From Candidatus Uhrbacteria bacterium (GTDB taxonomy: Bacteria > Patescibacteriota > Patescibacteriia > UBA9934 > GWF2-40-263), in contig JBAXQK010000001.1 of assembly GCA_037131775.1 (NCBI GenBank), positions 76,708 to 140,707 on the forward strand: a stretch of 64,000 bases of DNA, in the 5' to 3' direction. Below are positions 1 through 64,000 of the stretch, piece by piece. Below the pieces are notes generated by a model. It was not told the DNA's origin. It made no database searches and saw nothing but the letters and a program-made list of their open reading frames with translations. The position numbers and the translations under genes are program-made. Numbering within the stretch: position 1 is the stretch's first letter; each line of letters opens with the position of its first letter.

Positions 1-524
1 GGAAGACGATCCTTGCCAGCTTCTCCGACGTGACGAACAATCCGAAGTTCGAGGATGTCCTGCCGGTCGGGAAGATGATCGTCGACGAGTATTCGAAAGG
101 GACGTACCAGAAGGTGATCGTCGCCTACACCGACTTCATCAGCGCCCTGACGCAGAACCCGGTCGTGCTCGACCTTCTGCCGCTCGACAGCGTTGCCAGC
201 GAGAAGTTCGAGGACGGGGTCGGCAAGAATCCGACGACGGCGGTCGCGCACGAGACATCGACCACCGAGTACGCCTTCGAGCCATCGGCCGGAGCCGTCC
301 TAGACAAGATTCTCCCGCGGCTCATCGAGACGATGGTCTACCAGGCCGTGCTCGAGTCCGCCGCCTCCGAGCACTCGGCGCGCATGATGGCCATGCGCAG
401 CGCCAGCGACTCGGCCGGCGAAATGATCGACGCGCTTACCTTCACCTTTAACCAAGCCAGACAGGCTGGAATTACCCAGGAGATTGCGGAGATTAGCAGC
501 GGTAAGGCGGCCCTTGAGAATTAA
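1..524 (+). CDS. atpG: ATP synthase F1 gamma subunit, C-terminal part (5' end outside window)
   Basis: ORF runs in from the window edge. C-terminal region ...RMMAMRSASDSAGEMIDALTFTFNQARQAGITQEIAEI... is typical of the gamma C-terminal helix. It is directly followed by atpD and atpC. Confidence 0.85.
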   Translation, partial: KTILASFSDVTNNPKFEDVLPVGKMIVDEYSKGTYQKVIVAYTDFISALTQNPVVLDLLPLDSVASEKFEDGVGKNPTTAVAHETSTTEYAFEPSAGAVLDKILPRLIETMVYQAVLESAASEHSARMMAMRSASDSAGEMIDALTFTFNQARQAGITQEIAEISSGKAALEN

Positions 525-1985
<1,461 letters not shown>

Positions 1986-1986
1986 A

Positions 1987-2060
1987 GGGTTTGTAGTGAG
2001 TAGTAGGTAGTGAGTAGTTTTACACAACTCACAACTCACGACTCACTACAAACTAAACCC
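1987..2060. repeat. Intercistronic hairpin GGGTTTGTAGTGAGTAG...CTCACTACAAACTAAACCC between atpD and atpC (same family)
   Basis: Near-perfect inverted repeat of about 30 nt arms. The 3' arm runs into ccCCTATG (atpC start). Confidence 0.65.
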
Positions 2061-2063
2061 CCT

Positions 2064-2480
2064 ATGAAAATCTCACTCAAAATCGTAACGCCAGAGCGCG
2101 TCGTCTACGAGGACGCCGCCATCGATTCGGTCACCGCCATGACGGACTCGGGCGAGGTGACGATCTTGCCGGGCCACGTCCCGCTCGTGTCGAACCTTCG
2201 TGCCGGCGAGATGCGGCTCATGAAGGACGGCGAGGAAATCCTCCTTGCGGCGTCCACGGGATTCCTCCAGGTGAACGCGGGATCGCAAGTCGTGATCCTC
2301 GCAGACACCGCCGAGCGCGTCGAGGAACTCGAGCTCGCCAAGATCGAGACCGCCAAGGAGCACGCCCAGAAGCTGATGCTCGAGAAACACGTCGATGACG
2401 TCTCGTTCGCCCACGCGGCCGCGATGTTGGAGAGGGAACTGGCGCGGTACAAGGTGGCGATGAAGAAGCGGAAGCACTAG
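2064..2480 (+). CDS. atpC: ATP synthase F1 epsilon subunit
   Basis: MKISLKIVTPERVVYEDAAIDSVTAMTDSGEVTILPGHVPL... matches the epsilon family. Sits after atpD. Confidence 0.85.
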   Translation: MKISLKIVTPERVVYEDAAIDSVTAMTDSGEVTILPGHVPLVSNLRAGEMRLMKDGEEILLAASTGFLQVNAGSQVVILADTAERVEELELAKIETAKEHAQKLMLEKHVDDVSFAHAAAMLERELARYKVAMKKRKH

Positions 2481-2496
2481 GCCAATAAACATTGAC

Positions 2497-2545
2497 GATC
2501 CCCGCCACTTAGTGACGGGGATCGTTTCGTTTATTAGTCTTTTCG
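2497..2545 (+). terminator. Rho-independent terminator after atpC
   Basis: GATCCCCG-(loop)-CGGGGATC stem followed by GTTTCGTTTATTAGTCTTTT. Confidence 0.6.
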
Positions 2546-2557
2546 CGCTTGAAAGAA

Positions 2558-2590
2558 AAAACCGACGCGAGGGGCGTCGGCGGAGGCTTA
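2558..2590 (-). terminator. Rho-independent terminator for the minus-strand 89-aa gene
   Basis: CCGACGCGAGGGGCGTCGG stem. On the minus strand it is followed by TTTTTTCTTTC. Confidence 0.55.
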
Positions 2591-2857
2591 GTCGAGCCCT
2601 TCCCGGATCTCGATCTGGGACGGGTCGACCTTGTTGATCGCCGCGAGGACGAGCGTGGCCGTCTCGCGGGTGATGGCGGGGGAAACGATGGCGTCGTACC
2701 CGCCGTCGTCACTCCGTTCGAAGACGAACTCGACGGGGCCCGTGCCGGGCGATGCGTCGATCGTTACGAATGGATGCCGCTTGTTCTTGGGAACAAAGTC
2801 TTCCCAAGTCATGTTGTCGTCGTTGAAACCGCCGGGGGCAGAATAGATGATCGGCAA
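2588..2857 (-). CDS. Hypothetical small protein (89 aa), TTG start
   Basis: ORF with balanced composition. GGAGAA lies 8 nt upstream of the start. Flanked by a terminator. No family recognised. Confidence 0.4.
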   Translation of the reverse strand: MPIIYSAPGGFNDDNMTWEDFVPKNKRHPFVTIDASPGTGPVEFVFERSDDGGYDAIVSPAITRETATLVLAAINKVDPSQIEIREGLD

Positions 2858-2945
2858 GGTTGATTCTCCATGGGTCGTTCAGACCCGCATTGAGTGACAC
2901 GAGCAAGGAACAGACGGATGGCGAGGATACAGGAAAAATGGCCGT

Positions 2946-2974
2946 CTGTCAAGATACGGAGGCAGTGCTATAAT
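2946..2974 (+). promoter_or_regulatory. Sigma70-like promoter (CTGTCA-17-TGcTATAAT) giving an essentially leaderless transcript for the helicase-nuclease gene
   Basis: Extended -10 TGnTATAAT at 2966-2974, only 9 nt before the ATG at 2984. A -35-like CTGTCA lies 17 nt upstream. Confidence 0.45.
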
Positions 2975-2983
2975 GCGCCCACT

Positions 2984-5896
2984 ATGTCCGACCTCCTCCA
3001 AAACCTCAACCCGGAACAATCCGCCGCCGTGACGCACCGCGACGGGCCGCTTATGATCGTCGCCGGGGCCGGGACGGGGAAGACGACCGTGATTACGAAG
3101 CGGATCGCGTACCTGATCGAACAGGGACTGGCGAAGCCGGAGAATATCCTCGCGCTCACGTTTACGGACAAGGCAGCGGGCGAGATGGAGGAGCGCGTCG
3201 ATTGTCTTTTGCCGTACGGGTATCTTGAATTATCGATTTCGACGTTCCACGCGTTTTGCGAGAAGCTGCTGCGCGAATACGGCGTTGAGATCGGCCTGTC
3301 GCGCGACTTCCACGTTTCGTCGGAGCTCGACGCGTGGCTGCTTGCGCGTCGAAACCTCGAGCGATTCGAGCTCGATTATTATCGTCCGCTCGGGAACCCG
3401 ACGAAGTACCTGCGCGGCTTGCTTACGCATTTCTCGCGCGCCAAGGACGCAGCGATCGACCCGGCGGGGTATCTGGCGCATGCGAATGCTCGAAACGAAG
3501 CTAGCGGGACTAAAGTCCCTGGGAATCTTGATGAGACGGACGATGAAGCCGTCTCGGACATTAAGAGACTGACCGAGCTCGCCAACGGTTACAACACCTA
3601 TCAGTCGATTCTCCTCGAGAACGACACGCTCGACTTCGGCGACTTGCTCATGTACACGCTGAAGCTCCTCCGCGAGCGTCCGCGAGTCCTCGAGGCGCTG
3701 CGACGGCGGTACACCTACGTCCTCGTCGACGAGTTCCAGGATACGAACCTCACGCAGTACGAGATCGTCAAGCTGATCGCGGCTCCGCGGAACAATATCA
3801 CGATCGTGGGCGACGACGACCAGGCGGTGTACTCGTGGCGCGGGGCGACGATTGAGAATATCCTGACGTTTCAGACGGACTATCCGGACGCGAAGAAGAT
3901 CGTTCTGACGCAGAACTACCGGTCCGTCCAGAAGATCCTCGACCACGCGCACTCGTTCATCCAGGCGAACAATCCGCACCGGCTCGAGTCGATTGGTAAT
4001 CTCGACAAGAAGCTACAGTCCAATCGTACCGACGAGGGAATCGTCGGTCACATCCACGTGCCGACGCTCGATGAGGAGACCGAGGCCGTCGCCCAAAAAA
4101 TACTCGACCTACGTGTCGCGCATCCCGACATGAGCTGGAGCGACGTGGCCATTTTGTCGCGCTCGAACGATGCGGCCGTGCCGTTCCTCTCGACGATGGA
4201 GCGCCACGGGATCCCGTACCAGTTCATGGCCCTTCGCGGCCTGTACGCCAAGCCGATCGTCCTCGACCTCATGGCCTACCTCCGCGCCGTCGCGACTCCT
4301 CACGACAGCCCGTCGTTCTATCGCGTCCTCGCGCACCCGATGCACAACCTCCCGCATCTCGCCATCGCCGAGCTGTCGCAGTTCGCCAACCGAAAAGGGA
4401 AGTCGTTGTTCGACGCGTGCAACATGATTTTGGAGTTGAATACGATAAGTGCTCAAGCCATCGAGACGGTCCAGAACCTCCTTGTTCAGATCGAATCCTT
4501 CCGCCAGTCCGCCGCACACGGAAAGGTCTCAGAGCACTTCGTCAAAGTCGCCCGCGACGCCGGGTTCGTCGCGTTCGCCAACGATCTTCCCGAGCAGGAC
4601 AAGATGGACAACTTCCGCTATCTCCAACAGTTCTACGAGCGCCTCAAGCGGTTCGAGGCCTCGCACGACCATCCGATCCTCCGCAACTTCCTCGACGAGT
4701 TCCAGCAGGAGCTCGACGCGGGCGAGGAGGGATCGCTCACGTTCGATCCGGACGTCGGCCCGGACATGGTTCGCGTCATGACCGTCCACGCCTCGAAGGG
4801 CCTCGAGTTCCGCTTCGTGTTCGTCATCTCGATGATCGATCAACGCTTTCCGTCCGTGTCGCGCGCGGAGGCGATCTCGCTTCCAGACGGACTGACCGGA
4901 CCGTCGAAGTCGACGGACGGCGAAGACGACAAGCTCGCGCATCTCGAGGAAGAGCGCCGGTTGTTTTACGTCGCGATTACGCGCGCGAAGGAACAGCTCT
5001 ACCTCACGTCCGCCGACGACTACGGCGGATCGCGCAAGCGCAAGCTGTCGCGGTTCCTCACCGAGCTCGGGTTCGACAAGCCGGCCGGCCGAGACGCGAC
5101 GAAGGCCGACCCGTTCACCGACGACCCGTCCGTCCCGCCGCCGACCGCCGAAGCCCCAATCATCCACCTCCCAAAACAATTCTCCTTCACCCAACTCTCC
5201 GCCTTCAAAACCTGCCCGCTCCAATATAAATTCGCCCACGTCCTCAAAATCCCCGTCTTCGGAAAAGCCTCGTTCTCGTTCGGAAAGACCATGCACGAGA
5301 CGCTTCATCGTTACTTCGTCGAGTGGATGGACCAAGAATCGCCCGTCCCCCTCGACGATCTCTACCGGCTCTTCGACGAGAACTGGCAGGACGACTGGTA
5401 CGAGGACGATCTCGAACGCGAGAAGTTCCGCACGCAAGGCCGCGATCAGCTCAAAGCATTCTTCGACTTTCTCAAGGACCATCCGCCGGCTCCGGTGTAC
5501 CTCGAGCAAGACTTCACACTCAAGTTCGGCGACACTATCCTCAAGGGCCGCATCGACCGCATCGATACGGTCGAGGGCGGCGTCGAGATCATCGACTACA
5601 AGACGGGAACTCCGAAGGTCGACGGCAAGATCGACGCGTCCGACAAGGAACAGCTGTACCTCTACCAGATGGCCGCCCGCGACATCCTCGGTCTGAACGT
5701 CGTGAAACTCACCTACCACTATCTCCAGGACAACTCGCAGGTTTCCTTCATCGGCGACCCGGACGACCTGCTCAACCTCCAGGAAAAAATCCTCGACCGC
5801 GTGGACGGGATCAAGAAGAGCTCGTTCATCGCGACCCCGGGATTCCACTGCCAGTTCTGCGACTTCAAGGATATTTGCGAATTTAGACAACGTTAG
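2984..5896 (+). CDS. UvrD/PcrA-family SF1 helicase fused to a C-terminal PD-(D/E)xK nuclease with a Cas4/AddB-like Fe-S cysteine cluster (AddA-like helicase-nuclease)
   Basis: Walker A AGAGTGKT; UvrD motifs (TFT, DEFQDTN, QNYRS); C-terminal ...FKTCPLQYKF...IDYKTG...FHCQFCDFKDIC. Start taken at MSDLLQNLNPEQ. Confidence 0.8.
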   Translation: MSDLLQNLNPEQSAAVTHRDGPLMIVAGAGTGKTTVITKRIAYLIEQGLAKPENILALTFTDKAAGEMEERVDCLLPYGYLELSISTFHAFCEKLLREYGVEIGLSRDFHVSSELDAWLLARRNLERFELDYYRPLGNPTKYLRGLLTHFSRAKDAAIDPAGYLAHANARNEASGTKVPGNLDETDDEAVSDIKRLTELANGYNTYQSILLENDTLDFGDLLMYTLKLLRERPRVLEALRRRYTYVLVDEFQDTNLTQYEIVKLIAAPRNNITIVGDDDQAVYSWRGATIENILTFQTDYPDAKKIVLTQNYRSVQKILDHAHSFIQANNPHRLESIGNLDKKLQSNRTDEGIVGHIHVPTLDEETEAVAQKILDLRVAHPDMSWSDVAILSRSNDAAVPFLSTMERHGIPYQFMALRGLYAKPIVLDLMAYLRAVATPHDSPSFYRVLAHPMHNLPHLAIAELSQFANRKGKSLFDACNMILELNTISAQAIETVQNLLVQIESFRQSAAHGKVSEHFVKVARDAGFVAFANDLPEQDKMDNFRYLQQFYERLKRFEASHDHPILRNFLDEFQQELDAGEEGSLTFDPDVGPDMVRVMTVHASKGLEFRFVFVISMIDQRFPSVSRAEAISLPDGLTGPSKSTDGEDDKLAHLEEERRLFYVAITRAKEQLYLTSADDYGGSRKRKLSRFLTELGFDKPAGRDATKADPFTDDPSVPPPTAEAPIIHLPKQFSFTQLSAFKTCPLQYKFAHVLKIPVFGKASFSFGKTMHETLHRYFVEWMDQESPVPLDDLYRLFDENWQDDWYEDDLEREKFRTQGRDQLKAFFDFLKDHPPAPVYLEQDFTLKFGDTILKGRIDRIDTVEGGVEIIDYKTGTPKVDGKIDASDKEQLYLYQMAARDILGLNVVKLTYHYLQDNSQVSFIGDPDDLLNLQEKILDRVDGIKKSSFIATPGFHCQFCDFKDICEFRQR
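3506..3526. repeat. Family-2 palindromic element half/short copy (GGGACTAAAGTCCCTGGGAAT) in-frame inside the helicase gene
   Basis: Identical 21-mer to one arm of the full palindrome at 49642-49690. Encodes SGTKVPGN in the host frame. Confidence 0.6.
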
Positions 5897-5973
5897 GCCG
5901 CAGGCACGAATGCCGAGAGGCCGTAGGGGAACGCGTCCACCTACGGCCTCTCATCCTACGGCCTTCAATCCTT

Positions 5974-6276
5974 ATGGACTCCCTCAAGGGCCTGCTCTCA
6001 AACATGCTCGCGCGGCATCAGATCACCAAGCAGGTGACCACCGCGCGGATTATCGAGGAGGCGAACGCCGCGATCGCGGCGTTGCTTCCGGCTGGGCGAG
6101 AGGGCGACGCGACGGCGGTATCGGTCCGCGAGGGGACCGTCGCCGTGAGTTGTCGCAATGCCGGGGCGGCGGCGTTTCTGCACGATCGCGAGGAACCGAT
6201 TCTCGTCTCGATCAAGAAGGCGCTGCCCGGCGCGCAGGTCGATCGGGTGCGGACCAGGGTGAGTGGTGGGTGGTAA
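5974..6276 (+). CDS. Small DUF721/DciA-like protein (hypothetical)
   Basis: About 100 aa, a conserved-looking pattern of hydrophobic and Gly positions with a cysteine; sits beside a replication/repair gene. Weak assignment. Confidence 0.35.
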   Translation: MDSLKGLLSNMLARHQITKQVTTARIIEEANAAIAALLPAGREGDATAVSVREGTVAVSCRNAGAAAFLHDREEPILVSIKKALPGAQVDRVRTRVSGGW

Positions 6277-6322
6277 GTGGTTAGTGGTATACTACTCACT
6301 ACAAACCACTCACTACTCACCT
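6263..6322. repeat. GTGAGT/ACTCAC leader hairpin preceding the membrane-protein start
   Basis: GGTGAGTGGTGGGTGGTAAGTGGTTAGTGGTA / TACTACTCACTACAAACCACTCACTACTCACC inverted repeat. Ends ...CACCTGTG with GTG as the putative start. Confidence 0.6.
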
Positions 6323-6706
6323 GTGACCTTCAAGCAGTTTCTCATCCTGATGTTGATCACCACCGGCGCCGCGTGGTTCGCGTTCGGCGCCGTCGTGTGG
6401 TCCATCGATCCGACGCGGTCGGGGACGCTTGGGTTCGCGTTCTTCTACGCGACGCTCTCGCTCGCGCTCATCGGGACGCTTACCATCTGCGGGACCGGGC
6501 TCCGGACGCTGACGCACCGCGACGAGATTATCTCGCGCCACGTCTCCAAGGCATTCCGCCAGGCGTTTCTCTTTACCGTCCTCGTGGATGTTTCGCTCGC
6601 CCTCTCCGCGGAGGACTTCTTTCGATGGTGGACCGCCACGATCCTGATCCTGCTACTTGCCGTGGTCGAACTCGTGTTCATGAGCGCACAACGTCCGAGA
6701 GGTTAG
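6323..6706 (+). CDS. Hypothetical small integral membrane protein (GTG start assumed)
   Basis: Three or four hydrophobic segments (FLILMLITTGAAWFAFGAVVW...). The start is ambiguous because of the upstream hairpin. Confidence 0.35.
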   Translation: MTFKQFLILMLITTGAAWFAFGAVVWSIDPTRSGTLGFAFFYATLSLALIGTLTICGTGLRTLTHRDEIISRHVSKAFRQAFLFTVLVDVSLALSAEDFFRWWTATILILLLAVVELVFMSAQRPRG

Positions 6707-6773
6707 CCATAATTTTCACCTTGCGAAACCGGGCGTGAACGGGTAAAGTAACGAGGCTAAACGCCTTGTTTTT

Positions 6774-7826
6774 ATGTTCAACAAACTGCTCGGAAAATTC
6801 TCGAAGGACCTGGGGATCGACCTTGGGACCGCCAATACGCGGGTATTCGTGCGCGAGAAGGGAATCATGGTCAACGAGCCGTCCGTCGTCGCAGTCAACA
6901 CGCGCACCGACCAGATTCTGGCCGTGGGCTCCGACGCCCGCGACATGATCGGCAAGACCCCGCCGCACATCATGACCACGCGGCCGCTGCACAAGGGCGT
7001 TATCTCGGACTTCGAGGTGGCGGAGAAAATGCTGAAGTACTTCATCGACCGCGTGCACAAGGAATCGTTCACCATCGTCCCGCGCCCGCGCATCGTCATC
7101 GGCGTTCCACTCGAGACGACGGAGGTCGAGCGCAAGGCCATCGAGGACGCCGCGCTTTCTGCCGGCGCCCGCGAGGTGTTTCTCGTGGAGACGCCGATGC
7201 TCTCGGCCATCGGCGCGCGCCTTCCCATCACGGAGTCCGTCGGCATGATGGTCGTGGACATCGGCGGGGGGACGACGGAGATCGCCGTGCTGTCGCTCGG
7301 CGGAGTCGTCACGTGGAAGTCGCTTCCGATCGCCGGCGACGAGCTGAACAAGAACATTGTTCAGTACGCGCGCGACGTGTTCAACCTGCTGCTCGGCGAG
7401 CGCGTGGCCGAGGCGGTGAAGATTCGCATCGGGTCCGTGATCGATCAGACCGAGCCGCTCTCGATGGAGATGCGCGGACGCGACCTTCTCTCGGGGCTTC
7501 CGAAAGAGATCATCGTCACGGATTCCCAGATTCGCGAAGCGATCCAGCGATCCGTCGCCACCATCGTCCAGAATATCAAGGCAACTCTCGAGGTTACCCC
7601 TCCGGAGCTGGTCGCGGACATCTATGAGCGGGGAATCGTCCTTACCGGCGGAGGTTCCATGCTGCGTGGCATCGAACAGCTCATCGCGCGCCAGGCCGAG
7701 ATCCCGGTGCGCGTCGCGGAAGATCCTCTCACCTGTGCCGTTCGCGGCGCCGGAGCCCTGCTTGAAAACGACGCGCTTCTCAAGGACCTTGCCCTCCCTT
7801 CGGCGAGCCACGGAAGCATCATCTAG
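6774..7826 (+). CDS. mreB: Rod shape-determining actin homolog MreB
   Basis: GIDLGTANTRV, EPSVVA, DIGGGTTE actin-fold motifs. Confidence 0.95.
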   Translation: MFNKLLGKFSKDLGIDLGTANTRVFVREKGIMVNEPSVVAVNTRTDQILAVGSDARDMIGKTPPHIMTTRPLHKGVISDFEVAEKMLKYFIDRVHKESFTIVPRPRIVIGVPLETTEVERKAIEDAALSAGAREVFLVETPMLSAIGARLPITESVGMMVVDIGGGTTEIAVLSLGGVVTWKSLPIAGDELNKNIVQYARDVFNLLLGERVAEAVKIRIGSVIDQTEPLSMEMRGRDLLSGLPKEIIVTDSQIREAIQRSVATIVQNIKATLEVTPPELVADIYERGIVLTGGGSMLRGIEQLIARQAEIPVRVAEDPLTCAVRGAGALLENDALLKDLALPSASHGSII

Positions 7827-7829
7827 CCC

Positions 7830-8621
7830 ATGAGACGCGATACCAGGCGCATGCTGTTTCCAGGAATGGCGATCGCTTCGATCGTCATTCTTGCGATATT
7901 CTTTCGGGGTTCGCTTTCGGACGCGCTCGCATTCGTACAGCGTCCCCTTGCCGCCTTTGGCACATGGATCGGAAACAAGACGGTCGGAGCGTTCGACGCG
8001 GCCACGGTGTCTCCCGAGCGCGTTGCCAATCTGGAGACCGAGCGGGATCAGGTCGTCGTCGACCACGCGGAACTCGAGCGTTTGCGCGTCGAGAACCAGG
8101 AGTTGCGTACCCAGCTTGGGTTTTTGGACCGACGAGGGGAACGGTCGGTCGCCTGTTCGATCGTGAGCCGATCGATTGGTCCGGACGCGTCGGCGTTCGT
8201 CATCGACCGCGGGACGGACGACGGCGTCATCGTCGGGGCTCCGGCCATTTCCGGGGATGGTATCCTGGTCGGGAAGGTCGTGTCCGCATACTCCGGGTCC
8301 GCGACGGTCCGCGTCATCTCCGACCGAGACTCGGCGACCGCGGTGACCATTCTAAACGGAACGCGCACGATCGGCATCGCGGAAGGGATGTCCGGCGCGC
8401 TTCTCTCGCTCCGATACATTCCCCAGGACGAGCGCATCCAGGTCAATGACATCGTCGTCACCTCCGGCCTCGAGTCGAACGTCCCGAGCGGACTTGTCGT
8501 CGGCATCGTCAACGCCGTGACGACGGACGCGACCGCGCCGTTCCAATCCGCGGTGCTCGAACCTCTTGGCGACGCGCGCCGACTAAGCGTCGTGTCCGTG
8601 CTCCTGCCGGAATCCCTATGA
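7830..8621 (+). CDS. mreC: Rod shape-determining protein MreC
   Basis: N-terminal TM, coiled-coil region, C-terminal beta domain. Lies between mreB and mreD. Confidence 0.7.
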   Translation: MRRDTRRMLFPGMAIASIVILAIFFRGSLSDALAFVQRPLAAFGTWIGNKTVGAFDAATVSPERVANLETERDQVVVDHAELERLRVENQELRTQLGFLDRRGERSVACSIVSRSIGPDASAFVIDRGTDDGVIVGAPAISGDGILVGKVVSAYSGSATVRVISDRDSATAVTILNGTRTIGIAEGMSGALLSLRYIPQDERIQVNDIVVTSGLESNVPSGLVVGIVNAVTTDATAPFQSAVLEPLGDARRLSVVSVLLPESL

Positions 8622-9151
8622 TGAAGGCGCTGGCCCTCTCGATTCTGTTTCTCCTGCTCGCCATCGTCCAGACGAGCTTCTTTTCGGCGCTTCCCGGAAT
8701 CCTCGCCTATGCGCCGCTCGTGATCGCGGCCGGCATCTATCTTCGCCAGCACGTCCAAGAACCTTCCGGGGCGTTCTGGATCGTTACGTTTGGGCTTTTT
8801 CTCGACATGCTCGCAATCCCGTCGTTTCCGCTTGAGACGATTTCGTATGGCGCGGCCGCCATCGCGGTTTCCCTCACGTCCCAGCATGTCTTTTCAAATC
8901 GTTCCTGGTACGGCCTGATCGCATGCGGGGGATCGGCGATCGTCGCGATGAACGTGACGCGCGCGGTCATCCTCGGCATCGTCGCGCTCCGTCATCCGGA
9001 GCGCGTCTCCTGGCACGCGTTCGGTGAAACGCTCCTCTGGAACCTGGTACTCCTATTCGTTTTCCTCGCGATTTTCTTCGCGTTTGCCGGCCAGATCCGT
9101 TCGTTCCTGAAAACGACCTTCATGATCTCCAAGGATCGTGACACGCTGTAA
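8618..9151 (+). CDS. mreD: Rod shape-determining protein MreD-like membrane protein
   Basis: Polytopic small membrane protein. Overlaps the mreC stop by 4 nt. Start sits in a CCTATG context. Confidence 0.6.
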   Translation: MMKALALSILFLLLAIVQTSFFSALPGILAYAPLVIAAGIYLRQHVQEPSGAFWIVTFGLFLDMLAIPSFPLETISYGAAAIAVSLTSQHVFSNRSWYGLIACGGSAIVAMNVTRAVILGIVALRHPERVSWHAFGETLLWNLVLLFVFLAIFFAFAGQIRSFLKTTFMISKDRDTL

Positions 9152-11072
9152 TCCTGTGGGAAACCCATTTTTTATCCAATCAAACCACCTTGGTTCCGTC
9201 CGGACGTCACGCGAGCTGACGGCGCTCGACGAGGGACCGGGATCCACGTTCGGCGCGGCGAGCGCCGAACGCCAGTTTTTGGGATCGACCATTCCCGCGA
9301 GGCGGTTCTGGCTCGCCGCGTTCGGGTTTTCCGTCGCGATCGGCATCCTGCTTGCCCGCGCCGTGGAGTTACAGATCGTCCGTGGCGCGCAGTACGCCTC
9401 GCTGGCCGAGTCGAATCGCGTTCGTTCCTACACCGTCGTTCCACCGCGCGGGATCGTCTCTGACCGGTTCGGCACGCCGCTCATCCAGAACGTCCCGGCG
9501 TTCGTGTTCTCAATGACCTTCGCGGACATGCCGAAGGACAAGACGGAACGCGACCAAGTCGTCGCGCGGGCGGCCGACCTCGCGGGAGTGTCCCGAACGG
9601 ACATTGACCTTCTCCTGACCGAGGCGCAAAAGAGCCCATACGACGCGTTTGCCGTTAAGAAGGGGATTCCTTACGAGGCGGCCATGCGGCTTGCCATCGA
9701 GGCGGCGTCGATCCCCGGGTTTGCACTCGACACGTCCACGATTCGCGCGTACCCCAAAAGCGCGCCGACCCTTTCACACGTGCTCGGATACACAGGAAAG
9801 ATCAGCGCCGACGACTACGAGGCGAGGAAGGCGGACGGCTATCGCGCCGTAGATGAGATCGGAAAAGCGGGATTGGAGCGGACAGAAGAGACCTTGTTGC
9901 GCGGAACCCCTGGAAAGCTGTCCGTTGAGGTCGACGCCCGCGGAAGGGAACTCTCGGTGGATGGAAAGACCGACCCTGTTCCCGGTCAGAACCTGACGCT
10001 GACGATCGACCTTCCACTCCAGCAGTTCATCGAGGCGCGCCTGACGGACGTTCTCCAAAGACTGAAGCTGCCGAAGGGGGTCGTTGTCGCCATCGATCCG
10101 CGCAACGGAGCGGTGCGCGCCCTGGTCAGCATGCCGACCTTCGACAGCAACGCGTTTTCGAACGGAATCGACTCTGACCTGTACCAACGGCTGATCACGG
10201 ACAAGGACCAGCCGCTGTTCTCGCGCGCGATCGCGGGCGAATATCCTCCTGGTTCGACCTTCAAGCCGTATGTGTCATACGCGGCGCTTTCGGAGGGTCT
10301 GGTTACCCCAAGCACATCGTTTCTTTCCACCGGAGGGCTCCGAGTGGGCGAATGGTTCTTTCCGGATTGGAAGGCCGGCGGACATGGGATTACCGACGTC
10401 CGGAAGGCCCTTGCCTGGTCGGTGAACACCTATTTTTACATCGTCGGTGGCGGATACGAGCAACAAACGGGTCTTGGCGTGGAACGAATCACAAAGAACG
10501 CCGCCCTGTTCGGATTCGGCGCGAAGACCGGGATCGCGCTTCCCGGCGAGGCGGACGGATTTCTTCCAAGCAAGGATTGGAAGCAGGAGGCGAAGGGCGA
10601 GCGATGGTACGTCGGCGACACCTATCACCTCGCCATCGGGCAGGGCGACGCGCTCGCCACGCCGCTCCAGGTCGCGGTCGCGGATGCCGCGATCGGAAAC
10701 GGAGGGACGCGTTTCGTCCCGCACCTGGTCGAAAAGATTGGCGACAAGCCCGTTGCGCCGGAACCGGTCGACGTGACGCTGAACAAGGATTCCGTCCAGG
10801 TCGTCCGCGAGGGGATGCGGGGCGCCGTGACGTACGGCAGCGCCCGCTTTCTCAATTCGCTGGCGCTTCCCGTCGCGGGAAAGACGGGCACCGCGCAGTC
10901 GTCCATCGACAAGCCGACGCACGCGTGGTTCGAGGGGTTCGGCCCGTACGACGATCCGACGCTCGCCGTCGTCGTCCTCGTGGAGAATGGCGGGGAAGGG
11001 TCGTCGGTCGCCGTCCCGCTCGCAAAGGACATCTTCGAGTGGTGGTTCGCAAATCGACAGGCAACGGAGTAA
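9138..11072 (+). CDS. mrdA: Penicillin-binding protein 2 (class B transpeptidase)
   Basis: STFKP (SxxK), SVN (SxN) and KTGTA motifs, plus an N-terminal TM and dimerisation domain. Exact start uncertain. Confidence 0.85.
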   Translation: MTRCNPVGNPFFIQSNHLGSVRTSRELTALDEGPGSTFGAASAERQFLGSTIPARRFWLAAFGFSVAIGILLARAVELQIVRGAQYASLAESNRVRSYTVVPPRGIVSDRFGTPLIQNVPAFVFSMTFADMPKDKTERDQVVARAADLAGVSRTDIDLLLTEAQKSPYDAFAVKKGIPYEAAMRLAIEAASIPGFALDTSTIRAYPKSAPTLSHVLGYTGKISADDYEARKADGYRAVDEIGKAGLERTEETLLRGTPGKLSVEVDARGRELSVDGKTDPVPGQNLTLTIDLPLQQFIEARLTDVLQRLKLPKGVVVAIDPRNGAVRALVSMPTFDSNAFSNGIDSDLYQRLITDKDQPLFSRAIAGEYPPGSTFKPYVSYAALSEGLVTPSTSFLSTGGLRVGEWFFPDWKAGGHGITDVRKALAWSVNTYFYIVGGGYEQQTGLGVERITKNAALFGFGAKTGIALPGEADGFLPSKDWKQEAKGERWYVGDTYHLAIGQGDALATPLQVAVADAAIGNGGTRFVPHLVEKIGDKPVAPEPVDVTLNKDSVQVVREGMRGAVTYGSARFLNSLALPVAGKTGTAQSSIDKPTHAWFEGFGPYDDPTLAVVVLVENGGEGSSVAVPLAKDIFEWWFANRQATE

Positions 11073-11090
11073 CGACTATACTAAGATCCT

Positions 11091-12197
11091 ATGAAGCGAC
11101 TGATTCTTGCGCTCGCCATCGTCGGGGTTTTCACCGCGCCGTTTTCCGTGCGCGCGGGGGACGCTCAGAATGACAACGTTCCGTTTCGCGCCGTCGTGCA
11201 GAGCGTCGACAAGGCGTATTCCGATGAAAACGGACGGCCCCAGACGTCGTTTACGGCGGAGGGGTACGACGGAAAGACCTATCGCATCGACACGTCCTCC
11301 TCCCTCGGTGCCGGGATCCATTATCCGCTCAATGTCGGTGACCGCGTGGTTTTGGAACGCCTCGACAATCCGGACGGGACGCAGACGGTTTACTTCAACG
11401 ACGTCGTGCGAACTGGCGGGCTCTGGATTATCTTTGCCGTGTTTTCCCTCGCCGTCGTCGCGGTCGGGCTGACGCGCGGGATCATGGCGCTTGTCGGCCT
11501 CGCCCTGACCGTTCTCCTTTTGTTCGGATACATCGTTCCGTCGATCCTGGCCGGAAAGGACGCGGTGCTCGTAACGGTCGAGTCCTCGCTGCTCATCCTG
11601 GCCGTGAACATGCACCTGACCCACGGATGGAAACGGCAGACGCTCGCCGCGTTCGCTTCCACGGCGATCGGCGTGCTGATCGCCTGGCTGTTCGGCGGCT
11701 GGTTCGTCCATCTCGCGGCCCTCTCCGGGCTGACATCCGAGGAGGGATCGCTCCTGTATCTGCAGAACCTCGACGCGACGGTGAACACGTCCGGGATTCT
11801 CCTCGCGGGAATCATCCTCGGCGCGACCGGCGCGCTCGACGACATCGCCATCGCGCAGAGCGAGGTCGTATCCGAGCTGCGCGAAGCGAACCCGTCACTC
11901 TCAAAGAAGGAGCTGTTCGTCCGAGCCATGCGGGTCGGACGGCACCACATCGCCTCCATTGCCAATACGCTCGTCCTGGCCTATGCGGGCGCGGCACTTC
12001 CGATGTTTCTTCTTTTCTGGGCAACGCGATCCCTGACGATCGCGGACTTCCTCAACACGGAGGCGGTCGCCGAGGAAGTGGTCCGCACGCTCGCTGGAAC
12101 GATCGCGCTCGTGCTGACGGTTCCTCTTTCCACGTGGTTTGCCACATCGCTTGACGCATCTAAGAAAAAGCCCTATGATGGCCATCACGTTCACTGA
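11091..12197 (+). CDS. YibE/F-family polytopic membrane protein with N-terminal secreted domain
   Basis: Signal peptide, a roughly 100-aa extracytoplasmic domain, then multiple TM segments. Family assignment from memory of the YibE/F pattern. Confidence 0.4.
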   Translation: MKRLILALAIVGVFTAPFSVRAGDAQNDNVPFRAVVQSVDKAYSDENGRPQTSFTAEGYDGKTYRIDTSSSLGAGIHYPLNVGDRVVLERLDNPDGTQTVYFNDVVRTGGLWIIFAVFSLAVVAVGLTRGIMALVGLALTVLLLFGYIVPSILAGKDAVLVTVESSLLILAVNMHLTHGWKRQTLAAFASTAIGVLIAWLFGGWFVHLAALSGLTSEEGSLLYLQNLDATVNTSGILLAGIILGATGALDDIAIAQSEVVSELREANPSLSKKELFVRAMRVGRHHIASIANTLVLAYAGAALPMFLLFWATRSLTIADFLNTEAVAEEVVRTLAGTIALVLTVPLSTWFATSLDASKKKPYDGHHVH

Positions 12198-12215
12198 ACA
12201 TTCCTGATTAAACGT

Positions 12216-12671
12216 ATGCCAACCTACATTTCGGCCGAGGGGCTGAAAAAACTGATCGAGGAGTCGGAGACGCGCCGAACCGTTACGCGCAAGGAGATTG
12301 CGCAGTGCATTTCGGACGCGAAGGAGCTCGGGGATCTCTCCGAGAACTTCGAGTACCAGGACGCGAAGGAACGCCAGGGATCGAATGAGGTTCGCATCTC
12401 CGAGCTTGAGAGCATGATCAAGGATGCAATCGTCGTCGAACAGCAGGCGGGCGGCGACACCATCGGCCTTGGCACCACGTTCAAGGCCGAGGCAAACGGC
12501 GTCCCGCGCACGTTCCAAATCGTCGGGTCGAACGAGGCCAAGCCGTTCGAGGGCAAGATCAGCAATGAGTCGCCCATCGGAATGGCATTCATCGGCGGCA
12601 AGGTCGGAGAAGATATCTCCGTGGAGATTCCCACCGGAACGATGGTTTACAGAATCACGGAAATCTCCTAA
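12216..12671 (+). CDS. greA: Transcription elongation factor GreA
   Basis: N-terminal coiled-coil with DLSENFEYQDAKE and the C-terminal FKBP-like domain. Confidence 0.85.
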   Translation: MPTYISAEGLKKLIEESETRRTVTRKEIAQCISDAKELGDLSENFEYQDAKERQGSNEVRISELESMIKDAIVVEQQAGGDTIGLGTTFKAEANGVPRTFQIVGSNEAKPFEGKISNESPIGMAFIGGKVGEDISVEIPTGTMVYRITEIS

Positions 12672-12704
12672 GATACGGGGGTAAAATCCCCGTATTTTCG
12701 TTAT

Positions 12705-14168
12705 ATGATCGAAGAGGAATCCGTTCGCCGATTGCGCCTGGAACGGCTGAAACTGGCGGGAAACGACCCCTATCCGGCTCGCGTCGAACGCACGCACACC
12801 GTGGCCAAGTTCGGCCAGCATTTTGATACGCTTCTTGCCGACATGACCGTCGTGACCATGGCCGGACGCATGCGCACCATCCGCAAGCACGGCGGGCTTA
12901 CGTTCGCGCAGCTTGAGGACGGATCAGGGACGATCCAGATCGCGCTTCGACGCGATCATCTTGGCGAGGAGACCTACGCGTTCTTCCATGACACGGCCGA
13001 CATGGGCGATTTCGTCGAGGCAAAAGGAGTCGCGTTCGTGACGAAGACGGGACAGCGGACGCTCGACGTCCAGTCGTATCGGATCATTACGAAGACGCTT
13101 TTGCCAATGCCGGAAAAGTGGCACGGCCTTTCCGATACCGAGATTCGCTATCGTCAGCGATACCTCGACCTGATCGCAAACGAGCAGGTCCGCTCGATCT
13201 TCAAGACGCGCGCAAAGATCGTCACGACCATTCGCGCGTATCTCGACCGCCACGGCTGCCTCGAGGTCGATACGCCGGTCCTGCAGATCGTCCCGGGCGG
13301 AGCGAGCGCCAGGCCGTTCCAGACGCATCACAACGCCCTCGACGCCGACATGTACCTCCGCGTCGCGCCGGAGCTGTATCTCAAGCGCTGCGTCGTCGGC
13401 GGATTCGAGCGCGTCTACGAGGTTGCCCGCTGCTTCCGCAACGAGGGGATCGACCACTCGCACAACCCGGAGTTCACGCAGGTGGAAGGCTACATCGCCT
13501 ACATGGATTACGAGCAGCTGATGGCCTTCCTCGAGGAAATGCTCCGCGAGGTGATCGTTGCCTGCGGGCTCGACCCGGCCGCGGTCCCGTTCAAGGGGAA
13601 CCTTTTGAACTTTGCCGACGCCTGGCCGCGCATCACCTTCCGCGACGCGATCCTTTCGCACGCGAAGATTGACATCGAGAACTATCCCGACCGCGATTCC
13701 ATCGCGAAGCAGGCCGCGAAGATGGGCGTGCCGGTCGCCACGACCGACGGACACGCGACGATCGTCGACAATATCTACAAGAACTTCGTCCGCCCGAACA
13801 TCGTCCAGCCGACGTATCTCATCGACTATCCGGTTGAGATCTCTCCGCTTGCCAAGCGCAAGACGGGCGATCCGCGATACGTCGAGATGTTCCAGCTTGT
13901 CTACGGCGGCGGCGTGGAAAACATCAAGGCGTTCTCCGAGCTGAACGACCCGCTCGACCAGGAGGAACGGTTCCGCCAGCAGCAGGCCGCGCGCGACGGC
14001 GGCGACGAGGAGGCGCAGTTCGGAGACGACGACTACGTGGTCGCGCTCAAGCACGGCATGCCGCCGACCGCCGGGTTCGGCATCGGCATCGACCGCCTTG
14101 CCGCCACGCTGACCGATTCGCACAACCTGAAGGAGGTCATCCTGTTCCCGACGCTCAAGCCGGTATGA
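12705..14168 (+). CDS. lysS: Lysyl-tRNA synthetase (class II)
   Basis: OB-fold N-domain. Class II motifs including FRNEG and the GxGxDR-like GIGIDR. Confidence 0.95.
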   Translation: MIEEESVRRLRLERLKLAGNDPYPARVERTHTVAKFGQHFDTLLADMTVVTMAGRMRTIRKHGGLTFAQLEDGSGTIQIALRRDHLGEETYAFFHDTADMGDFVEAKGVAFVTKTGQRTLDVQSYRIITKTLLPMPEKWHGLSDTEIRYRQRYLDLIANEQVRSIFKTRAKIVTTIRAYLDRHGCLEVDTPVLQIVPGGASARPFQTHHNALDADMYLRVAPELYLKRCVVGGFERVYEVARCFRNEGIDHSHNPEFTQVEGYIAYMDYEQLMAFLEEMLREVIVACGLDPAAVPFKGNLLNFADAWPRITFRDAILSHAKIDIENYPDRDSIAKQAAKMGVPVATTDGHATIVDNIYKNFVRPNIVQPTYLIDYPVEISPLAKRKTGDPRYVEMFQLVYGGGVENIKAFSELNDPLDQEERFRQQQAARDGGDEEAQFGDDDYVVALKHGMPPTAGFGIGIDRLAATLTDSHNLKEVILFPTLKPV

Positions 14169-14953
14169 GGACCGTCCTGACCTTCGGGACGTTCGACGCG
14201 TTCCATCCCGGTCATGAGTATGTCCTCGCCAAGGCGGCCGCGCTCGGCGACCGGCTTGTGGTCGGCGTCGCGCGCGATTCGCACGTCCGCGAGCTTAAGA
14301 ACAAGGAGCCGCGGGATGACGAGCGGGTCCGGCTCGACCGGATTCTCGCGCACCCGCTAGTATCCGACGCGCGTCTGAGCGACGAGAAGCTTGGATCGTA
14401 CGAGATTCTCGACGACTTGAAGCCCGACGTCGTCGCCATCGGCCATGACCAGCACGCGCTGCGCGAGAGTCTAGAGGCATGGATGTCGTCGACCGGCAAA
14501 GCCATCCCGCTGGTCCGGCTAGACCTGTCCGTCCCGCGCCCCATCAAGACCGTCCCCATCGCCGTGGCCCTCGCCATGCGCGACGGAAAGCTCTTGCTCC
14601 TCCAACGGCGCGACGAAAACCCGATGTGGAACCGCAAATGGGAATTCCCGGGCGGAAAGATCGAGAGCGGGGAAGACCCGGCCGACGCGATGCGTCGCGA
14701 GCTCCTTGAGGAGACCGGGCTTGCCGCGACAACCTGCGACTTTCTCGGAACGCATACCCACGACTGGGACCTCTCCGAACGAATCCTCCGCGTCGTGCTC
14801 CACTGCTTCCGCTGCGACCTCGCCGATGGCGACGTCCTCCGCGAGGACCGCGCCGCGTTCGACCACGCCTGGGCAACCCCCGCCGAAGCCCTGACCTACG
14901 ACCTCCTCGAAGCCAACGCCGACCTTATCCGCAAATTCGTAGGAAGTTCGTAA
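14165..14953 (+). CDS. Bifunctional nucleotidyltransferase (NadM/RibL-type, GTFDxFHxGH) fused to a Nudix hydrolase (possible NMN adenylyltransferase / ADP-ribose pyrophosphatase)
   Basis: N-terminal GTFDAFHPGHEYVL cytidylyltransferase-superfamily motif. C-terminal Nudix box GGKIESGEDPADAMRRELLEETG. Confidence 0.55.
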   Translation: MRTVLTFGTFDAFHPGHEYVLAKAAALGDRLVVGVARDSHVRELKNKEPRDDERVRLDRILAHPLVSDARLSDEKLGSYEILDDLKPDVVAIGHDQHALRESLEAWMSSTGKAIPLVRLDLSVPRPIKTVPIAVALAMRDGKLLLLQRRDENPMWNRKWEFPGGKIESGEDPADAMRRELLEETGLAATTCDFLGTHTHDWDLSERILRVVLHCFRCDLADGDVLREDRAAFDHAWATPAEALTYDLLEANADLIRKFVGSS

Positions 14954-14996
14954 TCAGAAAAAAGAATTCGTAATAAGCGAAGCGTATCCGTAAGCT

Positions 14997-16133
14997 GTGA
15001 ACTATAAGACCTGGATCGAACTCGACGAACGAGCCCTGACGCACAACATCGTTGCGCTGAAGGGTTTGCTTTCCGAAGGGGCCAAGTTCTGCGCGGTCCT
15101 GAAGGCGAACGCGTACGGCCACGGGTTCGTCGAGGTCGCGCGCATCGCGGCCCGGTGCAACGTGGACGCGTTCGCGGTCGACAATATCGACGAGGCACTC
15201 GTGCTCCGCGCAATGCTTCCGTCCGCCCTCGTGCTCGTGCTCGGATACACCCTCAAGGAGCGATACGCCGACGCAATCAACAATGAGATCCATCTGACCG
15301 TCTACGAAAAGGACCAGGTCGTCGCGCTCGAATACGCCGGGGCGGAGCACGCGAAGACCGCGTTCATCCACCTGAAGATCGAGACGGGAACGGCACGCCA
15401 GGGCGTTCTTCCGGACCACCTGTACGACGTGCTCGAGGTCGTCGGCGCCTCCTCGCACGTGGCGCTCGCCGGAGTTTCGACGCACTTCGCGAACGTGGAG
15501 GACACGACCGACACGTCGTTCGCAAACCGACAGTTCGCCCTGTTCCAGGAAGTCGTCGGGGCGATTCGGAACGCGGGATATCGGCCCGAGTGGGTCCATT
15601 GTTCCAACTCCGCGGCAACGATCCTGTATCCCGACACGCACGGGTCCCTCGTCCGCGTCGGCATCGCGATGTACGGGATCTGGCCGTCGGAAATCGTCGA
15701 GCAGACCGTGCGACGGCATAACGTGCCGCTCGAGCTCGAGCCTGTCCTCGCGTGGAAGACCCGCATCGCGCAGGTGAAGTCGCTTCCCGCCGGAACGCCG
15801 ATCAGCTACGGGATGACCGAGGTCCTTCGAAAGGCCAGTCGCATCGCCGTTCTTCCCGTCGGCTACTGGGACGGATTCGATCGCGGTCTCTCCTCCGTCG
15901 CGGAGGTTCTCGTGAACGGCATCCGGTGCAAGGTCATGGGACGCGTCTGCATGAACATGGTCATGGTGGACGTCTCGGCGGTCCCCCAGGTCGAGCCCGA
16001 GCAGGAGGTCGTCCTCATCGGACGCTCGGGACGGTTCGTCGTCGCGGCGGAGGAAATGGCCGCCCATGCCGGGACGATCAGCTACGAGACGCTGACTCGC
16101 ATCAACCCGCTGTTGCCGCGGATCGTGATATAA
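14997..16133 (+). CDS. alr: Alanine racemase (GTG start)
   Basis: AVLKANAYGHG PLP-lysine motif. Full-length family match. Confidence 0.9.
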   Translation: MNYKTWIELDERALTHNIVALKGLLSEGAKFCAVLKANAYGHGFVEVARIAARCNVDAFAVDNIDEALVLRAMLPSALVLVLGYTLKERYADAINNEIHLTVYEKDQVVALEYAGAEHAKTAFIHLKIETGTARQGVLPDHLYDVLEVVGASSHVALAGVSTHFANVEDTTDTSFANRQFALFQEVVGAIRNAGYRPEWVHCSNSAATILYPDTHGSLVRVGIAMYGIWPSEIVEQTVRRHNVPLELEPVLAWKTRIAQVKSLPAGTPISYGMTEVLRKASRIAVLPVGYWDGFDRGLSSVAEVLVNGIRCKVMGRVCMNMVMVDVSAVPQVEPEQEVVLIGRSGRFVVAAEEMAAHAGTISYETLTRINPLLPRIVI

Positions 16134-16142
16134 TTCAACGGT

Positions 16143-17069
16143 ATGCGACCCCGCGACCAATTTCGACTGCTGCAGAAAAAACGGTACGATGCCAAGCGTT
16201 TTTCAAATCCGTACTTCCAAACGAAGCCGAAGCGAAACTGGCGCGGAATCGTGATCGCCACCGGCGTCGGCCTGGGCTTGTTCTGCCTCGTGGCCGTCAT
16301 CTTCGCCTCGCCATTCTTTGCCATCCAGCGCGTCGACGTGACGGGAACGGACACAATCTCTCCAACGGAGATCGTCCAAAAGGCATGGGAACAGCTCCGT
16401 ACGCGCCGCCTTGTTTTTTTCAACGGGACGAACCGATTCCTTTACGACGAATCGCGGCTGCGCGCCGCCCTTGGCTCGGCATACGCGTTTGAAACTCTTG
16501 CGATTCGCGAAGTTTGCGATTGGAAAGGCGGGGGATGCGGACTGACGATTGCCGTACACGAGAAGACGTCCCAGCTGCTCTGGATGTCCGGCGACCGACT
16601 CTACCTCGCCGACCTTCAGGGCGTCGTCATCCGAGAGCTGGCGCCCGAGGAGGTCGCGGCATGGAAGGCCCCGGAGCCGCCGCCCCAGAACCCGCTTCCG
16701 GACGGATCGCTCCCCATCTCGGTGCCGATCGACCCGCTTCGAAAGCTTCCGCTGTTCGTCGATGTCAACGCCTCTCCGACAAGCGTCGGATCTGCCGTAC
16801 TGACGAAGGACGAGGTCGCGAACCTCTTCGCCTTCGAGCAACGGCTCGGCGACATGAGGATTCTTTTCTCGCAGGTAAACATCGACCGTCTCGCGGGAAA
16901 GTGGATGGCCGTGAAAACCCTGGCCGGGTTCAACATCCTCATCGACGCCTCCGGCGATATCCCGGCCCAGATTCTCAACCTCCAGGTTCTGCTGCGCGAC
17001 ACGCTGAAGGACACGTCGAATCTGCAGTATATCGACCTGAGGTTCGGCGACCACGTATATTATAAATAG
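16143..17069 (+). CDS. Cell-division protein FtsQ/DivIB-like (TM + POTRA)
   Basis: Cytoplasmic basic N-terminus, single TM, then FAIQRVDVTGTDTISPTEI, a POTRA-like start. Confidence 0.55.
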   Translation: MRPRDQFRLLQKKRYDAKRFSNPYFQTKPKRNWRGIVIATGVGLGLFCLVAVIFASPFFAIQRVDVTGTDTISPTEIVQKAWEQLRTRRLVFFNGTNRFLYDESRLRAALGSAYAFETLAIREVCDWKGGGCGLTIAVHEKTSQLLWMSGDRLYLADLQGVVIRELAPEEVAAWKAPEPPPQNPLPDGSLPISVPIDPLRKLPLFVDVNASPTSVGSAVLTKDEVANLFAFEQRLGDMRILFSQVNIDRLAGKWMAVKTLAGFNILIDASGDIPAQILNLQVLLRDTLKDTSNLQYIDLRFGDHVYYK

Positions 17070-17078
17070 ACGAACCCT

Positions 17079-18377
17079 ATGACCCCGCTCATTTCCTACG
17101 ACGACAGCCACATGCTCATTTCGGCCAAGGATCGCAAATCCGTTCAGAAACGACTCATCGCCGCTCACAAGCAACTGGAGATTCTGCGTGTCAGCGACGA
17201 ACAAGGCTTCTTTGGACTGCCGGACGATTCGGGGACGGTAAGAATCGTCGAGAGGCTCGCGAAGAAAGTCCAGGCGAAGTTCGACCGCCTGATCGTCATC
17301 GGGATCGGCGGGTCCGACCTTGGGGCGCGTACGATCTGGCACGCGCTTGGCGAGAGGAAGATGTCGTTGGAGTTCGTGAGCAACCCGGACCCTGAGACGA
17401 TCTACCACGTGCTCGCCACCACGGACTGGTCGAAGACGGCCATCAACGTCATCTCAAAGTCCGGAACGACGCTCGAGACCATGGCGGTATTCATGACGCT
17501 TCGCCAGGGCCTTATTAACGCAGTCGGAATCGCGGCACACCGAGAACACATTGTCGCCACGACGGATCCGTCGGAAGCCAGCACGCTGTATCGGATTGCC
17601 ATGGAAGAGGGCTATGCGATCCTTCCGCACCCGCTGAACGTCGGAGGACGCTTTTCCGTCCTCTCCGTCGTCGGGTTGTTCCCGGCGGCTGCAAGCGGCG
17701 TGAACGTTCGCAAGCTGCTTGCCGGAGCCGCGACGGTCGAAACCGAACGGCGCGTCAAGATCGCGGATAGTCTTCCTGCGCGACTAGCGACAAACCAATA
17801 CCTTGCCATGACGCAGCATGGACGCGATATCCACGTCCTGATGCCGTACGCGGACCTGTTGCACGAGTTCGGATTCTGGTACCGCCAGATTTGGGCAGAA
17901 TCGCTTGGGAAGGTCCGCGACGGGGAATCCGTCGGTCCGACCCCGATCGCCGCGTTCGGCGCCATCGACCAGCACTCGCAGATCCAGCTGTACAACGAGG
18001 GTCCAGACAACAAGACTGTTACGTTCATCGAAGTTGAATCGTTTCGACGCTCGTTGCGCGTTCCGAAGGTCTGGGGCGACAAACAGGGGATCGGATACGT
18101 CGGCGGACTTTCGTTCGCGGACATCCTGCATGCCGAGCGCGCCGGAACGGAACACGCCCTCGCAAGTCACGGACGACCGAGCGGGACGATTACGATCCCG
18201 AAGATCTCGGAGGAATCGCTTGGAGCGCTGTTTATGCTATTTGAGACGGCGACGGCCTACATGGGGGAACTGCTGCAAGTGAACGCTTTCAACCAGCCGG
18301 GCGTCGAGGCGGGGAAGAAGGAGGCGAAGAAAATTCTCGAGACGGCGGGGAAGAAATCCGCGAAGACGAAGGGTTAG
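17079..18377 (+). CDS. pgi: Glucose-6-phosphate isomerase (short bacterial/archaeal type)
   Basis: IGIGGSDLGARTIWHAL and SKSGTTLET SIS-domain motifs. Confidence 0.85.
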   Translation: MTPLISYDDSHMLISAKDRKSVQKRLIAAHKQLEILRVSDEQGFFGLPDDSGTVRIVERLAKKVQAKFDRLIVIGIGGSDLGARTIWHALGERKMSLEFVSNPDPETIYHVLATTDWSKTAINVISKSGTTLETMAVFMTLRQGLINAVGIAAHREHIVATTDPSEASTLYRIAMEEGYAILPHPLNVGGRFSVLSVVGLFPAAASGVNVRKLLAGAATVETERRVKIADSLPARLATNQYLAMTQHGRDIHVLMPYADLLHEFGFWYRQIWAESLGKVRDGESVGPTPIAAFGAIDQHSQIQLYNEGPDNKTVTFIEVESFRRSLRVPKVWGDKQGIGYVGGLSFADILHAERAGTEHALASHGRPSGTITIPKISEESLGALFMLFETATAYMGELLQVNAFNQPGVEAGKKEAKKILETAGKKSAKTKG

Positions 18378-18476
18378 GACTTGTTGTGTCGTAAAATATC
18401 GATAGGTTGAGTGATGGATTGAAGGGGACCGAGGTTCGAAGAGTCTCGGGGATGCGGATTGAATTTTGGCCAGGGA

Positions 18477-18508
18477 CGGATCCGCGTATCGATTCGGATC
18501 CGTTTTGG
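18477..18508 (+). terminator. Rho-independent terminator after pgi
   Basis: Two copies of the self-complementary CGGATCCG form an 8-bp stem, followed by TTTTGG. Confidence 0.5.
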
Positions 18509-18963
18509 TCTCTACGGCGACGACAACGCGAACAAAATAAAAATGCCAAAAATGTAAAGGCCTCTAATTTGATTTTGGGGGTATGTAGGTACGTCTCGTT
18601 TTAAAACTCCATTTTGAGAAAACGATACGGAGCGTCAGAGACGACGTGAGACCCGTACTGAGACACCTGGAAATCGTCCTGGAGGCGTTTATGTCGTCTA
18701 AGGCGACCTGGGATAGATCATGCCGTCGAAACCACAAGCGCGATCCGATTGAATCGCAAGTACCGCAGAAGAACAATTCTGAAGGATCTCGATCAGCATG
18801 GTTCTAACGACAGGTTCTGCACATATCGCAAAACACGGGCAAACAGCGTAAAACACCGAATATCCCGTGTCTTATTTTCTGCTCTATTTAGCCCACTTCT
18901 GACACTATGCGCCGTCTAAGTTACAGAAGACGACGCTTAAGATCACCTTCTCGGAAGGTCATT

Positions 18964-19185
18964 CTACCTCATGAACCAAGCCGTTGAGAACCCCGCGAAG
19001 TACGTCATTGCAAGCAATGCCGCCCCAACAACGAATATGCCGACTCCAAGCATCATGATCCCTTTGATCGAGTCGTCATCCTCGGCGGCGCCTAGCATCA
19101 TGTACGCGCTGATGACGACGAAGACCGTCAACGGCGTAACCGCCATCGCCCATGCGACAACCTTCAGTGCGAGATCGAGATCCAT
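18964..19185 (-). CDS. Hypothetical small membrane protein (73 aa)
   Basis: Two hydrophobic helices; GC-rich third codon positions; isolated at the edge of a low-GC non-coding island. Confidence 0.3.
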   Translation of the reverse strand: MDLDLALKVVAWAMAVTPLTVFVVISAYMMLGAAEDDDSIKGIMMLGVGIFVVGAALLAMTYFAGFSTAWFMR

Positions 19186-19191
19186 AGCAAT

Positions 19192-20448
19192 TTATTCAAG
19201 CGGTGTGTGATCAAGATAGTTGAGCGGATTCACCGGGATGCCGTTTAACCGAACTTCGTAGTGCAGGTGCGCTCCGGTCGAAAGTCCCGCGCCCTGCATT
19301 CCAGGGACTCCGCCGGAAAGTCCGATCACCGTTCCGCGTCCGACGTACTCGTCCTGCTTTACGGCAAACTTCGATAGGTGGGCGTAGAGCGTCGCGATGC
19401 CGTCGGAGTGGATCACCATCACATAGTTGCCATACTGCGTTCCGGTCTTCGTCCAAGCCACGTATCCCGGCGCGGATGATTTTACCGGAGTGCCGAGCGG
19501 CGTCGGTATATCGATTCCCGGATGCTCGAACAGATGTCGGAACGGATAGGTCGGATCATGATAAAGCGTCGAGAGCCCCTTGTTCGGAGCCAACGGCCAT
19601 GAGATGACACTGCTCCCCTGCCCCGTATTGTCCAGAGTCGACAATTTGCGCTCAACCTCGCCCTGGAGGGCACCAATCTCCTGGCTGACGGACTGCTGTT
19701 CCGCGTGAATGCTTGATAAAAAACCCTGAAATGCGCTTTCCGTGCGCAGCGTTTGAGCGAGAAGAAACTGCTTTGCCTCCTTTTCCTCGTCGAGCTGACC
19801 CTTTTGGCGCAATTGGTCGGCCTGGAGATCGGCAAGGCGCGTGCGTTTTCCAACCTGCGCGGCACGGTCATTTATCACGGACGTACGCTCGGCCTCCGCG
19901 CGCGTCAGCGCGTTCTTCAGGTCTCCCGTGACGCTTGAAAGCTGCTGCAGTCGGTCGAACAGCTCGCCAAACGAATCCGAGCCGAACAGGAGCTGCAGCG
20001 TCATGTCGTTGTCATACGTGTCCATCTTGCGGAGAATGTCGCCAAGGGATGCACGGTCGAGTTCAAGCTGATGCTCGATCGCGTCGGCGCGGATCTGCAG
20101 AAGCTGGATCTCGTCGTTCGTGGCCGAGATGTCCTCGTCGGTAGCCGAGATGTCCAGTTCGGTCTTTGCCACGCGGTTGTCGAGCAATTCCATCTCGCTT
20201 ACGAGCGTCGCGCTCTGCGCCTCCGCATCGGCGATCTTTTTCTTGTACGTGGCCACGCTCCCGTTCAGCTTATCCACCTCCGCCTTCTTCTGCGCGATCT
20301 GATCGTTCAGGTCCGTGATCGTTCCTGCCGCCTTGGAATCGCTTACGGCGACGGTCGACGCCGAATCCGTCGTATCCGCGAACGCAAACCGCACGGCGAC
20401 AAACGTCGTGACCATCAGCACGGGGATGACGAAGAACAATTTTTTCAT
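19192..20448 (-). CDS. M23 (LytM) family peptidase with N-terminal signal peptide and long coiled-coil (EnvC-like)
   Basis: C-terminal ...GIDIPTPLGTPVKSSAPGYV...AHLHYEV matches the M23 HxH metal site. N-terminal heptad-rich region. Start taken at MKKLFFVIPVLMV. Confidence 0.8.
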   Translation of the reverse strand: MKKLFFVIPVLMVTTFVAVRFAFADTTDSASTVAVSDSKAAGTITDLNDQIAQKKAEVDKLNGSVATYKKKIADAEAQSATLVSEMELLDNRVAKTELDISATDEDISATNDEIQLLQIRADAIEHQLELDRASLGDILRKMDTYDNDMTLQLLFGSDSFGELFDRLQQLSSVTGDLKNALTRAEAERTSVINDRAAQVGKRTRLADLQADQLRQKGQLDEEKEAKQFLLAQTLRTESAFQGFLSSIHAEQQSVSQEIGALQGEVERKLSTLDNTGQGSSVISWPLAPNKGLSTLYHDPTYPFRHLFEHPGIDIPTPLGTPVKSSAPGYVAWTKTGTQYGNYVMVIHSDGIATLYAHLSKFAVKQDEYVGRGTVIGLSGGVPGMQGAGLSTGAHLHYEVRLNGIPVNPLNYLDHTPLE

Positions 20449-20460
20449 GTTGTCGATCTC

Positions 20461-20502
20461 GTTCCCCCTCCTCATAGGGAGGAGGGGTCAGGGGTAGTCG
20501 TC
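20461..20502. repeat. Family-1 palindromic element copy A, intergenic (between gltX stop and peptidase start)
   Basis: GTTCCCCCTCCTCATAGGGAGGAGGGGTCAGGGGTAGTCGTC. The core CCCCTCCTC-ATAGG-GAGGAGGGG is a perfect palindrome. Confidence 0.85.
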
Positions 20503-20509
20503 GCGCTTC

Positions 20510-21973
20510 CTAGAGCAACCCAATCGCACTTGCGAGCCTGCGCATCGTCTCATCCTTGCCAAGCGCCCACGCGAGCTCGAACGGGCTCGGGGATGCGGCA
20601 CGGCCGGACAATGCCACGCGGGTCGGCCAAAGGACATTTCCATTCGACAAGCCCTTTGCCTCAATATACGCCTTTATCGACGTTTCGACCATGGAGATCT
20701 CGTTCCAGACGCTCTCGTCGGCTATCGCGAGATGGTCGCGTACGCCCGCGAGGTTCGCCTTGCTGTCCGCCGCGTCCGCCTTCTTCCAAACGAGTATCGC
20801 CGGATCGTACGCGGGGACCGAGACGTATGCGTCGACGATCTCGACGATATCCGTAAGTCGCTCCATCCGCGTCTTCTCAATTGCGCAGATCTTTTCGAGC
20901 AGCGCCGCGTCGACCGTCTTCCCGGAAGCGTCGAGAAACGGACGGACGAGTGCGACGAGCTCCGACGCCGTTTTCTTCATGATGTACTGTCCGTTCATCC
21001 AGTTGAGCTTCGCCTGGTCGAATACCGCCCCAGACTTGTTGATCTTCGCCAGGTCGAACAGCTCGATCAGCTCGTCGATCGCATAGATCTCCTGGTCCGC
21101 CTTCGGGTTGAACCCGAGCAGCGCGACGAAATTGACGAGTGCTTCCGGAAGATATCCCTTCGCGAGATAGTCCTCGACCGCGACATCTCCCTGGCGCTTC
21201 GACAGCTTCGACTTGTCCGGATTGAGGAGGAGCGGCAGGTGAGCGAACAACGGCGCGTCCCAGCCGAACAGACGGTATAGGATGACGTGCTTCGGCGTGG
21301 ACGAGATCCATTCCTCGCCGCGAATGACGTGGGTGATCTTCATCAGGTGGTCGTCGACGACGACGGCCATGTGGTACGTCGGAAACCCGTCGGACTTGAT
21401 CAGAACCTGGTCGTCGACCTCCGCGTTGTTAATCGTAATCGTTCCCCGGATCACGTCCTCGAAGGAAGTCTCTCCTTCCGGGACTCGGAGGCGGAGAACA
21501 TGCGATTCTCCGGCGCCCAAGCGTCGTAAAACTTCCTCAGATGACAAGGATGCGCAGTGGCGATCGTACTTCGTCGACAGCTTGGCAATCTCCTGCTGCT
21601 TGCGAAGACCGTCGAGCCGCTCCGACGAGCAGAAACAGACGTACGCGACACCAGCGTCGAGAAGCTGTTTCGCGTATTGCGCGTAGATCGGAAGTCGCTC
21701 CGACTGGATGTACGGCCCAACGTCGCCGGTTTGCGCGATCACTCCGTCGACGAGCTTCGGACCCTCGTCCGGCAACAGGTTCACACGCTCGAACATCCGC
21801 AGAAGCGACTCGACAGCCCCAGGAACGAACCGCTCGCGGTCCGTGTCTTCTATGCGAAGGATATACGTCCCGGTTTGCTGACGAGCAAGCAAATAGTTGT
21901 ACAGCGCCGTGCGAAGACCGCCGACATGGAGAAAGCCTGTTGGAGACGGGGCGAAGCGGGTTCGAACGGACAT
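20510..21973 (-). CDS. gltX: Glutamyl-tRNA synthetase
   Basis: MSVRTRFAPSPTGFLHVGG (HIGH region) and KLSKR (KMSKS). Start taken at the internal Met. Confidence 0.95.
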   Translation of the reverse strand: MSVRTRFAPSPTGFLHVGGLRTALYNYLLARQQTGTYILRIEDTDRERFVPGAVESLLRMFERVNLLPDEGPKLVDGVIAQTGDVGPYIQSERLPIYAQYAKQLLDAGVAYVCFCSSERLDGLRKQQEIAKLSTKYDRHCASLSSEEVLRRLGAGESHVLRLRVPEGETSFEDVIRGTITINNAEVDDQVLIKSDGFPTYHMAVVVDDHLMKITHVIRGEEWISSTPKHVILYRLFGWDAPLFAHLPLLLNPDKSKLSKRQGDVAVEDYLAKGYLPEALVNFVALLGFNPKADQEIYAIDELIELFDLAKINKSGAVFDQAKLNWMNGQYIMKKTASELVALVRPFLDASGKTVDAALLEKICAIEKTRMERLTDIVEIVDAYVSVPAYDPAILVWKKADAADSKANLAGVRDHLAIADESVWNEISMVETSIKAYIEAKGLSNGNVLWPTRVALSGRAASPSPFELAWALGKDETMRRLASAIGLL

Positions 21974-21978
21974 AATTT

Positions 21979-22821
21979 CTATTTTCCCTTGAGTTGATTG
22001 ATAATTTCCGGAACCGTCGCGCGACACGCGGCGACGAACCGATGCCGCCTCAGTGTATCCCAGACGACGACCGCTGGGAAGACGATCGCGGCGTTGAAAA
22101 TCCGCTTGAATCGGCGCGGTTCGATGACGAGTCGCCAGACCCATTCGAGCCCGACGCGACGGACGAACAAGGGCGCGCGTCGCTTCGTCCCGGCAATCAT
22201 GTCGAAGGCGCCGCCGACGCCGATGTAGATGCGGGGTTGGTTAATTGGTAAATTGGCCAAATGGTCATGTGACGAACGAAGCGCCTCGATGAAACGTTCC
22301 TGCTTGCCCATGCCAAGCGCGACGGCGACGACGTCTGCATTTTCGAAGCTGGTGAGTTTCGTGCGGTCGCACGAAAGTGACCCGGTATGAGTTTTTTCGT
22401 TCGAGACGATTCCTACGTCGACGACCGTGACGTCGAGTCCCGCGAACTGCCGGCGCATCGATTCCGCCGCTGCTTCCGCGACGCCCGGGCCGCCGCCGAC
22501 GAGGACGAGGCGCTTCCCCTGCCCCGCGCAGAGCTTTGCGAGCAGCAAGAGAGTGTCGACGCCGGTATGACGGTTCGACAAACGGTTTCCCGTCAGCGCC
22601 GGAATCGCAAATCGGAGTCCCACGCCATCGGGCAAGGACAGATCCGCGCGATTCAACAGGTCGACGAACGACGGATCGCGTCGCGCGGCGAGGACGAACT
22701 CGGGGTTCGGGGTGACGATCGTATTCGACGAATCCGACGACAGCCACCCGGACAGAAGGTCCGTCAGCTCGCCTGTGGACAAGTCGGAAATACGCACGCC
22801 GAACAGTTCAAAAACTCTCAT
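21979..22821 (-). CDS. WecB/TagA/CpsF-family glycosyltransferase (GT26)
   Basis: The pattern ...TPNPEFV...DG.GL...G(x)nLVGG... resembles UDP-ManNAc(A) transferases. Start taken at MRVFELFGVRI. Confidence 0.7.
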   Translation of the reverse strand: MRVFELFGVRISDLSTGELTDLLSGWLSSDSSNTIVTPNPEFVLAARRDPSFVDLLNRADLSLPDGVGLRFAIPALTGNRLSNRHTGVDTLLLLAKLCAGQGKRLVLVGGGPGVAEAAAESMRRQFAGLDVTVVDVGIVSNEKTHTGSLSCDRTKLTSFENADVVAVALGMGKQERFIEALRSSHDHLANLPINQPRIYIGVGGAFDMIAGTKRRAPLFVRRVGLEWVWRLVIEPRRFKRIFNAAIVFPAVVVWDTLRRHRFVAACRATVPEIINQLKGK

Positions 22822-22947
22822 ATTCAGCAAAAATACTAGCATTTCTACTTGACTTTTGCAAATTAGCACTCTATACTACCGAGTGCCAACTTGTTGCTTT
22901 CGTCATCCTCCAAACTACAAACAACCAAGTACCCAAAACCCCCCCCT

Positions 22948-25578
22948 ATGTTGCCAAACAACTTTACCCTCAAATCCCAAGAGGCGCTTCAGACGGCGAA
23001 CAACCTGGCCGTACAGGGTGGGCAGCCGGCGCTCGAACCGATCCACCTGGTCGCTTCCCTTTTGTCGCAGGACGAGGGGGTCGTGCCGGCGATCATGAAC
23101 AAGATTGTCGGGAATCCTTCCGACCTCCGGGCCGAGGTCGAGAAGATTATCGACGCGCTGCCGAAGCAGAAGGCGCAGGGCGGCGGGATCGGGCAGATTT
23201 TTTTGGCGCCTGAGATGGCGACCGTGCTTTCGGAGTCCGCGACGATCGCGAAGCAGTTCAAGGACGATTATATTTCTACCGAGCACCTCCTGCTTGGGCT
23301 ATTGAAAAACAAGAACGTCGCGCGGTTCCTTGGCAAATACAAGATGACCGACGAGACAGTGCTCCAGGCGCTCAAGGACATTCGCGGGACCCAGCGCGTC
23401 GACAGCCAGGAGCCCGAGACGAAATACCAGGCGATCAAAAAGTACAGCCGCAACCTGACGGACGCCGCGCGCGTCGGCGAGCTCGACCCGGTGATCGGAC
23501 GCGACGCCGAAATTCGTCGCGTCATGCAAGTCCTGTCGCGTCGCACAAAAAACAACCCGGTGCTCATCGGCGAGGCGGGCGTGGGAAAGACGGCGATCAT
23601 CGAGGGGCTTGCCCAGCGCATCGTGGACGGGGACGTTCCCGAGATGCTGAAGGAAAAGGAAATCATTGCGCTCGACGTGGGGTCGATGGTAGCCGGGACG
23701 AAGTATCGCGGCGAGTTTGAGGACCGTCTCAAGGCCGTGCTCAAGGAGATCGAAGGATCGGGCGGAAAGATCATCCTGTTCATCGACGAGCTCCACACGC
23801 TCGTCGGCGCGGGCACGACCGAGGGGAGCTCGCTCGACGCGGCCAACATGCTGAAGCCCGCGCTTGCTCGCGGAAAGCTCCGCGCGGTCGGAGCGACGAC
23901 GCTCAAGGAGTACCAGCGCTATATCGAAAAGGACCCCGCGCTCGAACGCCGGTTCCAACCGGTGATCGTCGACGAGCCGAGCGTCGAGGATAGCATCGCG
24001 ATCTTGCGCGGCATCAAGGAAAAATATGAGCTCCATCACGGCGTGCGCGTCTCGGACCCGAGCATCGTCGCCGCCGCCGAGCTGTCGCACCGCTATATCA
24101 CCGACCGCCAGCTGCCCGACAAGGCCGTCGACCTGATGGACGAGGCCGCCGCCGCGCTGCGCATGCAGATTGACTCGATGCCGGAGGAGCTCGACATGCT
24201 GAAGCGCGACCTGATCCGCCACGAGATCGAGAGGAAGGCTCTCGAGAAGGAGGAGGACAAGGACTCAAAGGCGCGACTCGGCGAGATCGAGCGTCAGATC
24301 GCGGATTTGCGCGAGAAGACCGACGCGCTTGAGGGAAAGTGGCGGAACGAGAAGGACAAGATCGGCGAGATTCAGTCGGCAAAGAGCGCCGTCGAGAAAC
24401 TGCGCGCCGAGGCCGAGATCGCCGAGCGCCGCGGGGACCTCGAGACGGTTGCGAAGATCCGCTACGGGACGATTCCCGCCGAGGAGCGTCGTTTGAAAGA
24501 GGCGGAGGTCGCGCTGACCCAGCTCCAGCAAGATCGCGGATTGCTCAAACAGGTCGTCACGGAGGAAGACATCGCCGCGGTCGTGAGCCGATGGACGTCG
24601 ATCCCCGTTTCAAAGATGCTCGAGTCCGAGCTGAAGAAGCTGGCTCGCATGGAGGACGAGCTGACCAAACGCGTCGTCGGCCAGAAGGAGGCCATCGCCG
24701 CCGTGTCGAACGCGCTGCGACGGTCGCGCGCCGGAATCTCGGAATCGAACCGGCCGATCGGGTCGTTCATCTTCCTCGGCCCGACGGGCGTGGGAAAGAC
24801 CGAGCTCGCCCGCGCCCTCGCCGGGTTCATGTTCAACGACGAGTCCGCGCTGGTTCGCCTCGACATGAGCGAGTACATGGAAAAGCACGCCGTCTCCAAG
24901 ATCCTCGGTTCCCCGCCGGGATACGTCGGCCACGAGGAGGGCGGCCAGCTCACGGAGATCGTGCGTCGCAAGCCGTACTCGGTGCTGCTGTTCGACGAGA
25001 TCGAGAAGGCGCACCCGGACACGTTCAACGTCCTCCTCCAGATTCTCGACGAGGGGCATCTCACCGACGCGAAGGGCCGCAAGGTCAACTTCAAGAACAC
25101 GGTGATCATCATGACGTCGAACATCGGGTCCGACGTGATCCTCGACATGGGAAAGACGCGCGGAACCATCGGGTTCAGCGAAGACGAGACCGGCGCGGGC
25201 GAAGAGGGCGAGATCCAGGAACGCGTCATGGGGATGCTCCGCGACCACTTCCGCCCGGAGTTCCTGAACCGCGTCGACGAGATCATCATGTTCCACGCGC
25301 TGACCGAGGCGCAGATTGGCGAGATCGTGAACCTCCAGCTCACCCGGACGTTCGAGCGCCTTGAGAAGGAACGCGGAATCGTCCTCTCCGTCTCGCCCGC
25401 CGCGAAGAAACTGTTGGCACGGAAGGGGTACGATCCGGCGTACGGCGCGCGCCCGCTGAAGCGCGTCATCCAGCGTCTGATTCTCGACCCGCTGGCGATG
25501 CGAATCGTCGAGGGAAGCCTGAAGGAAGGACAGTCCGTGGCCATCGGGGCAAAGGCAGACGAGATCGTGATCTCGTAG
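22948..25578 (+). CDS. clpB: Chaperone ClpB (AAA+ disaggregase)
   Basis: Two Walker A sites ([16 protein letters not shown]), a middle coiled-coil, and the Clp N-domain. Start at [14 protein letters not shown] in a ccCCTATG context. Confidence 0.95.
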
Positions 25579-25593
25579 TATAATGGCGCCGTT

Positions 25594-27003
25594 ATGAAAC
25601 GGCGCCTTTTGCTTTGCTCCCTCATCGGTCTCGTGGCATTTTCCTCAATGCCGGCGCCCGTTTTCGCGTACGACTTCGTGCCGAACTACGTCATTTCCGA
25701 CGCGGAGATGACCGATGTCTCCAGCATGACCCAGGCACAAATCCAGGCATTCCTCGACGCGTACGGCACGCTCGGCTCACGTTCGTTCGAGGACGTAGAC
25801 GGTTCCGTTCGAACCTCCGCGGAAATCATCTATAACGCGGCCAATCGCAATCGAATAAGTCCGCGGGTGATCCTTGTCACGCTTCAGAAGGAACAGAGCC
25901 TGATCGACGACACGAGCCCGAAGCAGAGCCAACTCGACTGGGCGATGGGATACGGGATCTGCGACAGTTGCAACCACGAGACGGAAGCGGCCCAGCGTTT
26001 TCGAGGATTCGCAAAGCAGGTGAACTCCGCGACGCTTCAGTTCGGCGAAGGCTACATGGCCGACCTCGCCGCGTTCGGAAAGACGCTCGCGGGATACGGC
26101 CCCGGCGTGACCGTCGCCGTCGACGACATCCTCCTCACTCCCGCGAACAACGCCACCGCCGCGCTCTACACCTACACTCCGCACACGCACGGCAACGAGA
26201 ATTTCTCCAAGCTCTGGCAACGCTGGTTCACGCACGACTATCCGGATGGAACGCTTCTCCAAAACACGGAGGACGGCGGCGTCTGGCTCATCCAGTACGG
26301 CATGCGCCGACCCATCACGTCCCGTGCCGCGCTCCTCACGCGCTTCAACGAGAAGGCGATCGTCCCGGTCACGTCCACGTCGCTCGCCGTATTCCCCATG
26401 GGGCGTGCAATTTCGCTGCCGAACTATTCCCTGCTCCAGTCCCCAAAGGGAACGGTCTACCTCCTCGTGGACGACTCGATCCGAGGGTTCGTTTCCCGCG
26501 AGGCGATGCGCGCCACCGGACTGAACCCTGAGGATGCGATCGACGTCTCGTTCGACGATCTTGCCACGTACAGGGAAGGCTCGCCGATCACGAGCGACAG
26601 CGTTTATCCGCAGGGCGCGCTCCTTCAGGACACGAGGACCGGCGGCGTCTACTTCGTTGAGAATGGGTCGAAGTCGGCGATCATGTCCCGCGAGATCATG
26701 AGCACAAAATTTAAAAGCCTCGCGATCCAACCGGCGGAAGCGGGCGAGCTCGACGCGTATCCGACGGTCGACCCCGTCCCGTTCCCGGACGGCACCCTGA
26801 TCAGTCCAAACGGCAGGTCGGATATCTACGTAGTTTCCGGTGGAAAGCGCCTCCCGATCCCCAACGGCGAGACGTTCCTGTCCTACGGGTGGAACTGGGA
26901 CCAGGTCATCAAGACGAACGACCGATCGATCGACATTCTCCCGCTTGGTGATCCGATCGAGCCAATTCAGGCGATCGAGCCCAATGACACGCAATCCCTA
27001 TGA
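25594..27003 (+). CDS. Secreted hypothetical protein with four tandem ~45-aa repeats (GxVYLV..G.R..I.S.E...)
   Basis: Signal peptide. Four degenerate repeats: GGVWLIQYGMRRPITSRAAL, GTVYLLVDDSIRGFVSREAM, GGVYFVENGSKSAIMSREIM, SDIYVVSGGKRLPIPNGETF. Confidence 0.4.
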   Translation: MKRRLLLCSLIGLVAFSSMPAPVFAYDFVPNYVISDAEMTDVSSMTQAQIQAFLDAYGTLGSRSFEDVDGSVRTSAEIIYNAANRNRISPRVILVTLQKEQSLIDDTSPKQSQLDWAMGYGICDSCNHETEAAQRFRGFAKQVNSATLQFGEGYMADLAAFGKTLAGYGPGVTVAVDDILLTPANNATAALYTYTPHTHGNENFSKLWQRWFTHDYPDGTLLQNTEDGGVWLIQYGMRRPITSRAALLTRFNEKAIVPVTSTSLAVFPMGRAISLPNYSLLQSPKGTVYLLVDDSIRGFVSREAMRATGLNPEDAIDVSFDDLATYREGSPITSDSVYPQGALLQDTRTGGVYFVENGSKSAIMSREIMSTKFKSLAIQPAEAGELDAYPTVDPVPFPDGTLISPNGRSDIYVVSGGKRLPIPNGETFLSYGWNWDQVIKTNDRSIDILPLGDPIEPIQAIEPNDTQSL

Positions 27004-27785
27004 TCGTCTTCGCCGCATTCACGCCGCATACACCGCTACTCCTTCCGCCAATCGGCAAGGATGCCCTTCAAAAATTGTCGTCAACGACCGATGCCATGGA
27101 TCGGCTCGGCGACGAGCTTCGCGAGGCGCGGCCAGACACGATCGTGATTATCTCCGCCCATGCCACCCAGCATGACGGCGCCTTTTCGGCGAACCTGCAC
27201 GACTCGTATCTCGTCGACCTCCGCGACTTCGGCGACCTGACGACTACCGCCGAGTTCGAGCCGAACCTTTCGCTCATCGACGCGATCCAGCGCGCGGTTC
27301 GTCGCGCGCAAATCCCCTTCACCCTCGACTCGGACTCGACGCTCGACTACGGTACCGCCGTTCCCCTCGTCGCGATCGGCGCCAGGGCGCAGATCGTCCC
27401 GATCTCCTTCAGCAATCTTCCTGCGAAGGATCACTTCTCGTTCGGCAAGGCGCTCAAGGACGTGCTTGCGAATCGCAAGGAACGCATCGCGATCGTCGCG
27501 TCCGGCGACCTGTCGCACGCGCTTACTTCAGACGCTCCGGCCGGCTATCGACCGGAGGGCGAGACGTTCGACTCGGCCGTCCGCCAGGCGGTCGTCCAGG
27601 CGAGCGCCTCCCAGCTGCTAACACTCGACGAGGAAACCGTCGAGAAGGCCGAGGAGTGCGCCTATCGCCCCCTGCTCGTCCTGTTTGGAATCCTCGACCA
27701 AGTTCCGACGGTTCCGGAGGTACTCTCCTACGAGCACCCGTTCGGCGTCGGCTACCTCGTGGCCCAGTTCCATCTTGGAAGTTAA
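27000..27785 (+). CDS. LigB-family (class III extradiol dioxygenase / YgiD-DODA-like) protein
   Basis: Conserved blocks resemble YgiD: ...TIVIISAHA..., ...ASGDLSHAL..., ...YRPLLVLFGIL.... Confidence 0.6.
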   Translation: MIVFAAFTPHTPLLLPPIGKDALQKLSSTTDAMDRLGDELREARPDTIVIISAHATQHDGAFSANLHDSYLVDLRDFGDLTTTAEFEPNLSLIDAIQRAVRRAQIPFTLDSDSTLDYGTAVPLVAIGARAQIVPISFSNLPAKDHFSFGKALKDVLANRKERIAIVASGDLSHALTSDAPAGYRPEGETFDSAVRQAVVQASASQLLTLDEETVEKAEECAYRPLLVLFGILDQVPTVPEVLSYEHPFGVGYLVAQFHLGS

Positions 27786-27880
27786 TTTTTATTTTGTCAT
27801 TGCGGGGGCATCAGACCAAAGCAATCTATCCGGGATTGCTTCGTCGGCTGAGGCTTTCTCAATGAGAGACGATTTGAACC

Positions 27881-29803
27881 GTGATTGCCGAAGTTTATCC
27901 AATCAAGCGGATGCCGCGCCGGTTCGACGTCTTCGACTATGAGATCCCGACCGGCATGAATCTCGCACGAGGATCCGGCGTCCGGATCCCGTTTCGGTTC
28001 GGAGAGATGCGCGGAATCGTCGCGCGAGTCACGGACGGTGCGGGACGTGGAAAGACGATCAAGCCCGTCTCGGCGATCCTGCCGGACCTTTCGATGACCG
28101 ACGACGAGCTCTCCTGCTTCGAGGACGTCGCGTTCGATACCGCGCAAAGCGTCTCGGCCGTCCTCCACGCGACGATCCCGATTCCGGGGAAACGCGACGT
28201 TTCGTCCGCCCGTCGATCCCTCAGCGTTCCCCCTCCTCATAGGGAGGAGGGGTCAGGGGTGGTCGTCTCGCCCCTCACGATCTCCGCCCGCGAGGCCCCG
28301 CAAATCTCTCAGATTGTCGCGGAACTCTCCGAGCGATCCGAGGCATTCGTCGCCATCCCCGACCTCAAGCGCGCCGCCGTCCTCATCGCGACCTACCGCC
28401 GCGACCACCCGACCGAACCCGTCCTCGTCCTCGCGCCGAACGTTCGCGATGCACGCCTCATCGCGTCCCGACTCTCTTACGTTTCCCCTCCTCATAGGGA
28501 GGAGGGGTCAGGGGTGGTCGTCGTGACCGGCGAGGAGTCTCCGGCCGAGCGTTTTCGCCGCTGGAAGCTCTGGCGCGGCCGAAGGACCGGCCTCCTCGTC
28601 GGCTCCCGCGTCGCGGCTCTCTGGACCCATCCGACGCTCGGCGCGGTATTCCTCGTACGCTCGGGACACCCCAACCATAAGCAGGACGACCGAAACCCAC
28701 GCTTCGACGCGCGATTCGTGGGACAGGTTCTCCATGGGCGACTTTCCGCCAAGCGCTTTCACCTAGACGTCATGCCAAGCACCGAGGACCTCGTTGGATT
28801 CGGCGCGGCAAATCTCCTCGGCCCGACCGCCCGTCCCGAAACGATCATCGCCGACATGACGATCGAGCGCGCCGGTTCCCCGCACCCGTGCCTCGGCAAC
28901 AGCCTTGTCATCGAGATCGCCCAGACACTCGCCGAGAACCGGCGCGTCATCTGCGCGTACAATCTCAAGGGCGTGTCGCGACGATTGCAATGCGCCGACT
29001 GCGGACACCGGTTTCCGTGCGAGAACTGCGGCGGAGTGCTCGCACCGTACGTGACGACGGTCCAATGCCACCGATGCGGTCGGACCGAGCCGCTGCCGGC
29101 CTCTTGTCCCGCATGCCATAAGAACAAGCTCACGCCGAAGGGATTTGGAAACCGCGCGGTCGCCGCGGCATTGCAGTCGGCGTTTCCCGAGGCGACCGTC
29201 GCATGCCTCGATCGCGATACGGACGTGGACGGCGCGAAGGACGCGGACATTCTCGTCGTCACGCGCCATTACGTCGAGAACGTCTTCGACCCCTTTCACC
29301 CACCGGACGTCGGTCTCGTCGCTGAGCTTGATGGGGACCGGTCCTTGTTCGAGCCGTCCTACCGTGCCCTCGAGAAATCCCTCCTTAACGCCGAGGAGTG
29401 GCGCGGAATTGCCCACGCCTGCCGCGCCAAGTTCCTCATCCAGACCGAGATGCCCGATTTGTTCCGCAACGCCCTCTCGCAGCCGGAAAAAGCCCTTCTC
29501 GACGACCTCGCCATCCGCAAGTCCTACGCCCAGCCCCCGTATGTCCGCGCCATGACCGTCGAATTCAAGCCCGACGAGCCAGGCGAACAGGCCCAAGGAA
29601 TCGCCAAGGCCATCGAAGCGATCCGCGCCGTCTCCACGTCGACCGAGATTTCGAAGCTCCCCTCTCCTTCCAAAGGAGAGGGTCAGGGTGAGGTCTACGC
29701 CCGTATCCGCCTCGCCGTCCCCCCGTCCGACGAGCTTGCCGTTCTCCAGGCCTTTTCCCCGTTCGACGACTCGTATATCATTGACACAAGGCCGTTAGAA
29801 TGA
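27881..29803 (+). CDS. priA: Primosomal protein N' (PriA)-like, with Cys4 zinc-binding domain but no recognisable Walker A/B motifs (GTG start)
   Basis: N-terminal 3'-DNA-binding-like domain. PriA-like blocks (VLVLAPNV..., RRWKLWRGRRTGLLVGSRVAAL) and CADCGH...CENCGG...CHRCG...CPAC. The positions where GxGKT and DEEH are expected read IPDLKRAA and RSGH. Confidence 0.65.
   Translation: MIAEVYPIKRMPRRFDVFDYEIPTGMNLARGSGVRIPFRFGEMRGIVARVTDGAGRGKTIKPVSAILPDLSMTDDELSCFEDVAFDTAQSVSAVLHATIPIPGKRDVSSARRSLSVPPPHREEGSGVVVSPLTISAREAPQISQIVAELSERSEAFVAIPDLKRAAVLIATYRRDHPTEPVLVLAPNVRDARLIASRLSYVSPPHREEGSGVVVVTGEESPAERFRRWKLWRGRRTGLLVGSRVAALWTHPTLGAVFLVRSGHPNHKQDDRNPRFDARFVGQVLHGRLSAKRFHLDVMPSTEDLVGFGAANLLGPTARPETIIADMTIERAGSPHPCLGNSLVIEIAQTLAENRRVICAYNLKGVSRRLQCADCGHRFPCENCGGVLAPYVTTVQCHRCGRTEPLPASCPACHKNKLTPKGFGNRAVAAALQSAFPEATVACLDRDTDVDGAKDADILVVTRHYVENVFDPFHPPDVGLVAELDGDRSLFEPSYRALEKSLLNAEEWRGIAHACRAKFLIQTEMPDLFRNALSQPEKALLDDLAIRKSYAQPPYVRAMTVEFKPDEPGEQAQGIAKAIEAIRAVSTSTEISKLPSPSKGEGQGEVYARIRLAVPPSDELAVLQAFSPFDDSYIIDTRPLE
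28226..28267. repeat. Family-1 palindromic element copy B, in-frame in priA-like gene
   Basis: GTTCCCCCTCCTCATAGGGAGGAGGGGTCAGGGGTGGTCGTC encodes VPPPHREEGSGVVV. Confidence 0.9.
28481..28522. repeat. Family-1 palindromic element copy C, in-frame in priA-like gene
   Basis: GTTTCCCCTCCTCATAGGGAGGAGGGGTCAGGGGTGGTCGTC encodes VSPPHREEGSGVVV. Confidence 0.9.
29659..29695. repeat. Diverged family-1-like palindromic element (variant 3) in-frame near priA C-terminus
   Basis: CCCCTCTCCTT-CCA-AAGGAGAGGG-TCAGGGTGAGGTC: same architecture (palindrome plus TCAGGG(G)TG(R)GGTC tail) and same frame, encoding PSPSKGEGQGEV. Confidence 0.6.
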
Positions 29804-29822
29804 TATTATTTCCGCCAATCCT

Positions 29823-30296
29823 ATGATCGTCCTCACGAATCCAAACCCCGAACTTCGCGTCCGATCCGTCGAGATTCCCTCGTCGGACATTGCTTCGGAT
29901 CGTCTCAAGGAGATGATCGTCGAACTGAAGAGGACGATGAGGGAGGAAAACGGCTGCGGGATCGCCGCGCCGCAAGTTGGGATCCACGAGCGCGTGATCA
30001 TCGTCGACGACGGTTCGGGCCCGAAGGCATACATCAACCCGGAGATCGTCTCAAAATCGTTCGCCACGTTCCTGTTCGAGGAGGGATGCCTGTCCGTACC
30101 GGGCGTCTGGGGCATGGTCAAGCGGCACAAGTCCGTGAAGGTCACGGCGATCGGAGAGGACGGCAAGCCCGTAAAGATCTCCGGGAAGGGACTCCTATCC
30201 GTCATCTTCCAGCACGAGATCGACCACCTCAACGGCGTCCTGTTCATTGACTCGGTCCAGAAGATCACCCGCATGCCGAACAACTCCATCCTATGA
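29823..30296 (+). CDS. def: Peptide deformylase
   Basis: GIAAPQVG, EGCLSVPG and QHEIDHLNG metal-site motifs. Confidence 0.9.
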   Translation: MIVLTNPNPELRVRSVEIPSSDIASDRLKEMIVELKRTMREENGCGIAAPQVGIHERVIIVDDGSGPKAYINPEIVSKSFATFLFEEGCLSVPGVWGMVKRHKSVKVTAIGEDGKPVKISGKGLLSVIFQHEIDHLNGVLFIDSVQKITRMPNNSIL

Positions 30297-31237
30297 TTCG
30301 CATTGCGTTCTTTGGAACCCCGGAGTTTTCCGTCCCATTCCTAACGGCCCTCGTCGACGACCCCGCATTCGAGGTCGTCGCTGTCGTTTCGCAGCCCGAT
30401 CGACCGCAGGGCCGCAACCACGAGATTGTCCCGACCCCGGTCAAATCCGTCGCGCTCGACCATCAAATCCCGGTCCTTCAGCCGACGACGCTGCGCGACG
30501 AGTCCGTCCTTGCGACCCTTCTGGCGCTCAATGCCGACTATTTCGTCGTCGTCGCCTACGGAAAAATCATCCCGCAGGCCGTCCTCGACGTCCCGCGCCT
30601 CGGCTGCGTCAACGTCCATCCTTCCCTTCTGCCGAAGTATCGCGGCCCGTCCCCTATGAACTGGGCGATCGCGGAGGGCGACGCGAAGACCGGGGTGACA
30701 ATCATGCTGCTTGACGCGGGAATGGACACCGGCCCGATCCTGTCGCAGACGAGCATCGGCTTGGACTCGGACGAGACAATGGATACGCTCATGGCCAAGG
30801 CACACGAACAGGGCGTCCCGCTCCTGATCGATACGCTCAAGCGGTTCGCGACCGGCGAGATCGTCCCCGTCGCGCAAAACGACGAGGCCGCGACGATGAC
30901 GAAGCTGCTCGACCGCGAAGACGGCCGCATCGACTGGACGCTTCCCATGGAGGTGATCGAACGGCGCTTGCGAGCCTACCAGCCCTGGCCCGGACTCTGG
31001 ACCGTGTGGATGCGAAACGGCGTCGAGACGCGCATCAAGATCCATTCCCTCCAACCGTCCGACTTCCGCGCCGACCTTCCGCCCGGAACCGTCTCAACGA
31101 AAAACAGCCGACTGCACGTCGACTGTTCGGACGGGACGATCGAAATACTGGAACTGCAGCCGGAGGGAAAGCCGCGCATGTCCGCGGAAGCATTCCTCCT
31201 CGGCTATTCCGACGTGAACGGTGCCATGCTTGGCTGA
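30293..31237 (+). CDS. fmt: Methionyl-tRNA formyltransferase
   Basis: Formyltransferase N-domain (FFGTPEFS...HPSLLPKYRG) and C-terminal domain. Overlaps def by 4 nt. Confidence 0.9.
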   Translation: MIRIAFFGTPEFSVPFLTALVDDPAFEVVAVVSQPDRPQGRNHEIVPTPVKSVALDHQIPVLQPTTLRDESVLATLLALNADYFVVVAYGKIIPQAVLDVPRLGCVNVHPSLLPKYRGPSPMNWAIAEGDAKTGVTIMLLDAGMDTGPILSQTSIGLDSDETMDTLMAKAHEQGVPLLIDTLKRFATGEIVPVAQNDEAATMTKLLDREDGRIDWTLPMEVIERRLRAYQPWPGLWTVWMRNGVETRIKIHSLQPSDFRADLPPGTVSTKNSRLHVDCSDGTIEILELQPEGKPRMSAEAFLLGYSDVNGAMLG

Positions 31238-32754
31238 AGCGCGCCGGACGCGGCGACAACCGAATCTGAAACGGGAACCTTCTGCGTCGTCGCGGAAGGT
31301 TTTTGGTTGAGGAACGGAACGACGAAAAGAAGCAGTCCGAGGCCAAGCGGGTGGTTGAGATATGGCGAGGTAACGTGCGTCGCATACAGCATGGCAAGGC
31401 ACGAGATCAGCGCGACGGCAAGCCAGGACTGACTCGTCCGCAACGTCGGCCAGAGCCCGCGAACGAGGCCGACGAACAGGAATGCGAAGGCGAGCGGGCC
31501 AAGCAGTCCCATCTTCAGCCATAGCTCCAGCCAGCCCCACTCGAGGGCATACGTCGTCCAGGTCCCGTCCGGATGGATGGCACGGGCGCGCGGATCGTCC
31601 GTCTTGAACGTGATCTCCTGCCCGAACCCGCTGCCAAGCGCGATATGTTCCTTGATCTGGGCCATCAGCGGCGGAAGCAGGTTCCAACGGCTGGATATGG
31701 CCACGTCGGAGACATCCGTCGTTCGGCTCGAGACAAGACCGGTGAGATCGCTGACCCGGCCGACGCGATATGGCAACGGAAACAGGACGATCCCCACGAG
31801 CAGGATGCCTGCCCCGAGCGTCGCGATGACGACAGAGCCAACCGCCTTCCCCGCGACCTTCGTTCCCGGCCACCCGTCGACGAACTTCAACGCGACGAAC
31901 GCGAACGCGCCGGCGATGATACCGACCCAGAAGCTGCGCGAAAGGCTGATGATGACGACCGAGCCGATGCCGACGAGCAAAAGCGTCACGGTACGGTACG
32001 CGCGCTTCGGGACGTCGCGGAGAAACAGGAACGGCGTCAGGAAGAACGCGAACGCGATCACGGAAAACTGCGCCTGGAGAAAGACGCGGAAGATGTTCCC
32101 CGCCATCTTGGTCAGCTCGCCCGTTCGCGTGTCGCGGATGAAGAGATAGACGGCGCCGAGCATCCATTCCGGGAAGTGCGTAAAGACGTATAGGAGTCCG
32201 AGCGTCAGAATCGTCACCCAGGCGGCGGAGGCTGCGAGAACCTGGAGAAGAAGCCGCTTCTTGGTCGCGTCCCAGTCGACGCAGAGGACTGGGAAAAGGT
32301 AGCCGAGGTAAAGATAGGCGTTTCCGTCCTTGAATGCCGTCGTCGGGTCGTGCAACATGAAGCCGATGGCAAATCCGATGGCGACGGCGACGAAGAGCGG
32401 GACGAACGGAGTCAGGCGCGGGTCTCGCAGCGACAATTTCACGCGTCGGGTCACGTTCGCTAGCGCCCACGCGGCCATAACGCCGACGAAGACGGCCATG
32501 CGGGACGAGAGGGAGAATCCGTGGATGTCGAAGGCGACCAGGTGGCCGTGCGAGTTCGCGAACAGCTCGGCGAAGGCGACGAGGAGGCCGAGGTCGAGGC
32601 GCTTCCAGGTAATCGCGAAGATGGCGACCATCGAGACGGCAAGCGCGACGGCGGAGGCGATCGGGAACGGAAAGACTGCGATCGAGACCGCAAAGATGCC
32701 GGCGAGGGCGCCGAGCGTGATCCAGAACGGTTTCCCAAAGAATTGGTCGAACAT
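31204..32754 (-). CDS. O-antigen ligase / Wzy-like polytopic membrane protein
   Basis: At least 10 TM segments and a large loop with ...SRSFWVG...ALGSGFG... (Wzy_C-like). First gene of the minus-strand glycan cluster. Confidence 0.55.
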   Translation of the reverse strand: MFDQFFGKPFWITLGALAGIFAVSIAVFPFPIASAVALAVSMVAIFAITWKRLDLGLLVAFAELFANSHGHLVAFDIHGFSLSSRMAVFVGVMAAWALANVTRRVKLSLRDPRLTPFVPLFVAVAIGFAIGFMLHDPTTAFKDGNAYLYLGYLFPVLCVDWDATKKRLLLQVLAASAAWVTILTLGLLYVFTHFPEWMLGAVYLFIRDTRTGELTKMAGNIFRVFLQAQFSVIAFAFFLTPFLFLRDVPKRAYRTVTLLLVGIGSVVIISLSRSFWVGIIAGAFAFVALKFVDGWPGTKVAGKAVGSVVIATLGAGILLVGIVLFPLPYRVGRVSDLTGLVSSRTTDVSDVAISSRWNLLPPLMAQIKEHIALGSGFGQEITFKTDDPRARAIHPDGTWTTYALEWGWLELWLKMGLLGPLAFAFLFVGLVRGLWPTLRTSQSWLAVALISCLAMLYATHVTSPYLNHPLGLGLLLFVVPFLNQKPSATTQKVPVSDSVVAASGALQPSMAPFTSE

Positions 32755-32757
32755 AGT

Positions 32758-33603
32758 CTAGGTAGGTTTGATGATGGACGCGATGACCGACAAGACGACA
32801 AAGACCGGATCAAGGACAACGAAGAGAAGCCAGACGGGCCGCCCGTAATGCTTCCGCATATAGCGCCGCAGACTTCGACGGACCATCCCCTGTTTCTTCA
32901 GCGTCCCGACGCGGCTAAACGATCCGCCCTTGCGGTGCAGCATCGAAACGTCGCCATAGTAGCGAACCTTCCAGCCCGCGTCGACCGTCCGCTTGCAGAA
33001 GTCGACCTCCTCGTACCAGAGAAAAAATCCGTCGTCGAGCAGGCCGATCTTGTCGAGCACCTCGCGACGAATGCAGAAGAACGCGCCCATCACCTGGTCC
33101 ACGTCCTGCGTCCGACGGTAGTCAAAATCCTTCATCAGGTAGCGTCGAATCGGTCCGAGGTTCGGAAGGACGTGCGGGAGCTTCGAGAGCAGAAGGAGCT
33201 GGTCGACCGGCGTTGGAAAATGCCAGACGCAATCCTGCTGGGTCCCGTCGAGGTTCTTGAGCGAGATCCCGCCGATTCCGACGTTCGCGTCACGCCGCAT
33301 CCGCTCCTCGATCGCGGAGATCGCGTCGGATGTGAAGATCGTGTCCGGGTTCAAGAGGACGACGAACTCGCCGGCGGACTGTCGAATCGCAAGATTGCAT
33401 CCGCCCGCAAAGCCGAGGTTTCGCTCGCTGATGATGAATCGCACGTTGGGGTACGTTCGTTGCAGTGCCGATGGATCCGTCCCGTCGCCGTTGATCACGA
33501 CGAAGATCTCGAGGTCGTCCCGGTGGACGAATTCGAAGAGCGACGCGAGCATTGTTTCGACGTAATCGAGGGACTTGTAGGAGACGGTGACGATACTGAT
33601 CAT
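32758..33603 (-). CDS. Family 2 glycosyltransferase
   Basis: MISIVTVSYKS...NGDGTD...NLGFAGGCN...NPD... GT-A fold with DxD. ATGA overlap with the upstream gene. Confidence 0.75.
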   Translation of the reverse strand: MISIVTVSYKSLDYVETMLASLFEFVHRDDLEIFVVINGDGTDPSALQRTYPNVRFIISERNLGFAGGCNLAIRQSAGEFVVLLNPDTIFTSDAISAIEERMRRDANVGIGGISLKNLDGTQQDCVWHFPTPVDQLLLLSKLPHVLPNLGPIRRYLMKDFDYRRTQDVDQVMGAFFCIRREVLDKIGLLDDGFFLWYEEVDFCKRTVDAGWKVRYYGDVSMLHRKGGSFSRVGTLKKQGMVRRSLRRYMRKHYGRPVWLLFVVLDPVFVVLSVIASIIKPT

Positions 33604-34301
33604 AGGCGGTGCTTCGTCGCGATAATCGTTCTGGCCTCGTCGTAGCGTCGAACCGAAGACGGCCTCCAGCCAAGCCGGTGCCATGGAATCCGATAGATGA
33701 ACGACGGGCGCCACTGGGAGATGCCCGGGCGGTCGGAGCGGTCGATGACCTGGAAGAGCTCTCGATCGACGAACGTGCCGACATGGCCCTGTTCGAGCAT
33801 CGTGAGCCAGACATCCCAATCCTGGAAACGCCTGATCGACGGGTCGAACCCGGGGAAATGCTCGCGGCGGACGAGCGACGTCGTGTGGACGAAGTTCATG
33901 CGGCGGAGTCGGTTCGCGTCGAACGAAAAGGACGAAAATGACTTCCAACCGAATCGAAACCCGCTGTACGCGTAGCTTGCCTCCGGATGGTCGACAAGCG
34001 CCCGTTCCATCGTCGCGAGCATGTCTGGCGCCATGACCACGTCCGCGTCGCAGAAGATCACGAGGTCGCCGGTCGCCCGCGCGAACCCATTGTTCCGCGC
34101 GACGTTCCCGCCCTGGTTCGACTGCGTCACGATCGTGATGCGATCGGCAAACGCGGCAAGGACGCGTCCGGTCTCGTCCGTGCTGCCGTCGTTCACGACG
34201 ATGATCTCGTCGGGCTTCCGCGTCTGAACGAAAAGAGAGTTCAGACACTCCGAGAGCGTCTTCGCGTGCTGGTAGGACGGGATGATGACGGAGATCGTCA
34301 C
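33600..34301 (-). CDS. Family 2 glycosyltransferase
   Basis: MTISVIIPSYQHAKTL...VNDGSTDET...DADV... GT-A fold. Confidence 0.75.
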   Translation of the reverse strand: MTISVIIPSYQHAKTLSECLNSLFVQTRKPDEIIVVNDGSTDETGRVLAAFADRITIVTQSNQGGNVARNNGFARATGDLVIFCDADVVMAPDMLATMERALVDHPEASYAYSGFRFGWKSFSSFSFDANRLRRMNFVHTTSLVRREHFPGFDPSIRRFQDWDVWLTMLEQGHVGTFVDRELFQVIDRSDRPGISQWRPSFIYRIPWHRLGWRPSSVRRYDEARTIIATKHRL

Positions 34302-35347
34302 AGATATTCCTTCAATTTCTCAAGCTGTACTTCGTTCGTAAACTCGTCGGCAGCCCGCCGATAGGCCGCTTCGCCCAGCCGCCGCCGTTCCTCGTCGCTC
34401 ATGGCCAAACGATACACCGCGTCCGCGAGCGCCGCAATGTCCCCGTCCTTGACGAGAAGGCCTGTCATTCCGTTGAGAACAGCCTCGTCGACGCCCCGCA
34501 TGTCCGTCGCAACCGACGGGACGCCATGCAGCGCGGCCTCGAGATACACCATGCCGAATCCTTCGCGGTCGACGGAATCCGCCACGACCGGCTCGACGAA
34601 TATGTCGGCGGCGGCGTAATGGTCGGAGAGCTGATCGTCGGCCACGTCGCGAGCGATCGTCACTCGGTCGTCGAGACCAAGCTCGGCGATGCGTCGCGCG
34701 ATCGTCTCGAGACAAGGGCCGTCGCCGACGATGTCGTATTGAACGGATAGGTCGGGATGGTCGCGCCGAAGCAGCGACATCGCGTCGAGAACGCGAAGGT
34801 GGCCTTTGCGAGGGACGAGCCGAGCAACGGTAAGCAAACGAAAGACGTGCGCGACGACCACCCCTGACCCCTCCTCCCTATGAGGAGGGGGAACATGTTT
34901 GGATATCGTCGGGTATACGACGACCGTCCTCTCAACCCCAAACTCATTCTTCACTTCCCTCTCCAACGCCTTCGAGTTCGCCACGACCACCTCCGCACCG
35001 CGCAGGACCATCCCAGCGACGATTCGCTTTGCCCAGCGCGTCTTAGCGAGCCCAATGTCCATCCCGTGAACGATCACGACGTACGACGTTCCCGTCATCC
35101 ACTTGAACGCAAGCGCCGCCGTCCCGATCGGCAAGACGTGGCTGACGACAATCGTCGTGTCAACACCGAGTGTCGACGCTTGGCGATCGTGAAAGAATTG
35201 TCGAAGCGCCTGCCACCACCGCGTCGACGGATCCAAGACGGCCACTTCCATCGAATCTGAAAAGTACGCCGCGAGATTCCCGAGGTATCTGGCCACTCCG
35301 CCCCGCGACGGCGCGTAATCAGTCGTGTATAGCCGTGTCTTCGGCAT
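34298..35347 (-). CDS. Family 4 (GT-B) glycosyltransferase carrying an in-frame family-1 element
   Basis: N-terminal ...YAPSRGGVARYL... and C-terminal EGFGMVYLEAALHGVPSVATD (E-x7-E-like). Start at MPKTRLYT. Confidence 0.75.
   Translation of the reverse strand: MPKTRLYTTDYAPSRGGVARYLGNLAAYFSDSMEVAVLDPSTRWWQALRQFFHDRQASTLGVDTTIVVSHVLPIGTAALAFKWMTGTSYVVIVHGMDIGLAKTRWAKRIVAGMVLRGAEVVVANSKALEREVKNEFGVERTVVVYPTISKHVPPPHREEGSGVVVAHVFRLLTVARLVPRKGHLRVLDAMSLLRRDHPDLSVQYDIVGDGPCLETIARRIAELGLDDRVTIARDVADDQLSDHYAAADIFVEPVVADSVDREGFGMVYLEAALHGVPSVATDMRGVDEAVLNGMTGLLVKDGDIAALADAVYRLAMSDEERRRLGEAAYRRAADEFTNEVQLEKLKEYL
34853..34894. repeat. Family-1 palindromic element copy D (reverse orientation on + strand, same orientation relative to host gene), in-frame in GT4 gene
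   Basis: Reverse complement equals copy B exactly. Encodes VPPPHREEGSGVVV between the two Rossmann-like halves. Confidence 0.9.
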
Positions 35348-36791
35348 AGGCGGTCTTTCGACGGATAAGCTGGATGATTCCAGTGAGATGATGCTTTTGG
35401 ACCGATCGGGACAACACGAGCATGACGGCATAGACGAACGCGGCAAACGGAAGGGCGAGGTAGAATCCGGTCTCGGGACGAACGAGGCGCGTAGCGAACC
35501 CCATCACGGCGGCGGAACAGATGATCGGGACGATCGTTTTCAGCAGACGCGCGAACCCGTATTCCGGGATCACCTGCGGGACAAACCAGAAGCCGGAGAC
35601 GAACAGGAACGTGAAGCTGATCACGCCGGAATAGGCCGCTCCGAGGATGCCGAACGTCGGAATCAGGAACAGGTTGCTTATCACGTTGATGACCATCGTA
35701 ACGCCCATCACCGCGGTCTTCGTTGCCTGCCGATTCGCGGCATTAAGGAGCGAGCCGACGGGAAAGTCGAGGAAGATGGGAATGAGGACGAAGATGAGGA
35801 CCGCGAGTACCGGCGCGGCGTTCGCATATCCGTCCCCGGCGAGAGCAATCGCGTCCCCGGCAACGGCCCAGAGACCGAACGCGATCGGGGCCGCGAGAAT
35901 CGTCACGTACCAAACAGCCTCGTCGAACAGTCTCGTCAGGGCGTCCGAGTCCTTCTTCCCCACCATCGCGCTCATTCCCGGATACAGCGCGGCGACGAAC
36001 GCCATCGGGAGGAACTGAAACGCGTACGTGAACTTATAGGCCACGGCATAGACGCCGACCGCGGCGGTTCCGACGACCTTGGAGATGATGAGCGAATCGA
36101 CGTACGAGTAAACCTTCACGAACATCCCGGCGAGCGCGAACGGAAGGGCGGCGGCGAGCAACGCCTTGATAGCCTGTTTGTCGAAGTGAGGCCGCAGAAC
36201 CGACCAGCCGTAGATCGAAACGACGTGGCGCGCGGAATAGATCGCGTTGAAGGTCGAACCGACGAGAAGCGCAAGAACGAGAAGGTGAAGCGACGGGTGC
36301 GTCAAAAGGACGATTCCGCCGAACAGGAGCGTGCACGTCTGTCCCACGAAGATCCCGAGCGACTCGAACCGCAGCGTGTGGTGTCCGCGGAGGACGCCGT
36401 AAAACAACAGGCTCATCGCGTCCGCCAGCATCACGAGGGACGCCACGAGGACGAGCTCGCGGACGGTCGCATCGTATCCCAGCGCCCATGACATCGCCAC
36501 CGCGCCGACCGTCGCCAGCGCCATGAACGGAATCTTGAGCCAGACGGCGCGTCGGATCAGGTCCGCGGCGCGCTCCGGAACCTTCGCGACGTCGCGGATC
36601 ACCACCGGCGTCACGCCAAGGTCCGTGATCGTCGAAAAGATCGTCGTAATCGACAGCGCGAGGAAATAATCCCCCGTCGCCTCGGGCCGCATGACGCGCG
36701 CGAGCAACAAGAAATAGAAGAACGCGAGGATCTTCTGCGCGATGGACGCGGCGGTGAGATAGAGGGTATTTTTTGCCACGGGAGAGGACAT
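35319..36791 (-). CDS. Polysaccharide/oligosaccharide flippase (MOP superfamily, Wzx-like)
   Basis: Polytopic, 12-14 TM segments. N-terminal MSSPVAKNTLYLTAASIAQKILAFFYFLLLAR typical of Wzx/PST. Confidence 0.65.
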   Translation of the reverse strand: MSSPVAKNTLYLTAASIAQKILAFFYFLLLARVMRPEATGDYFLALSITTIFSTITDLGVTPVVIRDVAKVPERAADLIRRAVWLKIPFMALATVGAVAMSWALGYDATVRELVLVASLVMLADAMSLLFYGVLRGHHTLRFESLGIFVGQTCTLLFGGIVLLTHPSLHLLVLALLVGSTFNAIYSARHVVSIYGWSVLRPHFDKQAIKALLAAALPFALAGMFVKVYSYVDSLIISKVVGTAAVGVYAVAYKFTYAFQFLPMAFVAALYPGMSAMVGKKDSDALTRLFDEAVWYVTILAAPIAFGLWAVAGDAIALAGDGYANAAPVLAVLIFVLIPIFLDFPVGSLLNAANRQATKTAVMGVTMVINVISNLFLIPTFGILGAAYSGVISFTFLFVSGFWFVPQVIPEYGFARLLKTIVPIICSAAVMGFATRLVRPETGFYLALPFAAFVYAVMLVLSRSVQKHHLTGIIQLIRRKTAYAEDTAIHD

Positions 36792-36794
36792 AGG

Positions 36795-38540
36795 CTAGGA
36801 CTTGAAGACCTGTTCGGCGCGCTCGGGCTTGCCGTGAATCAGGAATCGAAAGACGACCTTGTGGATCGGATCGAGGTGAGGAAACATGGCTTCGACCTTG
36901 AGATAAACGAATGCCCTGCCCGTTGAATATTCCCCATCCTGGCGCGAAACGGCGGTATTCTCCGACCCGCGGGCAAGGAGAGGCCTCACGATCGCGTCTC
37001 CGACGCCGTCGTTGAGCGCGTCGCTGAACGCAGGATCTTTCCCCGCGTGCGCACGTTGGACGAACGTCGTTCGCTCGGACGTCGAAAGTCTCGTGAGCCT
37101 CGTCAAAATTTCTTGTGACAATTCCCTTGCGGCGATCTCGATCTTCCGCGTCGTAACCTCGTGCGTCTTGTTCGGATCCACGAAGCGATAGTTGCCCGAC
37201 GGGACGACGACGCCGCTCGTCTTCATGGATTCCAAGTCTCGTGCGACGACGGCACGCTTGACCCGAAGATCGGCAAGGATCGCCTCGACCGCGCCGGGAG
37301 CGGAGAGATAAACGGCATCGATCGCCTGGCGCCTGACGCGCTCGTAGGCAAGAACGGCCTGGTCTAGGCGCAGACGATACGTCGCAAATTCCGGAGAGGT
37401 CGCGTCCTTCTGCGAGATCATGTCGGTCGGAGGCGCAATCTCGTCGATACGACGTAACTTTTCCTGATAGTAGCCTGCGATGACCGGCATCCAATCGGGA
37501 ATTTTGACAAACGGAATGTCGATCAGCTGAATTGCCATTGCCCTGCGGCTCGCCGGGTCGGAAAAGACCGCGTCCTTGCCCATGCTGGTCGTGATACTCG
37601 AAAGGACCCCATGGAGCAGCTCGACTTCCTTCGGAGACGAGTTCTCAAACAGATTCCTGTACGTCTCTTCTTTCAGATTCGCATCAATCTCCGCGCCCGT
37701 CGATCCGTCTCTCAGATACGCGATCACCTCGTCCTTTATGAAGCGAGCGGCAGTCTCAATGTCCGTCTTTGCCTCGTGCCTTCTCGGATTCTCGCTTTCC
37801 GCGAAGACCTTCATCAGACGATGGTTTAGGAAATGCTGGCGCTCGTGCGTCATGATTACGTCAAACCCGTATGCGTCCGGAACCGTCTTTAGGACGATAA
37901 AGCTGCTGCTTATATCTCCGAGGTCCCAATGGGACGTCCCGTGCTTTCGATCCAGGGTAATCGACGTGTGCATGGATCCGCCATGGCGGTTTAAAATTTC
38001 GACCTGCTTGGTAAAGTCATCCGCCTTGCGATCCTCCAGGGCCGGGTCATAAAAAACATTGTAGTCCGCAGGGTTCGGGCAGGTCATGATGAAGTATCCC
38101 TCGCGGCGAACCAGAGACACAAGGCCAACGGGATGCTTCCCCGTCCGGGCGGTGAACAGCATCGCGGCGACGGTTTCCGGCGAGTCATCCCCGAATTTTT
38201 CCAATGCCTTTTTTTTCAAAAAATTCTCCTCATGGATCGCTGCCCTTAAAAGCGTCCCGTACTCGTTGACCGCCTCGCGGGCAGCATGTCGAATGGAAAA
38301 TCTGGTGGCGGGAGAATCCGGCGGAAGCCGCGCGATGAGCCGGTTGACCATCGCCGAATCAACGCCCGAGTCGGACGCCGAAAGGACGCGGTCCAATTCC
38401 AAAAGGGTCGCGACCGTCGACTGGCGACGGTCCATTGTGGCATGCTCCAGGGACTCGCGTCGCTCGGTCTGCGAAACCGTGTCCGGAACAAAGCGCCCTC
38501 CTTCGGGCGGAAATGATCGCTCTGCCATAGTTGAATCCAT
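36795..38540 (-). CDS. Large hypothetical cytoplasmic protein with an HExxH (HERQH) motif; no family recognised
   Basis: A 580-aa ORF of normal composition inside the glycan cluster. Contains ...VIMTHERQHFLNH.... Start (M1 or M10) uncertain. Confidence 0.4.
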   Translation of the reverse strand: MDSTMAERSFPPEGGRFVPDTVSQTERRESLEHATMDRRQSTVATLLELDRVLSASDSGVDSAMVNRLIARLPPDSPATRFSIRHAAREAVNEYGTLLRAAIHEENFLKKKALEKFGDDSPETVAAMLFTARTGKHPVGLVSLVRREGYFIMTCPNPADYNVFYDPALEDRKADDFTKQVEILNRHGGSMHTSITLDRKHGTSHWDLGDISSSFIVLKTVPDAYGFDVIMTHERQHFLNHRLMKVFAESENPRRHEAKTDIETAARFIKDEVIAYLRDGSTGAEIDANLKEETYRNLFENSSPKEVELLHGVLSSITTSMGKDAVFSDPASRRAMAIQLIDIPFVKIPDWMPVIAGYYQEKLRRIDEIAPPTDMISQKDATSPEFATYRLRLDQAVLAYERVRRQAIDAVYLSAPGAVEAILADLRVKRAVVARDLESMKTSGVVVPSGNYRFVDPNKTHEVTTRKIEIAARELSQEILTRLTRLSTSERTTFVQRAHAGKDPAFSDALNDGVGDAIVRPLLARGSENTAVSRQDGEYSTGRAFVYLKVEAMFPHLDPIHKVVFRFLIHGKPERAEQVFKS

Positions 38541-38613
38541 TTTACCCTCTTTCTCCCCTTCCCACAAACCAAAAACCGGTCCGACACGTCGTCGGACCGG
38601 TTCGAAATTCTTT

Positions 38614-39018
38614 CTAACGCTTCGCCCACTGCGGAGAGCGGCGCGCTCCGGTGTGGCCGTACTTCTTGCGCTCGCGCACGCGCGCGTCGCGGGAGAGGTA
38701 GCCGAGCTTTTTGAGCGTCGGGCGGAAGTCGATGCTGATGGTGATCAGCGCGCGGGCGATGCCGAGGCGAACCGCGTCGGCCTGGCCGTGCACGCCGCCT
38801 CCGGCGACGACGACGGAGACGTCAAACTTGTTCTCCGTTCCGGTCGCGACGAATGGGGCGTTGACCGCCTGCTGCAGCGTGAAGAGCGGGAAATATTCCG
38901 CCATCTCACGGCCGTTGACCGTGATCTTGCCCGAACCTTCCGGCGAGAGACGAACCTGGGCCGTAGCCTCCTTGCGGCGGCCGAGTCCCGGGATGTATTT
39001 TGCAGTCGTTTCGCTCAT
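38614..39018 (-). CDS. rpsI: 30S ribosomal protein S9
   Basis: C-terminal ...[17 protein letters not shown]. Confidence 0.95.
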
Positions 39019-39019
39019 A

Positions 39020-39379
39020 TTAGTTCGAGATAGTCAGACGGCGCATGCGAGGCGTGCGGTGCGTGTTCTTCGGAAGCATGCGGTCCACGGCGCGACGGAG
39101 AACGTCGGCCGGATCCTTGGCCCAAACGGTCTTCATCAGCGTGGCCGAAAGTCCGCGCGGACCGCCGGTGTGCGCATAGTACGTCTTCTGTTCCAGCTTG
39201 TTGCCAGAGATCTTCATCTTAGAGGCGTTCTTCACCTCGACCGCGTCGCCGTCGTCGACGTTCGGCGTCCAGCTGGCCTTGGTCTTTCCGATGAGGGTCA
39301 TGGCAATCTGGGTCGCGAGGCGTCCCGGAGCCATTCCTGCGGCGTCAAACGTTTGAATTGTGCGTGTGCTCTTCGTCAT
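39020..39379 (-). CDS. rplM: 50S ribosomal protein L13
   Basis: L13 family match. Start taken at [11 protein letters not shown]. Confidence 0.9.
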
Positions 39380-39383
39380 AGGA

Positions 39384-39734
39384 TTAGACAAGCTCAATCT
39401 GAACCACGTCCGCGGCGTCGCTCACGCGGTGTCCGAGCTTGACGATACGGGTGTAGCCGCCCATGCGCGTAGCATAGCGGGGACCAAGCACCTCCAAGAT
39501 CTTCTTCACCGGATGCTCGGTGTAGAAGAACTTCATGAGGTTGCGGCGCGTGGCGAGCGACGGGACCTTTCCCGACGTAATCGCGCGCTCCACGAGCGGA
39601 CGGACCGCCTTGGCCTTGGCCTCCGTGGTCTGCACCTTTTCGTACAGGATCACGCTTGCCGCAAGGTTGCGAAGCAAGGCTTCGCGCGGAGCTTTTTCAC
39701 GGCCGAGTTTTACGCTCTTTTTCCGATGACGCAT
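39384..39734 (-). CDS. rplQ: 50S ribosomal protein L17
   Basis: MRHRKKSVKLGREKAPREALLRNLAAS... L17 signature. Confidence 0.9.
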   Translation of the reverse strand: MRHRKKSVKLGREKAPREALLRNLAASVILYEKVQTTEAKAKAVRPLVERAITSGKVPSLATRRNLMKFFYTEHPVKKILEVLGPRYATRMGGYTRIVKLGHRVSDAADVVQIELV

Positions 39735-39742
39735 ACAAGTGT

Positions 39743-40456
39743 TTAAGCCGCGCTTTCCTCCGAAGCGATCGGATTTTGCAACAGAATGGAGAAATAATCG
39801 ATGAGAATCTTGGCGGACTCCTTCACGGCGTCCTCGGGGGTGATCGTGCCGTCGGTCTCGATGTTCATGACGAGCTTGTCGTAGTTGGTGATCTCGCCGA
39901 CGCGCGTGTTTTCGACGCGGTAGCCGACGTTTCGCACCGGCGAGTAGAGCGCGTCGATGGCGATCGTTCCGATGTCGTTGATTTCTCCCGTTCGTTCATC
40001 CGTCGGGATGTATCCGCGACCGCGGCCCACCGTGAGCTCAAGCTCGAACGTTCCGCCGTCGTCGGTGATCGTGGCGATCTTCATGTCCGGGTTGACGATC
40101 TCGACGTCGGCGTTCGCGTCAATGTCGCCGGCCGTCACCACGCGGGAGCCCTTGACCTTCAGGCTGAGCTTGACCGGCTCCTCGCTGAAGCACTTCAGGC
40201 GGAGGCCCTTGAGGTTCAGGATGATCTCCAGCATGTCTTCCTTGACATTCGGGATCGCCTGGAACTCATGGGTGCCGCCCTTGATCTTTACCGCCGTCAC
40301 GGCCGATCCCGGCAGCGACGACAGCATCACGCGGCGGAGCGCGTTTCCGAGGGTTGTTCCGTAACCGTGAAAGCACGGCTCAACGACCAAGACGCCCTCG
40401 TTGGAACGAGCGCCTGGTTCAAATTTGATCGTTGATGGGAGAAGGATGTTCTCCAT
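39743..40456 (-). CDS. rpoA: DNA-directed RNA polymerase alpha subunit, N-terminal domain only (no alpha-CTD)
   Basis: 237 aa covering the alpha-NTD dimerisation/assembly domain. Ends where the linker and CTD would begin. Confidence 0.9.
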   Translation of the reverse strand: MENILLPSTIKFEPGARSNEGVLVVEPCFHGYGTTLGNALRRVMLSSLPGSAVTAVKIKGGTHEFQAIPNVKEDMLEIILNLKGLRLKCFSEEPVKLSLKVKGSRVVTAGDIDANADVEIVNPDMKIATITDDGGTFELELTVGRGRGYIPTDERTGEINDIGTIAIDALYSPVRNVGYRVENTRVGEITNYDKLVMNIETDGTITPEDAVKESAKILIDYFSILLQNPIASEESAA

Positions 40457-40470
40457 AGGCTCGCAAAAAA

Positions 40471-41091
40471 TTAGCGAGAATAAAATTCAACGATGAGGGT
40501 CGGGTCGAAAATGGTCTTCAGGTCCTCTCCGGCCGGGAGCGATGTGACCTTTCCAATCAGTGTCGCGGAATCAACCGTCAGCCAGCGCGGGGCTTCTTTC
40601 TTCTGGACGCGCTCGTTCATTCCCACAAGCAGGCCCTTTGCCTTCTTGTTCTCCTTGAAGGTGATGACCTCTCCGACGTTTACGGAGTAAGACGGGATGT
40701 CCACGAGCTTGCCATTGATCATGATGAATCCGTGTCCGACCATCTGGCGGGCCTGGCGACGGGTCTTTCCGAAGCCGAGGCGGTAGATGACGTTGTCGAG
40801 ACGGCGCTCCAGGGTCTGGATCAGGTTGTCAGCCGTGTTCCCCTCCTTGGCCGTGGCGGCCTCGAAGTACTTGCGGAACTGGCGCTCCATGACGTTGTAC
40901 AGACGCTTGGCCTTCTGCTTCTCGCGAAGCTGAATGCCATACGAGGAGAGGCGAGGCTTTTTCATCGCCTGTGCCGGACCGTGGACGCCCGGGGGGAAAT
41001 TACGGCGCGTGAGCGCGCACTTTTCCTTGCCACAAAGCGAAACGCCCTCGCGTCGGCACATCTTGCAGGTTGTCATCAATGTCTTTCCCAT
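40471..41091 (-). CDS. rpsD: 30S ribosomal protein S4 (zinc-ribbon type)
   Basis: MGKTLMTTCKMCRREGVSLCGKEKC... resembles zinc-finger S4 N-termini, followed by the S4 RNA-binding domain. Confidence 0.9.
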   Translation of the reverse strand: MGKTLMTTCKMCRREGVSLCGKEKCALTRRNFPPGVHGPAQAMKKPRLSSYGIQLREKQKAKRLYNVMERQFRKYFEAATAKEGNTADNLIQTLERRLDNVIYRLGFGKTRRQARQMVGHGFIMINGKLVDIPSYSVNVGEVITFKENKKAKGLLVGMNERVQKKEAPRWLTVDSATLIGKVTSLPAGEDLKTIFDPTLIVEFYSR

Positions 41092-41099
41092 AGCAGAGA

Positions 41100-41501
41100 T
41101 TAGACGCGACGCGCTTTGCGCGCTCGGCATCCGTTGTGTGGAAGCGGGGTAAGGTCCTTAATGCTGGTGATGCTGAATCCATTTGCGTTCAGCGCGCGGA
41201 CGGCCGAGTCGCGGCCGGATCCGACACCCGTGACGAACACCGCGACGTCGCGAAGTCCGCTCTCCTTCACCTTGTCCGCAATGGTCTTGATGATCATGCT
41301 CGCGGCGTACGGAGTGGCTTTCTTCGGACCGCGGAACCCACAGGCTCCCGCGCTCGACCAGGCGAGCGTGTTGCCGTTCAGGTCGGTCACGGTGACGATG
41401 GTGTTGTTGTAGGTCGCCTGGATGAACGCACATCCCGTGGAAACCTGACGCATCACCTTGGCCTTGGCTTTTTTGTTGGTGGAAACTTTTACGGTTGCCA
41501 T
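41100..41501 (-). CDS. rpsK: 30S ribosomal protein S11
   Basis: ...AFIQATYNNTIVTVTD... S11 signature. Confidence 0.95.
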   Translation of the reverse strand: MATVKVSTNKKAKAKVMRQVSTGCAFIQATYNNTIVTVTDLNGNTLAWSSAGACGFRGPKKATPYAASMIIKTIADKVKESGLRDVAVFVTGVGSGRDSAVRALNANGFSITSIKDLTPLPHNGCRARKARRV

Positions 41502-41507
41502 AGGGGA

Positions 41508-41894
41508 TTATGTCTTGGTAAGTGCGCGACGTCCGGATCCCATCGTCTTGCGCACGTTGCCGCGCACGGTGCGGGAGTTGGTCTTGGTGCGCTGGCCGCG
41601 AACCGGCAGCTTGCGCATGTGGCGCGTGCCGCGGTAGCTGCCCGTGTCCTTCAGACGCTTGATGTTGGACATGATGTCGCGGCGAAGGTCTCCCTCAAGG
41701 CGATGGCTCTTCTCGAGCGCCTCGCGGATGAGGGTCACCTGCTCCTCGGTCATGTCCTTCACGCGAAGGGATGCGTCGAGACCGACCTGCTTCAGGATGG
41801 CAGCCGAGGTGGTATCGCCGACGCCGAACACGTAGGTGAGGGCGATGACGATGCGTTTGTTGTTGGGGAGTGTAACTCCAGCAATGCGAGCCAT
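41508..41894 (-). CDS. rpsM: 30S ribosomal protein S13
   Basis: [26 protein letters not shown]... S13 signature. Confidence 0.95.
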
Positions 41895-41897
41895 ATA

Positions 41898-42011
41898 TTA
41901 TCCCTGGCGCTGCTTATGGCGCGGGTTCTTACAAATAACACGGACCCGACCTTCACGGCGGATCACCTTACAATCGCGGCAGATAGCTTTTGCGGAGGCG
42001 CGAACTTTCAT
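41898..42011 (-). CDS. rpmJ: 50S ribosomal protein L36 (38 aa; too short for the ORF track)
   Basis: Manual translation of the minus strand gives [37 protein letters not shown] (Cx2Cx12Cx4-like zinc ribbon). Lies between rpsM and infA as in the canonical cluster. Confidence 0.85.
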
Positions 42012-42014
42012 AGA

Positions 42015-42248
42015 CTAGAAGCGATAAACTATTCTTCCTTTCGTAAGGTCGTAAGGACTCATTTCAATCTTCACGTCATCCCCAGGCAGAATGCGAATGC
42101 GGTTCATGCGCATCTTTCCGGACAGATGTCCCGTGATATACTGTCCATTTTCCAACTTGATTTTAAATTGGGCTCCAGGAAAAAGTTCTTCAACCTTTCC
42201 CCGCATCTCAATAAAATCTTTTGCCCCTTGTTCGCTCATAATCGTCAA
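42015..42248 (-). CDS. infA: Translation initiation factor IF-1
   Basis: S1-like OB fold: ...[38 protein letters not shown]. Confidence 0.9.
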
Positions 42249-42305
42249 GATTCTATCAGTTGAGCGAAAAAATGCAAGAGGGTGTGGATAGCTGAACGCG
42301 CCGGT

Positions 42306-42334
42306 ATTGTACGTTTTTGTGGCATAGGTGTCAA
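42306..42334 (-). promoter_or_regulatory. Sigma70-like promoter (TTGACA-17-TACAAT on minus strand) upstream of the infA-rpmJ-rpsM-rpsK-rpsD-rpoA-rplQ-rplM-rpsI cluster
   Basis: Reverse complement reads cccTTGACAcctatgccacaaaaacgTACAATacc. The -35 overlaps the alaS stop codon. About 50-nt leader to infA. Confidence 0.45.
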
Positions 42335-44232
42335 GGGTTTGACGGTTGGTCGTCTAAGGTCGCCTTAATTCTTCGGATTCCCGCGGCAACCGCCTCCTCC
42401 TTTGCAATGCGGAAAGCGCCTAGTTCCTTAGTGTTTTCAACATGCGGACCGCCGCAGACCTCCCGCGAATAGTAGTCCCCCGTGGCCTCGTTTCCAATAA
42501 AGTACACCTTGATCTTTCCGCCGAGCGACGCGTACTTATCCTCAAATACGCCGATGGCTCCGCGCTTCTTGGCCTCGTCGAGCTCCAGGATTTCGAAATG
42601 GACCGGGAGGGCGAGCCGAATGTTCTCGTTGACGATGTCCTCGACCCGCTGGATCTGCTCCGGCGTCATCTTGTCCGGATGGGAGAAGTCGAACCGGGCT
42701 CGCTCCGCAGTGATGTTCGATCCGCGCTGGAACACATGGTCGCCGAGGACGGTCCGCAGCGCCTGGTGCAGCATGTGCGTCGCCGTGTGCAGCCGAACGA
42801 CCGCGGCCGAGTGATCGGCCAGCCCGCCCGCGAACTTCTGCTCGGATCCGGACCGTGACAGGTCCTGGTGCTTTTTGAATTCGCCCTGGAATACTTCGCG
42901 GTCCACAATCTGCCCCTTTTCCCGTGCCAGCTCTTCGGTCAGCTCCCAGGGAAAGCCGTAGGACTGATACAGATTGAACGCGTCCACGCCCGACACGGCG
43001 GACGAATTCACGAAGATCTTCTCGAATTCCCTCAGTCCCTTTTCAAGCGACGTCTTGAACTTAGCCTCTTCCTTCACGATCTCGGCGACGACAAGATCGC
43101 GTTTCCCTCCAAGCTCCGGATACGCGTCCTTGTACGTTTCGACGTACGCGGATACCACGGATCCGCAAAACGCGTCGTTCGCCCCGAGCTTATGCGCGAA
43201 CCGGATCGCGCGACGGACGAGGCGTCGAACGAAGTATCCCTGGTCCTTGTTGGACGGAACCACGCCGTCCGCGATAAGGAAGGTCGCGGCGCGCAAGTGG
43301 TCGAGTGCGACGCGAAACGCGTAGGTCTCGGCGCCATTCGCCCCGTACGTCTTCCCCGTGACCTTCTCAATCGAGGCGCGAGCCCCGTCGAACAGGCTGA
43401 TGCGAAAGATGTCCGGGTCGTCGCTCACTGCCATTGCCATGCGTTCCAATCCCCCGCCGAAATCAACGTTCCTCTTCGGCAGCTCGACGAACCCCGCGTC
43501 CGTCTTCACAAACTGCATGAACACGTTGTTTCCGATCTCCACGAAACGCCCGCAGTCGCAGTTCACGTGGCACGGCAGCTTCGCGAACTCCGACGCCTCG
43601 TGCAGCCCGCGCTCGATCCCGAAGTCCCAGAACATCTCCGTATCCGGCCCTCCCGGCTCGCCCACCGGCATCTTGTCGGGCGTTCCCGAGCGCGACCACC
43701 AGTTTTTCTTCTCCGGGTAAAAGAAGATGCGCCCGCCGTTCATCCCATACGAGTCGGAGTGGTCGATCGCCTTCGCCTCGACGCCGACCGACGCGAACGC
43801 CTCCTGCCAGTAGCCAACCGTCTCGTCGTCCTTCGGAATCCCGATCGCGTCGTTTCCGCGGAAGACGGTCACGTACAGGCGCTTCGGATCAATTCCAAGC
43901 TCCTTCGTCAGGAAGCCGAACATCCAGTCCACCTGATCCTTCTTGAAATAATCCCCGAGCGACCAGTTCCCGAGCATCTCGAAGAACGTCGTGTGGCGGT
44001 TGTCGCCCACCTCCTCGATGTCTCCCGACCGAAAGCACTTCTGCGAGTCGGCGATGCGCGTCCCTTCCGGGTGCGTCTCCCCGAGCAGATATGGGACCAT
44101 CGGCTGCATGCCGGATCCGGTAAACAGGGTGGTCGGGTCGTTCTCCGGAAGCAACGACGCGGACGAGACCACTTTGTGGCCGCGCGCGGCGAAATAGTCG
44201 AGATAGGCCTTGCGAATGTCGGATGCGTTCAT
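42331..44232 (-). CDS. alaS: Alanyl-tRNA synthetase, short form (catalytic + editing domains, no C-Ala domain)
   Basis: Class II AlaRS N-terminus. Editing-site [37 protein letters not shown] and CGGPHV. Ends after the editing domain (633 aa). Confidence 0.9.
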
Positions 44233-44279
44233 AGTGCGCGTATTCTGCCCGTTTCTAAATGAATCGACAAGCTTAACCG

Positions 44280-45893
44280 TCAGGCTCCTTCCGTCGCGAT
44301 CGTTTCTTCCGGCTGAGCCTTCTTCAGAACGCGGCGTTTCAGACCGGCAAGCACGTCGACCAATTCCCTGCTCTTGAGCGCGTGGGAAATAGCGACGTAC
44401 ACGACCAGACCGGCGCCCCCCGCGACAAGTCCCTGGGTCAAAACCCCCATGAATGTCTCAAGCGGAATCACGCGAACGATGAGCGGCTTCAGGGACTGGA
44501 TCGTCACGGCGCATCCGATGCCGGCGGTTGCGGTAACGTAGAGCGACCGCAGGATAATGCTCTCATGAAGCGTTCCCATGCGCTGGCGGAGCGAGACCCA
44601 GAGCAGCACCACGTCCGCGAACGCGCCGATCGTGAATCCCATCGCCATGCCGGTGACGCCGAACTCCCGAGCGAAGTACAGTCCGCTGACGAACGAGAGG
44701 ACGGTGGAGACGACCGCCATCGTAAGCGGCGTGGCCGTGTCGCGAATCGCGTAGAAAGCGCGCGCCAGGATCAGGGCCACGCACTGCGGGGCGAACCCGA
44801 GCGTGAAGAACGCAAGCGTGTCGGCAACGCGGATCGTGTCCCCCCAGCCGAACAGCCCGGCGCCGGCAACCACGCGGACGATCTGAGCGCGGAGGATGAG
44901 GAAGACGAGCATGAGCGGCACGGAAAGAAAGAGCACGTGACGGACGGCGTGATCGAAGGAATCCAGAAAGCGTCTCGTATCGCGCGCCTCGATTGCCTCC
45001 GCCATCGCCGGGAACGACGCGATCGCATAGGAGACGCCGACGATGCCGACGACGAAGAACTGGATGTTATATGCCACCTGGAAGACGGTCACGCTTCCCG
45101 CCGCAAGCGTCGTGGCAAGGACGGTCAGAATCACGAAGTCGATTTGGTTCACGGCGACTCCGAGCATGCGCGGCCCGGTCAGCCTGGCCAGGTCGCGGAG
45201 ATCCGGATCCTTCCGAGACAAAAGCGGCTTGTACCGGTATCCCGCGTCGAGTACTCCGTAAAGCTGCACGAGAAAATGAAGAAAGGCGCCGATGACCACG
45301 CCCCAGGCGAGCCCGATGGGTCCGAGGAGCGGGGTAAGCCAGAGCGCGCCCGCGATGATTCCGACGTTATAGAAGATCGGCGCGAGCGAGAATAACAGGA
45401 AGCGCTTTGTTCCCTGAAGGATGCTGCCGTATACGACGGAGAGCGCGAGGATGAACTGAGCGAGCACCATGACGCGCGTGTTGTCAGCGACGGCTCCCCG
45501 CTGGACTGCGTCGAACCCCGGGGCCATCAGCTCCGACAGCGGGCCGGCAAACACGAACAGAAATACGCACGCGACCGCCATGATCGCGGCAATCGCGTTC
45601 AACGCGTTGTTTGCAAACTCCCAGGCGCGCTTCTTCTGAAGCGGGTTGCTCCAATACCGCGTAAAGATGGGAATAAACCCGGCGGAAAGCGAGCCGACCA
45701 CAAGGAGGCTGAACACCAGGTCCGGCAGCTTGAACGCGGCATAATACGCGTCGAGCGTGGCTCCCGCGCCAAAATGACCGAGAAGGATACGATCGCGAAT
45801 CAGCCCGATGATTCGGCTTGCGAACGAGAGGGCTCCAACGATCGCGGCCGCGCCGACCACGGACTTGGACTCTGTGTTGAGAAACTTAAGCAC
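44280..45893 (-). CDS. murJ: Lipid II flippase MurJ (MviN)
   Basis: 14-TM MOP-family protein with a MurJ-like N-terminus (...IIGLIRDRILLGHFGAGATLDAYYAAFKLPD...). Confidence 0.85.
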   Translation of the reverse strand: MLKFLNTESKSVVGAAAIVGALSFASRIIGLIRDRILLGHFGAGATLDAYYAAFKLPDLVFSLLVVGSLSAGFIPIFTRYWSNPLQKKRAWEFANNALNAIAAIMAVACVFLFVFAGPLSELMAPGFDAVQRGAVADNTRVMVLAQFILALSVVYGSILQGTKRFLLFSLAPIFYNVGIIAGALWLTPLLGPIGLAWGVVIGAFLHFLVQLYGVLDAGYRYKPLLSRKDPDLRDLARLTGPRMLGVAVNQIDFVILTVLATTLAAGSVTVFQVAYNIQFFVVGIVGVSYAIASFPAMAEAIEARDTRRFLDSFDHAVRHVLFLSVPLMLVFLILRAQIVRVVAGAGLFGWGDTIRVADTLAFFTLGFAPQCVALILARAFYAIRDTATPLTMAVVSTVLSFVSGLYFAREFGVTGMAMGFTIGAFADVVLLWVSLRQRMGTLHESIILRSLYVTATAGIGCAVTIQSLKPLIVRVIPLETFMGVLTQGLVAGGAGLVVYVAISHALKSRELVDVLAGLKRRVLKKAQPEETIATEGA

Positions 45894-45896
45894 AGA

Positions 45897-47258
45897 TTAT
45901 TCGTCGAGGTTTCGAACGCTCACCCGCTTTGCCTTCGGACGGTCGAGTGCCTCGTCGTCCTCCCCGACGGTATTCTCATGAACGATTCCATGCGTCCCCG
46001 ACGGCATCGACGATACGGCCCTCGCGACAAGCTTCGACAGGCGCGACAGGCGCAAGACCATCCCAACCCCGATCAGCAACAGGAACGAGAGGAACGCGAT
46101 GATCACCTCCACCACCGTGTTTTGGATCGTCCAAAACGGAACGTGCGCGACGATCGAATCGGACGACGTGACGCCGGAAGGATCGATGACCGTAAAAGCG
46201 ACCGTAAATTCGCCGCTTGTGGTATAGGTGTGCTGAACCTCCGACCGGGACGACGTAACGCCGTCGCCAAAATCCCACTGGTACTGGTAACCGTCTGCCT
46301 CCGGAACGATCGCCTTGAAGGAATAGGCGTTCCAGGCCGTACGGGTCGTCAGGAAGATCGCCTTCGGGGAGATTTGCGTCCCGGCGGTCGTCGGCTCCGG
46401 AATGGACGTCGGGACAAGCTCAGCGACGGGAACGGTTTCCGCCTGCGCTTCCGTTGACGTCGAGGCGGACGCGGGATCCGTCGACGATGGCGTCGCAACG
46501 TCTGTCTTTCCGACAGGCGTCGTGACGGCAGGATTCGTCGTCGCGACCGGCTTCGGGGCGGTCGTCGTGACGGCCGGAGAAGCTTCCGGTAGCGGCGCGG
46601 CCGCAGGCGCGGCGACAACGACCGGCTCGACCTTCGAGCGCGTCTTGTCCGTCGGGTACGCGTCCTTCGCGTCCGAGACCCCGTCCTTGTCGGTGTCCGC
46701 CACGAGCGGATTGGACCCGTTTTCCTTCTCGACGTCGTCCGTCACGCCGTCGTTGTCGTCATCGTCGTCGCACGCGTTTCCGAGCCCGTCGCCGTCCGTG
46801 TCCAGCTGGCTGGCATTTTTCGTCGAAACGCAGTTGTCCTTTGAATCCGCGACCCCGTCGCCGTCCTGGTCCGGAACGGGCGTCGTCAGCTTCGTCATCG
46901 CCTCGTCGTTCGAAGCGTTCGTGTCCGTCGGTTCCGTTCCGCCGATGATCGCGCGAACATTGAACGCCGTATTGGGAACGACGAAATCGACGTACACCTC
47001 TTCCGGCGAGCCGTCGGCCCGGACGGAAATGACCTGGGACTGTCCGATCGCCCCGGTTCCCTGATAAAAAGTGACGTACCCATCCACGTCCACGTCTCCG
47101 ACGTTTTTGACCTGGGCGTAGACGCGCACGGTACTCCCGGCAATCAGGTCGCCGGAAAAGCTGATCGACGACTGGTCGATCGAAAGATCCGCGGACGACG
47201 ACGCGAATGCCGTCGACGCGGAGAAAAGTAATTGAAAAATGGAAAGAAGAAACATCAT
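45897..47258 (-). CDS. Cell-surface protein: signal peptide, CARDB-like domain, thrombospondin type-3 (Ca-binding DxDxDG) repeats, Thr/Pro-rich linker, PKD-like domain, C-terminal TM anchor
   Basis: [49 protein letters not shown] repeats; ...[12 protein letters not shown]... PKD-like; C-terminal hydrophobic helix. Confidence 0.55.
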
Positions 47259-47824
47259 AGAAGCACGACTTCGTCGCCGTTTTCAACCCAAAACTCACTC
47301 GCCTCGTCATGCGTCAGGTGCAGCGCGAGCGCAAACGTCGGGTGGACGCGAACGCTCACGAGTTCGATCCTGGTCTCCGGATGGCCGACGGGAACGACCG
47401 TCACCAGCTGGTGTTGCTCGACGCCAAGCTTCGCCGCGTCGCGCTCGTTGCAATGCAGGTGGCGTGCCGGGATAATGACGCCTGACTTCACCGCGACGGA
47501 CCCCTCCGGCCCCACGAGCTCGCAGGACCCCGTTCGGCTCAGGTCGCCCGAAAGACGAACCGGCGCGTCAATCCCAAGCGCGAACGCCTCGGTCGGCGAC
47601 AATTCTACCTGCGTCGCGTCGCGTTCCGGCCCAAGAACGCGCACCTCTTCCAACTCGACGTCGTTTGCCCCGATGACGCGTACGGTCTGATCCGAAGAAA
47701 ACTGCCCGCGATGGGCCAAATCAGAGCGTTTCGTCAGTTTTTCGGATCCAAAAAGTGCTTCCCTGTCCGCAACGGACAGGTGAACGTGACGGTATTGCAC
47801 GTGGACGGGAATGACGGTTTTCAT
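47255..47824 (-). CDS. PduL/EutD-type phosphotransacylase (phosphate propanoyl/acetyltransferase)
   Basis: Two tandem PduL-type half-domains, each with an (I/V)xxRHxHL motif ([22 protein letters not shown]). Confidence 0.6.
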
Positions 47825-48546
47825 GCGATATGCTTTTTTTCGCGCTTCTTCGCGTGTCCGAACGTGTACTTGAACTTGTCGTGACGGATCGGGCCGAGCA
47901 TCGCCAGATGCATTTCCGCGAGGGTATATTTGATGGCGATGTTAATGCGCCCGTCGCGGTCGAGACGACGGATCGAGACCGGGATCTTCGTCGAGCGCAG
48001 AAACCCGAACGAGCCGATCTTTGCCGCGCGGCCCGCGTACTCGTGGTCCTCGCAGAACGTGATGCTCTCGTCGAACCCGTTGATCTTGTCGTGCGTGTCC
48101 TTCCGGACGAACATGCAGAATCCCGGTGCGTGCGGAAACACGTCGCCCCACGCCCGAACATACACATTGTACGCCTTGTGAATCACATGGTCGATCCACT
48201 GGTCGGACAGAGGAAACACGTCCACCGTGGCGATGTCGAACTTCTTTTCCAGCATCTCCCCCACCGACCGCTCCAAAAACTGGGGGTCGCGCAGTTCCAC
48301 GTCCGCGTCAAGAAACAACAGGATGTCCGTCTTCGCCGCCGACGCCCCGCGATTGCGCCCCGGCCCAGGCATTCCGCCCTCGACGACACGACAGCCGAAC
48401 GATTCGGCGATCTCTCGCGTTCGATCTTTCGATCCGGCATCCGCGACGATAATCTCCTTCGGCTGCATGGTCTGCCGTCGGATCGATTCCAACAGCCGAG
48501 GCAGGCTTGCCTCCTCATCCTTTGTCGGAATGACAATCGTGAGCAT
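47821..48546 (-). CDS. Family 2 glycosyltransferase (DPM1/GtrB-like)
   Basis: MLTIVIPTKDEEASL...ADAGSKD...DADV... GT-A fold. Confidence 0.7.
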   Translation of the reverse strand: MLTIVIPTKDEEASLPRLLESIRRQTMQPKEIIVADAGSKDRTREIAESFGCRVVEGGMPGPGRNRGASAAKTDILLFLDADVELRDPQFLERSVGEMLEKKFDIATVDVFPLSDQWIDHVIHKAYNVYVRAWGDVFPHAPGFCMFVRKDTHDKINGFDESITFCEDHEYAGRAAKIGSFGFLRSTKIPVSIRRLDRDGRINIAIKYTLAEMHLAMLGPIRHDKFKYTFGHAKKREKKHIA

Positions 48547-48551
48547 AACGT

Positions 48552-48998
48552 TTATATTTTACCTGATCCTGTCGATAACACAAACAACGCGATTCCGGTC
48601 GCGACGGCGACGTTCAAGGAGCGCTTGCGTCCCGGCATCAGAATCTCGACCGTCGTGTCACAGAGCGCGAGCACGGACGGTTCGACCCCCTCGACCTCGT
48701 TCCCAAGCAGCAGGGCAACCTTCCCGTCCATCGGCCCGATCGGCACCGCACCGGGCCTGTTGTCGAGCGCGACGACTCGATACCCTTCCCCCTTGAGCCC
48801 CTTGATCACCTCGACAACCTCGCCATCCCTCCAGGGCACCCGGTCCTCCGCCCCGAGCGCCACCTTCGCGATCTCCGGCCGTGGCGGAGTTCCCGTGATT
48901 CCGGTAAGGTATACGCGTTCCACCGCAAAGCAGTCCGCAGATCGAAAGATCGCGCCGACGTTGTGGAGACTTCGAATGTTGTGAGCAATAATGACCAT
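48552..48998 (-). CDS. SpoU/TrmH-family RNA 2'-O-methyltransferase (TrmL-like)
   Basis: About 150-aa SPOUT fold: ...HNVGAIFRSA...LLGNEVEGV...LNVAVATGI.... Confidence 0.65.
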   Translation of the reverse strand: MVIIAHNIRSLHNVGAIFRSADCFAVERVYLTGITGTPPRPEIAKVALGAEDRVPWRDGEVVEVIKGLKGEGYRVVALDNRPGAVPIGPMDGKVALLLGNEVEGVEPSVLALCDTTVEILMPGRKRSLNVAVATGIALFVLSTGSGKI

Positions 48999-49000
48999 AT

Positions 49001-50392
49001 ATGAAGCTTCTCCAGCCCATCTCAGGCACCGTCGACCGGCTTGCGCCGGACGGCAGCGGCGTGATCAATCGTCCCGAGGGCAAACCTTTTTTGATTTATA
49101 ACGTGATTCCGGGCGAGGAGGTGACCGCGACGGTCGTGAAGCGCGGGCCGGACGGCGTACGGGCGAAGCTCGACTCGATCGTCGTCGCGTCGCCGGACCG
49201 CGTCGCGCCGCGCTGCCCGTACGCCGGAACGTGCGGGGGGTGCAAGTGGCAACACATGGATTATACACGACAGCGGCAGGAGAAGCTCAATCGGCTGCGG
49301 TCGACCTTCGCGGAGGCGGCGACTGAGTGTCCCGTCGAGTCCGTCGTCGCAAGCCCCGACCAGTTCTACTATCGCAACCGCATGGATTTCACCTTCGGGC
49401 GCGACGGCGAACTTGGCTTGAAGATGCCGGACAAATGGTGGGCCGCGCTCAACCTGGAGACATGCTACCTGCTCTCCCCCGAATCCGTAGAAATCGTCAA
49501 CGCCGTCCGCGAGTGGGCACGATCGACGGGATTGCCCTTCTGGGACGGAAAGACGCACGCGGGATTCTTTCGGTATCTCGTGATCCGCGAAGGAAAGTTT
49601 ACGGGCGAGCGCATGGTCACGCTCGTGACGACCGACCCAACGGGACTAAAGTCCCTGGGAATCGATGGAATTCCCAGGGACTTTAGTCCCGCGGGTTTCG
49701 TCGCCGCGATCGGCGACCGCGCGACCTCGATCATCCACGGCATCAACGACGGAATCACCGACCTCTCGATCTCCGACGTTCTCGTCCCGCTCAAAGGCGA
49801 CCCGTTCATTCACGAGGAGATCAACGGCGTCCGGTTCAAGATCACGCCGAACGCATTCTTCCAGACCAACTCTGCCATGGCCGCGAAACTCCAGGACGAG
49901 GTCGTCCGTCACTGCGAGGCTGCCGTCACGGGCAAGACGAACGCGACCGTCCTCGACCTTTACTGCGGATCCGGATTCTTCTCCCTCGCCCTCGCAAAAC
50001 GGTCGCCAACGATGAACGTCGTTGGAATCGAGGAAAACGCCGAGGCGATCGCCTGCGCCAAAGAGAACGTCGCGACGAACGGCGTCTCGGCCGAATACTT
50101 CGTCTCCAAGGCCGAGGAGTTCGACTGGAAGAGCTACGCCCCCGACGTCGTCATCGTCGACCCGCCGCGCGCCGGAATGCACCCGAAGGTCATCGAGACC
50201 CTTCTTGAGGCCGCGCCCCCGACGATTATCTATATCTCCTGTAAATACGAGCGTTTCCTCATGGAATGGAACGGAACCGCCAACAGCGCCCCGGCGCTTT
50301 CGACCAAATACCGCCTCGCCGACGCGGCCGCCCTCGACCTCTTCCCGCACACCCCGCACATCGAGTTCGTCGCGCGGCTCGAGCTACGTTAG
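49001..50392 (+). CDS. rlmD: 23S rRNA (uracil-5-)-methyltransferase RlmD/RumA-type (TRAM domain + 4Fe-4S + SAM MTase) carrying an in-frame family-2 palindrome
   Basis: TRAM N-domain. Cysteine cluster CPYAGTCGGCKWQ. SAM-binding VLDLYCGSGFFS. Catalytic region ...DPPRAG.... Confidence 0.8.
   Translation: MKLLQPISGTVDRLAPDGSGVINRPEGKPFLIYNVIPGEEVTATVVKRGPDGVRAKLDSIVVASPDRVAPRCPYAGTCGGCKWQHMDYTRQRQEKLNRLRSTFAEAATECPVESVVASPDQFYYRNRMDFTFGRDGELGLKMPDKWWAALNLETCYLLSPESVEIVNAVREWARSTGLPFWDGKTHAGFFRYLVIREGKFTGERMVTLVTTDPTGLKSLGIDGIPRDFSPAGFVAAIGDRATSIIHGINDGITDLSISDVLVPLKGDPFIHEEINGVRFKITPNAFFQTNSAMAAKLQDEVVRHCEAAVTGKTNATVLDLYCGSGFFSLALAKRSPTMNVVGIEENAEAIACAKENVATNGVSAEYFVSKAEEFDWKSYAPDVVIVDPPRAGMHPKVIETLLEAAPPTIIYISCKYERFLMEWNGTANSAPALSTKYRLADAAALDLFPHTPHIEFVARLELR
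49642..49690. repeat. Family-2 palindromic element, full copy (GGGACTAAAGTCCCTGGGAAT-cgatgg-AATTCCCAGGGACTTTAGTCCC), in-frame in rlmD
   Basis: Perfect 21/22-nt inverted repeat with a 6-nt loop. Encodes TGLKSLGIDGIPRDFSPAG in the host frame. Confidence 0.85.
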
Positions 50393-50467
50393 GCTTAAGG
50401 CATAAGGCCAAAAGGCGCAAGGTTTTCCCTTAGGCCTTCTGCCTTTCAGCCCTCTGCCCCTTGATCG

Positions 50468-50496
50468 TTGACGGTTTAGGATTTTCCTGATATTCT
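50468..50496 (+). promoter_or_regulatory. Sigma70-like promoter (TTGACG-17-TATTCT) placing the transcription start at or next to the era ATG (leaderless)
   Basis: The -10 hexamer ends 6 nt before the ATG at 50503. There is no SD sequence. Confidence 0.4.
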
Positions 50497-50502
50497 CCCG
50501 CC

Positions 50503-51387
50503 ATGTCTACTTCATCTACCCCAATCCCAGCCGTCCCGCAGAAGTCCGGCTTTGCCGTGCTCATCGGCCGCAGCAACGTGGGAAAGTCCACGCTGCTTAA
50601 CACGATGGTCGGAACGAAGGTGGCCATCACCACCCCGAAGCCGCAGACCACCCGCCTTCCGGTGCAGGGCATCTTGTCGCGCCCGGACGGCCAGGTGGTG
50701 TTCGTGGACACGCCTGGGCTCATGAAGAAATCCAAGGACGCGCTCACGAAGAAGCTCGCGGAGTTCGTGAAGGAGTCGCTCAAGGACGTGGACGTGATCG
50801 TCTACGTCGTGGACCCGACCCGCGCGATCGGCGACGAGGAAAAGTCGGCGCTGGCGCTCATCCGCAACATTGAGAAGCCGAAAATCCTGGTTCTCAACAA
50901 GTGCGACCTCCGCGACCGCGCGTTCCTCGACCACTACAAGGATCTCTCCGATCAGTTTACGACCGTGATCGACGTGTCCGCCATGACCGGGACAAACGTG
51001 AACACGCTCATCGACGAGATCTTCTCCTACGCGAAGGAAGGCGACGCGTATTATCCGGAAGGCCAGGTCACGAGCATGAAGAGCGAGCTGTGGCTTGCCG
51101 AGCTCGTCCGCGAAAAGCTGTTCCTGCGCCTGCGCGAGGAGGTCCCGTACACGACTCACGTCGAGGTCGAGGACATGCAGAGCCGCGAGGACGGGACGCT
51201 GTACGTCGCCGCGACCATCTACACCACCGACGAGCGCTATAAGCGCATGATCATCGGCAAGGGCGGCCAGGGCGTAAAGGAAATCGGCCAGTCCACGCGC
51301 AACGAGCTGGAGGCCGTGATGATGCGCAAGGTATTCCTCGACCTGACGGTAGAGGTCGACTCGCACTGGGTCGACCGGCTCGGCTAA
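50503..51387 (+). CDS. era: GTPase Era
   Basis: G1 GRSNVGKST, G3 DTPG, G4 NKCD, and a C-terminal KH domain. Confidence 0.95.
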   Translation: MSTSSTPIPAVPQKSGFAVLIGRSNVGKSTLLNTMVGTKVAITTPKPQTTRLPVQGILSRPDGQVVFVDTPGLMKKSKDALTKKLAEFVKESLKDVDVIVYVVDPTRAIGDEEKSALALIRNIEKPKILVLNKCDLRDRAFLDHYKDLSDQFTTVIDVSAMTGTNVNTLIDEIFSYAKEGDAYYPEGQVTSMKSELWLAELVREKLFLRLREEVPYTTHVEVEDMQSREDGTLYVAATIYTTDERYKRMIIGKGGQGVKEIGQSTRNELEAVMMRKVFLDLTVEVDSHWVDRLG

Positions 51388-51413
51388 TCGAACCGAACGA
51401 AAAACGACTTCGC

Positions 51414-52100
51414 TCACGGCGAGGTCGTTTTGATTTCCGAGACTTCGAAGCCTCGTAGCACGCTGTCGAACGACGCGTCCGCAGCCGGTTTCAGCGTGAC
51501 GGAGAGGATGAGCGGATTATCGACGTTCTTGAGGACGAGATACTCCGCGAACCAGTTGGACGCCTTGAGCGCGTCGACCTTTTGGAGTGTCCCATCGACG
51601 CGAATCCAGGCGGAGCTCGACAGTTCGTCCGTCTTGATCGTGAGCACGTCAGTCGCAGTTGGCAGGTCAGGCGCCGTCTGGTTCACGCTCGACAGGAATG
51701 ATTTCACCGAGTCCGTCCACGCAAGCGCGCCAGAGATCGTCGTGTCGAGAAGGCCAAGGCTCAGGGTCGTGCTTCCGCCCGTCACAAGCCCGTCGTACTG
51801 CGCGGACGACAGGACGAACTGTGACTTCGACGTGTCCACGACCATCGCGCCCGTCTGCCAGTCGTCCGCCTTCTTCCAAGATAATGCCGCATCCGTCGTC
51901 GCAACCCGTTCGCTGAGCACGACCGTCTGCGCCTCCGTCCCCGCCCCGAACCACTCCGCGATCTTCCCGCCGATCCCAAGGACGGTCTCACGCAGCGTCA
52001 GCGTGTCGCCCGCGCCAACGGTCAGCGCCGTCGACGGACCGGACGAACAGCCTGCGCCGACGAGAACAATCATCGCGACGATCGCGGCAAGCCGTCTCAT
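51414..52100 (-). CDS. Hypothetical lipoprotein
   Basis: Signal peptide with lipobox LVGAGC, then a Thr/Ser-rich beta-type domain. Start at MRRLAAIV. Confidence 0.45.
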   Translation of the reverse strand: MRRLAAIVAMIVLVGAGCSSGPSTALTVGAGDTLTLRETVLGIGGKIAEWFGAGTEAQTVVLSERVATTDAALSWKKADDWQTGAMVVDTSKSQFVLSSAQYDGLVTGGSTTLSLGLLDTTISGALAWTDSVKSFLSSVNQTAPDLPTATDVLTIKTDELSSSAWIRVDGTLQKVDALKASNWFAEYLVLKNVDNPLILSVTLKPAADASFDSVLRGFEVSEIKTTSP

Positions 52101-52360
52101 ACCTTGTCGCCGTTGGCCCACTTGCGGAGTGTCTCCTCGTCGGCTTCCCCGCAGATGAACTGCTTCGATTCGGTGTTATAGAAAAACGGCACCCCGCCAC
52201 ACAGCCCGCGGTCATACTCCGCCAGCTTGGCCGCGTTCTTTTCGTTATGCCAGGTTTCCAGCTTCTCGATCGCGATTCCCTCCTTGATCAGCCTGTCGAT
52301 CATCGGCATCATCTTCAGGCAGTGGCCGCATTCGGAGCCGTAAAATTCGTATAATGCCAT
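52097..52360 (-). CDS. Small thioredoxin-fold protein with CGHC active-site motif (glutaredoxin/thioredoxin-like)
   Basis: MALYEFYGSECGHCLKMMP... about 88 aa. ATGA overlap with the lipoprotein gene. Confidence 0.55.
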   Translation of the reverse strand: MALYEFYGSECGHCLKMMPMIDRLIKEGIAIEKLETWHNEKNAAKLAEYDRGLCGGVPFFYNTESKQFICGEADEETLRKWANGDKV

Positions 52361-52413
52361 AGGATAGTGAGTAGTGAGTGGTGAGTAGTTTGTGGTTAGT
52401 ATATAGTATTCCC
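52361..52413. repeat. GTGAGTAGT-repeat leader element immediately upstream of the thioredoxin-like gene (minus strand)
   Basis: Minus strand reads ...CACAAACTACTCACCACTCACTACTCACTATCCTATG(gca). Same ACTCAC motif and CCTATG start context as the atp hairpins. Confidence 0.55.
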
Positions 52414-53064
52414 ATGAAAACGTCCCATCGGGCAACCATCGTCCTGTTCGTCCTCATGGTCACGACGCTGCTCGTCGGCCAGCGCTTTGGATTCGCTTGG
52501 GCCGGGGGATCAGGATACGTCCCTTCGCAACTCGCTGGAATCGTCGCGATGGTTGGGACGCCTACCGTCGATCATGCCGGGACCATTCGGGATGCCGTTC
52601 TATGGAAATCCGTCGCACGCGGGGAAACCGTCCGAACCATCGCCGGACAGCGCGTCAAGCTTCAAATCGCCCTTGGGCATTCCGTCTCGCTCGATGAGAA
52701 CACGGACGTGACCGTCGAGGAAAACGACGCGGACGGAATCCGGCTCAAGCTCCTTCGCGGCCGCGTCTACGCCGACGCGACGCCAATCGACGGACTCGCC
52801 AAGACGCTGTCCATCGACACGCTCGCTTCGCGGTCGACGATTACGACCGGCGCGATCACGGTCGTCAATTACGATTTCCTCTGGAAGGTTTCCATCGCGC
52901 CCATCGACACGGAGGCGGACGTGGTGGTCGGCGGCGACATGGATTTTCCGACGCGTTCCCCTATGAACGTAAACGACGCGACGGCCAACGTGATTGGCGG
53001 CGCCGCGTCGTTCAACATGTCTGCGCCGGACGTGGCGGACTTTTACGCGTGGGTCAAACGATAA
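52414..53064 (+). CDS. Secreted hypothetical protein, possibly FecR-like beta-sandwich
   Basis: Signal/TM start MKTSHRATIVLFVLMV. The pattern GETVRTIAGQRVKLQIALGHSVSL...TDVTV...GRVY... resembles FecR-domain proteins. Weak. Confidence 0.35.
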   Translation: MKTSHRATIVLFVLMVTTLLVGQRFGFAWAGGSGYVPSQLAGIVAMVGTPTVDHAGTIRDAVLWKSVARGETVRTIAGQRVKLQIALGHSVSLDENTDVTVEENDADGIRLKLLRGRVYADATPIDGLAKTLSIDTLASRSTITTGAITVVNYDFLWKVSIAPIDTEADVVVGGDMDFPTRSPMNVNDATANVIGGAASFNMSAPDVADFYAWVKR

Positions 53065-54169
53065 TCCCGCCGCCGATCATCTCCTCGCCGTCGTAGATCA
53101 CGATCGACTGTCCGGACGTGACGGCGCGGACAGGGTCGTCGAACTCGACGGTGATCTGCTCCGTGTCGACCACCCCTGACCCCTCCTGCCTATCAGGAGG
53201 GGAAACTTGGGTGGGGGGGACTTGGGTGATGGAGACGATCGTGCACGCTTGCAGCGGTTGGCGATAGCGGACGCGGGCGGAGAGCTTTTCTCCGACGACG
53301 GGGCGACGGAACCAGTTCGTAGACGTCGCGACGAGTTTCTTTTCAAACAACGCCGGATGAAAATTGCTCGAGACGATGAGCTGCTTCGTCTCGGGTTTTT
53401 TGTCGACCACGTAATACGGCGTTCCTCCCCCGACGTTCAGGCCGTGGCGCTGACCGATCGTATAGAACGCGACCCCCTCGTGCGTACCCACCACTTCCCC
53501 GCCCGTCGTGACGATCTCGCCCGGATCCTCCGGAATCCGTTCCTTCAAGAACTCACGGATGTCGACTTCCCCAACGAAACAAATCCCCGTCGAATCCTTC
53601 TTCTCCGCCGTCGACAACCCAAGCTCGCGCGCCTTCTCGCGAACCTCAGGCTTCGTCATCGCGCCGACCGGAAACAACAAGCGCGGCAGCACGGCCTTTG
53701 GGATCGCCCAGAGAAAGTACGTCTGGTCCTTGTTATCGTCGGAACCGGCGAGGATCCGGCCGTCGACGATCCGCGCATAATGCCCAGTCGCGACGAACGC
53801 GCAGCCGAGACGGTCCGCCTCTTTGACGAACAGGTCGAACTTTACGTACTTATTGCACAGCACGTCGGGATTCGGCGTCCGTCCCGCCGCGTACTCCTGA
53901 TACAGATTCTCGACGACGAGGTCGCGATACTGCTTCTCGAAGTCGAACGTGACGAACGGAATCCCAAGCTTCGCCGCCACCCGCATCGCGTCACGCCGCT
54001 CGGTGCGCCAGCCGCACTCCTTCGTCTCTCCATCGCACTTGATCTCCGTCCAGTTCTTCATGAACGCCCCGATCACCTCGTACCCCTGCTCCAACAGCAA
54101 CGCCGCGGCCACGGACGAATCCACGCCGCCGGACATGCCGAGAAGAACTTTCTTGGGAGCTTCTTCCAT
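53054..54169 (-). CDS. mnmA: tRNA-specific 2-thiouridylase MnmA, with an in-frame family-1 element near the C-terminus
   Basis: PP-loop VLLGMSGGVDSSVAA. Catalytic cysteines. Start taken at MEEAPKKVLLG. Confidence 0.9.
   Translation of the reverse strand: MEEAPKKVLLGMSGGVDSSVAAALLLEQGYEVIGAFMKNWTEIKCDGETKECGWRTERRDAMRVAAKLGIPFVTFDFEKQYRDLVVENLYQEYAAGRTPNPDVLCNKYVKFDLFVKEADRLGCAFVATGHYARIVDGRILAGSDDNKDQTYFLWAIPKAVLPRLLFPVGAMTKPEVREKARELGLSTAEKKDSTGICFVGEVDIREFLKERIPEDPGEIVTTGGEVVGTHEGVAFYTIGQRHGLNVGGGTPYYVVDKKPETKQLIVSSNFHPALFEKKLVATSTNWFRRPVVGEKLSARVRYRQPLQACTIVSITQVPPTQVSPPDRQEGSGVVDTEQITVEFDDPVRAVTSGQSIVIYDGEEMIGGGIIV
53168..53206. repeat. Family-1 palindromic element copy E (variant 2: CCCCTCCTG-CCTAT-CAGGAGGGG), in-frame in mnmA
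   Basis: GACCACCCCTGACCCCTCCTGCCTATCAGGAGGGGAAAC encodes (minus strand) VSPPDRQEGSGVV. Confidence 0.9.
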
Positions 54170-54249
54170 ATGATTTCCGGAGTTTGCCACAGATTTGGCC
54201 AATTGACAATCCTCCGATCCCATTGGATACTTACCGGAGAGGTCGAACC

Positions 54250-54660
54250 ATGGAACCAAAGCTCATTCTGATCGTCTGTCCAAAGACCCACCAGACCTTC
54301 TTCGAACGGTCGCTTCGCGAGGCGCTCGACAAGGAGCGCATCTGCTACGTCTTCGTCCACTGCGACACCGTCGCCGATGCCGCCGCGAGCATGGACCAGG
54401 CCGGATACCCGGACTTCGTCGTGTGCGACAAGGACGCCGGAGCCGAAGACGCGTACTTCGACCTCCTGCGCAAGGTCCGCCACGCCGGCGAGTCGATGCC
54501 GTTCGTCGTCTGGAGCACGTCGTTCCATCCGGATACGGCCGGGCTGATCACCAGACTGAACGCACTCACCGTCTCGTGGGGCACCCCCGGCGGCCTCGCC
54601 CGCCTCAACCGCTACGCCGTCACCCTCCTCCACGGCCAGCGCCGCGCGCTCGTGTCCTGA
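54250..54660 (+). CDS. Hypothetical protein, possibly a degenerate CheY-like receiver fold
   Basis: Alternating beta/alpha pattern (LILIVCPK..., DFVVCDKD, PFVVWSTS). No canonical acidic pocket. Weak. Confidence 0.3.
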   Translation: MEPKLILIVCPKTHQTFFERSLREALDKERICYVFVHCDTVADAAASMDQAGYPDFVVCDKDAGAEDAYFDLLRKVRHAGESMPFVVWSTSFHPDTAGLITRLNALTVSWGTPGGLARLNRYAVTLLHGQRRALVS

Positions 54661-54663
54661 TCT

Positions 54664-54690
54664 CGATTCGTCGAGGTCTTTTTTGTTCGA
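54664..54690 (+). terminator. Rho-independent terminator
   Basis: GATCTCGA-ttcg-TCGAGGTC stem followed by TTTTTTG. Confidence 0.5.
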
Positions 54691-54741
54691 TCCGTTGACA
54701 TCGGGAATTTTTTATGATAGCCTTTCGCCAGGAGAAATTCA

Positions 54742-55347
54742 ATGGAAACAGCAATTCAACACGCCGTCCTTTTGCCAAGGTCAGCCGAGATTCTCAGGCT
54801 CGAACAAAATTTCTCACGTTCTGGCCTGGGAAACCCATTTCTCGCATGGGCATGCCCAGTCGTTTGCGCGGCGGCCATCCTCCTGTTCTGCCGGGGCATC
54901 TGGGTCGAGATCGGTATGGCATTCGTTACTACGGCGTTCGCCTACCTGATGCTTCGAGATCTGCGAATCCTGTACTCTGCCATCAGGTACAGGCAGAACC
55001 CGTTCCTCAGCCTCGCAGAAGACGCGAACGAGAGGTTCCAGATCTTCAATCGGACGGCAGACGTCCTCTCCGCCTACGCGAAGAACGTCTCCTCCGGCAT
55101 TATCCGCGCAACGGCCACCGAGGACGCGATCGTTGCGGACCTCATCGCGGAAGGCGAGGCGCTTCGGGCCTACGCCCTGCGGCTCGAGAAGCTGTTCGAG
55201 GACGAAAGCGTCTCGCCGCTGATCGCCCAGAGGATCGTCTCGGAATACGCGCGAGACCTCCGCGAGATCGAGCAAAGACCTCGGGCGAACTTCAACAGGG
55301 TCCTGGACGAGATGAAACTCGCATCGGTACATCCCACGAACGGCTAA
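54742..55347 (+). CDS. Hypothetical membrane-anchored helical protein (paralog 1)
   Basis: Two N-terminal TM segments, then a helical/charged domain. AGGAGA RBS 7 nt upstream. C-terminus ...SVHPTNG shared with paralog 2. Confidence 0.35.
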   Translation: METAIQHAVLLPRSAEILRLEQNFSRSGLGNPFLAWACPVVCAAAILLFCRGIWVEIGMAFVTTAFAYLMLRDLRILYSAIRYRQNPFLSLAEDANERFQIFNRTADVLSAYAKNVSSGIIRATATEDAIVADLIAEGEALRAYALRLEKLFEDESVSPLIAQRIVSEYARDLREIEQRPRANFNRVLDEMKLASVHPTNG

Positions 55348-55362
55348 TTGGCCGTTCTTTTT
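55328..55362 (+). terminator. Stop-codon-containing terminator hairpin AACGGC-taattg-GCCGTT + T-run (shared cassette)
   Basis: CACGAACGGCTAATTGGCCGTTCTTTTTC. Nearly identical to the 3' end of paralog 2. Confidence 0.55.
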
Positions 55363-55400
55363 CTTGCGCAAAATAAAACGACCCAACGCTCGGCGTCGGG

Positions 55401-55931
55401 TCAGTCGGGAAGGTCGGGCCATTCCTCGAGGGAGATCTCTTCCTCGTAAAGGACGTTGAACACGAGGTAGAACAGGAACTGTTCGCAGAAGGCGCGGCTT
55501 CGCGGATCGTACGTCGGGAAGAGGCATCGGCTGCTCTCCGGCCTCGTGATCGCCCTTCCGCGACAGACGGTCGGCGTTCCGTTTGCCGCGTCCACGCGCA
55601 GCTCGATTCTCGCGTCAAAGAAACACTCGCGACGACGAAAGGAACGCACGTCCAGTCCGCGCGCGACCGGAAACCGTTCCAGCCTCGGCAAAACGTATCC
55701 GCGGGGCAGGGCCATCCGCCGAAGCGCAGCACACCCGCTTGAAAAATCAGTGGGACGCGCCCGATGCGTCGAGACCATCCGATAGTACGCGGGAAACTCG
55801 GCGTTCGCCCAGTCGAGCAAAAGGGCCTTGGTAACCCTCGAGGAAACGGTTGGAAGGAACATGAGGGACAGGATGCCAGAAAGAGAGGCGGATGTCCACG
55901 GATTGACAATCAACCAAATTATTGATAGCAT
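55401..55931 (-). CDS. Hypothetical protein encoded between and antisense to the two paralogs
   Basis: The minus-strand frame has protein-like composition (F, Y, W, C present), unlike the Arg-rich plus-strand frames. No RBS seen and no family recognised. Confidence 0.3.
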   Translation of the reverse strand: MLSIIWLIVNPWTSASLSGILSLMFLPTVSSRVTKALLLDWANAEFPAYYRMVSTHRARPTDFSSGCAALRRMALPRGYVLPRLERFPVARGLDVRSFRRRECFFDARIELRVDAANGTPTVCRGRAITRPESSRCLFPTYDPRSRAFCEQFLFYLVFNVLYEEEISLEEWPDLPD

Positions 55932-55949
55932 CCGCGCAGGAGAATTTCC

Positions 55950-56720
55950 ATGCAGAAGCATTTTCCGAGCATCAGAACGCCATACGAGGCCAGGTCTGCG
56001 TCCGATGACGCGCGAAGAAACGCGAAAGGGATCGCGTTCAGCATTGGACTCGTGGTTGCCAACACGGCCAACATCGGATGGGTTGCAAACACGTGGTTCC
56101 ACATCCTGAGCTCCCATCCGACCGTCGGACTGTTCCTTGGGTCCTCTGCCGCCGGGACGTTCCTTCTCGCCTACCACGGCTGGCTTCTCGTCAGTCTCCG
56201 ACGCTCGTTCCATGCGCGGAAGATCGTCAAGAGCGTCGACGGCGGCACGGCATGCGATCCGAAGATCGCCGACGCGCTGACAATCGTCGGCATCTCGCTC
56301 GTCACGGCGGTCGAGCGGTACGACGCGATGGTCAAGCGGTGGAGGGCATACGAGGACGGCGTCGGGCTCGAGCTCATCGATCGCCTTCCCGACGAGGATA
56401 CGATCCGCGACGCGATGGTCACGGCGGGAGAGGAGCTGGAGGCGTACGCAAAGGGGATCGACCTTCTCTTCAGGCGCCGGGCCCTCATCAAGGAGCTGTC
56501 CGCGTCGGCCGTCACCAATCCGCTCCCGACGTTCTCATCGACCCTCGACAATCTCCGCCTCGCCGACGAGCGTCTCAAGAACGCGTTCGCCCTGCGCGAA
56601 AACCTCCCCGCCGTCGACCCCGAGCGCCTCCTCGCCGAGCCGCTCAACCTCGCCAAGCTCAACGCGCTGGACAAGGACATGGCAAGGATCCCCGTCCCTG
56701 CGCAACTCACGAACGGCTAA
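55950..56720 (+). CDS. Hypothetical membrane-anchored helical protein (paralog 2)
   Basis: Same architecture as 54742-55347. GGAG RBS upstream. C-terminus ...AQLTNG followed by the same terminator cassette. Confidence 0.35.
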   Translation: MQKHFPSIRTPYEARSASDDARRNAKGIAFSIGLVVANTANIGWVANTWFHILSSHPTVGLFLGSSAAGTFLLAYHGWLLVSLRRSFHARKIVKSVDGGTACDPKIADALTIVGISLVTAVERYDAMVKRWRAYEDGVGLELIDRLPDEDTIRDAMVTAGEELEAYAKGIDLLFRRRALIKELSASAVTNPLPTFSSTLDNLRLADERLKNAFALRENLPAVDPERLLAEPLNLAKLNALDKDMARIPVPAQLTNG

Positions 56721-56776
56721 ATGGCCGTTCTTTTTTTCGAAATCGAAAATCCGCCGCATTTGCGGCGGATTATTGT
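56703..56776. terminator. Bidirectional terminator region: + strand AACGGC-taaatg-GCCGTT + T7; - strand TCCGCCGC-attt-GCGGCGGA followed by a T-rich run
   Basis: Two adjacent perfect stems between the convergent paralog-2 and T4CP-like genes. Confidence 0.55.
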
Positions 56777-56778
56777 AT

Positions 56779-59013
56779 CTAGTCGAACTTGATCGTCTGG
56801 CCCGAGTAGACCGTACCGGTCTTCAGCGGAACCCAGCCGTCGTTGTCGTCGGATGGCGACGGGGCGATCGGCGCGGGTGGTTTCGGGGTTGGGGCGGGCG
56901 TCGTGACGGGAGTCGGAACCGGAGCCGGATTACTACCAACGCTCGGTGTTGGCAGTTGCGGTTTGGGAGCGACGGGTTGTTGTAGGTGTGGGTTTGAGTT
57001 GTTTGTAGTTTGTGGCGCTACGGGCGGCCGAGGCTTCGGATTCTGCAGGAACGCCTGTGGGGAATTCGGGCCGCCGGTGCCCTTGTTAGGGCGCTTGCGT
57101 CGCGTGTCCTTGCCTGGGACGAAGGGGCGCGGTCCTGTCGCGGCCGGGGTTGGCTGCGGTTGTCGCGGAGTCGACGGAGAGCCGTGCGTCGCGGCAACCG
57201 CGATCGGCGCGGCTGACGTGACCGTCGGGGGGCTGTTCAGCGGGGATGAGAGCATTTGGGACATGAAGTCGGTCGCGGGCGCTGGCGTCGAGACGACGGG
57301 CTTCGGCGCGACGACCACCCCTGACCCCTCCTGCCTATCAGGAGGGGAAACGTGCTTGATGACCGGGGCTGCCGGGGGCCTGGCGACTGGGGCCAATGCG
57401 GTGAGCGATACGGACGACACGGGACGGGCCGCCGCGACGGGCGGACGATCGACGGGCGCGCTGTCCAACGAGCGCAATGGCGGCGGAGGCGGGGACGGCG
57501 GGCGCCTCGTGTCCTTGCGATCCTTCCCTTTCGCGCGTTCCTCCTTCACAATCTCGATGCACTCCTCGCAATAGATCGGACGGCTCGTGTCGAGCTGCAC
57601 CGCGAGCGCGATATCCTTGTTGCAGCGCGAACACTTATAGTCGAACCTTGGCTTCTTCGATCCTTTCGCATCTTTCTTCTTTGCTTCCATCTCCGCGACC
57701 ATCTTCCCGATGGACTCGTCGTCGCCCATCCCGGTCCACTTCATGATCTTGTCGGCGATCTCCTCGCGCGGCGTCGTGTACCGCTCGCGGCTCACCTTGA
57801 TCACCTTTTCCTCCGACCCGGTGCGCTTGGCAATCGGCGGAAGCGTCATTGCGGAGAACGGCTGGCTCGTGACGCCGTCGATGAGCAGCTTGAGATAAAT
57901 GTTGTACTTCGGCAGGTTGATAATGTCCTCCGGCAAAAAGCGCGGGGCAAACTCCGTTTCCATGTACGCGGCGTCCGGCGAACCGACGCGGAAGGTGACG
58001 ATCGTTCCGACGTTTCCAAACACCGCCTCGCGTACCTCGTCGGAGAGCTGGGCGATGTACTGGTGGGCCATCGTCAGGCAGAGGCGGTACTTGCGCGCCT
58101 CGGACAGGATGCCGGCGAACGATTCCGTCGCGAAGTTCTGGAACTCGTCCACGTACATGTAAAAGTCCTTGCGCTCGTGCTCCGGCTGGTCCACGCGTTC
58201 CATGGCCGACAGCTGCAGCTTCGTGATCAGAAGCCCTCCGAGAAGGCGCATGTTGTCCTCGCCGATGCGGCCCTTCGACAGGTTGATGATCAGGATCTTC
58301 TGCTCGTCCATCAGCTGGCGGATGTTGATGGTCGACTTTACCTGGGCGACGATGTTGCGAATGACCGAGGCGGACAAAAACTGACCGATCTTGTTCTGGA
58401 TCGGGGCCACGGCCTCCTGCGCGTACTTCTCCTGGTAGCTGGCGAATTCCACCAGCCAGAACTGCTTCACCACCGGATCCTGCACGTTCGCGACGATCTT
58501 GCGTCGGAAGTCCGCGTCGGACAGCATGCGATTGATCCCAAGCAGCGTCGACCCCGGGTTGTCGAGCAGCGCGAGGATCGCGTTGTTCAAAATGTACTCC
58601 ATGCGCGCGCTCCAGAGGTTCTCCCAGAGCTTCTTGAACACGCCCATCATTCCGGACGCGACCAGGTGCTTCGTCTTCTCGCTGACCGTCTCCAAGATGT
58701 TGAATCCGATCGGAAAATCAAGGTCGGCCGGATTGAAGTAGATGACGTCGTTTATGCGCCAGCTCGGGATATAGTCGATAAGCCGCTCGGCCGTGTCGCC
58801 GTGCGGGTCGATGTACGCGCATCCGTGACCGGCATAGATGTCGGTAAGGATGAGATTTTCGAGCAGAACCGTCTTGCCCATGCCCGTCTTTCCGATCACG
58901 TACACGTGGCGGCGGCGGTCATCGGTCTTAACGCCAAATTTCCGCATCTGATTGCGGAAATTGGTGCGCGCGAAATAGTTTACCTCGTTCTCGTGATCGT
59001 GGGCGTAGCTCAT
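56779..59013 (-). CDS. Type IV secretion coupling-protein-like P-loop ATPase (TraD/TraG/VirD4 family), soluble, with C-terminal zinc ribbon and Pro-rich tail
   Basis: Walker A GKTGMGKT; DPHGD; Walker B YVDEFQNF; ...ARKYRLCLTMAHQYIAQL... like the T4CP C-terminal motif; CSRCN...CEEC ribbon. The tail contains family-1 copy F. Confidence 0.5.
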   Translation of the reverse strand: MSYAHDHENEVNYFARTNFRNQMRKFGVKTDDRRRHVYVIGKTGMGKTVLLENLILTDIYAGHGCAYIDPHGDTAERLIDYIPSWRINDVIYFNPADLDFPIGFNILETVSEKTKHLVASGMMGVFKKLWENLWSARMEYILNNAILALLDNPGSTLLGINRMLSDADFRRKIVANVQDPVVKQFWLVEFASYQEKYAQEAVAPIQNKIGQFLSASVIRNIVAQVKSTINIRQLMDEQKILIINLSKGRIGEDNMRLLGGLLITKLQLSAMERVDQPEHERKDFYMYVDEFQNFATESFAGILSEARKYRLCLTMAHQYIAQLSDEVREAVFGNVGTIVTFRVGSPDAAYMETEFAPRFLPEDIINLPKYNIYLKLLIDGVTSQPFSAMTLPPIAKRTGSEEKVIKVSRERYTTPREEIADKIMKWTGMGDDESIGKMVAEMEAKKKDAKGSKKPRFDYKCSRCNKDIALAVQLDTSRPIYCEECIEIVKEERAKGKDRKDTRRPPSPPPPPLRSLDSAPVDRPPVAAARPVSSVSLTALAPVARPPAAPVIKHVSPPDRQEGSGVVVAPKPVVSTPAPATDFMSQMLSSPLNSPPTVTSAAPIAVAATHGSPSTPRQPQPTPAATGPRPFVPGKDTRRKRPNKGTGGPNSPQAFLQNPKPRPPVAPQTTNNSNPHLQQPVAPKPQLPTPSVGSNPAPVPTPVTTPAPTPKPPAPIAPSPSDDNDGWVPLKTGTVYSGQTIKFD
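57313..57351. repeat. Family-1 palindromic element copy F (variant 2), in-frame in the T4CP-like gene tail
   Basis: GACCACCCCTGACCCCTCCTGCCTATCAGGAGGGGAAAC encodes (minus strand) VSPPDRQEGSGVVV. Confidence 0.9.
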
Positions 59014-60668
59014 ACGGGAAGGTTCGGGGGAATACCGTCGTCGACCCATCCTGGCGGCGGTCCGGGGAGCTCAACGTCGGCGGGAGGACCCATGTCAACC
59101 GCGTCGAGCCCGTCCTCGCCTTCCTCGTCAGGAGTAAACTGATGCGCGGATGCGGGAGCCTCGGACGGTTCCATTCCAGGCAGCCGGATTTCCGGCTCCT
59201 GCGCCGTTTCATGCGATTGAACGTGCGAACCATGGTCCTCATGCGCACCGCCCCCATGCGACTCCGCCACTCCACCCTGGTGCGCGGACAAAACCGGGGC
59301 ATGCGCGGAAACCGGCATGCGGGTCGGCATCGAGTGATGGTCGACGTCGTCGGATCCAATCGGCAGGCCAACCGGCGGCTCGGCGCGCTTGGCGTCGGCC
59401 TTCTTCACGAGCGGCGCCTTCACCGTGATCGACGGGAAATGCCACAGCGTGGCAAGCTCCTCGATGTTGAGCGTCCATGCTTCCGCGCCAATTCCCCATG
59501 ATCGGTTGCGGAACGCGCGAACGAGTCTCCCTTGCCTGGTGGCATACGTCCATGCCTGCCAGAAATAGTCGTCCTTCGGCGTTGCATCGCCGTGCAATCC
59601 GAGCGAGTTCATGTTCAGGTGCGCGAACTGGTTGAACATCCCCTTTACGAACGCGGTGCGGGCCTGCTTGTCGTACACGCCCTTCTTTCCAATGTACACC
59701 AGTCGCATCTTGGTCTTGAATCCCACCTTGCCGATCTTCTTGAGAACGCCCTCAACCTGCTCTTTCTCGGCCATGGTAATCTTGAACGCCTTCCACATGT
59801 CTGGATCCTGCGCCGGCTTCGCATGTGGGTCCGCCGCCGTGGAAAACCCAAACGCTTCCATCGCGATGTCCGCCGGAATCGAGAGCGTGTTGCTGATCAA
59901 GTTTTCAAACATCCCCGGCTTGTGCTTTGCCTCGTTGCCGAACACTTTGTTGATAAAGTCCTCGCCCGCCTTCTTCCAGTCGTTCCCGTTCGGCTTGATA
60001 ATGATTTGAATCCAAAAGTGCTCGCCGACCTTCATTTTTGCCAATTGTTCCAAAATCGGTCCGAGCGGATCCTTCAGCTCGCCGGAAATCTTGTCCTCGA
60101 AGTCGGTATACGTGCGCAACGGAAAAATTTCCGGTTTCTTCAGGATAAGCTCGCTTCCCCACGTATCCCAGGTATCGTTCGGATATTCTCCCGGAGCCCA
60201 GGATGCATAGTCCTCGACTTCGGTTATTTCCGCTTCCGGATATGCCGCGTAGATGCCCGCCTCAACGACGTCGCGATACCGGGTTTGCACTCGCACGTAA
60301 TACTGGACATAGCCCTCGGTCGACACGATCTCGAACGAGAACGGAGACTGAAACTTTCCAATGATCCACTTTTCCTTCCAGGTCAGGTTCGAATACGATC
60401 CCCAAAGCGAGGAGAACATGTTCTCGAGCGCCTTCGGGGTCTGCTCCGTCATGGGAGGAACGTCGATCGCCAGCAGAGCGAATTTGAGCGAGGCCGCGTA
60501 CTTTTCCTGACGGGTGACCTCCCAAACTTTAGTGATTCCCCACAATATCGTAATAACGATTGGGACCCATCCAAACCAAACGAGTATATCGTAGAGAACC
60601 ACGTCGATGGGTTGGTTCCAGAACAGCGGCGACGAAAGGGACGCAATGATGGATGCGGCGAAGAACAT
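59010..60668 (-). CDS. Hypothetical membrane protein (N-terminal TM helices, large extracytoplasmic domain, His-rich acidic C-terminal tail), translationally coupled to the T4CP-like gene
   Basis: Start at MFFAASIIASLSS... The only strong AAAGGAGGT seen in the window lies upstream. ATGA overlap with the downstream gene. C-terminus HGGGAHEDHGSHVQSHE. Confidence 0.4.
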   Translation of the reverse strand: MFFAASIIASLSSPLFWNQPIDVVLYDILVWFGWVPIVITILWGITKVWEVTRQEKYAASLKFALLAIDVPPMTEQTPKALENMFSSLWGSYSNLTWKEKWIIGKFQSPFSFEIVSTEGYVQYYVRVQTRYRDVVEAGIYAAYPEAEITEVEDYASWAPGEYPNDTWDTWGSELILKKPEIFPLRTYTDFEDKISGELKDPLGPILEQLAKMKVGEHFWIQIIIKPNGNDWKKAGEDFINKVFGNEAKHKPGMFENLISNTLSIPADIAMEAFGFSTAADPHAKPAQDPDMWKAFKITMAEKEQVEGVLKKIGKVGFKTKMRLVYIGKKGVYDKQARTAFVKGMFNQFAHLNMNSLGLHGDATPKDDYFWQAWTYATRQGRLVRAFRNRSWGIGAEAWTLNIEELATLWHFPSITVKAPLVKKADAKRAEPPVGLPIGSDDVDHHSMPTRMPVSAHAPVLSAHQGGVAESHGGGAHEDHGSHVQSHETAQEPEIRLPGMEPSEAPASAHQFTPDEEGEDGLDAVDMGPPADVELPGPPPGWVDDGIPPNLPV

Positions 60669-60739
60669 AGTAACGGAAGTATAGCATACCTCCTTTAAAG
60701 AAAAAAACGCCGGTGACCGACGTTTGAGACAAGAACCAA

Positions 60740-61657
60740 TCAATGGTTCGGAGCGCACTTGGGCTGACAGTATCCGGGGTGGCAGTTCGGCCTGCAAATT
60801 TCTTTCGGGTCGCAGGAATCGTCGTCGACCTTCGGCTGGCGCGCGATCATCTCGGCGCTGAAGGATGAGAGCGGGAGACCCTCCAGGATCGGTCGCAGGC
60901 CGGCGTGCACGTTGCCGGTCGGGAACGCGCGGCCGAAGACGCAGGGAAATGAGTCGCCGTTGATGTCCACGGCCAGGCGACCCTTGTAGCACTGGCCACA
61001 GAGGGCGGCCATCGGGTCTTCCTTCCACCCCGTGCTGCCATCGCGCTCGCCGCGACCGACCGCGCGAACGTGGTCGACGCCGACCTCCGTGACGCCAAGC
61101 GAACGAACGTACGCCAGCGCCTGGTCGATCCGGTCCGCGTTCTCGCCCTGTTCAATGACGCCCACGCGCACTTTGACGCCGCGGTCGACGAGATTGCGGA
61201 TCCCCTTCTCCGTGGCCGCGTGGCTCCCCGAGCGCATCGTGACGCGGTCGTGGGTATCGGCATCCTCGGCGTAGACGGAGACGGCGACGCGGGTTCCGAG
61301 CTCGCGGAAGAGGTCGGCCACGTCCTCCTTGAGGAATGTCGCGTTGGTGAACACCTCCACGTCCATCCCCGAGGCGTGCGCGGCGCGCAGCAGGGTCTGG
61401 AAGGACGGGTGGAGGAGCGGCTCTCCGCCGATGAACTGCACCCCCTTGCATCCGACGTCTCGTGCCTCGCCGATGAGGCCGATCCAGTCCTGCTCGGTCA
61501 TCGTGCCGGTCAGCTCCGCACTGGGGCTCGACTGGACATAGCAGTGCTGACAGGCGAGGTTGCACCGCTTGGTGACCTCCAGCCAGAGAAACTCGAGCAG
61601 CGGGACGGTCTGGAGCGGGAGAGGCGCGGAACAGTCTTGGGTCTGCGGGGTTTGCAT
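60740..61657 (-). CDS. Radical SAM enzyme with C-terminal Cys-rich auxiliary-cluster (SPASM/twitch-like) domain
   Basis: CNLACQHC (CxxxCxxC). C-terminal CGQCYKG...SFPCVF...CDPKEICRPNCHPGYCQPKCAPNH. Confidence 0.75.
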   Translation of the reverse strand: MQTPQTQDCSAPLPLQTVPLLEFLWLEVTKRCNLACQHCYVQSSPSAELTGTMTEQDWIGLIGEARDVGCKGVQFIGGEPLLHPSFQTLLRAAHASGMDVEVFTNATFLKEDVADLFRELGTRVAVSVYAEDADTHDRVTMRSGSHAATEKGIRNLVDRGVKVRVGVIEQGENADRIDQALAYVRSLGVTEVGVDHVRAVGRGERDGSTGWKEDPMAALCGQCYKGRLAVDINGDSFPCVFGRAFPTGNVHAGLRPILEGLPLSSFSAEMIARQPKVDDDSCDPKEICRPNCHPGYCQPKCAPNH

Positions 61658-61740
61658 GGTCGCACTTTGTCCAAAGCTCTGCTATTTCATACGGTTTTGC
61701 CTCAAGAAATTCGATGCATTACCGCATAAACTCTATAGAA

Positions 61741-61775
61741 AGCAAAGAACGCACCGATTGCAACACAATCAGTGC
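61741..61775 (-). terminator. Rho-independent terminator after secF (minus strand)
   Basis: GAACGCAC-(17-nt loop)-GTGCGTTC stem. On the minus strand it is followed by TTTGCTTTCT. Confidence 0.5.
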
Positions 61776-61796
61776 GTTCTGTAAATACCTCATGAC

Positions 61797-62693
61797 CTAT
61801 TTTTTCTTCATCATCTCCCACTCCACGAGCGCCGGGCTCGCGAAGAAGATCGACGAGTACGTTCCCACGAGAACGCCGATGAGCAGCGCCAGGGCGAACG
61901 GGCGGGTCGTTTCGCCGCCGATCACGAGGATCGAGGAGAGCGCGAGAAGCACGGTCACCGACGTGTTGATCGAACGAATGTACGTCTGCTGGATCGACTT
62001 TTCCACGATGTCCTCGAACGGCTCGCCGGTGTGGCGGGACAGGTTCTCGCGGGTCCGGTCGAACACGACGACCGTGTCGGAGATCGAGTAACCGAGGATG
62101 GTCAGCATGGCCGCGATGAACGCCGTGCCCACTTCCCAGTGCCAGTAATGGCCGATGACCGCGAAGACGCCGAGCGGAATGATGACGTCATGCGCCGCGC
62201 AGAGCACGGTGAGGATGCCGTACTTCCAGGAGGCGATCGGCTCGGAAACCTTTCGGAACGCCCAGGAGATGTAGAGGCCGATCAGCACGAGCGTGGTGAC
62301 GAGGCCGAGCAGCGCGGACTTGCGGAGCTCGTTGCCGATCACCGGGCCGATGGAATCGAACTTGTCCTCGGTAAAGTCGCCGAACTTCGCGTGAAGCGTC
62401 GTCAGAACGGCCTGGTGCTGTTCCTCGGTGAGCGACTGCAGGCGGACGAGCGCGCGATTGTCGGACGAGGACTGGACCGTCACGCTCTGCTCGCCGGAAT
62501 CGGTCAGGGCCGAGGTGATGTCCGCGGAAGACGGAGCGGCGTTCGCGAAGGAAAGCTCCATGAGCGATCCTCCCTTGAAGTCGATGGAGAACTGGAGGCC
62601 GAACACGGCGAGGGCGACGAAGCTGGCGACGATCGAGAGACCGGACAGGGCGAACCACCAGCGGCGCAGCCCGACGAAAGAGAATTTTTTCAT
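61797..62693 (-). CDS. secF: Protein translocase subunit SecF
   Basis: Six-TM SecF with periplasmic domain: ...IDFKGGS..., ...GYSISDTVVVFDRTREN.... Confidence 0.9.
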   Translation of the reverse strand: MKKFSFVGLRRWWFALSGLSIVASFVALAVFGLQFSIDFKGGSLMELSFANAAPSSADITSALTDSGEQSVTVQSSSDNRALVRLQSLTEEQHQAVLTTLHAKFGDFTEDKFDSIGPVIGNELRKSALLGLVTTLVLIGLYISWAFRKVSEPIASWKYGILTVLCAAHDVIIPLGVFAVIGHYWHWEVGTAFIAAMLTILGYSISDTVVVFDRTRENLSRHTGEPFEDIVEKSIQQTYIRSINTSVTVLLALSSILVIGGETTRPFALALLIGVLVGTYSSIFFASPALVEWEMMKKK

Positions 62694-62694
62694 A

Positions 62695-64000
<1,306 letters not shown>

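Follow-up and report, generated by a model that had tools for sequence, protein, structure and literature searches.

The 64-kb stretch of a Candidatus Uhrbacteria (CPR) genome examined here (the window) carries seven copies of a short palindromic repeat, six of an A-type and one of a B-type; six are intragenic and one is intergenic. Each unit is 42–45 nt long and consists of a hairpin followed by a G-rich tail, with the 45-nt length reached when, as is common, GCG prolongs the 3′ end. The 23-nt core CCCCTCCTSATAGGSAGGAGGGG is matched with at most two mismatches at six places in the window (plus strand 20465, 28230, and 28485; minus strand 34868, 53180, and 57325), and a purpose-written triplex-motif finder applied to the 64 kb returns precisely seven sites, all already identified. 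The seven copies are real and none is expected by chance, as 100 dinucleotide-preserving shuffles of the window yield no match to the core and 20 shuffles yield no site with the motif finder. In the copies at 53180 and 57325, a compensatory C-G to G-C change preserves the 9+5+9 palindrome. A first-pass annotation of this DNA had located all seven copies correctly, except that the starts of two units (53165–53206 and 57307–57351) were set 3 nt short. The copy it described as diverged is genuine, spanning 29657–29698 (CTCCCCTCTCCTTCCAAAGGAGAGGGTCAGGGTGAGGTCTAC) with a perfect 10-bp stem of its own.

The intergenic unit (A-type, 20461–20505, plus strand), placed by core search, motif finder, and gene calls, occupies most of the 61-nt spacer between gltX, whose stop lies at 20510, and an M23 peptidase gene, whose likely start is the ATG at 20448, and is antisense to both neighbors. 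Three plus-strand units lie in sense and in-frame within a single gene for a 630-residue PriA-like protein (P0001; 27911–29803, plus strand): the A-type units at 28226–28267 (site 1, VPPPHREEGSGVVV) and 28481–28522 (site 2, VSPPHREEGSGVVV) and the B-type unit at 29657–29698 (site 3, LPSPSKGEGQGEVY). The remaining three are minus-strand A-type units, likewise sense and in-frame, in minus-strand genes: (i) 34850–34894, in the segment that links the two Rossmann halves of a GT4 glycosyltransferase (ORF limits 34298–35446, the true start being probably downstream), (ii) 53165–53206, in the C-terminal β-barrel region of mnmA (ORF limits 53054–54259, Pfam match from residue 36), and (iii) 57307–57351, in the Pro/Ala-rich C-terminal tail of a TrwB/TraG-like (T4CP-like) ATPase (56779–59049). 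The last two represent the G/C-compensated stem variant. Pfam matches uphold the four host assignments made earlier (PriA-like with three copies, GT4 glycosyltransferase, MnmA, and T4CP-like ATPase).

All units follow one plan. A pyrimidine block and, after it, its purine complement enclose a loop of 3–7 nt; a second loop of 3 nt (TCA, TTA, or CCG) then leads to a G/T block in which the purine block is mirrored. The A-type formula is CCCCTCCTS...SAGGAGGGG-TCA-GGGGTGGT, as illustrated by the 28226 unit, which reads GTTC, CCCCTCCTC (28230–28238), ATAGG, GAGGAGGGG (28244–28252), TCA, GGGGTGGT (28256–28263), and CGTC. The B-type formula is CCCTCTCCTT...AAGGAGAGGG-TCA-GGGTGAGGT, with CCA as the first loop in the 29657 copy (CCCTCTCCTT-CCA-AAGGAGAGGG-TCA-GGGTGAGGT). 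The 3′ TCAGGGGTGGT tail is best described as the mirror-repeat third strand of a predicted triplex, with 8 canonical mirror triads in the A-type, 9 in the B-type, and 10 in E. coli BoxC. From one window subfamily to the other, tail and stem change in concert (the tail is GGGGTGGT in A and GGGTGAGGT in B), as expected of covariation. Among 157 distinct copies of the superfamily gathered by search pattern, the four tail positions left free in that pattern are 95–97% triad-compatible, and the ninth stem pair, also left free, is Watson-Crick in 138 of 157 copies, with all four pair types used, whereas shuffles average 55 and never exceed 71.

The family was not recognized in the first-pass annotation; however, its units have the defining blocks of the BoxC/PIT/"TM" class of intrastrand purine-motif triplex repeats and, judged by this block architecture, appear to be members of it. 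The E. coli K-12 unit beside ycjD/fabI, a locus where BoxC was reportedly first described, has a layout identical to that of the window units, and an E. coli genome contains it at a median of 15 positions. The class was described by Holder et al. (2015; PMC4666352), who report second loops of TTA or CCG and triplex formation in vitro.

Within the host proteins, the units sit in loops or linkers, on the basis of a solved structure for MnmA and of an AlphaFold model for the PriA-like protein. Compared with E. coli MnmA (PDB 2DER), the MnmA encoded here has 20 inserted residues (TQVPPTQVSPPDRQEGSGVV), among which the unit falls. All three PriA inserts are modeled (AF2) as coil between secondary-structure elements with lowered pLDDT: site 1 at pLDDT 39–55, site 2 with a terminal VVV that runs into a β-strand, and site 3 as a β-hairpin loop. 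The inter-domain linker is struck in two different GT4 paralogs. The earlier description of dispersed, RPE-like palindromic mini-elements inserted in-frame at loops and linkers of unrelated genes is supported.

All six intragenic copies in the window are in sense and stop-free. The common orientation noted previously holds inside the window but fails beyond it, where a PHP-domain protein (locus L007) and the GT4 linker of two relatives harbor in-frame copies in antisense; likewise, the common frame holds for the five A-type intragenic copies but not for the B-type copy, whose frame is offset by 1 nt relative to hairpin and tail. The apparent uniformity arises from the sampling of a single window. 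When relatives are included, 13 A-type intragenic sites divide into 11 sense copies in the +0 frame, none in the open +1 frame, and two antisense copies, and none of the 17 unique intragenic sites (13 A, 3 B, and 1 C) is read in a frame with stops, although stops occur in half of the six frames. Given this strong bias of sense over antisense, the earlier suggestion of peptide selection or constrained insertion is retained in softened form. Because the diverged copy is read in a different frame, the conserved unit is the DNA structure and not the peptide, to which antisense in-frame and intergenic copies also point. Intragenic units are presumably translated, and tolerance of the encoded peptide probably underlies the frame and orientation bias; nevertheless, the sense bias and the unused +1 frame could stem from a strand-specific mechanism instead.

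Since orthologs of 84–90% identity lack individual copies, the elements are gained or lost insertions rather than conserved protein sequence. Distant orthologs never carry them, so the ortholog comparison proposed in the first-pass annotation leaves its insertion reading standing, and the search it proposed for further copies recovers 17 more of A-type in three Uhrbacteria MAGs. In the PriA-like family, site 1 holds a B-type unit in P0002, P0006, and P0007 and is empty in P0003–P0005 and in distant orthologs. Site 2 is filled only in the window and L140 and is empty in L136 and L138; relative to the empty allele, which already contains GTCGTC, the net gain is 27 nt. At site 3, the window and L136 carry a unit where L138 and L140 align with a clean gap of 39 nt, and at an Fmt site L136 and L138 have a unit but the window has none; site 2, site 3, and the Fmt site are all empty in distant orthologs. 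The gltX–M23 spacer carries a B-type unit in L136 in place of the A-type, while the GT4 linker holds, at the position of the window unit, a C-variant in L138 and a decayed relic in L136, both with an additional antisense A-type unit a few codons away. The MnmA and T4CP-like insertions are shared with relatives L003 and L010, respectively. Sister genomes thus differ in subfamily at the same site (A or B at two sites, A or C at a third), a turnover that is a new observation and that simple random insertion does not explain. Unit density varies from six A and one B per 64 kb in the window to four B and one A per 22 kb in L136 and 13 units in 13.5 kb in Uhrbacteria locus L030, showing a lineage-specific expansion of the repeat class. 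Mobility is deduced from these presence/absence patterns, part of which repeated loss could explain. Insertion junctions replace a variable number of target nucleotides (3–15), with some microhomology, and no target-site duplication is seen at them.

The preferred reading, held at a probability of roughly 0.8, is that the elements are solo BoxC/PIT/TM intrastrand-triplex repeats acting as non-autonomous selfish or neutral insertions that are tolerated in-frame in genes. The third block would fold back on single-stranded DNA to form G·G:C and T·A:T triads, and the DNA triplex or hairpin is presumably what is recognized or propagated. Units, at best neutral to the host, would be gained, lost, and overwritten site by site on a time-scale of about 10–20% protein divergence. 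Because the genome is nearly without intergenic space, persisting copies would be those that selection tolerates in genes, namely those with a net length that is a multiple of three, a stop-free frame, and a flexible Pro/Gly/charged peptide located in a surface loop, domain linker, or disordered tail. The microhomology, the variable replacement, and the junctions free of duplication fit classical cut-and-paste transposition less well than they fit a structure that stalls the polymerase and provokes template switching or repair. A candidate trans-acting factor is a nuclease. In many phyla, repeats of this class flank genes for DUF559 (Vsr-like) proteins. In neither the window nor ~190 kb of related Uhrbacteria sequence was a transposase, RAYT, or DUF559 gene or an autonomous copy found.

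This association invites a possible, if doubtful, alternative in which a DUF559 (Vsr-like PD-(D/E)XK) endonuclease forms the center of a mobile or self-maintaining system and the units are its ends or solo derivatives; by analogy with REP/REPIN and RAYT, the hairpin or triplex would be recognized or nicked by the nuclease, and the unit would be copied during repair. Across phyla, the repeat class clusters beside such genes, which is new: in 128 metagenome loci retrieved by hairpin pattern alone, seven of seven DUF559 ORFs directly adjoin a unit, and in 10-kb PLSDB stretches chosen by protein similarity alone, five of eight DUF559 loci (Deinococcus, Neisseria, Azospirillum, Synechocystis, and Photobacterium) have units within ~200 nt and almost none elsewhere. 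One of the seven, in a Prevotella contig, shows a complete unit–gene–inverted-unit arrangement with an end ~90% identical to the A-type. In E. coli K-12 MG1655, the stop codon of ycjD (DUF559) coincides with a degenerate unit, and a BoxC unit follows 168 nt downstream of the gene; MITE-like inverted doublets occur without the gene. Hairpin-type peptides lie at a terminus in 34 of 120 DUF559 proteins, a sample biased by a chimeric query, versus one motif per 38 kb of control protein. On the other hand, no DUF559 gene was found in the window or related Uhrbacteria loci, the flanking units are of mixed orientation (tails inward in most loci, outward in L155, L177, and L181), and within a species the same DUF559 gene was seen in just one genomic context, leaving its mobility putative; the association could also arise if such genes collect units or are regulated by them.

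It is improbable that the units are kept for host benefit as DNA or RNA structural signals, possibly as places at domain boundaries where replication or transcription pauses, variation-generating recombination hot spots, or protein-binding sites. Their strong structural conservation with covariation, their position at domain linkers, the strand asymmetry of wobble pairs (T·G 20 versus C·A 6 in degenerate stems, 10 versus 0 at the ninth pair), and the greater rearrangement of E. coli loci with the triplex motif relative to controls in earlier work are compatible with such roles, but sister genomes do without individual copies, previous studies of the E. coli elements saw no role as promoter or terminator or in expression, and RNA does not adopt the purine-motif triplex according to Holder et al. 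(PMC4666352). Even less likely are REPs of the GTAG/CGTC-tagged superfamilies moved by a RAYT (Y1 HUH), as are known inside genes of Opitutus terrae or, in Rickettsia conorii, as RPE-4/-6. Size, hairpin form, and occurrence as singletons and inverted dimers are comparable, known intragenic REPs prefer replication/repair and tRNA synthetase genes, the same classes as PriA, DnaX, AddA/UvrD, RecG, LeuRS, and IleRS among the unit-bearing hosts, A-type units end in ...GGTCGTC and B-type units in ...GTCTAC (the reverse complement of GTAG), and GGGGTCAG matches the GGGGWSAS motif of inverted repeats around TIRYT genes. Yet the tag-like tetranucleotides lie 9–12 nt from the stem instead of adjacent to it and are missing from the superfamily consensus, the conserved tail is better explained as a mirror-repeat third strand, and two single-sequence approximate probes find no Y1 transposase-like ORF in 1.05 Mb of unit-bearing loci. 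Least plausible is a conserved 14-residue protein module selected for its peptide, with DNA similarity secondary. The five A-type intragenic window copies do encode near-identical peptides in one frame, a frame strongly favored in relatives too (11 of 13 sites); still, copies are near-identical at synonymous positions as well, intergenic and antisense copies exist, the B-type uses another frame of the same structure, and presence/absence data, with orthologs lacking the segment, already contradict this reading.

Among known systems, BoxC/PIT/TMECO (E. coli and >260 proteobacterial genomes; PMC4666352) share the block layout of the window units, with a second loop of TTA or CCG where the present superfamily has TCA, TTA, or CCG. 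Both are ~35–45 nt long, dispersed, and highly similar within a genome, vary in number among close relatives, form some inverted pairs, and occupy unstable loci. The B-type is near the published TMECO consensus CCCTCNCCC-N3-6-GGGNGAGGG-N3-GGGNGAGGG, while the A-type blocks (CCCCTCCTC / GAGGAGGGG / GGGGTGGT) are unlike it, and the triplex here is a prediction from sequence. The host is a CPR bacterium, a group without a report in the Holder survey (PMC4666352). Whereas all 23 BoxC copies of E. coli K-12 are intergenic, six of seven window copies and about two thirds of the relatives' unique sites are intragenic and in-frame; intragenic, presumably translated copies of a BoxC-type repeat are new. 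MITEs that give in-frame fusions (Nezha, QMITE, and Correia; PMC10969869) are similarly non-autonomous and tolerable in ORFs, but they have terminal inverted repeats, target-site duplications, and lengths of 50–500 bp, unlike the present unit of 42–45 nt in full, which replaces target nucleotides without visible duplication.

Like RPE-1 to -10 of Rickettsia, the units are palindromic and lie in-frame, in one preferred frame, at structurally permissive positions of unrelated housekeeping genes in a reduced genome. RPE-1-type elements are larger (~100–150 bp, 30–50 residues), with no sequence kinship to the present units and no triplex-type third block, and the short RPE-4/-6 are CGTC-tagged REPs. 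GTAG/CGTC REPs (Di Nocera 2013) resemble the units as short GC-rich hairpins found as singletons and inverted dimers, a minority of them intragenic, notably in replication/repair and tRNA synthetase genes. The present units differ from them in having no stem-adjacent GTAG/CGTC tag, no RAYT found, and a conserved single-stranded part that is a mirror repeat of the stem. In the REP/REPIN–RAYT systems of Bertels and Rainey, hairpin repeats reportedly come with a dedicated flanked gene, RAYT. The flanking of RAYT by GTAG REPs parallels the DUF559 association of the present class, the associated gene, where present, encoding a Vsr-like PD-(D/E)XK nuclease here and an HUH transposase for REPs.

Six copies of a short hairpin core and one diverged relative lie in the window where the first-pass annotation had placed them. 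The core CCCCTCCTSATAGGSAGGAGGGG occurs six times at ≤2 mismatches, with 0 occurrences in 100 dinucleotide-preserving shuffles. These A-type copies occupy 20461-20505, 28226-28267, 28481-28522, 34850-34894 (-), 53165-53206 (-), and 57307-57351 (-); the full unit, including flanks, is GTTYCCCCTCCTSATAGGSAGGAGGGGTCAGGGGTGGTCGTC, with GCG often next, and two copies (cores at 53180 and 57325) retain the stem through a compensatory swap of C-G for G-C. The diverged copy (29657-29698) is real and belongs to a second subfamily, the B-type (CTCCCCTCTCCTTCCAAAGGAGAGGGTCAGGGTGAGGTCTAC); it forms a separate, perfect 10-bp stem, and its tail is related to that of the A-type. Two independent scans for pyrimidine/purine hairpins yield no extra copies in the window, and a triplex-rule finder retrieves exactly the seven elements (0 in 20 shuffles). 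The hairpin is the only structure that ViennaRNA predicts for the unit, with folding energies of -19.9 kcal/mol (RNA) and -10.7 kcal/mol (DNA). Rfam returns no family at the gathering threshold anywhere in the 64 kb, tRNA and rRNA included, and only tRNAs (E up to 0.1) on three related loci. The remainder of the window is ordinary housekeeping DNA, from which transposase is absent.

Pfam agrees with the host genes originally named. Three units reside in a PriA-like protein gene (27911-29803), at 28226-28267 (site 1), 28481-28522 (site 2), and 29657-29698 (site 3), and one each between the two matched domains of a GT4 glycosyltransferase, in MnmA within the C-terminal barrel, and in the Pro/Ala-rich tail of a TrwB/TraG-like ATPase; VSPPHREEGSGVVV exemplifies the predicted peptide across an insert junction. 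The seventh, intergenic unit fills the gltX-M23 peptidase spacer. Public gene calls put the M23 peptidase start at an ATG in its hairpin loop (20475; MRRGNEIDN-MKKLFF...). This annotated start (20448-20475) is probably an artefact of the repeat, since the ortholog in the syntenic relative L136 begins at the downstream MKK. The PriA-like protein matches only the 3′-DNA-binding domain model in Pfam; comparison with helicase-domain canonical PriA gives E ~1e-18 or weaker, and a Cys-rich region (residues 354-410) is the lowest-confidence part of its AlphaFold model. The gene may encode a PriA that is divergent or reduced in this CPR lineage. It is also encoded on ENA contig k141_1369770 (82,171 nt). 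The ENA contig and a Logan contig both stop at window position ~52683, where the window runs on for 11 kb; nothing repetitive is seen at this break, and the unit closest to it, the mnmA copy, lies at a distance of 480 nt.

The proposal that these are palindromic elements inserted in frame, in the manner of Rickettsia palindromic elements (RPEs), is borne out by filled and empty alleles among orthologs 84-90% identical. Twenty PriA-like orthologs were aligned together with the DNA of three syntenic loci (L136, L138, and L140). PriA site 2 is filled in the window and in L140 (protein 84% identical) and empty in L136 (90%) and L138, with a net gain of 27 nt, while site 3, of B-type, is filled in the window and L136 and appears as a clean 39-nt gap in L138 and L140. 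A B-type site in Fmt is filled in L136 and L138 and empty in the window (net +33 nt). All more distant orthologs are devoid of the site 2, site 3, and Fmt inserts. As judged from these alignments, the units are insertions rather than conserved protein sequence. An exact scan for the A-type core, with one genome per species, detects it in no genomes other than three Candidatus Uhrbacteria MAGs, which have 17 copies at 15 loci; further copies do exist in related genomes.

Across the filled/empty pairs, with net gains of +27, +33, and +39 nt, there is no target-site duplication; 3-15 target nucleotides are replaced instead. The unit's terminal GTCGTC is already present in the empty allele of PriA site 2. 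The insertion point in the three empty alleles (n=3) reads GG(A/G)AAC or CGAAAC, the reverse complement of the unit's 5′ GTTYC, which may simply represent the codons of a Gly-Asn turn. Synteny breaks upstream of clpB when L138 (1-4854) is compared with the window (17.9-22.9 kb) and L136 (1-4940): M23 peptidase-gltX-WecG in the window and L136 corresponds in L138 to a type I restriction-modification operon that includes a DUF3800 gene.

Placement in loops and linkers, as initially suggested, is upheld by two structural comparisons. Relative to E. coli MnmA (PDB 2DER), the C-terminal domain of the window's MnmA has 20 additional residues, TQVPPTQVSPPDRQEGSGVV, inserted between two of its strands. 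In the AlphaFold2 model of the PriA-like protein (mean pLDDT 81), the inserts at residues 106-119, 191-204, and 583-596 are predicted as coil between secondary-structure elements, with lowered confidence and a terminal Val run that joins the next strand. Intragenic copies account for six of the seven window units and for 17 of ~26 unique sites in Uhrbacteria. The A-type hosts in relatives include an AddA/UvrD-like helicase-nuclease, DnaX, FolD, a lamin-tail-domain protein, an Ig-like/alpha-2-macroglobulin-like protein, and the inter-domain linker of a second GT4 paralog. A protein search with a 110-aa concatenation of all frames gives a single match (E=4.6). A separate Candidatus Uhrbacteria locus of 47% GC (L030; 2531-3091, 4506-7895) holds 13 triplex-motif units in 13.5 kb; its IleRS contains at least five hairpin-type inserts, such as APPLTPPPQGGE and PSPARGEGD, and its RpiB one, PPPLRRR...LPVWERVGVRG. 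Repeat decoration of essential proteins may be general in that lineage.

Copies had been described as sharing one orientation and one reading frame. The shared orientation holds within the window, but relatives hold antisense copies and the B-type register is 1 nt off that of the A-type relative to hairpin and tail, the A-like register in B-type containing a TGA. One locus (L007) has an antisense, in-frame copy (RPPLTPPPYEEGK) in a PHP-domain protein, and the GT4 linker that is filled in the window contains an A-type unit in antisense in L136 and L138, to which L138 adds a third, sense variant (C). The unique A-type intragenic sites comprise 11 in the sense +0 frame and 2 antisense, and the open +1 frame (FPLLIGRRGQGWS) is never used; were the three open frames used equally, at least 11 of 13 sites would fall in +0 with p ~2e-4 by our calculation. 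All 17 intragenic sites are in stop-free frames, and the clear intergenic copies (window 20461, L009/L063, and L012) are antisense to their neighbors. On the strength of the antisense copies, the B-type register shift, and the intergenic copies, the DNA structure is taken to be the conserved unit.

From these patterns of frame use, we conclude that the copies would be read through and their frames filtered, most plausibly by tolerance of the hydrophilic Pro/Glu/Gly peptide. A strand-specific mechanism is a possible alternative source of the frame bias. Inteins, introns, and translational bypass are ruled out by the stop-free frame of every intragenic copy. A replichore origin of orientation is not supported: the arrangement, with + copies below 30 kb and - copies above 34 kb, has an 11% chance of arising, and a GC-skew switch is absent. 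A Shine-Dalgarno role for the GGAGG arm and tail is rejected on the distance of 12-16 nt from start codons in Uhrbacteria 5′-UTR copies and on equal conservation of the motif in a Prevotella contig, as Bacteroidota largely do without Shine-Dalgarno-led initiation. The tail as a G-quadruplex was dropped in favor of a mirror-repeat rule, which explains both the T or A at tail position +1 and the covariation between A- and B-type.

That rule assigns the units, which had not been recognised as any known family, to a described class. BoxC/PIT/TMECO repeats form class II purine-motif intrastrand triplexes, in the order C-rich block, loop, G-rich block, 3-nt loop (TTA or CCG), and second G-rich block, and triplex formation by TMECO is established by CD and NMR (Holder et al. 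2015, PMC4666352). In the window family, the third block mirrors the purine block by G•G and T•A or A•A triads, of which A-type has 8 of 8, B-type 9, and E. coli BoxC 10, and it varies together with the stem between A and B. The blocks are CCCCTCCTC / GAGGAGGGG / GGGGTGGT in A-type and CCCTCTCCTT / AAGGAGAGGG / GGGTGAGGT in B-type. Their loops are ATAGG (5 nt) and TCA for A-type and CCA or TAAA with TCA, or CCG in L136, for B-type, conforming to the class, in which the first loop spans 3-6 nt and the second 3 nt. The TMECO consensus CCCTCNCCC-N3-6-GGGNGAGGG-N3-GGGNGAGGG is not matched; B-type blocks are near it but not identical. By sequence, the window elements thus qualify as members of the BoxC class outside the E. 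coli subfamily. Like that class, they are dispersed, multi-copy, highly similar within a genome, and variable in number between close relatives. K-12 copies, by contrast, are always intergenic; the E. coli repeats also lack a link to mobility genes and are associated with local genome rearrangement (PMC4666352). Purine-motif triplexes do not form in RNA (PMC4666352), which favors a DNA-level structure.

The superfamily pattern CCCCTCCT-N5-9-AGGAGGGGTYAGGGG, run against a metagenome collection, gives 157 distinct copies among the matches listed. In 138 of these 157 listed copies the ninth stem pair, which the pattern does not require, is Watson-Crick, with all four pair types (shuffle mean 55), and the equally unrequired flanks TT (5′ side) and WGGT (after GGGG) are conserved. 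In degenerate copies T.G pairs greatly outnumber C.A pairs (20:6 overall and 10:0 at the ninth position), which suggests that selection acts on the G-rich strand in single-stranded form. Hosts span 28-68% GC and include other Uhrbacteria (IleRS with many inserts), Falkowbacteria (RecG), Prevotella, and Nitrospirota-labelled MAGs. Their copies are mostly intergenic, but long ORFs repeatedly contain in-frame ones, in more than one frame, and some subfamilies form inverted doublets 60-120 nt apart. The E. coli ycjD-fabI spacer, which we take to be the place where BoxC was first described, contains CCCCTCGCCCCTCTGGGGAGAGGGTTAGGGTGAGGGG; E. coli genomes have a median of 15 occurrences of this unit.

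Subfamily identity changes at fixed sites. The gltX-M23 spacer and PriA site 1 hold an A-type unit in the window and a B-type unit in L136, with an identical right-hand junction; PriA site 1 is also B-type in L138 and in the ortholog P0007. The GT4 linker holds A-type in the window, the C variant in L138, and a decayed relic in L136. The dominant subfamily is A in the window and B in L136. Judging from these alleles, existing sites appear to be overwritten, a pattern consistent with template switching or conversion among copies, or with hot spots that are used repeatedly. MAG LJ_bin-4636 has a ~630-nt long-palindrome repeat, two copies of which (L011 7249-7877; L015 1679-2305, reverse strand; 83% identical) each have an intergenic A-type unit at the apex, while a third copy (L008 6874-7187) lacks the central 287 nt, unit included. 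The palindrome has a predicted fold of -332 kcal/mol (z = -11.9), a GTTACTTTCT...AGAAAGTAAC hairpin at each end, and no Rfam match; it could be a foldback/MITE-like element or a source copy.

A candidate partner gene is suggested by the DUF559 family (PF04480, Vsr-like PD-(D/E)XK fold). All seven DUF559-domain ORFs directly adjoin a unit, in loci fetched by the hairpin pattern only; they were found by jackhmmer (E 1e-15 to 1e-76), and one was confirmed by Pfam (E=3e-26). The clearest case, on a Prevotella contig, reads unit-ATG...138 aa...TGA-inverted unit, and its end shares ~90% identity with A-type across hairpin and tail. A degenerate unit is found at the stop codon of E. coli ycjD, with BoxC downstream. 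In PLSDB loci retrieved by DUF559 protein similarity alone, units lie within ~200 nt in 5/8, and the flanking 10 kb is almost empty of units. DUF559 proteins of a large protein collection run into terminal hairpin-type peptides in 34/120 cases, in a sample biased by a chimeric query, versus one motif in 38 kb of control protein; flanking units were confirmed in the three contexts checked at DNA level. Alternating-orientation arrays start 60-180 nt downstream of the DUF559 gene in Neisseria gonorrhoeae (L179 5391-6085; 6 units) and Photobacterium sp. GJ3 (L183 5273-6855; 12 units). A Synechocystis sp. B12 plasmid (L181 4223-6747) has the gene and flanking triplex units between a short 'DUF1156' fragment and a 'hypothetical' ORF, and a Picosynechococcus PCC 7003 plasmid (L176 4932-8317) a full-length DUF1156 gene after DUF559; the former locus may be a gene split by DUF559-unit insertion. 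In L065 (1149-1616), an antisense unit interrupts a DUF559 gene (…KFRHHPLTPPHLRRGP…), so the repeats insert into their own candidate partner gene too.

Flanking-unit orientation at DUF559 genes is not uniform, and contexts number one per species: two DUF559 proteins found on many contigs have one conserved context each, which lends no support to mobility of the gene. The window and ~190 kb of related Uhrbacteria DNA contain no DUF559 gene, and the open-access literature on DUF559 has no repeat or triplex theme by title or abstract among the matches listed; ycjD is not mentioned by Holder et al. 2015 (PMC4666352). The association is therefore a lead and not a finding about the window. We give a probability of roughly 0.3 to the tentative reading that BoxC/TM repeats are the ends and solo derivatives of a cross-phylum, DUF559-centered system, REPtron-like with a PD-(D/E)XK nuclease in place of the HUH transposase, whose units would colonize coding sequence in gene-dense CPR genomes and remodel the loops of essential proteins.

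The origin and spread of BoxC/TM repeats have stood unexplained since the 1990s. New here are (i) the intragenic and, by prediction, translated life-style of triplex-motif repeats in CPR bacteria, (ii) subfamily turnover at fixed sites, and (iii) the DUF559 association across phyla. If correct, these readings would extend the BoxC/PIT/TM class to the Candidate Phyla Radiation and imply that it can inhabit genes and be tolerated as protein loops, a behavior best documented so far for Rickettsia RPEs and some REPs. Selfish DNA would then be seen to mould essential proteins in a second lineage with reduced genomes, independent of the first; PriA, DnaX, MnmA, and aminoacyl-tRNA synthetases are among the hosts. 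Pro/Gly/Glu-rich inserts in CPR proteins would become recognisable as repeat-derived, and assemblies and alignments could be read accordingly. Clustering at DUF559 genes in at least seven phyla would offer a testable candidate for a trans-acting factor of BoxC-type repeats and suggest what the uncharacterised nucleases of a very large family may do.

Several other small-repeat systems invite comparison. GTAG/CGTC REPs have an unpaired tetranucleotide adjoining the stem, while in the window units CGTC (A-type) or CTAC (B-type) lies 9-12 nt 3′ of it, and the superfamily consensus beside the stem is TT (5′ side) and TYA (3′ side), which sets the units apart from these tagged REPs. RAYT-associated REPs flank a RAYT (Y1 HUH transposase) gene; two low-sensitivity probes of approximate sequence found no RAYT or IS200 transposase at E <0.3 in 1.05 Mb of loci. 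MITEs combine terminal inverted repeats with a target-site duplication, and the window elements, having no duplication, fall outside that definition. RPEs (RPE-1 type, ~100-150 bp, Rickettsia) differ in length from the 42-45-nt units and in phylum, and no Rfam family reaches its gathering threshold; the units are thus like RPEs in behavior and are not members of RPE families. That behavior is shared with both RPEs and the intragenic REPs of Di Nocera et al., down to a preference for replication/repair genes and tRNA synthetases.

Follow-up and report, generated by a model that had tools for sequence, protein, structure and literature searches.

A PriA orthologue of Candidatus Uhrbacteria devoid of its ATPase motifs, probably maintained as a replication-restart scaffold

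The window analysed here, a stretch of 64 kb from a Candidatus Uhrbacteria bacterium, carries a priA-like gene in a priA-def-fmt arrangement (Table 1), an order that is seen in relatives as well. The N-terminus of the product, MIAEVYPIKRMPRR, is common to this GTG-initiated ORF and to orthologues that start with ATG. The protein matches the Pfam model of the 3'-end-binding domain of PriA (PriA_3primeBD, PF17764) over residues 16-100, with 39.6 bits for a cut-off of 22.7. It is also found by the NCBIfam priA models with E-values of 1e-38 to 1e-36, far under their equivalog cut-offs: TIGR00595 gives 126 bits for a cut-off of 230, and NF004066 (PRK05580 models) 131 bits for one of 813. With the Pfam model Zn_ribbon_PriA it stays under threshold. 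The closest solved relatives in a sequence search of the PDB are the PriA proteins of K. pneumoniae and E. coli (E ~4e-26). By its place in the priA-def-fmt order and by these Pfam, NCBIfam and PDB matches, the ORF is the orthologous priA.

There is no general degradation of ATP motifs in this genome, since the window also codes for an intact UvrD/AddA-type helicase-nuclease. Neither an Rfam search at the gathering threshold nor a tRNA scan returned any match across the whole window.

Table 1 Features of the priA-like gene and its surroundings, in window coordinates.
Feature	Residues	Position	Strand	Basis or remarks
priA-like CDS	640 aa	27881..29803	+	GTG start; ATPase-motif-less PriA orthologue, Ca. 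Uhrbacteria bacterium
3'-end-binding domain (3'BD)	1-100	27881..28180	+	PF17764; alignment to 4nl4
Variable linker replacing winged-helix domain	~101-135	28181..28285	+	low pLDDT; carries element 1
Element 1, type A, 42 nt		28226..28267	+	in frame, encodes VPPPHREEGSGVVV; in linker
Former helicase lobe 1	~136-315	28286..28825	+	RecA-like fold kept (AF2, Foldseek)
Former Walker A / motif I site, FVAIPDLKRAA	156-166	28346..28378	+	alignments, motif scan
Element 2, type A, 42 nt		28481..28522	+	in frame (VSPPHREEGSGVVV); lobe 1
Former Walker B / motif II and aromatic-and-basic-loop equivalent, GAVFLVRSGHPNHKQDDRNPRFDAR	254-278	28640..28714	+	
Cysteine-rich region (CRR), four CxxC pairs	C371...C412	28991..29116	+	motif and family alignment
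Former motif VI, EEWRGIAHA	505-513	29393..29419	+	alignments
Element 3, type B, 39 nt		29657..29695	+	in frame (LPSPSKGEGQGEV); C-terminal domain
def (peptide deformylase)		29823..30296	+	directly downstream of priA-like CDS
fmt (methionyl-tRNA formyltransferase)		30293..31237	+	completes priA-def-fmt arrangement
Intergenic element copy		20465-20503		between gltX and M23 peptidase gene

The initial annotation had described this ORF as a PriA homologue that lacks Walker A and B and keeps the DNA-binding and zinc-ribbon scaffolds; profile, pairwise and multiple alignments support that description, with the 3'BD and the zinc region retained. The strings quoted for the two Walker sites, AFVAIPDLKRAAVL (residues 155-168) and LGAVFLVRSGHPNHKQDD (residues 253-270), are both present in the ORF, together with the four CxxC pairs. 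At motif I, the GVTGSGKT/GxGSGKT of canonical PriA has given way to PDLKR, with PDL[KR]R as the family consensus. At motif II, VRSG stands opposite DEEH in both the HMMER and the MAFFT alignment. The alignments further place DVMPS at the SAT of motif III, TRHYVEN at the TQM.AKG of canonical PriA, and WRGIAHA at the Q..GRAGRG of motif VI, where the arginine fingers are gone. The losses of motifs III and VI, and that of the winged-helix domain, had initially been missed. At all motif positions the protein aligns with canonical PriA without gaps or frame changes.

Neither the profile alignment nor a regular-expression scan of the whole protein places a P-loop or a DExH box elsewhere: the scan found no [AG]x4GK[ST] and no DExH/D. 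One might take the only GKT of the protein (residues 57-59) for a P-loop that has moved; this was rejected, as it has the wrong spacing, belongs to a 3'BD loop and is not conserved, the family majority being G-I-K. The 'HGKT' strings of five distant relatives are likewise not P-loops; they occur at a different position, aligned to VVTGEE. From the motif replacements we infer that the protein would have no ATPase activity.

Other parts of PriA have been kept. In the 3'BD, residues D19, Y20 and K61 align (versus 4nl4) with D17, Y18 and K61 of E. coli PriA, whose 3'-end pocket is made of D17, Y18, G37 and K61 (PMC5778457). The position of G37 is occupied by R39, so that 3'-end recognition by the Uhrbacteria protein may differ. 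F18, D19, Y20 and K61 are near-invariant across the family. Past the former motif II, in the equivalent of the aromatic-and-basic loop (its function taken from PMC5778457), N272-P273-R274 are invariant in the family and R278 is nearly so. The CRR holds the pairs C371/C374, C380/C383, C396/C399 and C409/C412; each of the eight cysteines is kept in at least 90% of the family, and the region is expected to bind two zinc ions.

The winged-helix domain is absent from the alignment: a linker of ~30 residues, modelled with a pLDDT of 49-67, stands in place of the ~70-100 residues of canonical PriA. In E. coli PriA this domain adds to fork binding, and its absence here counts against reading the protein as a scaffold.

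The AF2 model of the whole protein (pLDDT 89.4, pTM 0.88) contains two RecA-like lobes and a C-terminal domain in the arrangement of PriA; a RecA-like fold without a P-loop is therefore retained in both lobes of the predicted structure. Foldseek ranks E. coli PriA first (8fak_H, TMq 0.73, E 8e-36) and the delta-WH form of the same protein (6dcr) second; all nine best matches are PriA chains.

The derived motif state recurs across Ca. Uhrbacteria, Ca. Falkowbacteria and other Patescibacteria, in more than 180 diverse relatives counted as one representative per 50%-identity cluster. Relatives with the same architecture and replacement motifs are found down to ~30% identity. Among the 150 best hits (E <= 6e-89) the motif I position never carries a P-loop, and NPR[FY]DAR or a sequence close to it is kept in all of them. 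Motifs I, II and VI are likewise missing from 31 proteins that form a Falkowbacteria-type clade, in which acidic remnants of Walker B persist. The sequences that replaced the motifs are themselves conserved family-wide, as PDL[KR]R and RSGHPNHKQxDRNPRFDAR.

The three elements of a palindromic family that the initial annotation had placed inside the ORF are indeed there. Element 1 is made of a 9-bp stem, a 5-nt loop and a GGGGTCAGGGGTGGTCGTC tail; element 3 has a 10-bp stem and a GGGTCAGGGTGAGGTC tail. The type B of this third copy is a distinct subfamily, which has a GGGTCAGGG(G)TG tail in common with type A. The type-A core is matched six times in the window, and the family counts seven copies in the 64 kb, where none would be expected by chance in either case. 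The folding energies of their hairpins are about -10 kcal/mol (z-scores -2.8 to -4.6), and one metagenome contains 14 more exact copies. Six of the seven window copies are genic, all of them in sense orientation and in the same reading frame; besides priA, in-frame hosts are mnmA, a GT4 glycosyltransferase gene and a VirD4-like gene, and in one relative fmt also carries the repeat.

That all seven elements are coding was considered and rejected: the remaining copy falls in a plus-strand ORF (19939-20856) with non-coding codon-position GC and no Pfam hit, and is thus intergenic. A single fixed reading frame does not hold family-wide either, as elsewhere the copies with a clear coding-type host frame use all three stop-free frames.

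A DNA alignment of four orthologues, that of the window and those named L001, L003 and L004, reveals presence/absence polymorphism of the elements among sequences 79-93% identical. Element 1 is absent from L003 and L004, and L001 has a type-B element at that site; element 2 is present in the window and L003 and missing in L001 and L004; element 3 is present in the window and L001 and missing in L003 and L004. No terminal inverted repeat or target-site duplication is evident in this alignment: the GTCGTC beside the right end of the element also occurs at empty sites, and at site 2 the length differs by 27 nt net, not by 42. In the AF2 model, the three elements lie in low-confidence stretches between secondary-structure elements, the second between helix 188-198 and strand 212-215 and the third between strands 589-594 and 606-613. 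They are genuine in-frame insertions of recent date and belong to a repeat family specific to the lineage.

We consider it likely that the priA of Ca. Uhrbacteria evolved into a pseudohelicase, that is, an ATPase-dead scaffold for fork recognition and helicase loading. All residues for ATP binding and hydrolysis (motifs I, II, III and VI) have disappeared along with the winged-helix domain; the 3'BD and the two lobes have been kept, as have the basic/aromatic loop after the former motif II, the two-zinc CRR and the C-terminal domain. The 3'BD would read the 3' end of the nascent leading strand, and the two RecA-like lobes would act as a rigid DNA-binding body. Abandoned forks or D-loops would be recognised by their structure, and the protein would not unwind DNA itself but offer a passive platform to which the replicative helicase DnaB is brought, either by direct contact or by way of a loader.

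The strongly conserved new basic and histidine residues of the former cleft (PDL[KR]R, RSGHPNHKQ) could bind, in a non-canonical manner, a nucleotide or some other ligand. It is conceivable, if rather improbable, that these two motifs and NPR.DAR form a nucleotide or phosphate-ligand site between the lobes and make the protein an atypical motor or switch. The replacement motifs are conserved in the way catalytic motifs are and are rich in Arg, Lys and His; distant members have acidic residues at the Walker B site, e.g. IIDEEAEDDYKQ or LDDEES; and a second, weaker nucleotide site has been proposed in E. coli PriA (PMC5778457). However, the P-loop, DExH and arginine finger are all absent, and NPR.DAR corresponds to the DNA-contacting loop of canonical PriA, so that its conservation is explained by DNA binding. 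Moreover, we know of no SF2 helicase that hydrolyses ATP without motif I.

It also seems unlikely to us that the protein is a neofunctionalised PriA derivative rather than a restart initiator, and that the genome encodes an intact restart helicase elsewhere (a second priA, or a Rep- or RecG-like enzyme) next to which it operates. Our view of the genome is one of 64 kb only, it includes the intact UvrD/AddA-type helicase, and some Patescibacteria do have a canonical PriA: that of Saccharimonadales keeps GETGSGKT, DEAH and GRVGR. Against this, it is the ATPase-motif-less gene that occupies the ancestral priA-def-fmt position, here and in related genomes, and the homologue hits include no canonical PriA from Uhrbacteria. 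In the small genomes of CPR bacteria, paralogues of replication genes are rarely retained.

The initial annotation had offered two readings that would fit the insertions, relaxed constraint in the former helicase core or a restart scaffold without helicase activity. A decaying priA remnant, of which the repeats would be a symptom, would be in keeping with the absence of every catalytic motif, with three insertions in one gene of 1.9 kb, and with a linker and C-terminal domain that evolve faster than the rest (dN/dS of 0.21-0.66). Yet the reading frame is intact over 640 codons, and the dN/dS against close orthologues is 0.10-0.14 for the whole gene; lobe 1 stands at 0.11-0.20, lobe 2 with the CRR at 0.01-0.07. 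Given these low values and the new family-wide motifs at the old motif sites, relaxed constraint is not supported. The architecture and replacement motifs persist in the distant relatives described above, and the fold is predicted with confidence. A link between insertions and helicase decay is not supported either: two of the three are outside the RecA lobes, all three preserve the frame within low-confidence stretches of the model, and the same family inhabits the GT4 and VirD4-like genes as well as the clearly essential mnmA and, in a relative, fmt. The insertions are tolerated and are not a sign of decay. Altogether, we find a decaying remnant very hard to credit, and of the two readings the restart scaffold is favoured.

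An error of assembly, a frameshift or faulty gene calling is a negligible possibility as the source of the missing motifs: the DNA is metagenome-derived and GC-rich and the gene contains repeats, but an identical protein (P0001) comes from JGI, ENA and GEM sources, a 90%-identical orthologue is read on 18 contigs, 21 genome loci have the same motif state, and this recurrence of the same or nearly the same protein in independent assemblies excludes frameshift or sequencing error.

Of the pseudohelicase scaffold, what is shown here is that the protein is a PriA homologue, has lost the motifs, retains the fold, is under purifying selection and is conserved in its derived state across the family, and that the insertions are polymorphic. 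A broader proposal, which we put forward tentatively and hold to be possible rather than probable, is that a PriA without winged helix and obligately ATPase-dead is what entire patescibacterial lineages depend on: Uhrbacteria, Falkowbacteria and their relatives, with more than 180 clusters at 50% identity. In the Uhrbacteria protein, the former nucleotide cleft would have turned into a conserved surface of a new kind (PDL[KR]R / RSGHPNHKQ) with a new role, such as the direct docking of DnaB or another partner or the binding of phosphate or DNA. If true, nature would here offer a minimal PriA, one that marks out the helicase-independent core of replication restart.

Across a large and diverse set of bacteria with reduced genomes the loss has become fixed, under purifying selection; it amounts to a natural experiment that can tell what a PriA must have in order to recognise forks and load a helicase. 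The protein also presents itself as a compact scaffold for structural work. There is a warning for annotation too, because such PriA proteins either score under equivalog cut-offs or receive helicase labels. In the literature on PriA and the Candidate Phyla Radiation or Patescibacteria we found no report of a loss of helicase motifs; the one paper that seemed relevant, PMC10849945, concerns the phylum UBP6.

Compared with the canonical PriA of E. coli and K. pneumoniae (4nl4, 6dgd, 8fak), the Uhrbacteria protein keeps the 3'BD with the D/Y/K residues of its pocket, the RecA-like lobes with the basic/aromatic loop that comes after motif II, the eight-cysteine CRR and the C-terminal domain, as well as the priA-def-fmt context and the fold (TM 0.73). 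It differs by the lack of a winged helix and by the replacement of motifs I, II, III, V and VI; identity is ~20%, the protein is ~130 residues shorter once the insertions are removed, and it scores under every NCBIfam PriA equivalog cut-off. The delta-WH construct of E. coli PriA (6dcr) has the same domain composition, with 3'BD, lobes, CRR and C-terminal domain and no winged helix, but is engineered and catalytically intact. Actinobacterial PriA (PRK14873 models) is of similar length, and among the NCBIfam models its NF011453 alone can be aligned over nearly the full length (residues 10-575); with 86 bits for a cut-off of 812, however, our protein is not a member of that family. The PriA of M. 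tuberculosis is reported in UniProt to have no detectable helicase domains; literature searches on the motifs of mycobacterial PriA yielded no statement about them.

The inserted repeats resemble the Rickettsia palindromic elements, reviewed with intragenic MITE/REP-like repeats in PMC10969869: these too are short palindromes inserted in frame into unrelated housekeeping genes, where they add a conserved peptide to a host that is apparently functional. The Rickettsia elements are ~150 bp long, as opposed to 39-42 nt here, their sequences are unrelated and the phylum differs; the present elements consist of a hairpin and a conserved G-rich tail. The in-frame hairpin repeats represent RPE-like selfish DNA within essential genes of a CPR lineage.

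Two precedents exist for a PriA that works without ATP hydrolysis. The E. coli mutant priA300 (K230R) has no ATPase activity and still supports restart via the PriA-PriB pathway (PMC5778457). As an ATPase- and helicase-dead PriA it provides a functional model for a scaffold-only protein, although it is a laboratory point mutant, with a helicase core that is otherwise intact and a dependence on PriB and DnaT. The other precedent is the PriA pseudohelicase of D. radiodurans (Lopper et al. 2015, PMC4504706), which has neither ATPase nor helicase activity and yet binds ssDNA, forks and its cognate DnaB. There as here, catalytic Walker A/B residues have been lost in a conserved PriA orthologue retained by selection; fork binding and the recruitment of DnaB, for which binding was shown in that system, we infer for the Uhrbacteria protein. 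In contrast to Deinococcus-Thermus, where the degenerate P-loop is still recognisable (GKT to GRT), the P-loop is entirely replaced in our protein, motifs III and VI and the winged-helix domain are lost as well, and a new set of conserved motifs stands at the old sites. Since Patescibacteria are another phylum than Deinococcus-Thermus, the motif loss is presumably independent: a second and more radical reduction of PriA, down to a protein with no P-loop, arginine fingers or winged-helix domain.

The 640-aa product of priA is a PriA homologue, and the PriA-like character given to it in the initial annotation holds in both profile comparison and structure prediction. Its sole above-threshold Pfam match is the PriA 3'-end-binding domain (3'BD; 39.6 bits vs 22.7). 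The NCBIfam PriA models match it with E-values of 1e-38 to 1e-36, all scores lying far under the equivalog cut-offs (126 vs 230 for TIGR00595), and its closest solved relatives are K. pneumoniae and E. coli PriA (E ~4e-26). AlphaFold2, run on 42 family members, gives a confident model (mean pLDDT 89.4, pTM 0.88). Its nine best PDB fold matches are all PriA chains, led by E. coli PriA (8fak_H; TMq 0.73, E 8e-36) and followed by 6dcr, an engineered winged-helix-deletion PriA. The winged-helix domain is absent here too: only a low-confidence linker joins the 3'BD (to ~100) and lobe 1 (from ~136) of the former RecA-like helicase lobes, where canonical PriAs have some 70-100 extra residues.

The N-terminus encoded from the GTG start, MIAEVYPIKRMPRR, agrees with that of ATG-starting orthologues. 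The locus has the widespread priA-def-fmt gene order, which recurs around the orthologues P0002 and P0004. Upstream lie a LigB-family gene (extradiol dioxygenase / Memo-like) and a gene for a 469-aa protein without Pfam match, whose hydrophobic N-terminus resembles a signal peptide; the synteny of this pair with priA extends to L001, L003 and L004, all close relatives.

Features of the priA locus, of the palindromic elements and of other genes discussed (positions in the window unless a relative's locus is named)
Feature	Position	Strand	Remark
UvrD/AddA-type gene	2894-5893	+	1000 aa
M23 peptidase gene	19195-20475	-	flanks intergenic element copy
Rejected ORF	19939-20856	+	spans intergenic element copy
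Seventh element copy	20465-20503	+	intergenic
gltX	20513-22144	-	flanks intergenic element copy
469-aa-protein gene	25594-27003	+	upstream of priA
LigB-family gene	27000-27785	+	upstream of priA
priA ORF	27881..29803	+	640 aa, GTG start
Element 1	28226-28267		type A, 42 nt
Element 2	28481-28522		type A, 42 nt
Element 3	29657-29695		type B, 39 nt
Peptide deformylase gene	29823-30296		directly downstream of priA
Methionyl-tRNA formyltransferase gene	30293-31237		after peptide deformylase
Element copy in mnmA	53164-53206	-	type A
TrwB/VirD4/TraG-type gene	56782-59070	-	763 aa, in-frame element
Element copy in VirD4/TraG-like gene	57309-57351	-	type A
672-aa ORF	59013-61028	-	no Pfam match
Element copy in fmt of L001	L001 13117-13148		type B, in frame
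Element copy in priA of L024	L024 4664-4695		type B, in frame

The strings quoted in the initial annotation are all found in this ORF, and its claim that Walker A and B are lacking is upheld. Canonical GVTGSGKT (motif I, Walker A) is replaced by AIPDLKRA, DEEH (motif II, Walker B) by VRSG, GSATP (motif III) by LDVMPS, GTQM.AKG (motif V) by VTRHYVEN and Q..GRAGRG (motif VI) by EEWRGIAHA. These replacements agree between a 23-sequence alignment that includes canonical PriAs and one of ~200 sequences, and the HMMER alignment likewise sets VRSG opposite DEEH. A regex scan of the entire protein found neither [AG]x4GK[ST] nor DExH/D. The only GKT, at residues 57-59, was rejected as a P-loop: it lies in a 3'BD loop, with the wrong spacing, and is unconserved. 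The ATPase and helicase motifs are absent rather than displaced.

Several features are kept. Of the E. coli 3'-end pocket, D17, Y18 and K61 align with D19, Y20 and K61 here, and the fourth pocket residue, G37, with R39. The cysteine-rich region (CRR) retains eight cysteines, in the four CxxC pairs already recognised initially (C371/374, C380/383, C396/399 and C409/412). Also retained, following former motif II, is the segment HKQxDRNPRFDAR, counterpart of the aromatic and basic loop with which canonical PriA contacts DNA at the fork junction (PMC5778457).

The best-supported reading is that the protein would act as a pseudohelicase PriA. Its 3'BD would recognise the 3' terminus of the nascent leading strand. 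Branched DNA would be bound by the two lobes, acting as a rigid body, together with the CRR, the C-terminal domain and the basic/aromatic loop that has been kept; the complex would then recruit DnaB, directly or via a loader, without ATP-driven unwinding. Lack of ATPase, fork binding and DnaB recruitment are each predicted from sequence. The reading as a whole has two precedents in its favour. With E. coli priA300 (K230R), which is devoid of ATPase, helicase and translocase activity, the PriA-PriB pathway is still supported and the behaviour is close to wild type (PMC5778457). In D. radiodurans, PriA shows no ATP hydrolysis or DNA unwinding, yet binds forks and DnaB (PMC4504706).

New consensus motifs common to Uhrbacteria, PDL[KR]R and RSGHPNHKQ, occupy the old motif sites. 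That such conserved residues form a non-canonical ligand site appears improbable, and we give equally little credence to a neofunctionalised copy standing beside an intact priA elsewhere in the genome.

Decay of priA is effectively excluded. Among 18,105 matches from a profile search against 1.84 billion representatives, the 150 best (E <= 6e-89, ~550-650 aa) all keep NPR[FY]DAR or a close variant, and not one shows a P-loop at motif I. Against four close orthologues, the whole-gene dN/dS (Nei-Gojobori) is 0.10-0.14. It amounts to 0.05-0.10 in the 3'BD, 0.11-0.20 in lobe 1, 0.00-0.07 in lobe 2 and CRR, 0.21-0.28 in the C-terminal domain and 0.27-0.66 in the linker. Strong purifying selection therefore acts on the former helicase core, contrary to the relaxed constraint first suggested. 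The window also encodes a UvrD-helicase + UvrD_C + PD-(D/E)XK nuclease protein (AddA/PcrA-like), intact with strong AAA/helicase domain matches, so there is no general erosion of ATPase motifs in this genome. An artefact such as sequencing error is effectively excluded as well, since an identical protein occurs in several repositories, a 90%-identical orthologue is read on 18 contigs and all 21 genome loci found encode the same type. Absence of the motifs from this PriA is a conserved trait rather than the outcome of decay or an artefact.

The named loci among the 21 belong to Candidatus Uhrbacteria or 'Patescibacteria group'. Several third-party MAG records (L006, L008, L011, L013, L016, L020, L022 and L023) titled 'uncultured Gammaproteobacteria bacterium' carry the Uhrbacteria-type motif-less PriA at 31-56% identity, and their titles are probably taxonomically wrong. 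A second search, from the distant member P0170, revealed a Falkowbacteria/Patescibacteria clade of 31 proteins also without motifs I, II and VI, some of them with acidic residues left at Walker B. One motif-less protein of this type, P0228 (897 aa), has an extra HD-domain match (PF01966) and may be a dead PriA scaffold fused to a phosphohydrolase. A Saccharimonadales PriA carries GETGSGKT, DEAH and GRVGR; the loss therefore marks part of the Patescibacteria and not the radiation as a whole.

The three palindromic elements reported within priA are confirmed. Elements 1 and 2 are built alike (9-bp stem, 5-nt loop, tail GGGGTCAGGGGTGGTCGTC); element 3 has another stem, of 10 bp, and the tail GGGTCAGGGTGAGGTC. 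The hairpins are stable (~-10 kcal/mol, z-scores -2.8 to -4.6). All three insertions preserve the reading frame and coincide with low-confidence model residues (101-130, 201-210 and ~591-610). In a DNA alignment of the window, L001, L003 and L004 orthologues, every site is polymorphic for presence: at site 2, the window and L003 carry a copy and L001 and L004 do not, and at site 3 the window and L001 alone do. Site 1 is empty in L003 and L004 and is occupied by a type-A copy in the window and by a type-B copy in L001; L024, whose priA match is partial (residues 1-198), likewise has type B in the matching N-terminal part of its gene. This pattern points to independent insertions into one linker.

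Six of the seven window copies are intragenic, all sense and in one common frame (V[PS]PP[HD]R[EQ]EGSGVV), hosted by priA (three), a GT4 glycosyltransferase gene, mnmA and a VirD4/TraG-like ATPase gene. The seventh lies in the short spacer between gltX and the M23 peptidase gene; an ORF spanning it is spurious, with non-coding codon-position GC (GC3 0.54) and no Pfam match. The mnmA and VirD4/TraG-like copies share a compensatory stem change from C-G to G-C (CTC...GAG to CTG...CAG), pointing to maintenance of the hairpin itself or to a sub-lineage made up of the two. The latter host, a TrwB/VirD4/TraG-type coupling-protein homologue, adjoins the 672-aa ORF, and both may belong to a type IV secretion or DNA-uptake apparatus. 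Elements occur in close relatives, including fmt of the 90%-identical relative L001, and none was seen in the more distant Uhrbacteria loci L006-L023; the expansion is therefore recent and lineage-specific. Fourteen further exact type-A copies (L026-L037) all come from one metagenome, Ga0194060. Some appear to lie between genes, and all three stop-free frames are used by those whose host frame is clearly of coding type, so the single frame of the window is no family rule. Neither terminal inverted repeats nor target-site duplications were recognised. The nearest parallel is offered by the Rickettsia palindromic elements, likewise inserted in frame in housekeeping genes but ~150 bp long and unrelated in sequence (PMC10969869).

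We found no report of PriA motif loss in CPR bacteria in the literature searched. Actinobacterial PriA (PRK14873 models) may be another motif-poor group, according to a UniProt note; the protein studied here falls outside those models (86 bits vs a cut-off of 812). A PriA pseudohelicase is already known from Deinococcus-Thermus, where the P-loop is still recognisable, with GKT changed to GRT (PMC4504706). In contrast, the patescibacterial protein has completely lost motifs I, II, III and VI, lacks the winged-helix domain and bears new conserved motifs at the old sites.

Follow-up and report, generated by a model that had tools for sequence, protein, structure and literature searches.

Short hairpin units lodged in rlmD and in a helicase gene of Candidatus Uhrbacteria probably belong to a non-autonomous, REP/BIME-like (RPE-4/RPE-6-like) repeat family of this lineage and related Patescibacteria. 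Members of the Patescibacteria have very small genomes, in which mobile DNA is usually said to be scarce. The family spans Candidatus Uhrbacteria and related uncultured bacteria, including other Patescibacteria, where its members lie between genes and, in frame, inside them, adding peptides to housekeeping enzymes such as RlmD, a repair helicase, ValRS and a ComEC-like protein. The hairpin family is new for Patescibacteria, but the kind of element is already known; the literature that we searched contains no report of REPs in Patescibacteria.

An inverted repeat in rlmD shares its arm with a helicase gene

The window, the whole 64-kb stretch of DNA that was analysed, contains three exact copies of the 21-mer GGGACTAAAGTCCCTGGGAAT, at 3506-3526 (+), 49642-49662 (+) and 49670-49690 (-). 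In 100 dinucleotide-preserving shuffles no match appeared, even with three mismatches allowed. The 14-mer core alone, with two mismatches allowed, has five matches in the window against 2.95 expected, which is not significant; the signal of the element lies in the exact 21-mer with its flanks, not in the 14-mer core. The two copies in rlmD form a perfect 49-nt palindrome (49642-49690; 21+7+21), for which the single-stranded DNA fold has an energy of -29.9 kcal/mol (z = -9.4). A preliminary description had reported this inverted repeat and the identical 21-nt arm in the helicase gene, and both are exact matches at the positions it gave. Its reading frames are also correct (PTGLKSLGIDGIPRDFSPAG in the RlmD ORF, SGTKVPGN in the helicase ORF), as is the presence of an unpaired centre between arms of 21 nt each, which however measures 7 nt rather than 6.

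Each half of the palindrome can be read as one unit. On the left, a 5′ tag (49636-49641, +; CCCAAC, against a family consensus of cnGAC/gcGAAC) is followed by hairpin A(+) (49642-49655, +; GGGAC-TAAA-GTCCC) and a tail (49656-49662, +; TGGGAAT), in which T..GAA is near-invariant over the aligned units. After the unpaired central spacer (49663-49669; CGATGGA) the right unit runs on the minus strand, with its tail at 49670-49676 (ATTCCCA on the plus strand) and hairpin A(-) at 49677-49690 (GGGACTTTAGTCCC on the plus strand). In rlmD, two such units make up a head-to-head homodimer; the helicase gene has a singlet A(+) unit, its hairpin at 3506-3519 and its tail at 3520-3526, both on the plus strand.

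Close orthologs lack both copies

The first host gene (49001-50392, +) is an ORF encoding a 463-aa rlmD/rumA-type 23S rRNA (uracil-C5)-methyltransferase (Pfam PF05958, tRNA_U5-meth_tr). Its product is 100% identical to P0001, a protein named RlmD of Candidatus Uhrbacteria, and the identical insert-bearing protein is on record from four independent sources. In a codon-by-codon comparison, a 51-nt block of rlmD (49631-49681, +) corresponds to 15 nt in the 94.7% identical ortholog L002, a net gain of 36 nt or 12 codons, and the 12 residues are missing from RlmD orthologs of 93, 87 and 81% identity. In the AF2 model of RlmD (mean pLDDT 93.4), the sole low-confidence blocks are residues 211-230.

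The second host gene (2894-5896, +) encodes a UvrD/PcrA-type helicase fused to a PD-(D/E)XK nuclease (Pfam UvrD-helicase, UvrD_C and PDDEXK_1); the public gene call is 992 aa long, so the true start probably lies a few codons downstream of 2894. Here a 33-nt block (AACGAAGCTAGC-GGGACTAAAGTCCC-TGGGAAT; 3494-3526, +) takes the place of 9 nt in the orthologs L020 and L021, for a net gain of 24 nt, and helicase orthologs of 93, 91, 87 and 81% identity lack the 8 residues. The ortholog alignment is rich in indels around this site. A hairpin just 3′ of the helicase copy (GAGACGG...CCGTCTC) was considered as part of the element and rejected: it is native, being present in element-less orthologs.

Both insertions occupy variable loops, and their net lengths are multiples of three. 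The two copies are lineage-specific, orthologs 81-95% identical in protein being without them, and the earlier proposal that they are insertions into coding sequence holds. In all three filled/empty comparisons, 9-22 native nt are replaced by the element, with no clean interposition. The region around the intergenic dimer of L002 does not align with the window and so offers no empty site for comparison.

The family occurs in many genes and between genes

Further copies beyond the window, as the preliminary description had anticipated, were found in other Uhrbacteria, related MAGs and metagenomes, many of these copies lying in frame within unrelated genes. A search with nhmmer of related MAG and metagenome DNA, 279 kb in all, yielded 45 solid units. 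They occur as singlets, as head-to-head dimers (in the window and in L001, L002, L005, L008, L009, L011, L016, L018 and L037), as tail-to-tail dimers (L006, L010, L013, L017 and L019) and in tandem, and both homo- and heterodimers are seen. The dimers are 46-65 nt long with 12-33 nt between the hairpins, and their spacers differ in length and sequence. Between ftsI and murF, L019 carries three identical tandem units with a 36-nt period.

Roughly half of the loci lie between genes; the genic units occupy, in frame, at least 10 different genes. The genic hosts include MBL/ComEC-like, Wzy_C, DUF3048, ComF-like, Amidohydro_3 and ValRS genes. Units are found both ways round relative to transcription; every genic copy sits in an open frame and is hence translatable, and in one case a unit supplies the stop codon of an ORF. 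Relatives have private copies of their own (for example, L002:16127-16176), and several intergenic copies follow directly 3′ of stop codons (L011, L002). The same unit sequence is present in genomes of 46-66% G+C.

The family is distinct from another one in the same DNA (CCCCTCCTC-ATAGG-GAGGAGGGG...), as had been proposed. Copies are sparse, at about one locus per 30 kb: the 64-kb window has 3 units, related loci of 8-20 kb have 0-4 each, and the exact 21-mer occurs at 1-5 loci per GTDB representative genome. The suggestion that RPE-like elements have colonised the genome is supported, with refinements. The in-frame repeats are RPE-like, but "colonised" is too strong for 3 units in 64 kb, and the units are shorter than classical RPEs and nearer to REP/BIME, RPE-4 and RPE-6.

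Two observations were made alongside. Where two relatives with ~90% DNA identity differ by indels of at least 12 nt, most of these indels are small palindromes. Two element-carrying MAGs bear the label "Gammaproteobacteria", which is doubtful: their transketolase is split, and their ValRS shares just 37% identity with E. coli ValS.

The unit is a compensated hairpin with invariant loop and conserved flanks

The palindrome noted in rlmD is a structured insertion, as had been described, but the basic unit of the family is a hairpin module of ~28-30 nt and not the 49-nt palindrome. Each unit opens with a tag (cnGAC) and closes with a tail (TGGGAATTC); between them, a G+C-rich stem of 5 bp encloses an invariant TAAA loop. 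In an alignment of 42 units, position -1 is always C (42 of 42), and at least 90% of units have A at position -2. Read on the minus strand, just over half of the units end in ...GTCCC-GTC and about a third in -GTT.

Four stem variants exist (GGGAC, GCCAC, GCCGC and GTCAC), all of them Watson-Crick compensated. Changes on both sides affect three of the five stem pairs, all cells are paired, and the observed covariation score was reached in none of 500 shuffles. The pattern AC-N5-TAAA-N5-TNNGAA, which makes no demand on pairing, has 36 matches, 35 of them perfectly paired and one decayed; L009:5685-5715 is the one decayed unit. A degenerate related pattern has 15 matches in IMG/VR, none paired, and these were rejected as family copies: they are chance matches in coding sequence. 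In the sequences examined, a 5-bp stem with a TAAA loop is found only in family members, which carry the flanks. The peptide PTGLLASG of P0006 was considered as a decayed unit and set aside, its DNA having no convincing similarity.

The rlmD loop is occupied by units in four lineages, and these units do not differ at any position, even a synonymous one. Between the window (W) and its relatives, host gene identity is 85-90% (W-L037), 72% (W-L001) and 67% (W-L038), and third codon positions of rlmD are 66, 53 and 36% identical, respectively. Nucleotide conservation of the units is thus far above that of the host genes. Identical units in one loop of genes that are 67-90% identical make old inheritance under selection possible, as against recent mobility.

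Searches for mobility machinery and known families

A regex screen of 277 kb revealed no transposase or HUH protein, and neither did tblastn of 277 kb with YafM and IS608 TnpA queries; a weak tblastn match in L017 led nowhere. Pfam detected no transposase or RAYT (Y1, PF01797) in 20 unit-flanking ORFs and 10 host ORFs. No direct repeats of the kind left by target-site duplication flank any inspected dimer or singlet, and likewise no parent IS was seen.

Rfam returned only sub-threshold generic miRNA-hairpin matches, the phage, plasmid and IMG/VR searches returned no copies of the element, and a 30-aa element-peptide query against the representative library matched only unrelated repetitive proteins. 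The units resemble the segment of 23S rRNA around U1939, the substrate of RlmD, no better than shuffled controls do.

How the units may spread, and what else they could be

We infer that the units are copied to new sites by way of a single-stranded hairpin. A putative protein acting in trans would recognise this hairpin by its structure and by the sequence of loop, tag and tail, a step for which HUH/Y1 enzymes acting on REPs and on IS200/IS605 ends offer an analogy. The genic copies would be survivors of selection, since protein function would be kept only by insertions that use one of four stop-free frames, have a length divisible by three and fall in a surface loop or interdomain linker. Genic copies may thus survive because they are in frame in loops that tolerate them, and the added residues (GLKSLGI.., ..IPRDFSP, GTKVPGN and EFPGTLVPS) would be passengers, not adaptations. 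A bolder version, which we consider rather unlikely, is that the hairpin is recognised by a putative single-stranded nucleic acid-binding enzyme, conserved in Uhrbacteria and their relatives among the Patescibacteria. This enzyme would either target favoured sites for insertion, the rlmD loop being one, or maintain the identity of old copies through conversion; the units would then form a REP system independent of RAYTs that persists within the coding sequence of bacteria with minimal genomes.

Could the hairpin instead serve the host? It might be a functional cis-element in RNA or DNA, a binding or processing site specific in sequence and structure that is under selection even within coding sequence. 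It could, for example, stabilise or terminate an mRNA, be cut by an RNase, or bind a nucleoid, replication or DNA-uptake protein. Selection of this sort would fit the units' identity at synonymous positions while their host genes diverge to 67%, the compensated stem changes beside an invariant loop, tag and tail, the several copies right after stop codons and the persistence of one sequence across genomes of very different G+C. However, sisters at 93-95% protein identity differ in the presence of the unit, with no sign that the gene requires it. The host genes are unrelated, both orientations relative to transcription occur, one copy has decayed, and the density is far below that of uptake sequences (about one locus per 30 kb, against about one 9-12-nt motif per kb for DUS/USS, an assignment that we reject). 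A perfect 21-bp duplex in mRNA also resembles a burden rather than a designed signal. Overall, a host cis-element seems improbable, if still worth weighing.

The remaining explanations are much less credible. Local manufacture of the palindromes, by template switching or quasi-palindrome correction at a loop with a pre-existing half-site, would require nothing to move. It would account for the replacement of native bases, for the alignment of the final bases of the rlmD right hairpin, TTTAGTCCC, with TTTCGTCCC of the empty ortholog, and for the coincidence of a conserved Pro codon (CCC) with the hairpin end; yet template switching cannot yield the same sequence at independent loci, and identical 21-25-mers with the same tag, loop and tail recur in unrelated genes and intergenic DNA of many genomes, some as partnerless singlets. 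This idea is therefore largely refuted and, in our judgement, very improbable. Equally poor is the prospect that the units are stray repeats of RNA-guided systems, whether solitary CRISPR repeats or units of TIGR-like arrays. The 28-nt unit is laid out like a type I CRISPR repeat (5′ part, 5-bp stem-loop and 8-9-nt 3′ handle), and TIGR-Tas systems, which are common in CPR bacteria, have 36-nt units (PMC12045711), the period of the L019 tandem. But the L019 units are identical and have no variable spacers, no exact-21-mer locus in GTDB representative genomes or JGI metagenomes has unique spacers, no cas or Tas/Nop gene was seen beside any unit, and dimers are inverted, as arrays never are; we accordingly reject classification as a CRISPR or TIGR array. 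Finally, all sequences are MAG or metagenome contigs, in which misassembly can create palindromes. That the elements are assembly artefacts or chimeras is nonetheless scarcely credible, given the same insert-bearing RlmD from four independent sources, related insert-bearing alleles from different studies and assemblers, and a frame kept open in at least 10 genes.

The units of the REP/BIME-like family that we favour affect ortholog alignment, gene calling and strain typing in MAGs. Their compensated stems, with invariant loop and flanks, make them a precise bait for a hairpin-recognising protein, and the family bears on how transposase-less REP classes spread and persist.

Comparison with known repeat families

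The units resemble tagged REPs and BIMEs (the GTAG and CGTC superfamilies and Pseudomonas REPINs) in their build, a short stem-loop flanked by an unpaired tag on one side and a 3-nt tail on the opposite side. Like these, they form singlets, clusters and head-to-head or tail-to-tail homo- and heterodimers, with some copies intragenic and most just 3′ of genes. They differ in that tail-to-tail dimers are not rare, copy number appears low, one unit sequence is shared across widely differing G+C contents and genes, and the GTC/GTT tag has its first C in common with the stem. With GTAG REPs they share a stem-loop within the 20-40 nt range (28-30 nt, with a 5-bp stem and 4-nt loop), but GTAG is present in none of the 42 aligned units. 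GTAG REPs usually number >100 copies per genome, mostly extragenic, and flank a RAYT gene; the density here is 3 units per 64 kb, with roughly half of the loci intragenic.

CGTC REPs have stems of 8-9 bp starting with A/T, a loop of 4-5 nt and a 3-nt tail that is mostly CCA; they have no associated transposase, and their intragenic copies include some in DNA-repair genes (PMC3733652). The Uhrbacteria tail TGG is CCA on the other strand, the loop has 4 nt, head-to-head dimers predominate, intragenic units are present and no transposase was found near the units. The stem, in contrast, is G+C-rich and only 5 bp long. The terminal unpaired motif of these REPs, CGTC (or TGTC/CCTC), is legible in the units as CGTC only when the final C of the stem is assigned to the tag. 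RPE-4 and RPE-6 were filed under CGTC tagged REPs by Di Nocera, De Gregorio & Rocco (2013; PMC3733652).

The likeness to RPEs, especially RPE-4 and RPE-6, extends to biology: palindromic repeats are inserted in frame in functional ORFs whose orthologs are empty, at tolerated surface positions, they are also intergenic, and the host organism is dependent on another and has a reduced genome. Classical RPE-1 to RPE-3 are 100-150 bp long. The Uhrbacteria units (28-30 nt, with dimers of 46-65 nt) are set apart from these by length and occur in a different phylum.

Small subterminal hairpins with short conserved single-stranded motifs, and the lack of target-site duplication, are shared with IS200/IS605 ends and with PATEs, their ORF-less derivatives. 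IS200/IS605 ends are the mechanistic model for recognition of a hairpin as single-stranded DNA (background in PMC6006769 and PMC8266576). Here, however, TnpA and TnpB were not found, dimer units are inverted rather than being left and right ends on one strand, and no conserved target tetranucleotide is definable. A MITE was likewise rejected, as neither terminal inverted repeats of a parent IS nor target-site duplications were seen. Short hairpin repeats inside protein-coding genes are also known from Methanocaldococcus jannaschii (palindromic coding repeats) and yeast mitochondria (GC-cluster "byp" inserts). The ribosome skips mitochondrial byps, whereas the genic copies described here all leave the frame open, so that ordinary translation suffices.

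An in-frame hairpin repeat in two genes

The exact 21-mer GGGACTAAAGTCCCTGGGAAT occurs at 3506-3526 (+), 49642-49662 (+) and 49670-49690 (-) of the window, and 100 dinucleotide-preserving shuffles yielded 0 matches, even with 3 mismatches allowed. The count of its 14-mer core by itself, mismatches allowed, is not above chance. One copy lies in an ORF for a UvrD-type helicase fused to a PD-(D/E)XK nuclease (2894-5896). The other two are the arms of a perfect 21-bp palindrome in a RumA/RlmD-type methyltransferase ORF (49001-50392), whose predicted fold as single-stranded DNA has an energy of -29.9 kcal/mol (z = -9.4). ORF analysis confirms the reading frames given for both genes in the preliminary description, and the perfect inverted repeat reported there also stands, with a centre of 7 nt (CGATGGA) rather than 6. 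Its interpretation, structured mini-insertions in coding sequence, was essentially right, and the feature is real. Among public MAG proteins, one from Candidatus Uhrbacteria bacterium matches the window RlmD at 100% identity, which identifies the source as that organism (Patescibacteria/CPR).

RlmD orthologs (93, 87 and 81% identity) have TATNDAFRPEG in place of TTDPTGLKSLGIDGIPRDFSPAG, and helicase orthologs at 93, 91, 87 and 81% identity are without 8 residues. At the DNA level, 51 nt of rlmD correspond to 15 nt in the syntenic relative L002 (~ 91% identical to the window over a long alignment; net gain +36), and in the helicase gene 33 nt replace 9 nt (net gain +24). In none of the three filled/empty pairs is a target-site duplication visible; in each, the element stands in place of 9-22 native bases. 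Ortholog length is variable at both insert sites. The AlphaFold2 model of the window RlmD (mean pLDDT 93.4) has low-confidence blocks only in residues 211-230, which are the insert, and the protein keeps every column that is invariant across the ortholog alignment.

Anatomy and covariation of the unit

The further copies anticipated outside the window exist: scans for the exact 21-mer found 11 loci in GTDB representative genomes and 5 in JGI/ENA metagenomes, and additional units came from contigs fetched for orthologs (loci and contigs carry L numbers). Alignment of all hairpins defines a module of ~ 28-30 nt. Its tag reads cnGAC or gcGAAC and has C at position -1 in 42/42 units. The 5-bp stem encloses a TAAA loop that does not vary, and its return strand is followed by the tail, T-n-n-GAA-(T)(T)(C). 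An HMM built from this module detects 45 solid units in 279 kb; in the window it detects no unit beyond the three already known. Units occur as singlets (helicase, L012, L014, L038), head-to-head dimers with tails meeting or overlapping at GAATTC or separated by a variable spacer (rlmD, L009, L002, L018, L037), heterodimers with a different stem (L001, L005, L008, L011, L016), tail-to-tail pairs (L006, L010, L013, L017, L019), and direct tandems (L015, 28-nt period; L019, three units, 36-nt period). Given these arrangements, the 49-nt rlmD palindrome consists of two such units (a homodimer), and the helicase gene carries a monomer. The tandem at L019:5823-5930, between ftsI and murF, comprises three identical 36-nt units (GACGGGACTAAAGTCCCTGGGAAAACGTCTCGGCAA), with a GCCAC unit in inverted orientation ahead of them; the unit looks CRISPR-repeat-like, but the tandem is without spacers. 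The match between the helicase copy and the right rlmD arm extends past the 21-mer on the tag side, where 8/11 further bases agree (ACGAAGCTAGC at 3495-3505 versus ACGAAACCCGC at 49691-49701), the rlmD stretch being partly native coding sequence; this may hint at flanking DNA carried along by a copy, or at chance.

Four stem sequences were found (GGGAC, GCCAC, GCCGC and GTCAC), all perfectly compensated. With tag, loop and tail fixed and the stem left free, 35 of 36 matches are perfectly paired, the exception (L009:5685-5715) having two C-to-T changes in what looks like a decayed copy. A related degenerate pattern, used as a control, gave 15 matches in IMG/VR, of which 0 are paired. All cells of the 42-unit alignment are standard pairs, with changes on both sides in 3/5 pairs, and 0/500 shuffles reached its covariation score, although the GCCAC variant probably represents one or few events counted many times and six rows came from a pairing-requiring pattern. 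Judging from these sequences, the hairpin is under selection.

Genomic placement

Roughly half of the loci fall between genes, often immediately 3' of a stop codon: after a transketolase half and after a DUF4349 gene (L011), after a TraG/VirD4-like gene (L002), and between ftsI and murF (L019). The remainder lie in frame within Pfam-confirmed genes for an MBL/ComEC-like protein, a Wzy_C ligase, a DUF3048 protein (between its two domains), a ComF-like phosphoribosyltransferase, an amidohydrolase, and ValRS (in the linker before the anticodon-binding domain). Four of the six frames of a unit are open (TGLKSLGI, GTKVPGN, EFPGTLVPS, IPRDFSP) and the two closed ones contain TAA or TAG; genic copies use an open frame in every case. 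At L006:1004-1037 a unit supplies the last residues (..NSQGL) and stop codon of an ECF sigma-factor ORF (1019-1657, minus strand). The split transketolase halves at L011:4098-5153 have the DUF4349 gene between them and units on both sides (4098/4133, 5098/5132), so this gene could be a unit-flanked cassette. A fused Vsr and GIY-YIG endonuclease gene (L009:6406-7068), adjoining a SLOG-domain gene, lies ~ 700 nt from the decayed L009 unit, a proximity that does not establish a link to the repeats.

Records L005-L008, L010, L011 and L013 are titled 'uncultured Gammaproteobacteria bacterium'. In records so titled, ValRS shares 37% identity with E. coli ValS, and separate genes encode the two halves of a split transketolase. 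On sequence grounds the label looks wrong, so the element is not shown to cross phyla.

Other palindromic repeats accompany the unit. Family 1, a separate in-frame family, has six copies in the window (20460-20506, 28225-28271, 28480-28526, 34850-34897, 53162-53209, 57305-57354). Its stem is 9 bp (CCCCTCCTC/GAGGAGGGG) around a loop of 5 nt, with TCAGGGGTGGTCG as the flank. Every one of the six is in a long, high-GC3 open frame and is read in one frame relative to the element, as (V/S)PPPHREEGSGVV or SPPDRQEGSGVV; L002 carries one more, at the 3' end of rlmD (L002:11343-11391), where the window has none. A third type comprises intergenic, GTGA/TCAC-rich inverted repeats (TAGTGAGTAGTAGGTAGTGAGTAG...; 518-606, 1988-2053, 6257-6321, 52365-52405) whose presence differs between the window and a ~ 90%-identical relative. 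Indels of at least 12 nt between the window and close relatives are mostly small palindromes of further kinds (window 5911-5966; L021:9943-9981; L002:16746-16781, 36 nt, a whole number of codons within a TraG/VirD4-like gene; L020:8486-8573, a GTCATTGCGAG-type element).

One RlmD loop and possible mechanism

Unexpectedly, four lineages have units in the same RlmD loop: a dimer of GGGAC-stem (A) units, A+/A-, in the window, an A+/A- dimer with a spacer 12 nt longer in L037, an A+/B- dimer in L001, and an A- singlet in L038. The loop is empty in L002, the window's closest relative (94.7% protein identity), and in L039, the closest to L001 (88%). The units are identical across the four lineages while rlmD has diverged, its nucleotide identity to the window being 85-90% in L037, 72% in L001 and 67% in L038 (66, 53 and 36% at third codon positions). 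The loop is possibly a recurrent landing site, through targeting or because few places tolerate inserts; possibly the insertion is old and its nucleotide sequence was kept by selection or conversion; and both may be true. The empty L002 allele reads GAC..TTTCGTCCC where the window has GGGACTTTAGTCCC, which may be what remains of an old unit or a half-site that was already present. The L037 allele (L037:3465-4736) is called as 423 aa, and its similarity to orthologs is lost over the final third, perhaps through a frameshift, pseudogene formation or an assembly error; the element appears not to be involved.

No transposase was found by motif screen over 277 kb, by tblastn over 277 kb with YafM and IS608 TnpA queries, or by Pfam on 30 ORFs hosting or flanking units, so we infer the mechanism from anatomy. 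Phage, plasmid and viral collections contain no copy of the element, and it matches no Rfam family. The units are short hairpins whose stem changes are compensated, whose loop does not vary and whose flanks are single-stranded, the type of structure recognised by HUH/Y1 enzymes at REPs and IS200/IS605 ends. Most likely, and with moderate confidence, units would spread by trans-mobilisation via single-stranded DNA, with genic copies then filtered by selection. The main rival is a host cis-function of the hairpin, for which the strong nucleotide conservation of the units is the best argument.

Comparison with known repeats

Classical RPEs were rejected on length, MITEs because there are no TIRs of a parent IS and no duplication, CRISPR or TIGR arrays because there are no spacers and no cas or tas genes, and uptake sequences on density. 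Tagged REPs consist of a tag, a stem-loop and a 3-nt tail, form head-to-head and tail-to-tail homo- and heterodimers, and have intragenic copies, notably in repair genes; their CGTC class, with which Rickettsia RPE-4 and RPE-6 have been equated, is without an associated transposase (Di Nocera et al. 2013, PMC3733652). The present units resemble CGTC REPs in their CCA/TGG tail, 4-nt loop and dimer habits. However, their stem is 5 bp and G+C-rich, whereas CGTC stems are 8-9 bp with an A/T start, and unlike GTAG REPs they are without GTAG, which places them outside every described family. A literature search returned no report of REP-like repeats in Patescibacteria or Uhrbacteria. Three features give the finding its weight: the group of hosts, the compensation within the hairpin, and an RlmD loop whose occupancy is conserved among diverged lineages. 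We conclude that the units form a new family of elements of a known kind, namely REP-like hairpin repeats, which here lie in frame within genes as well.
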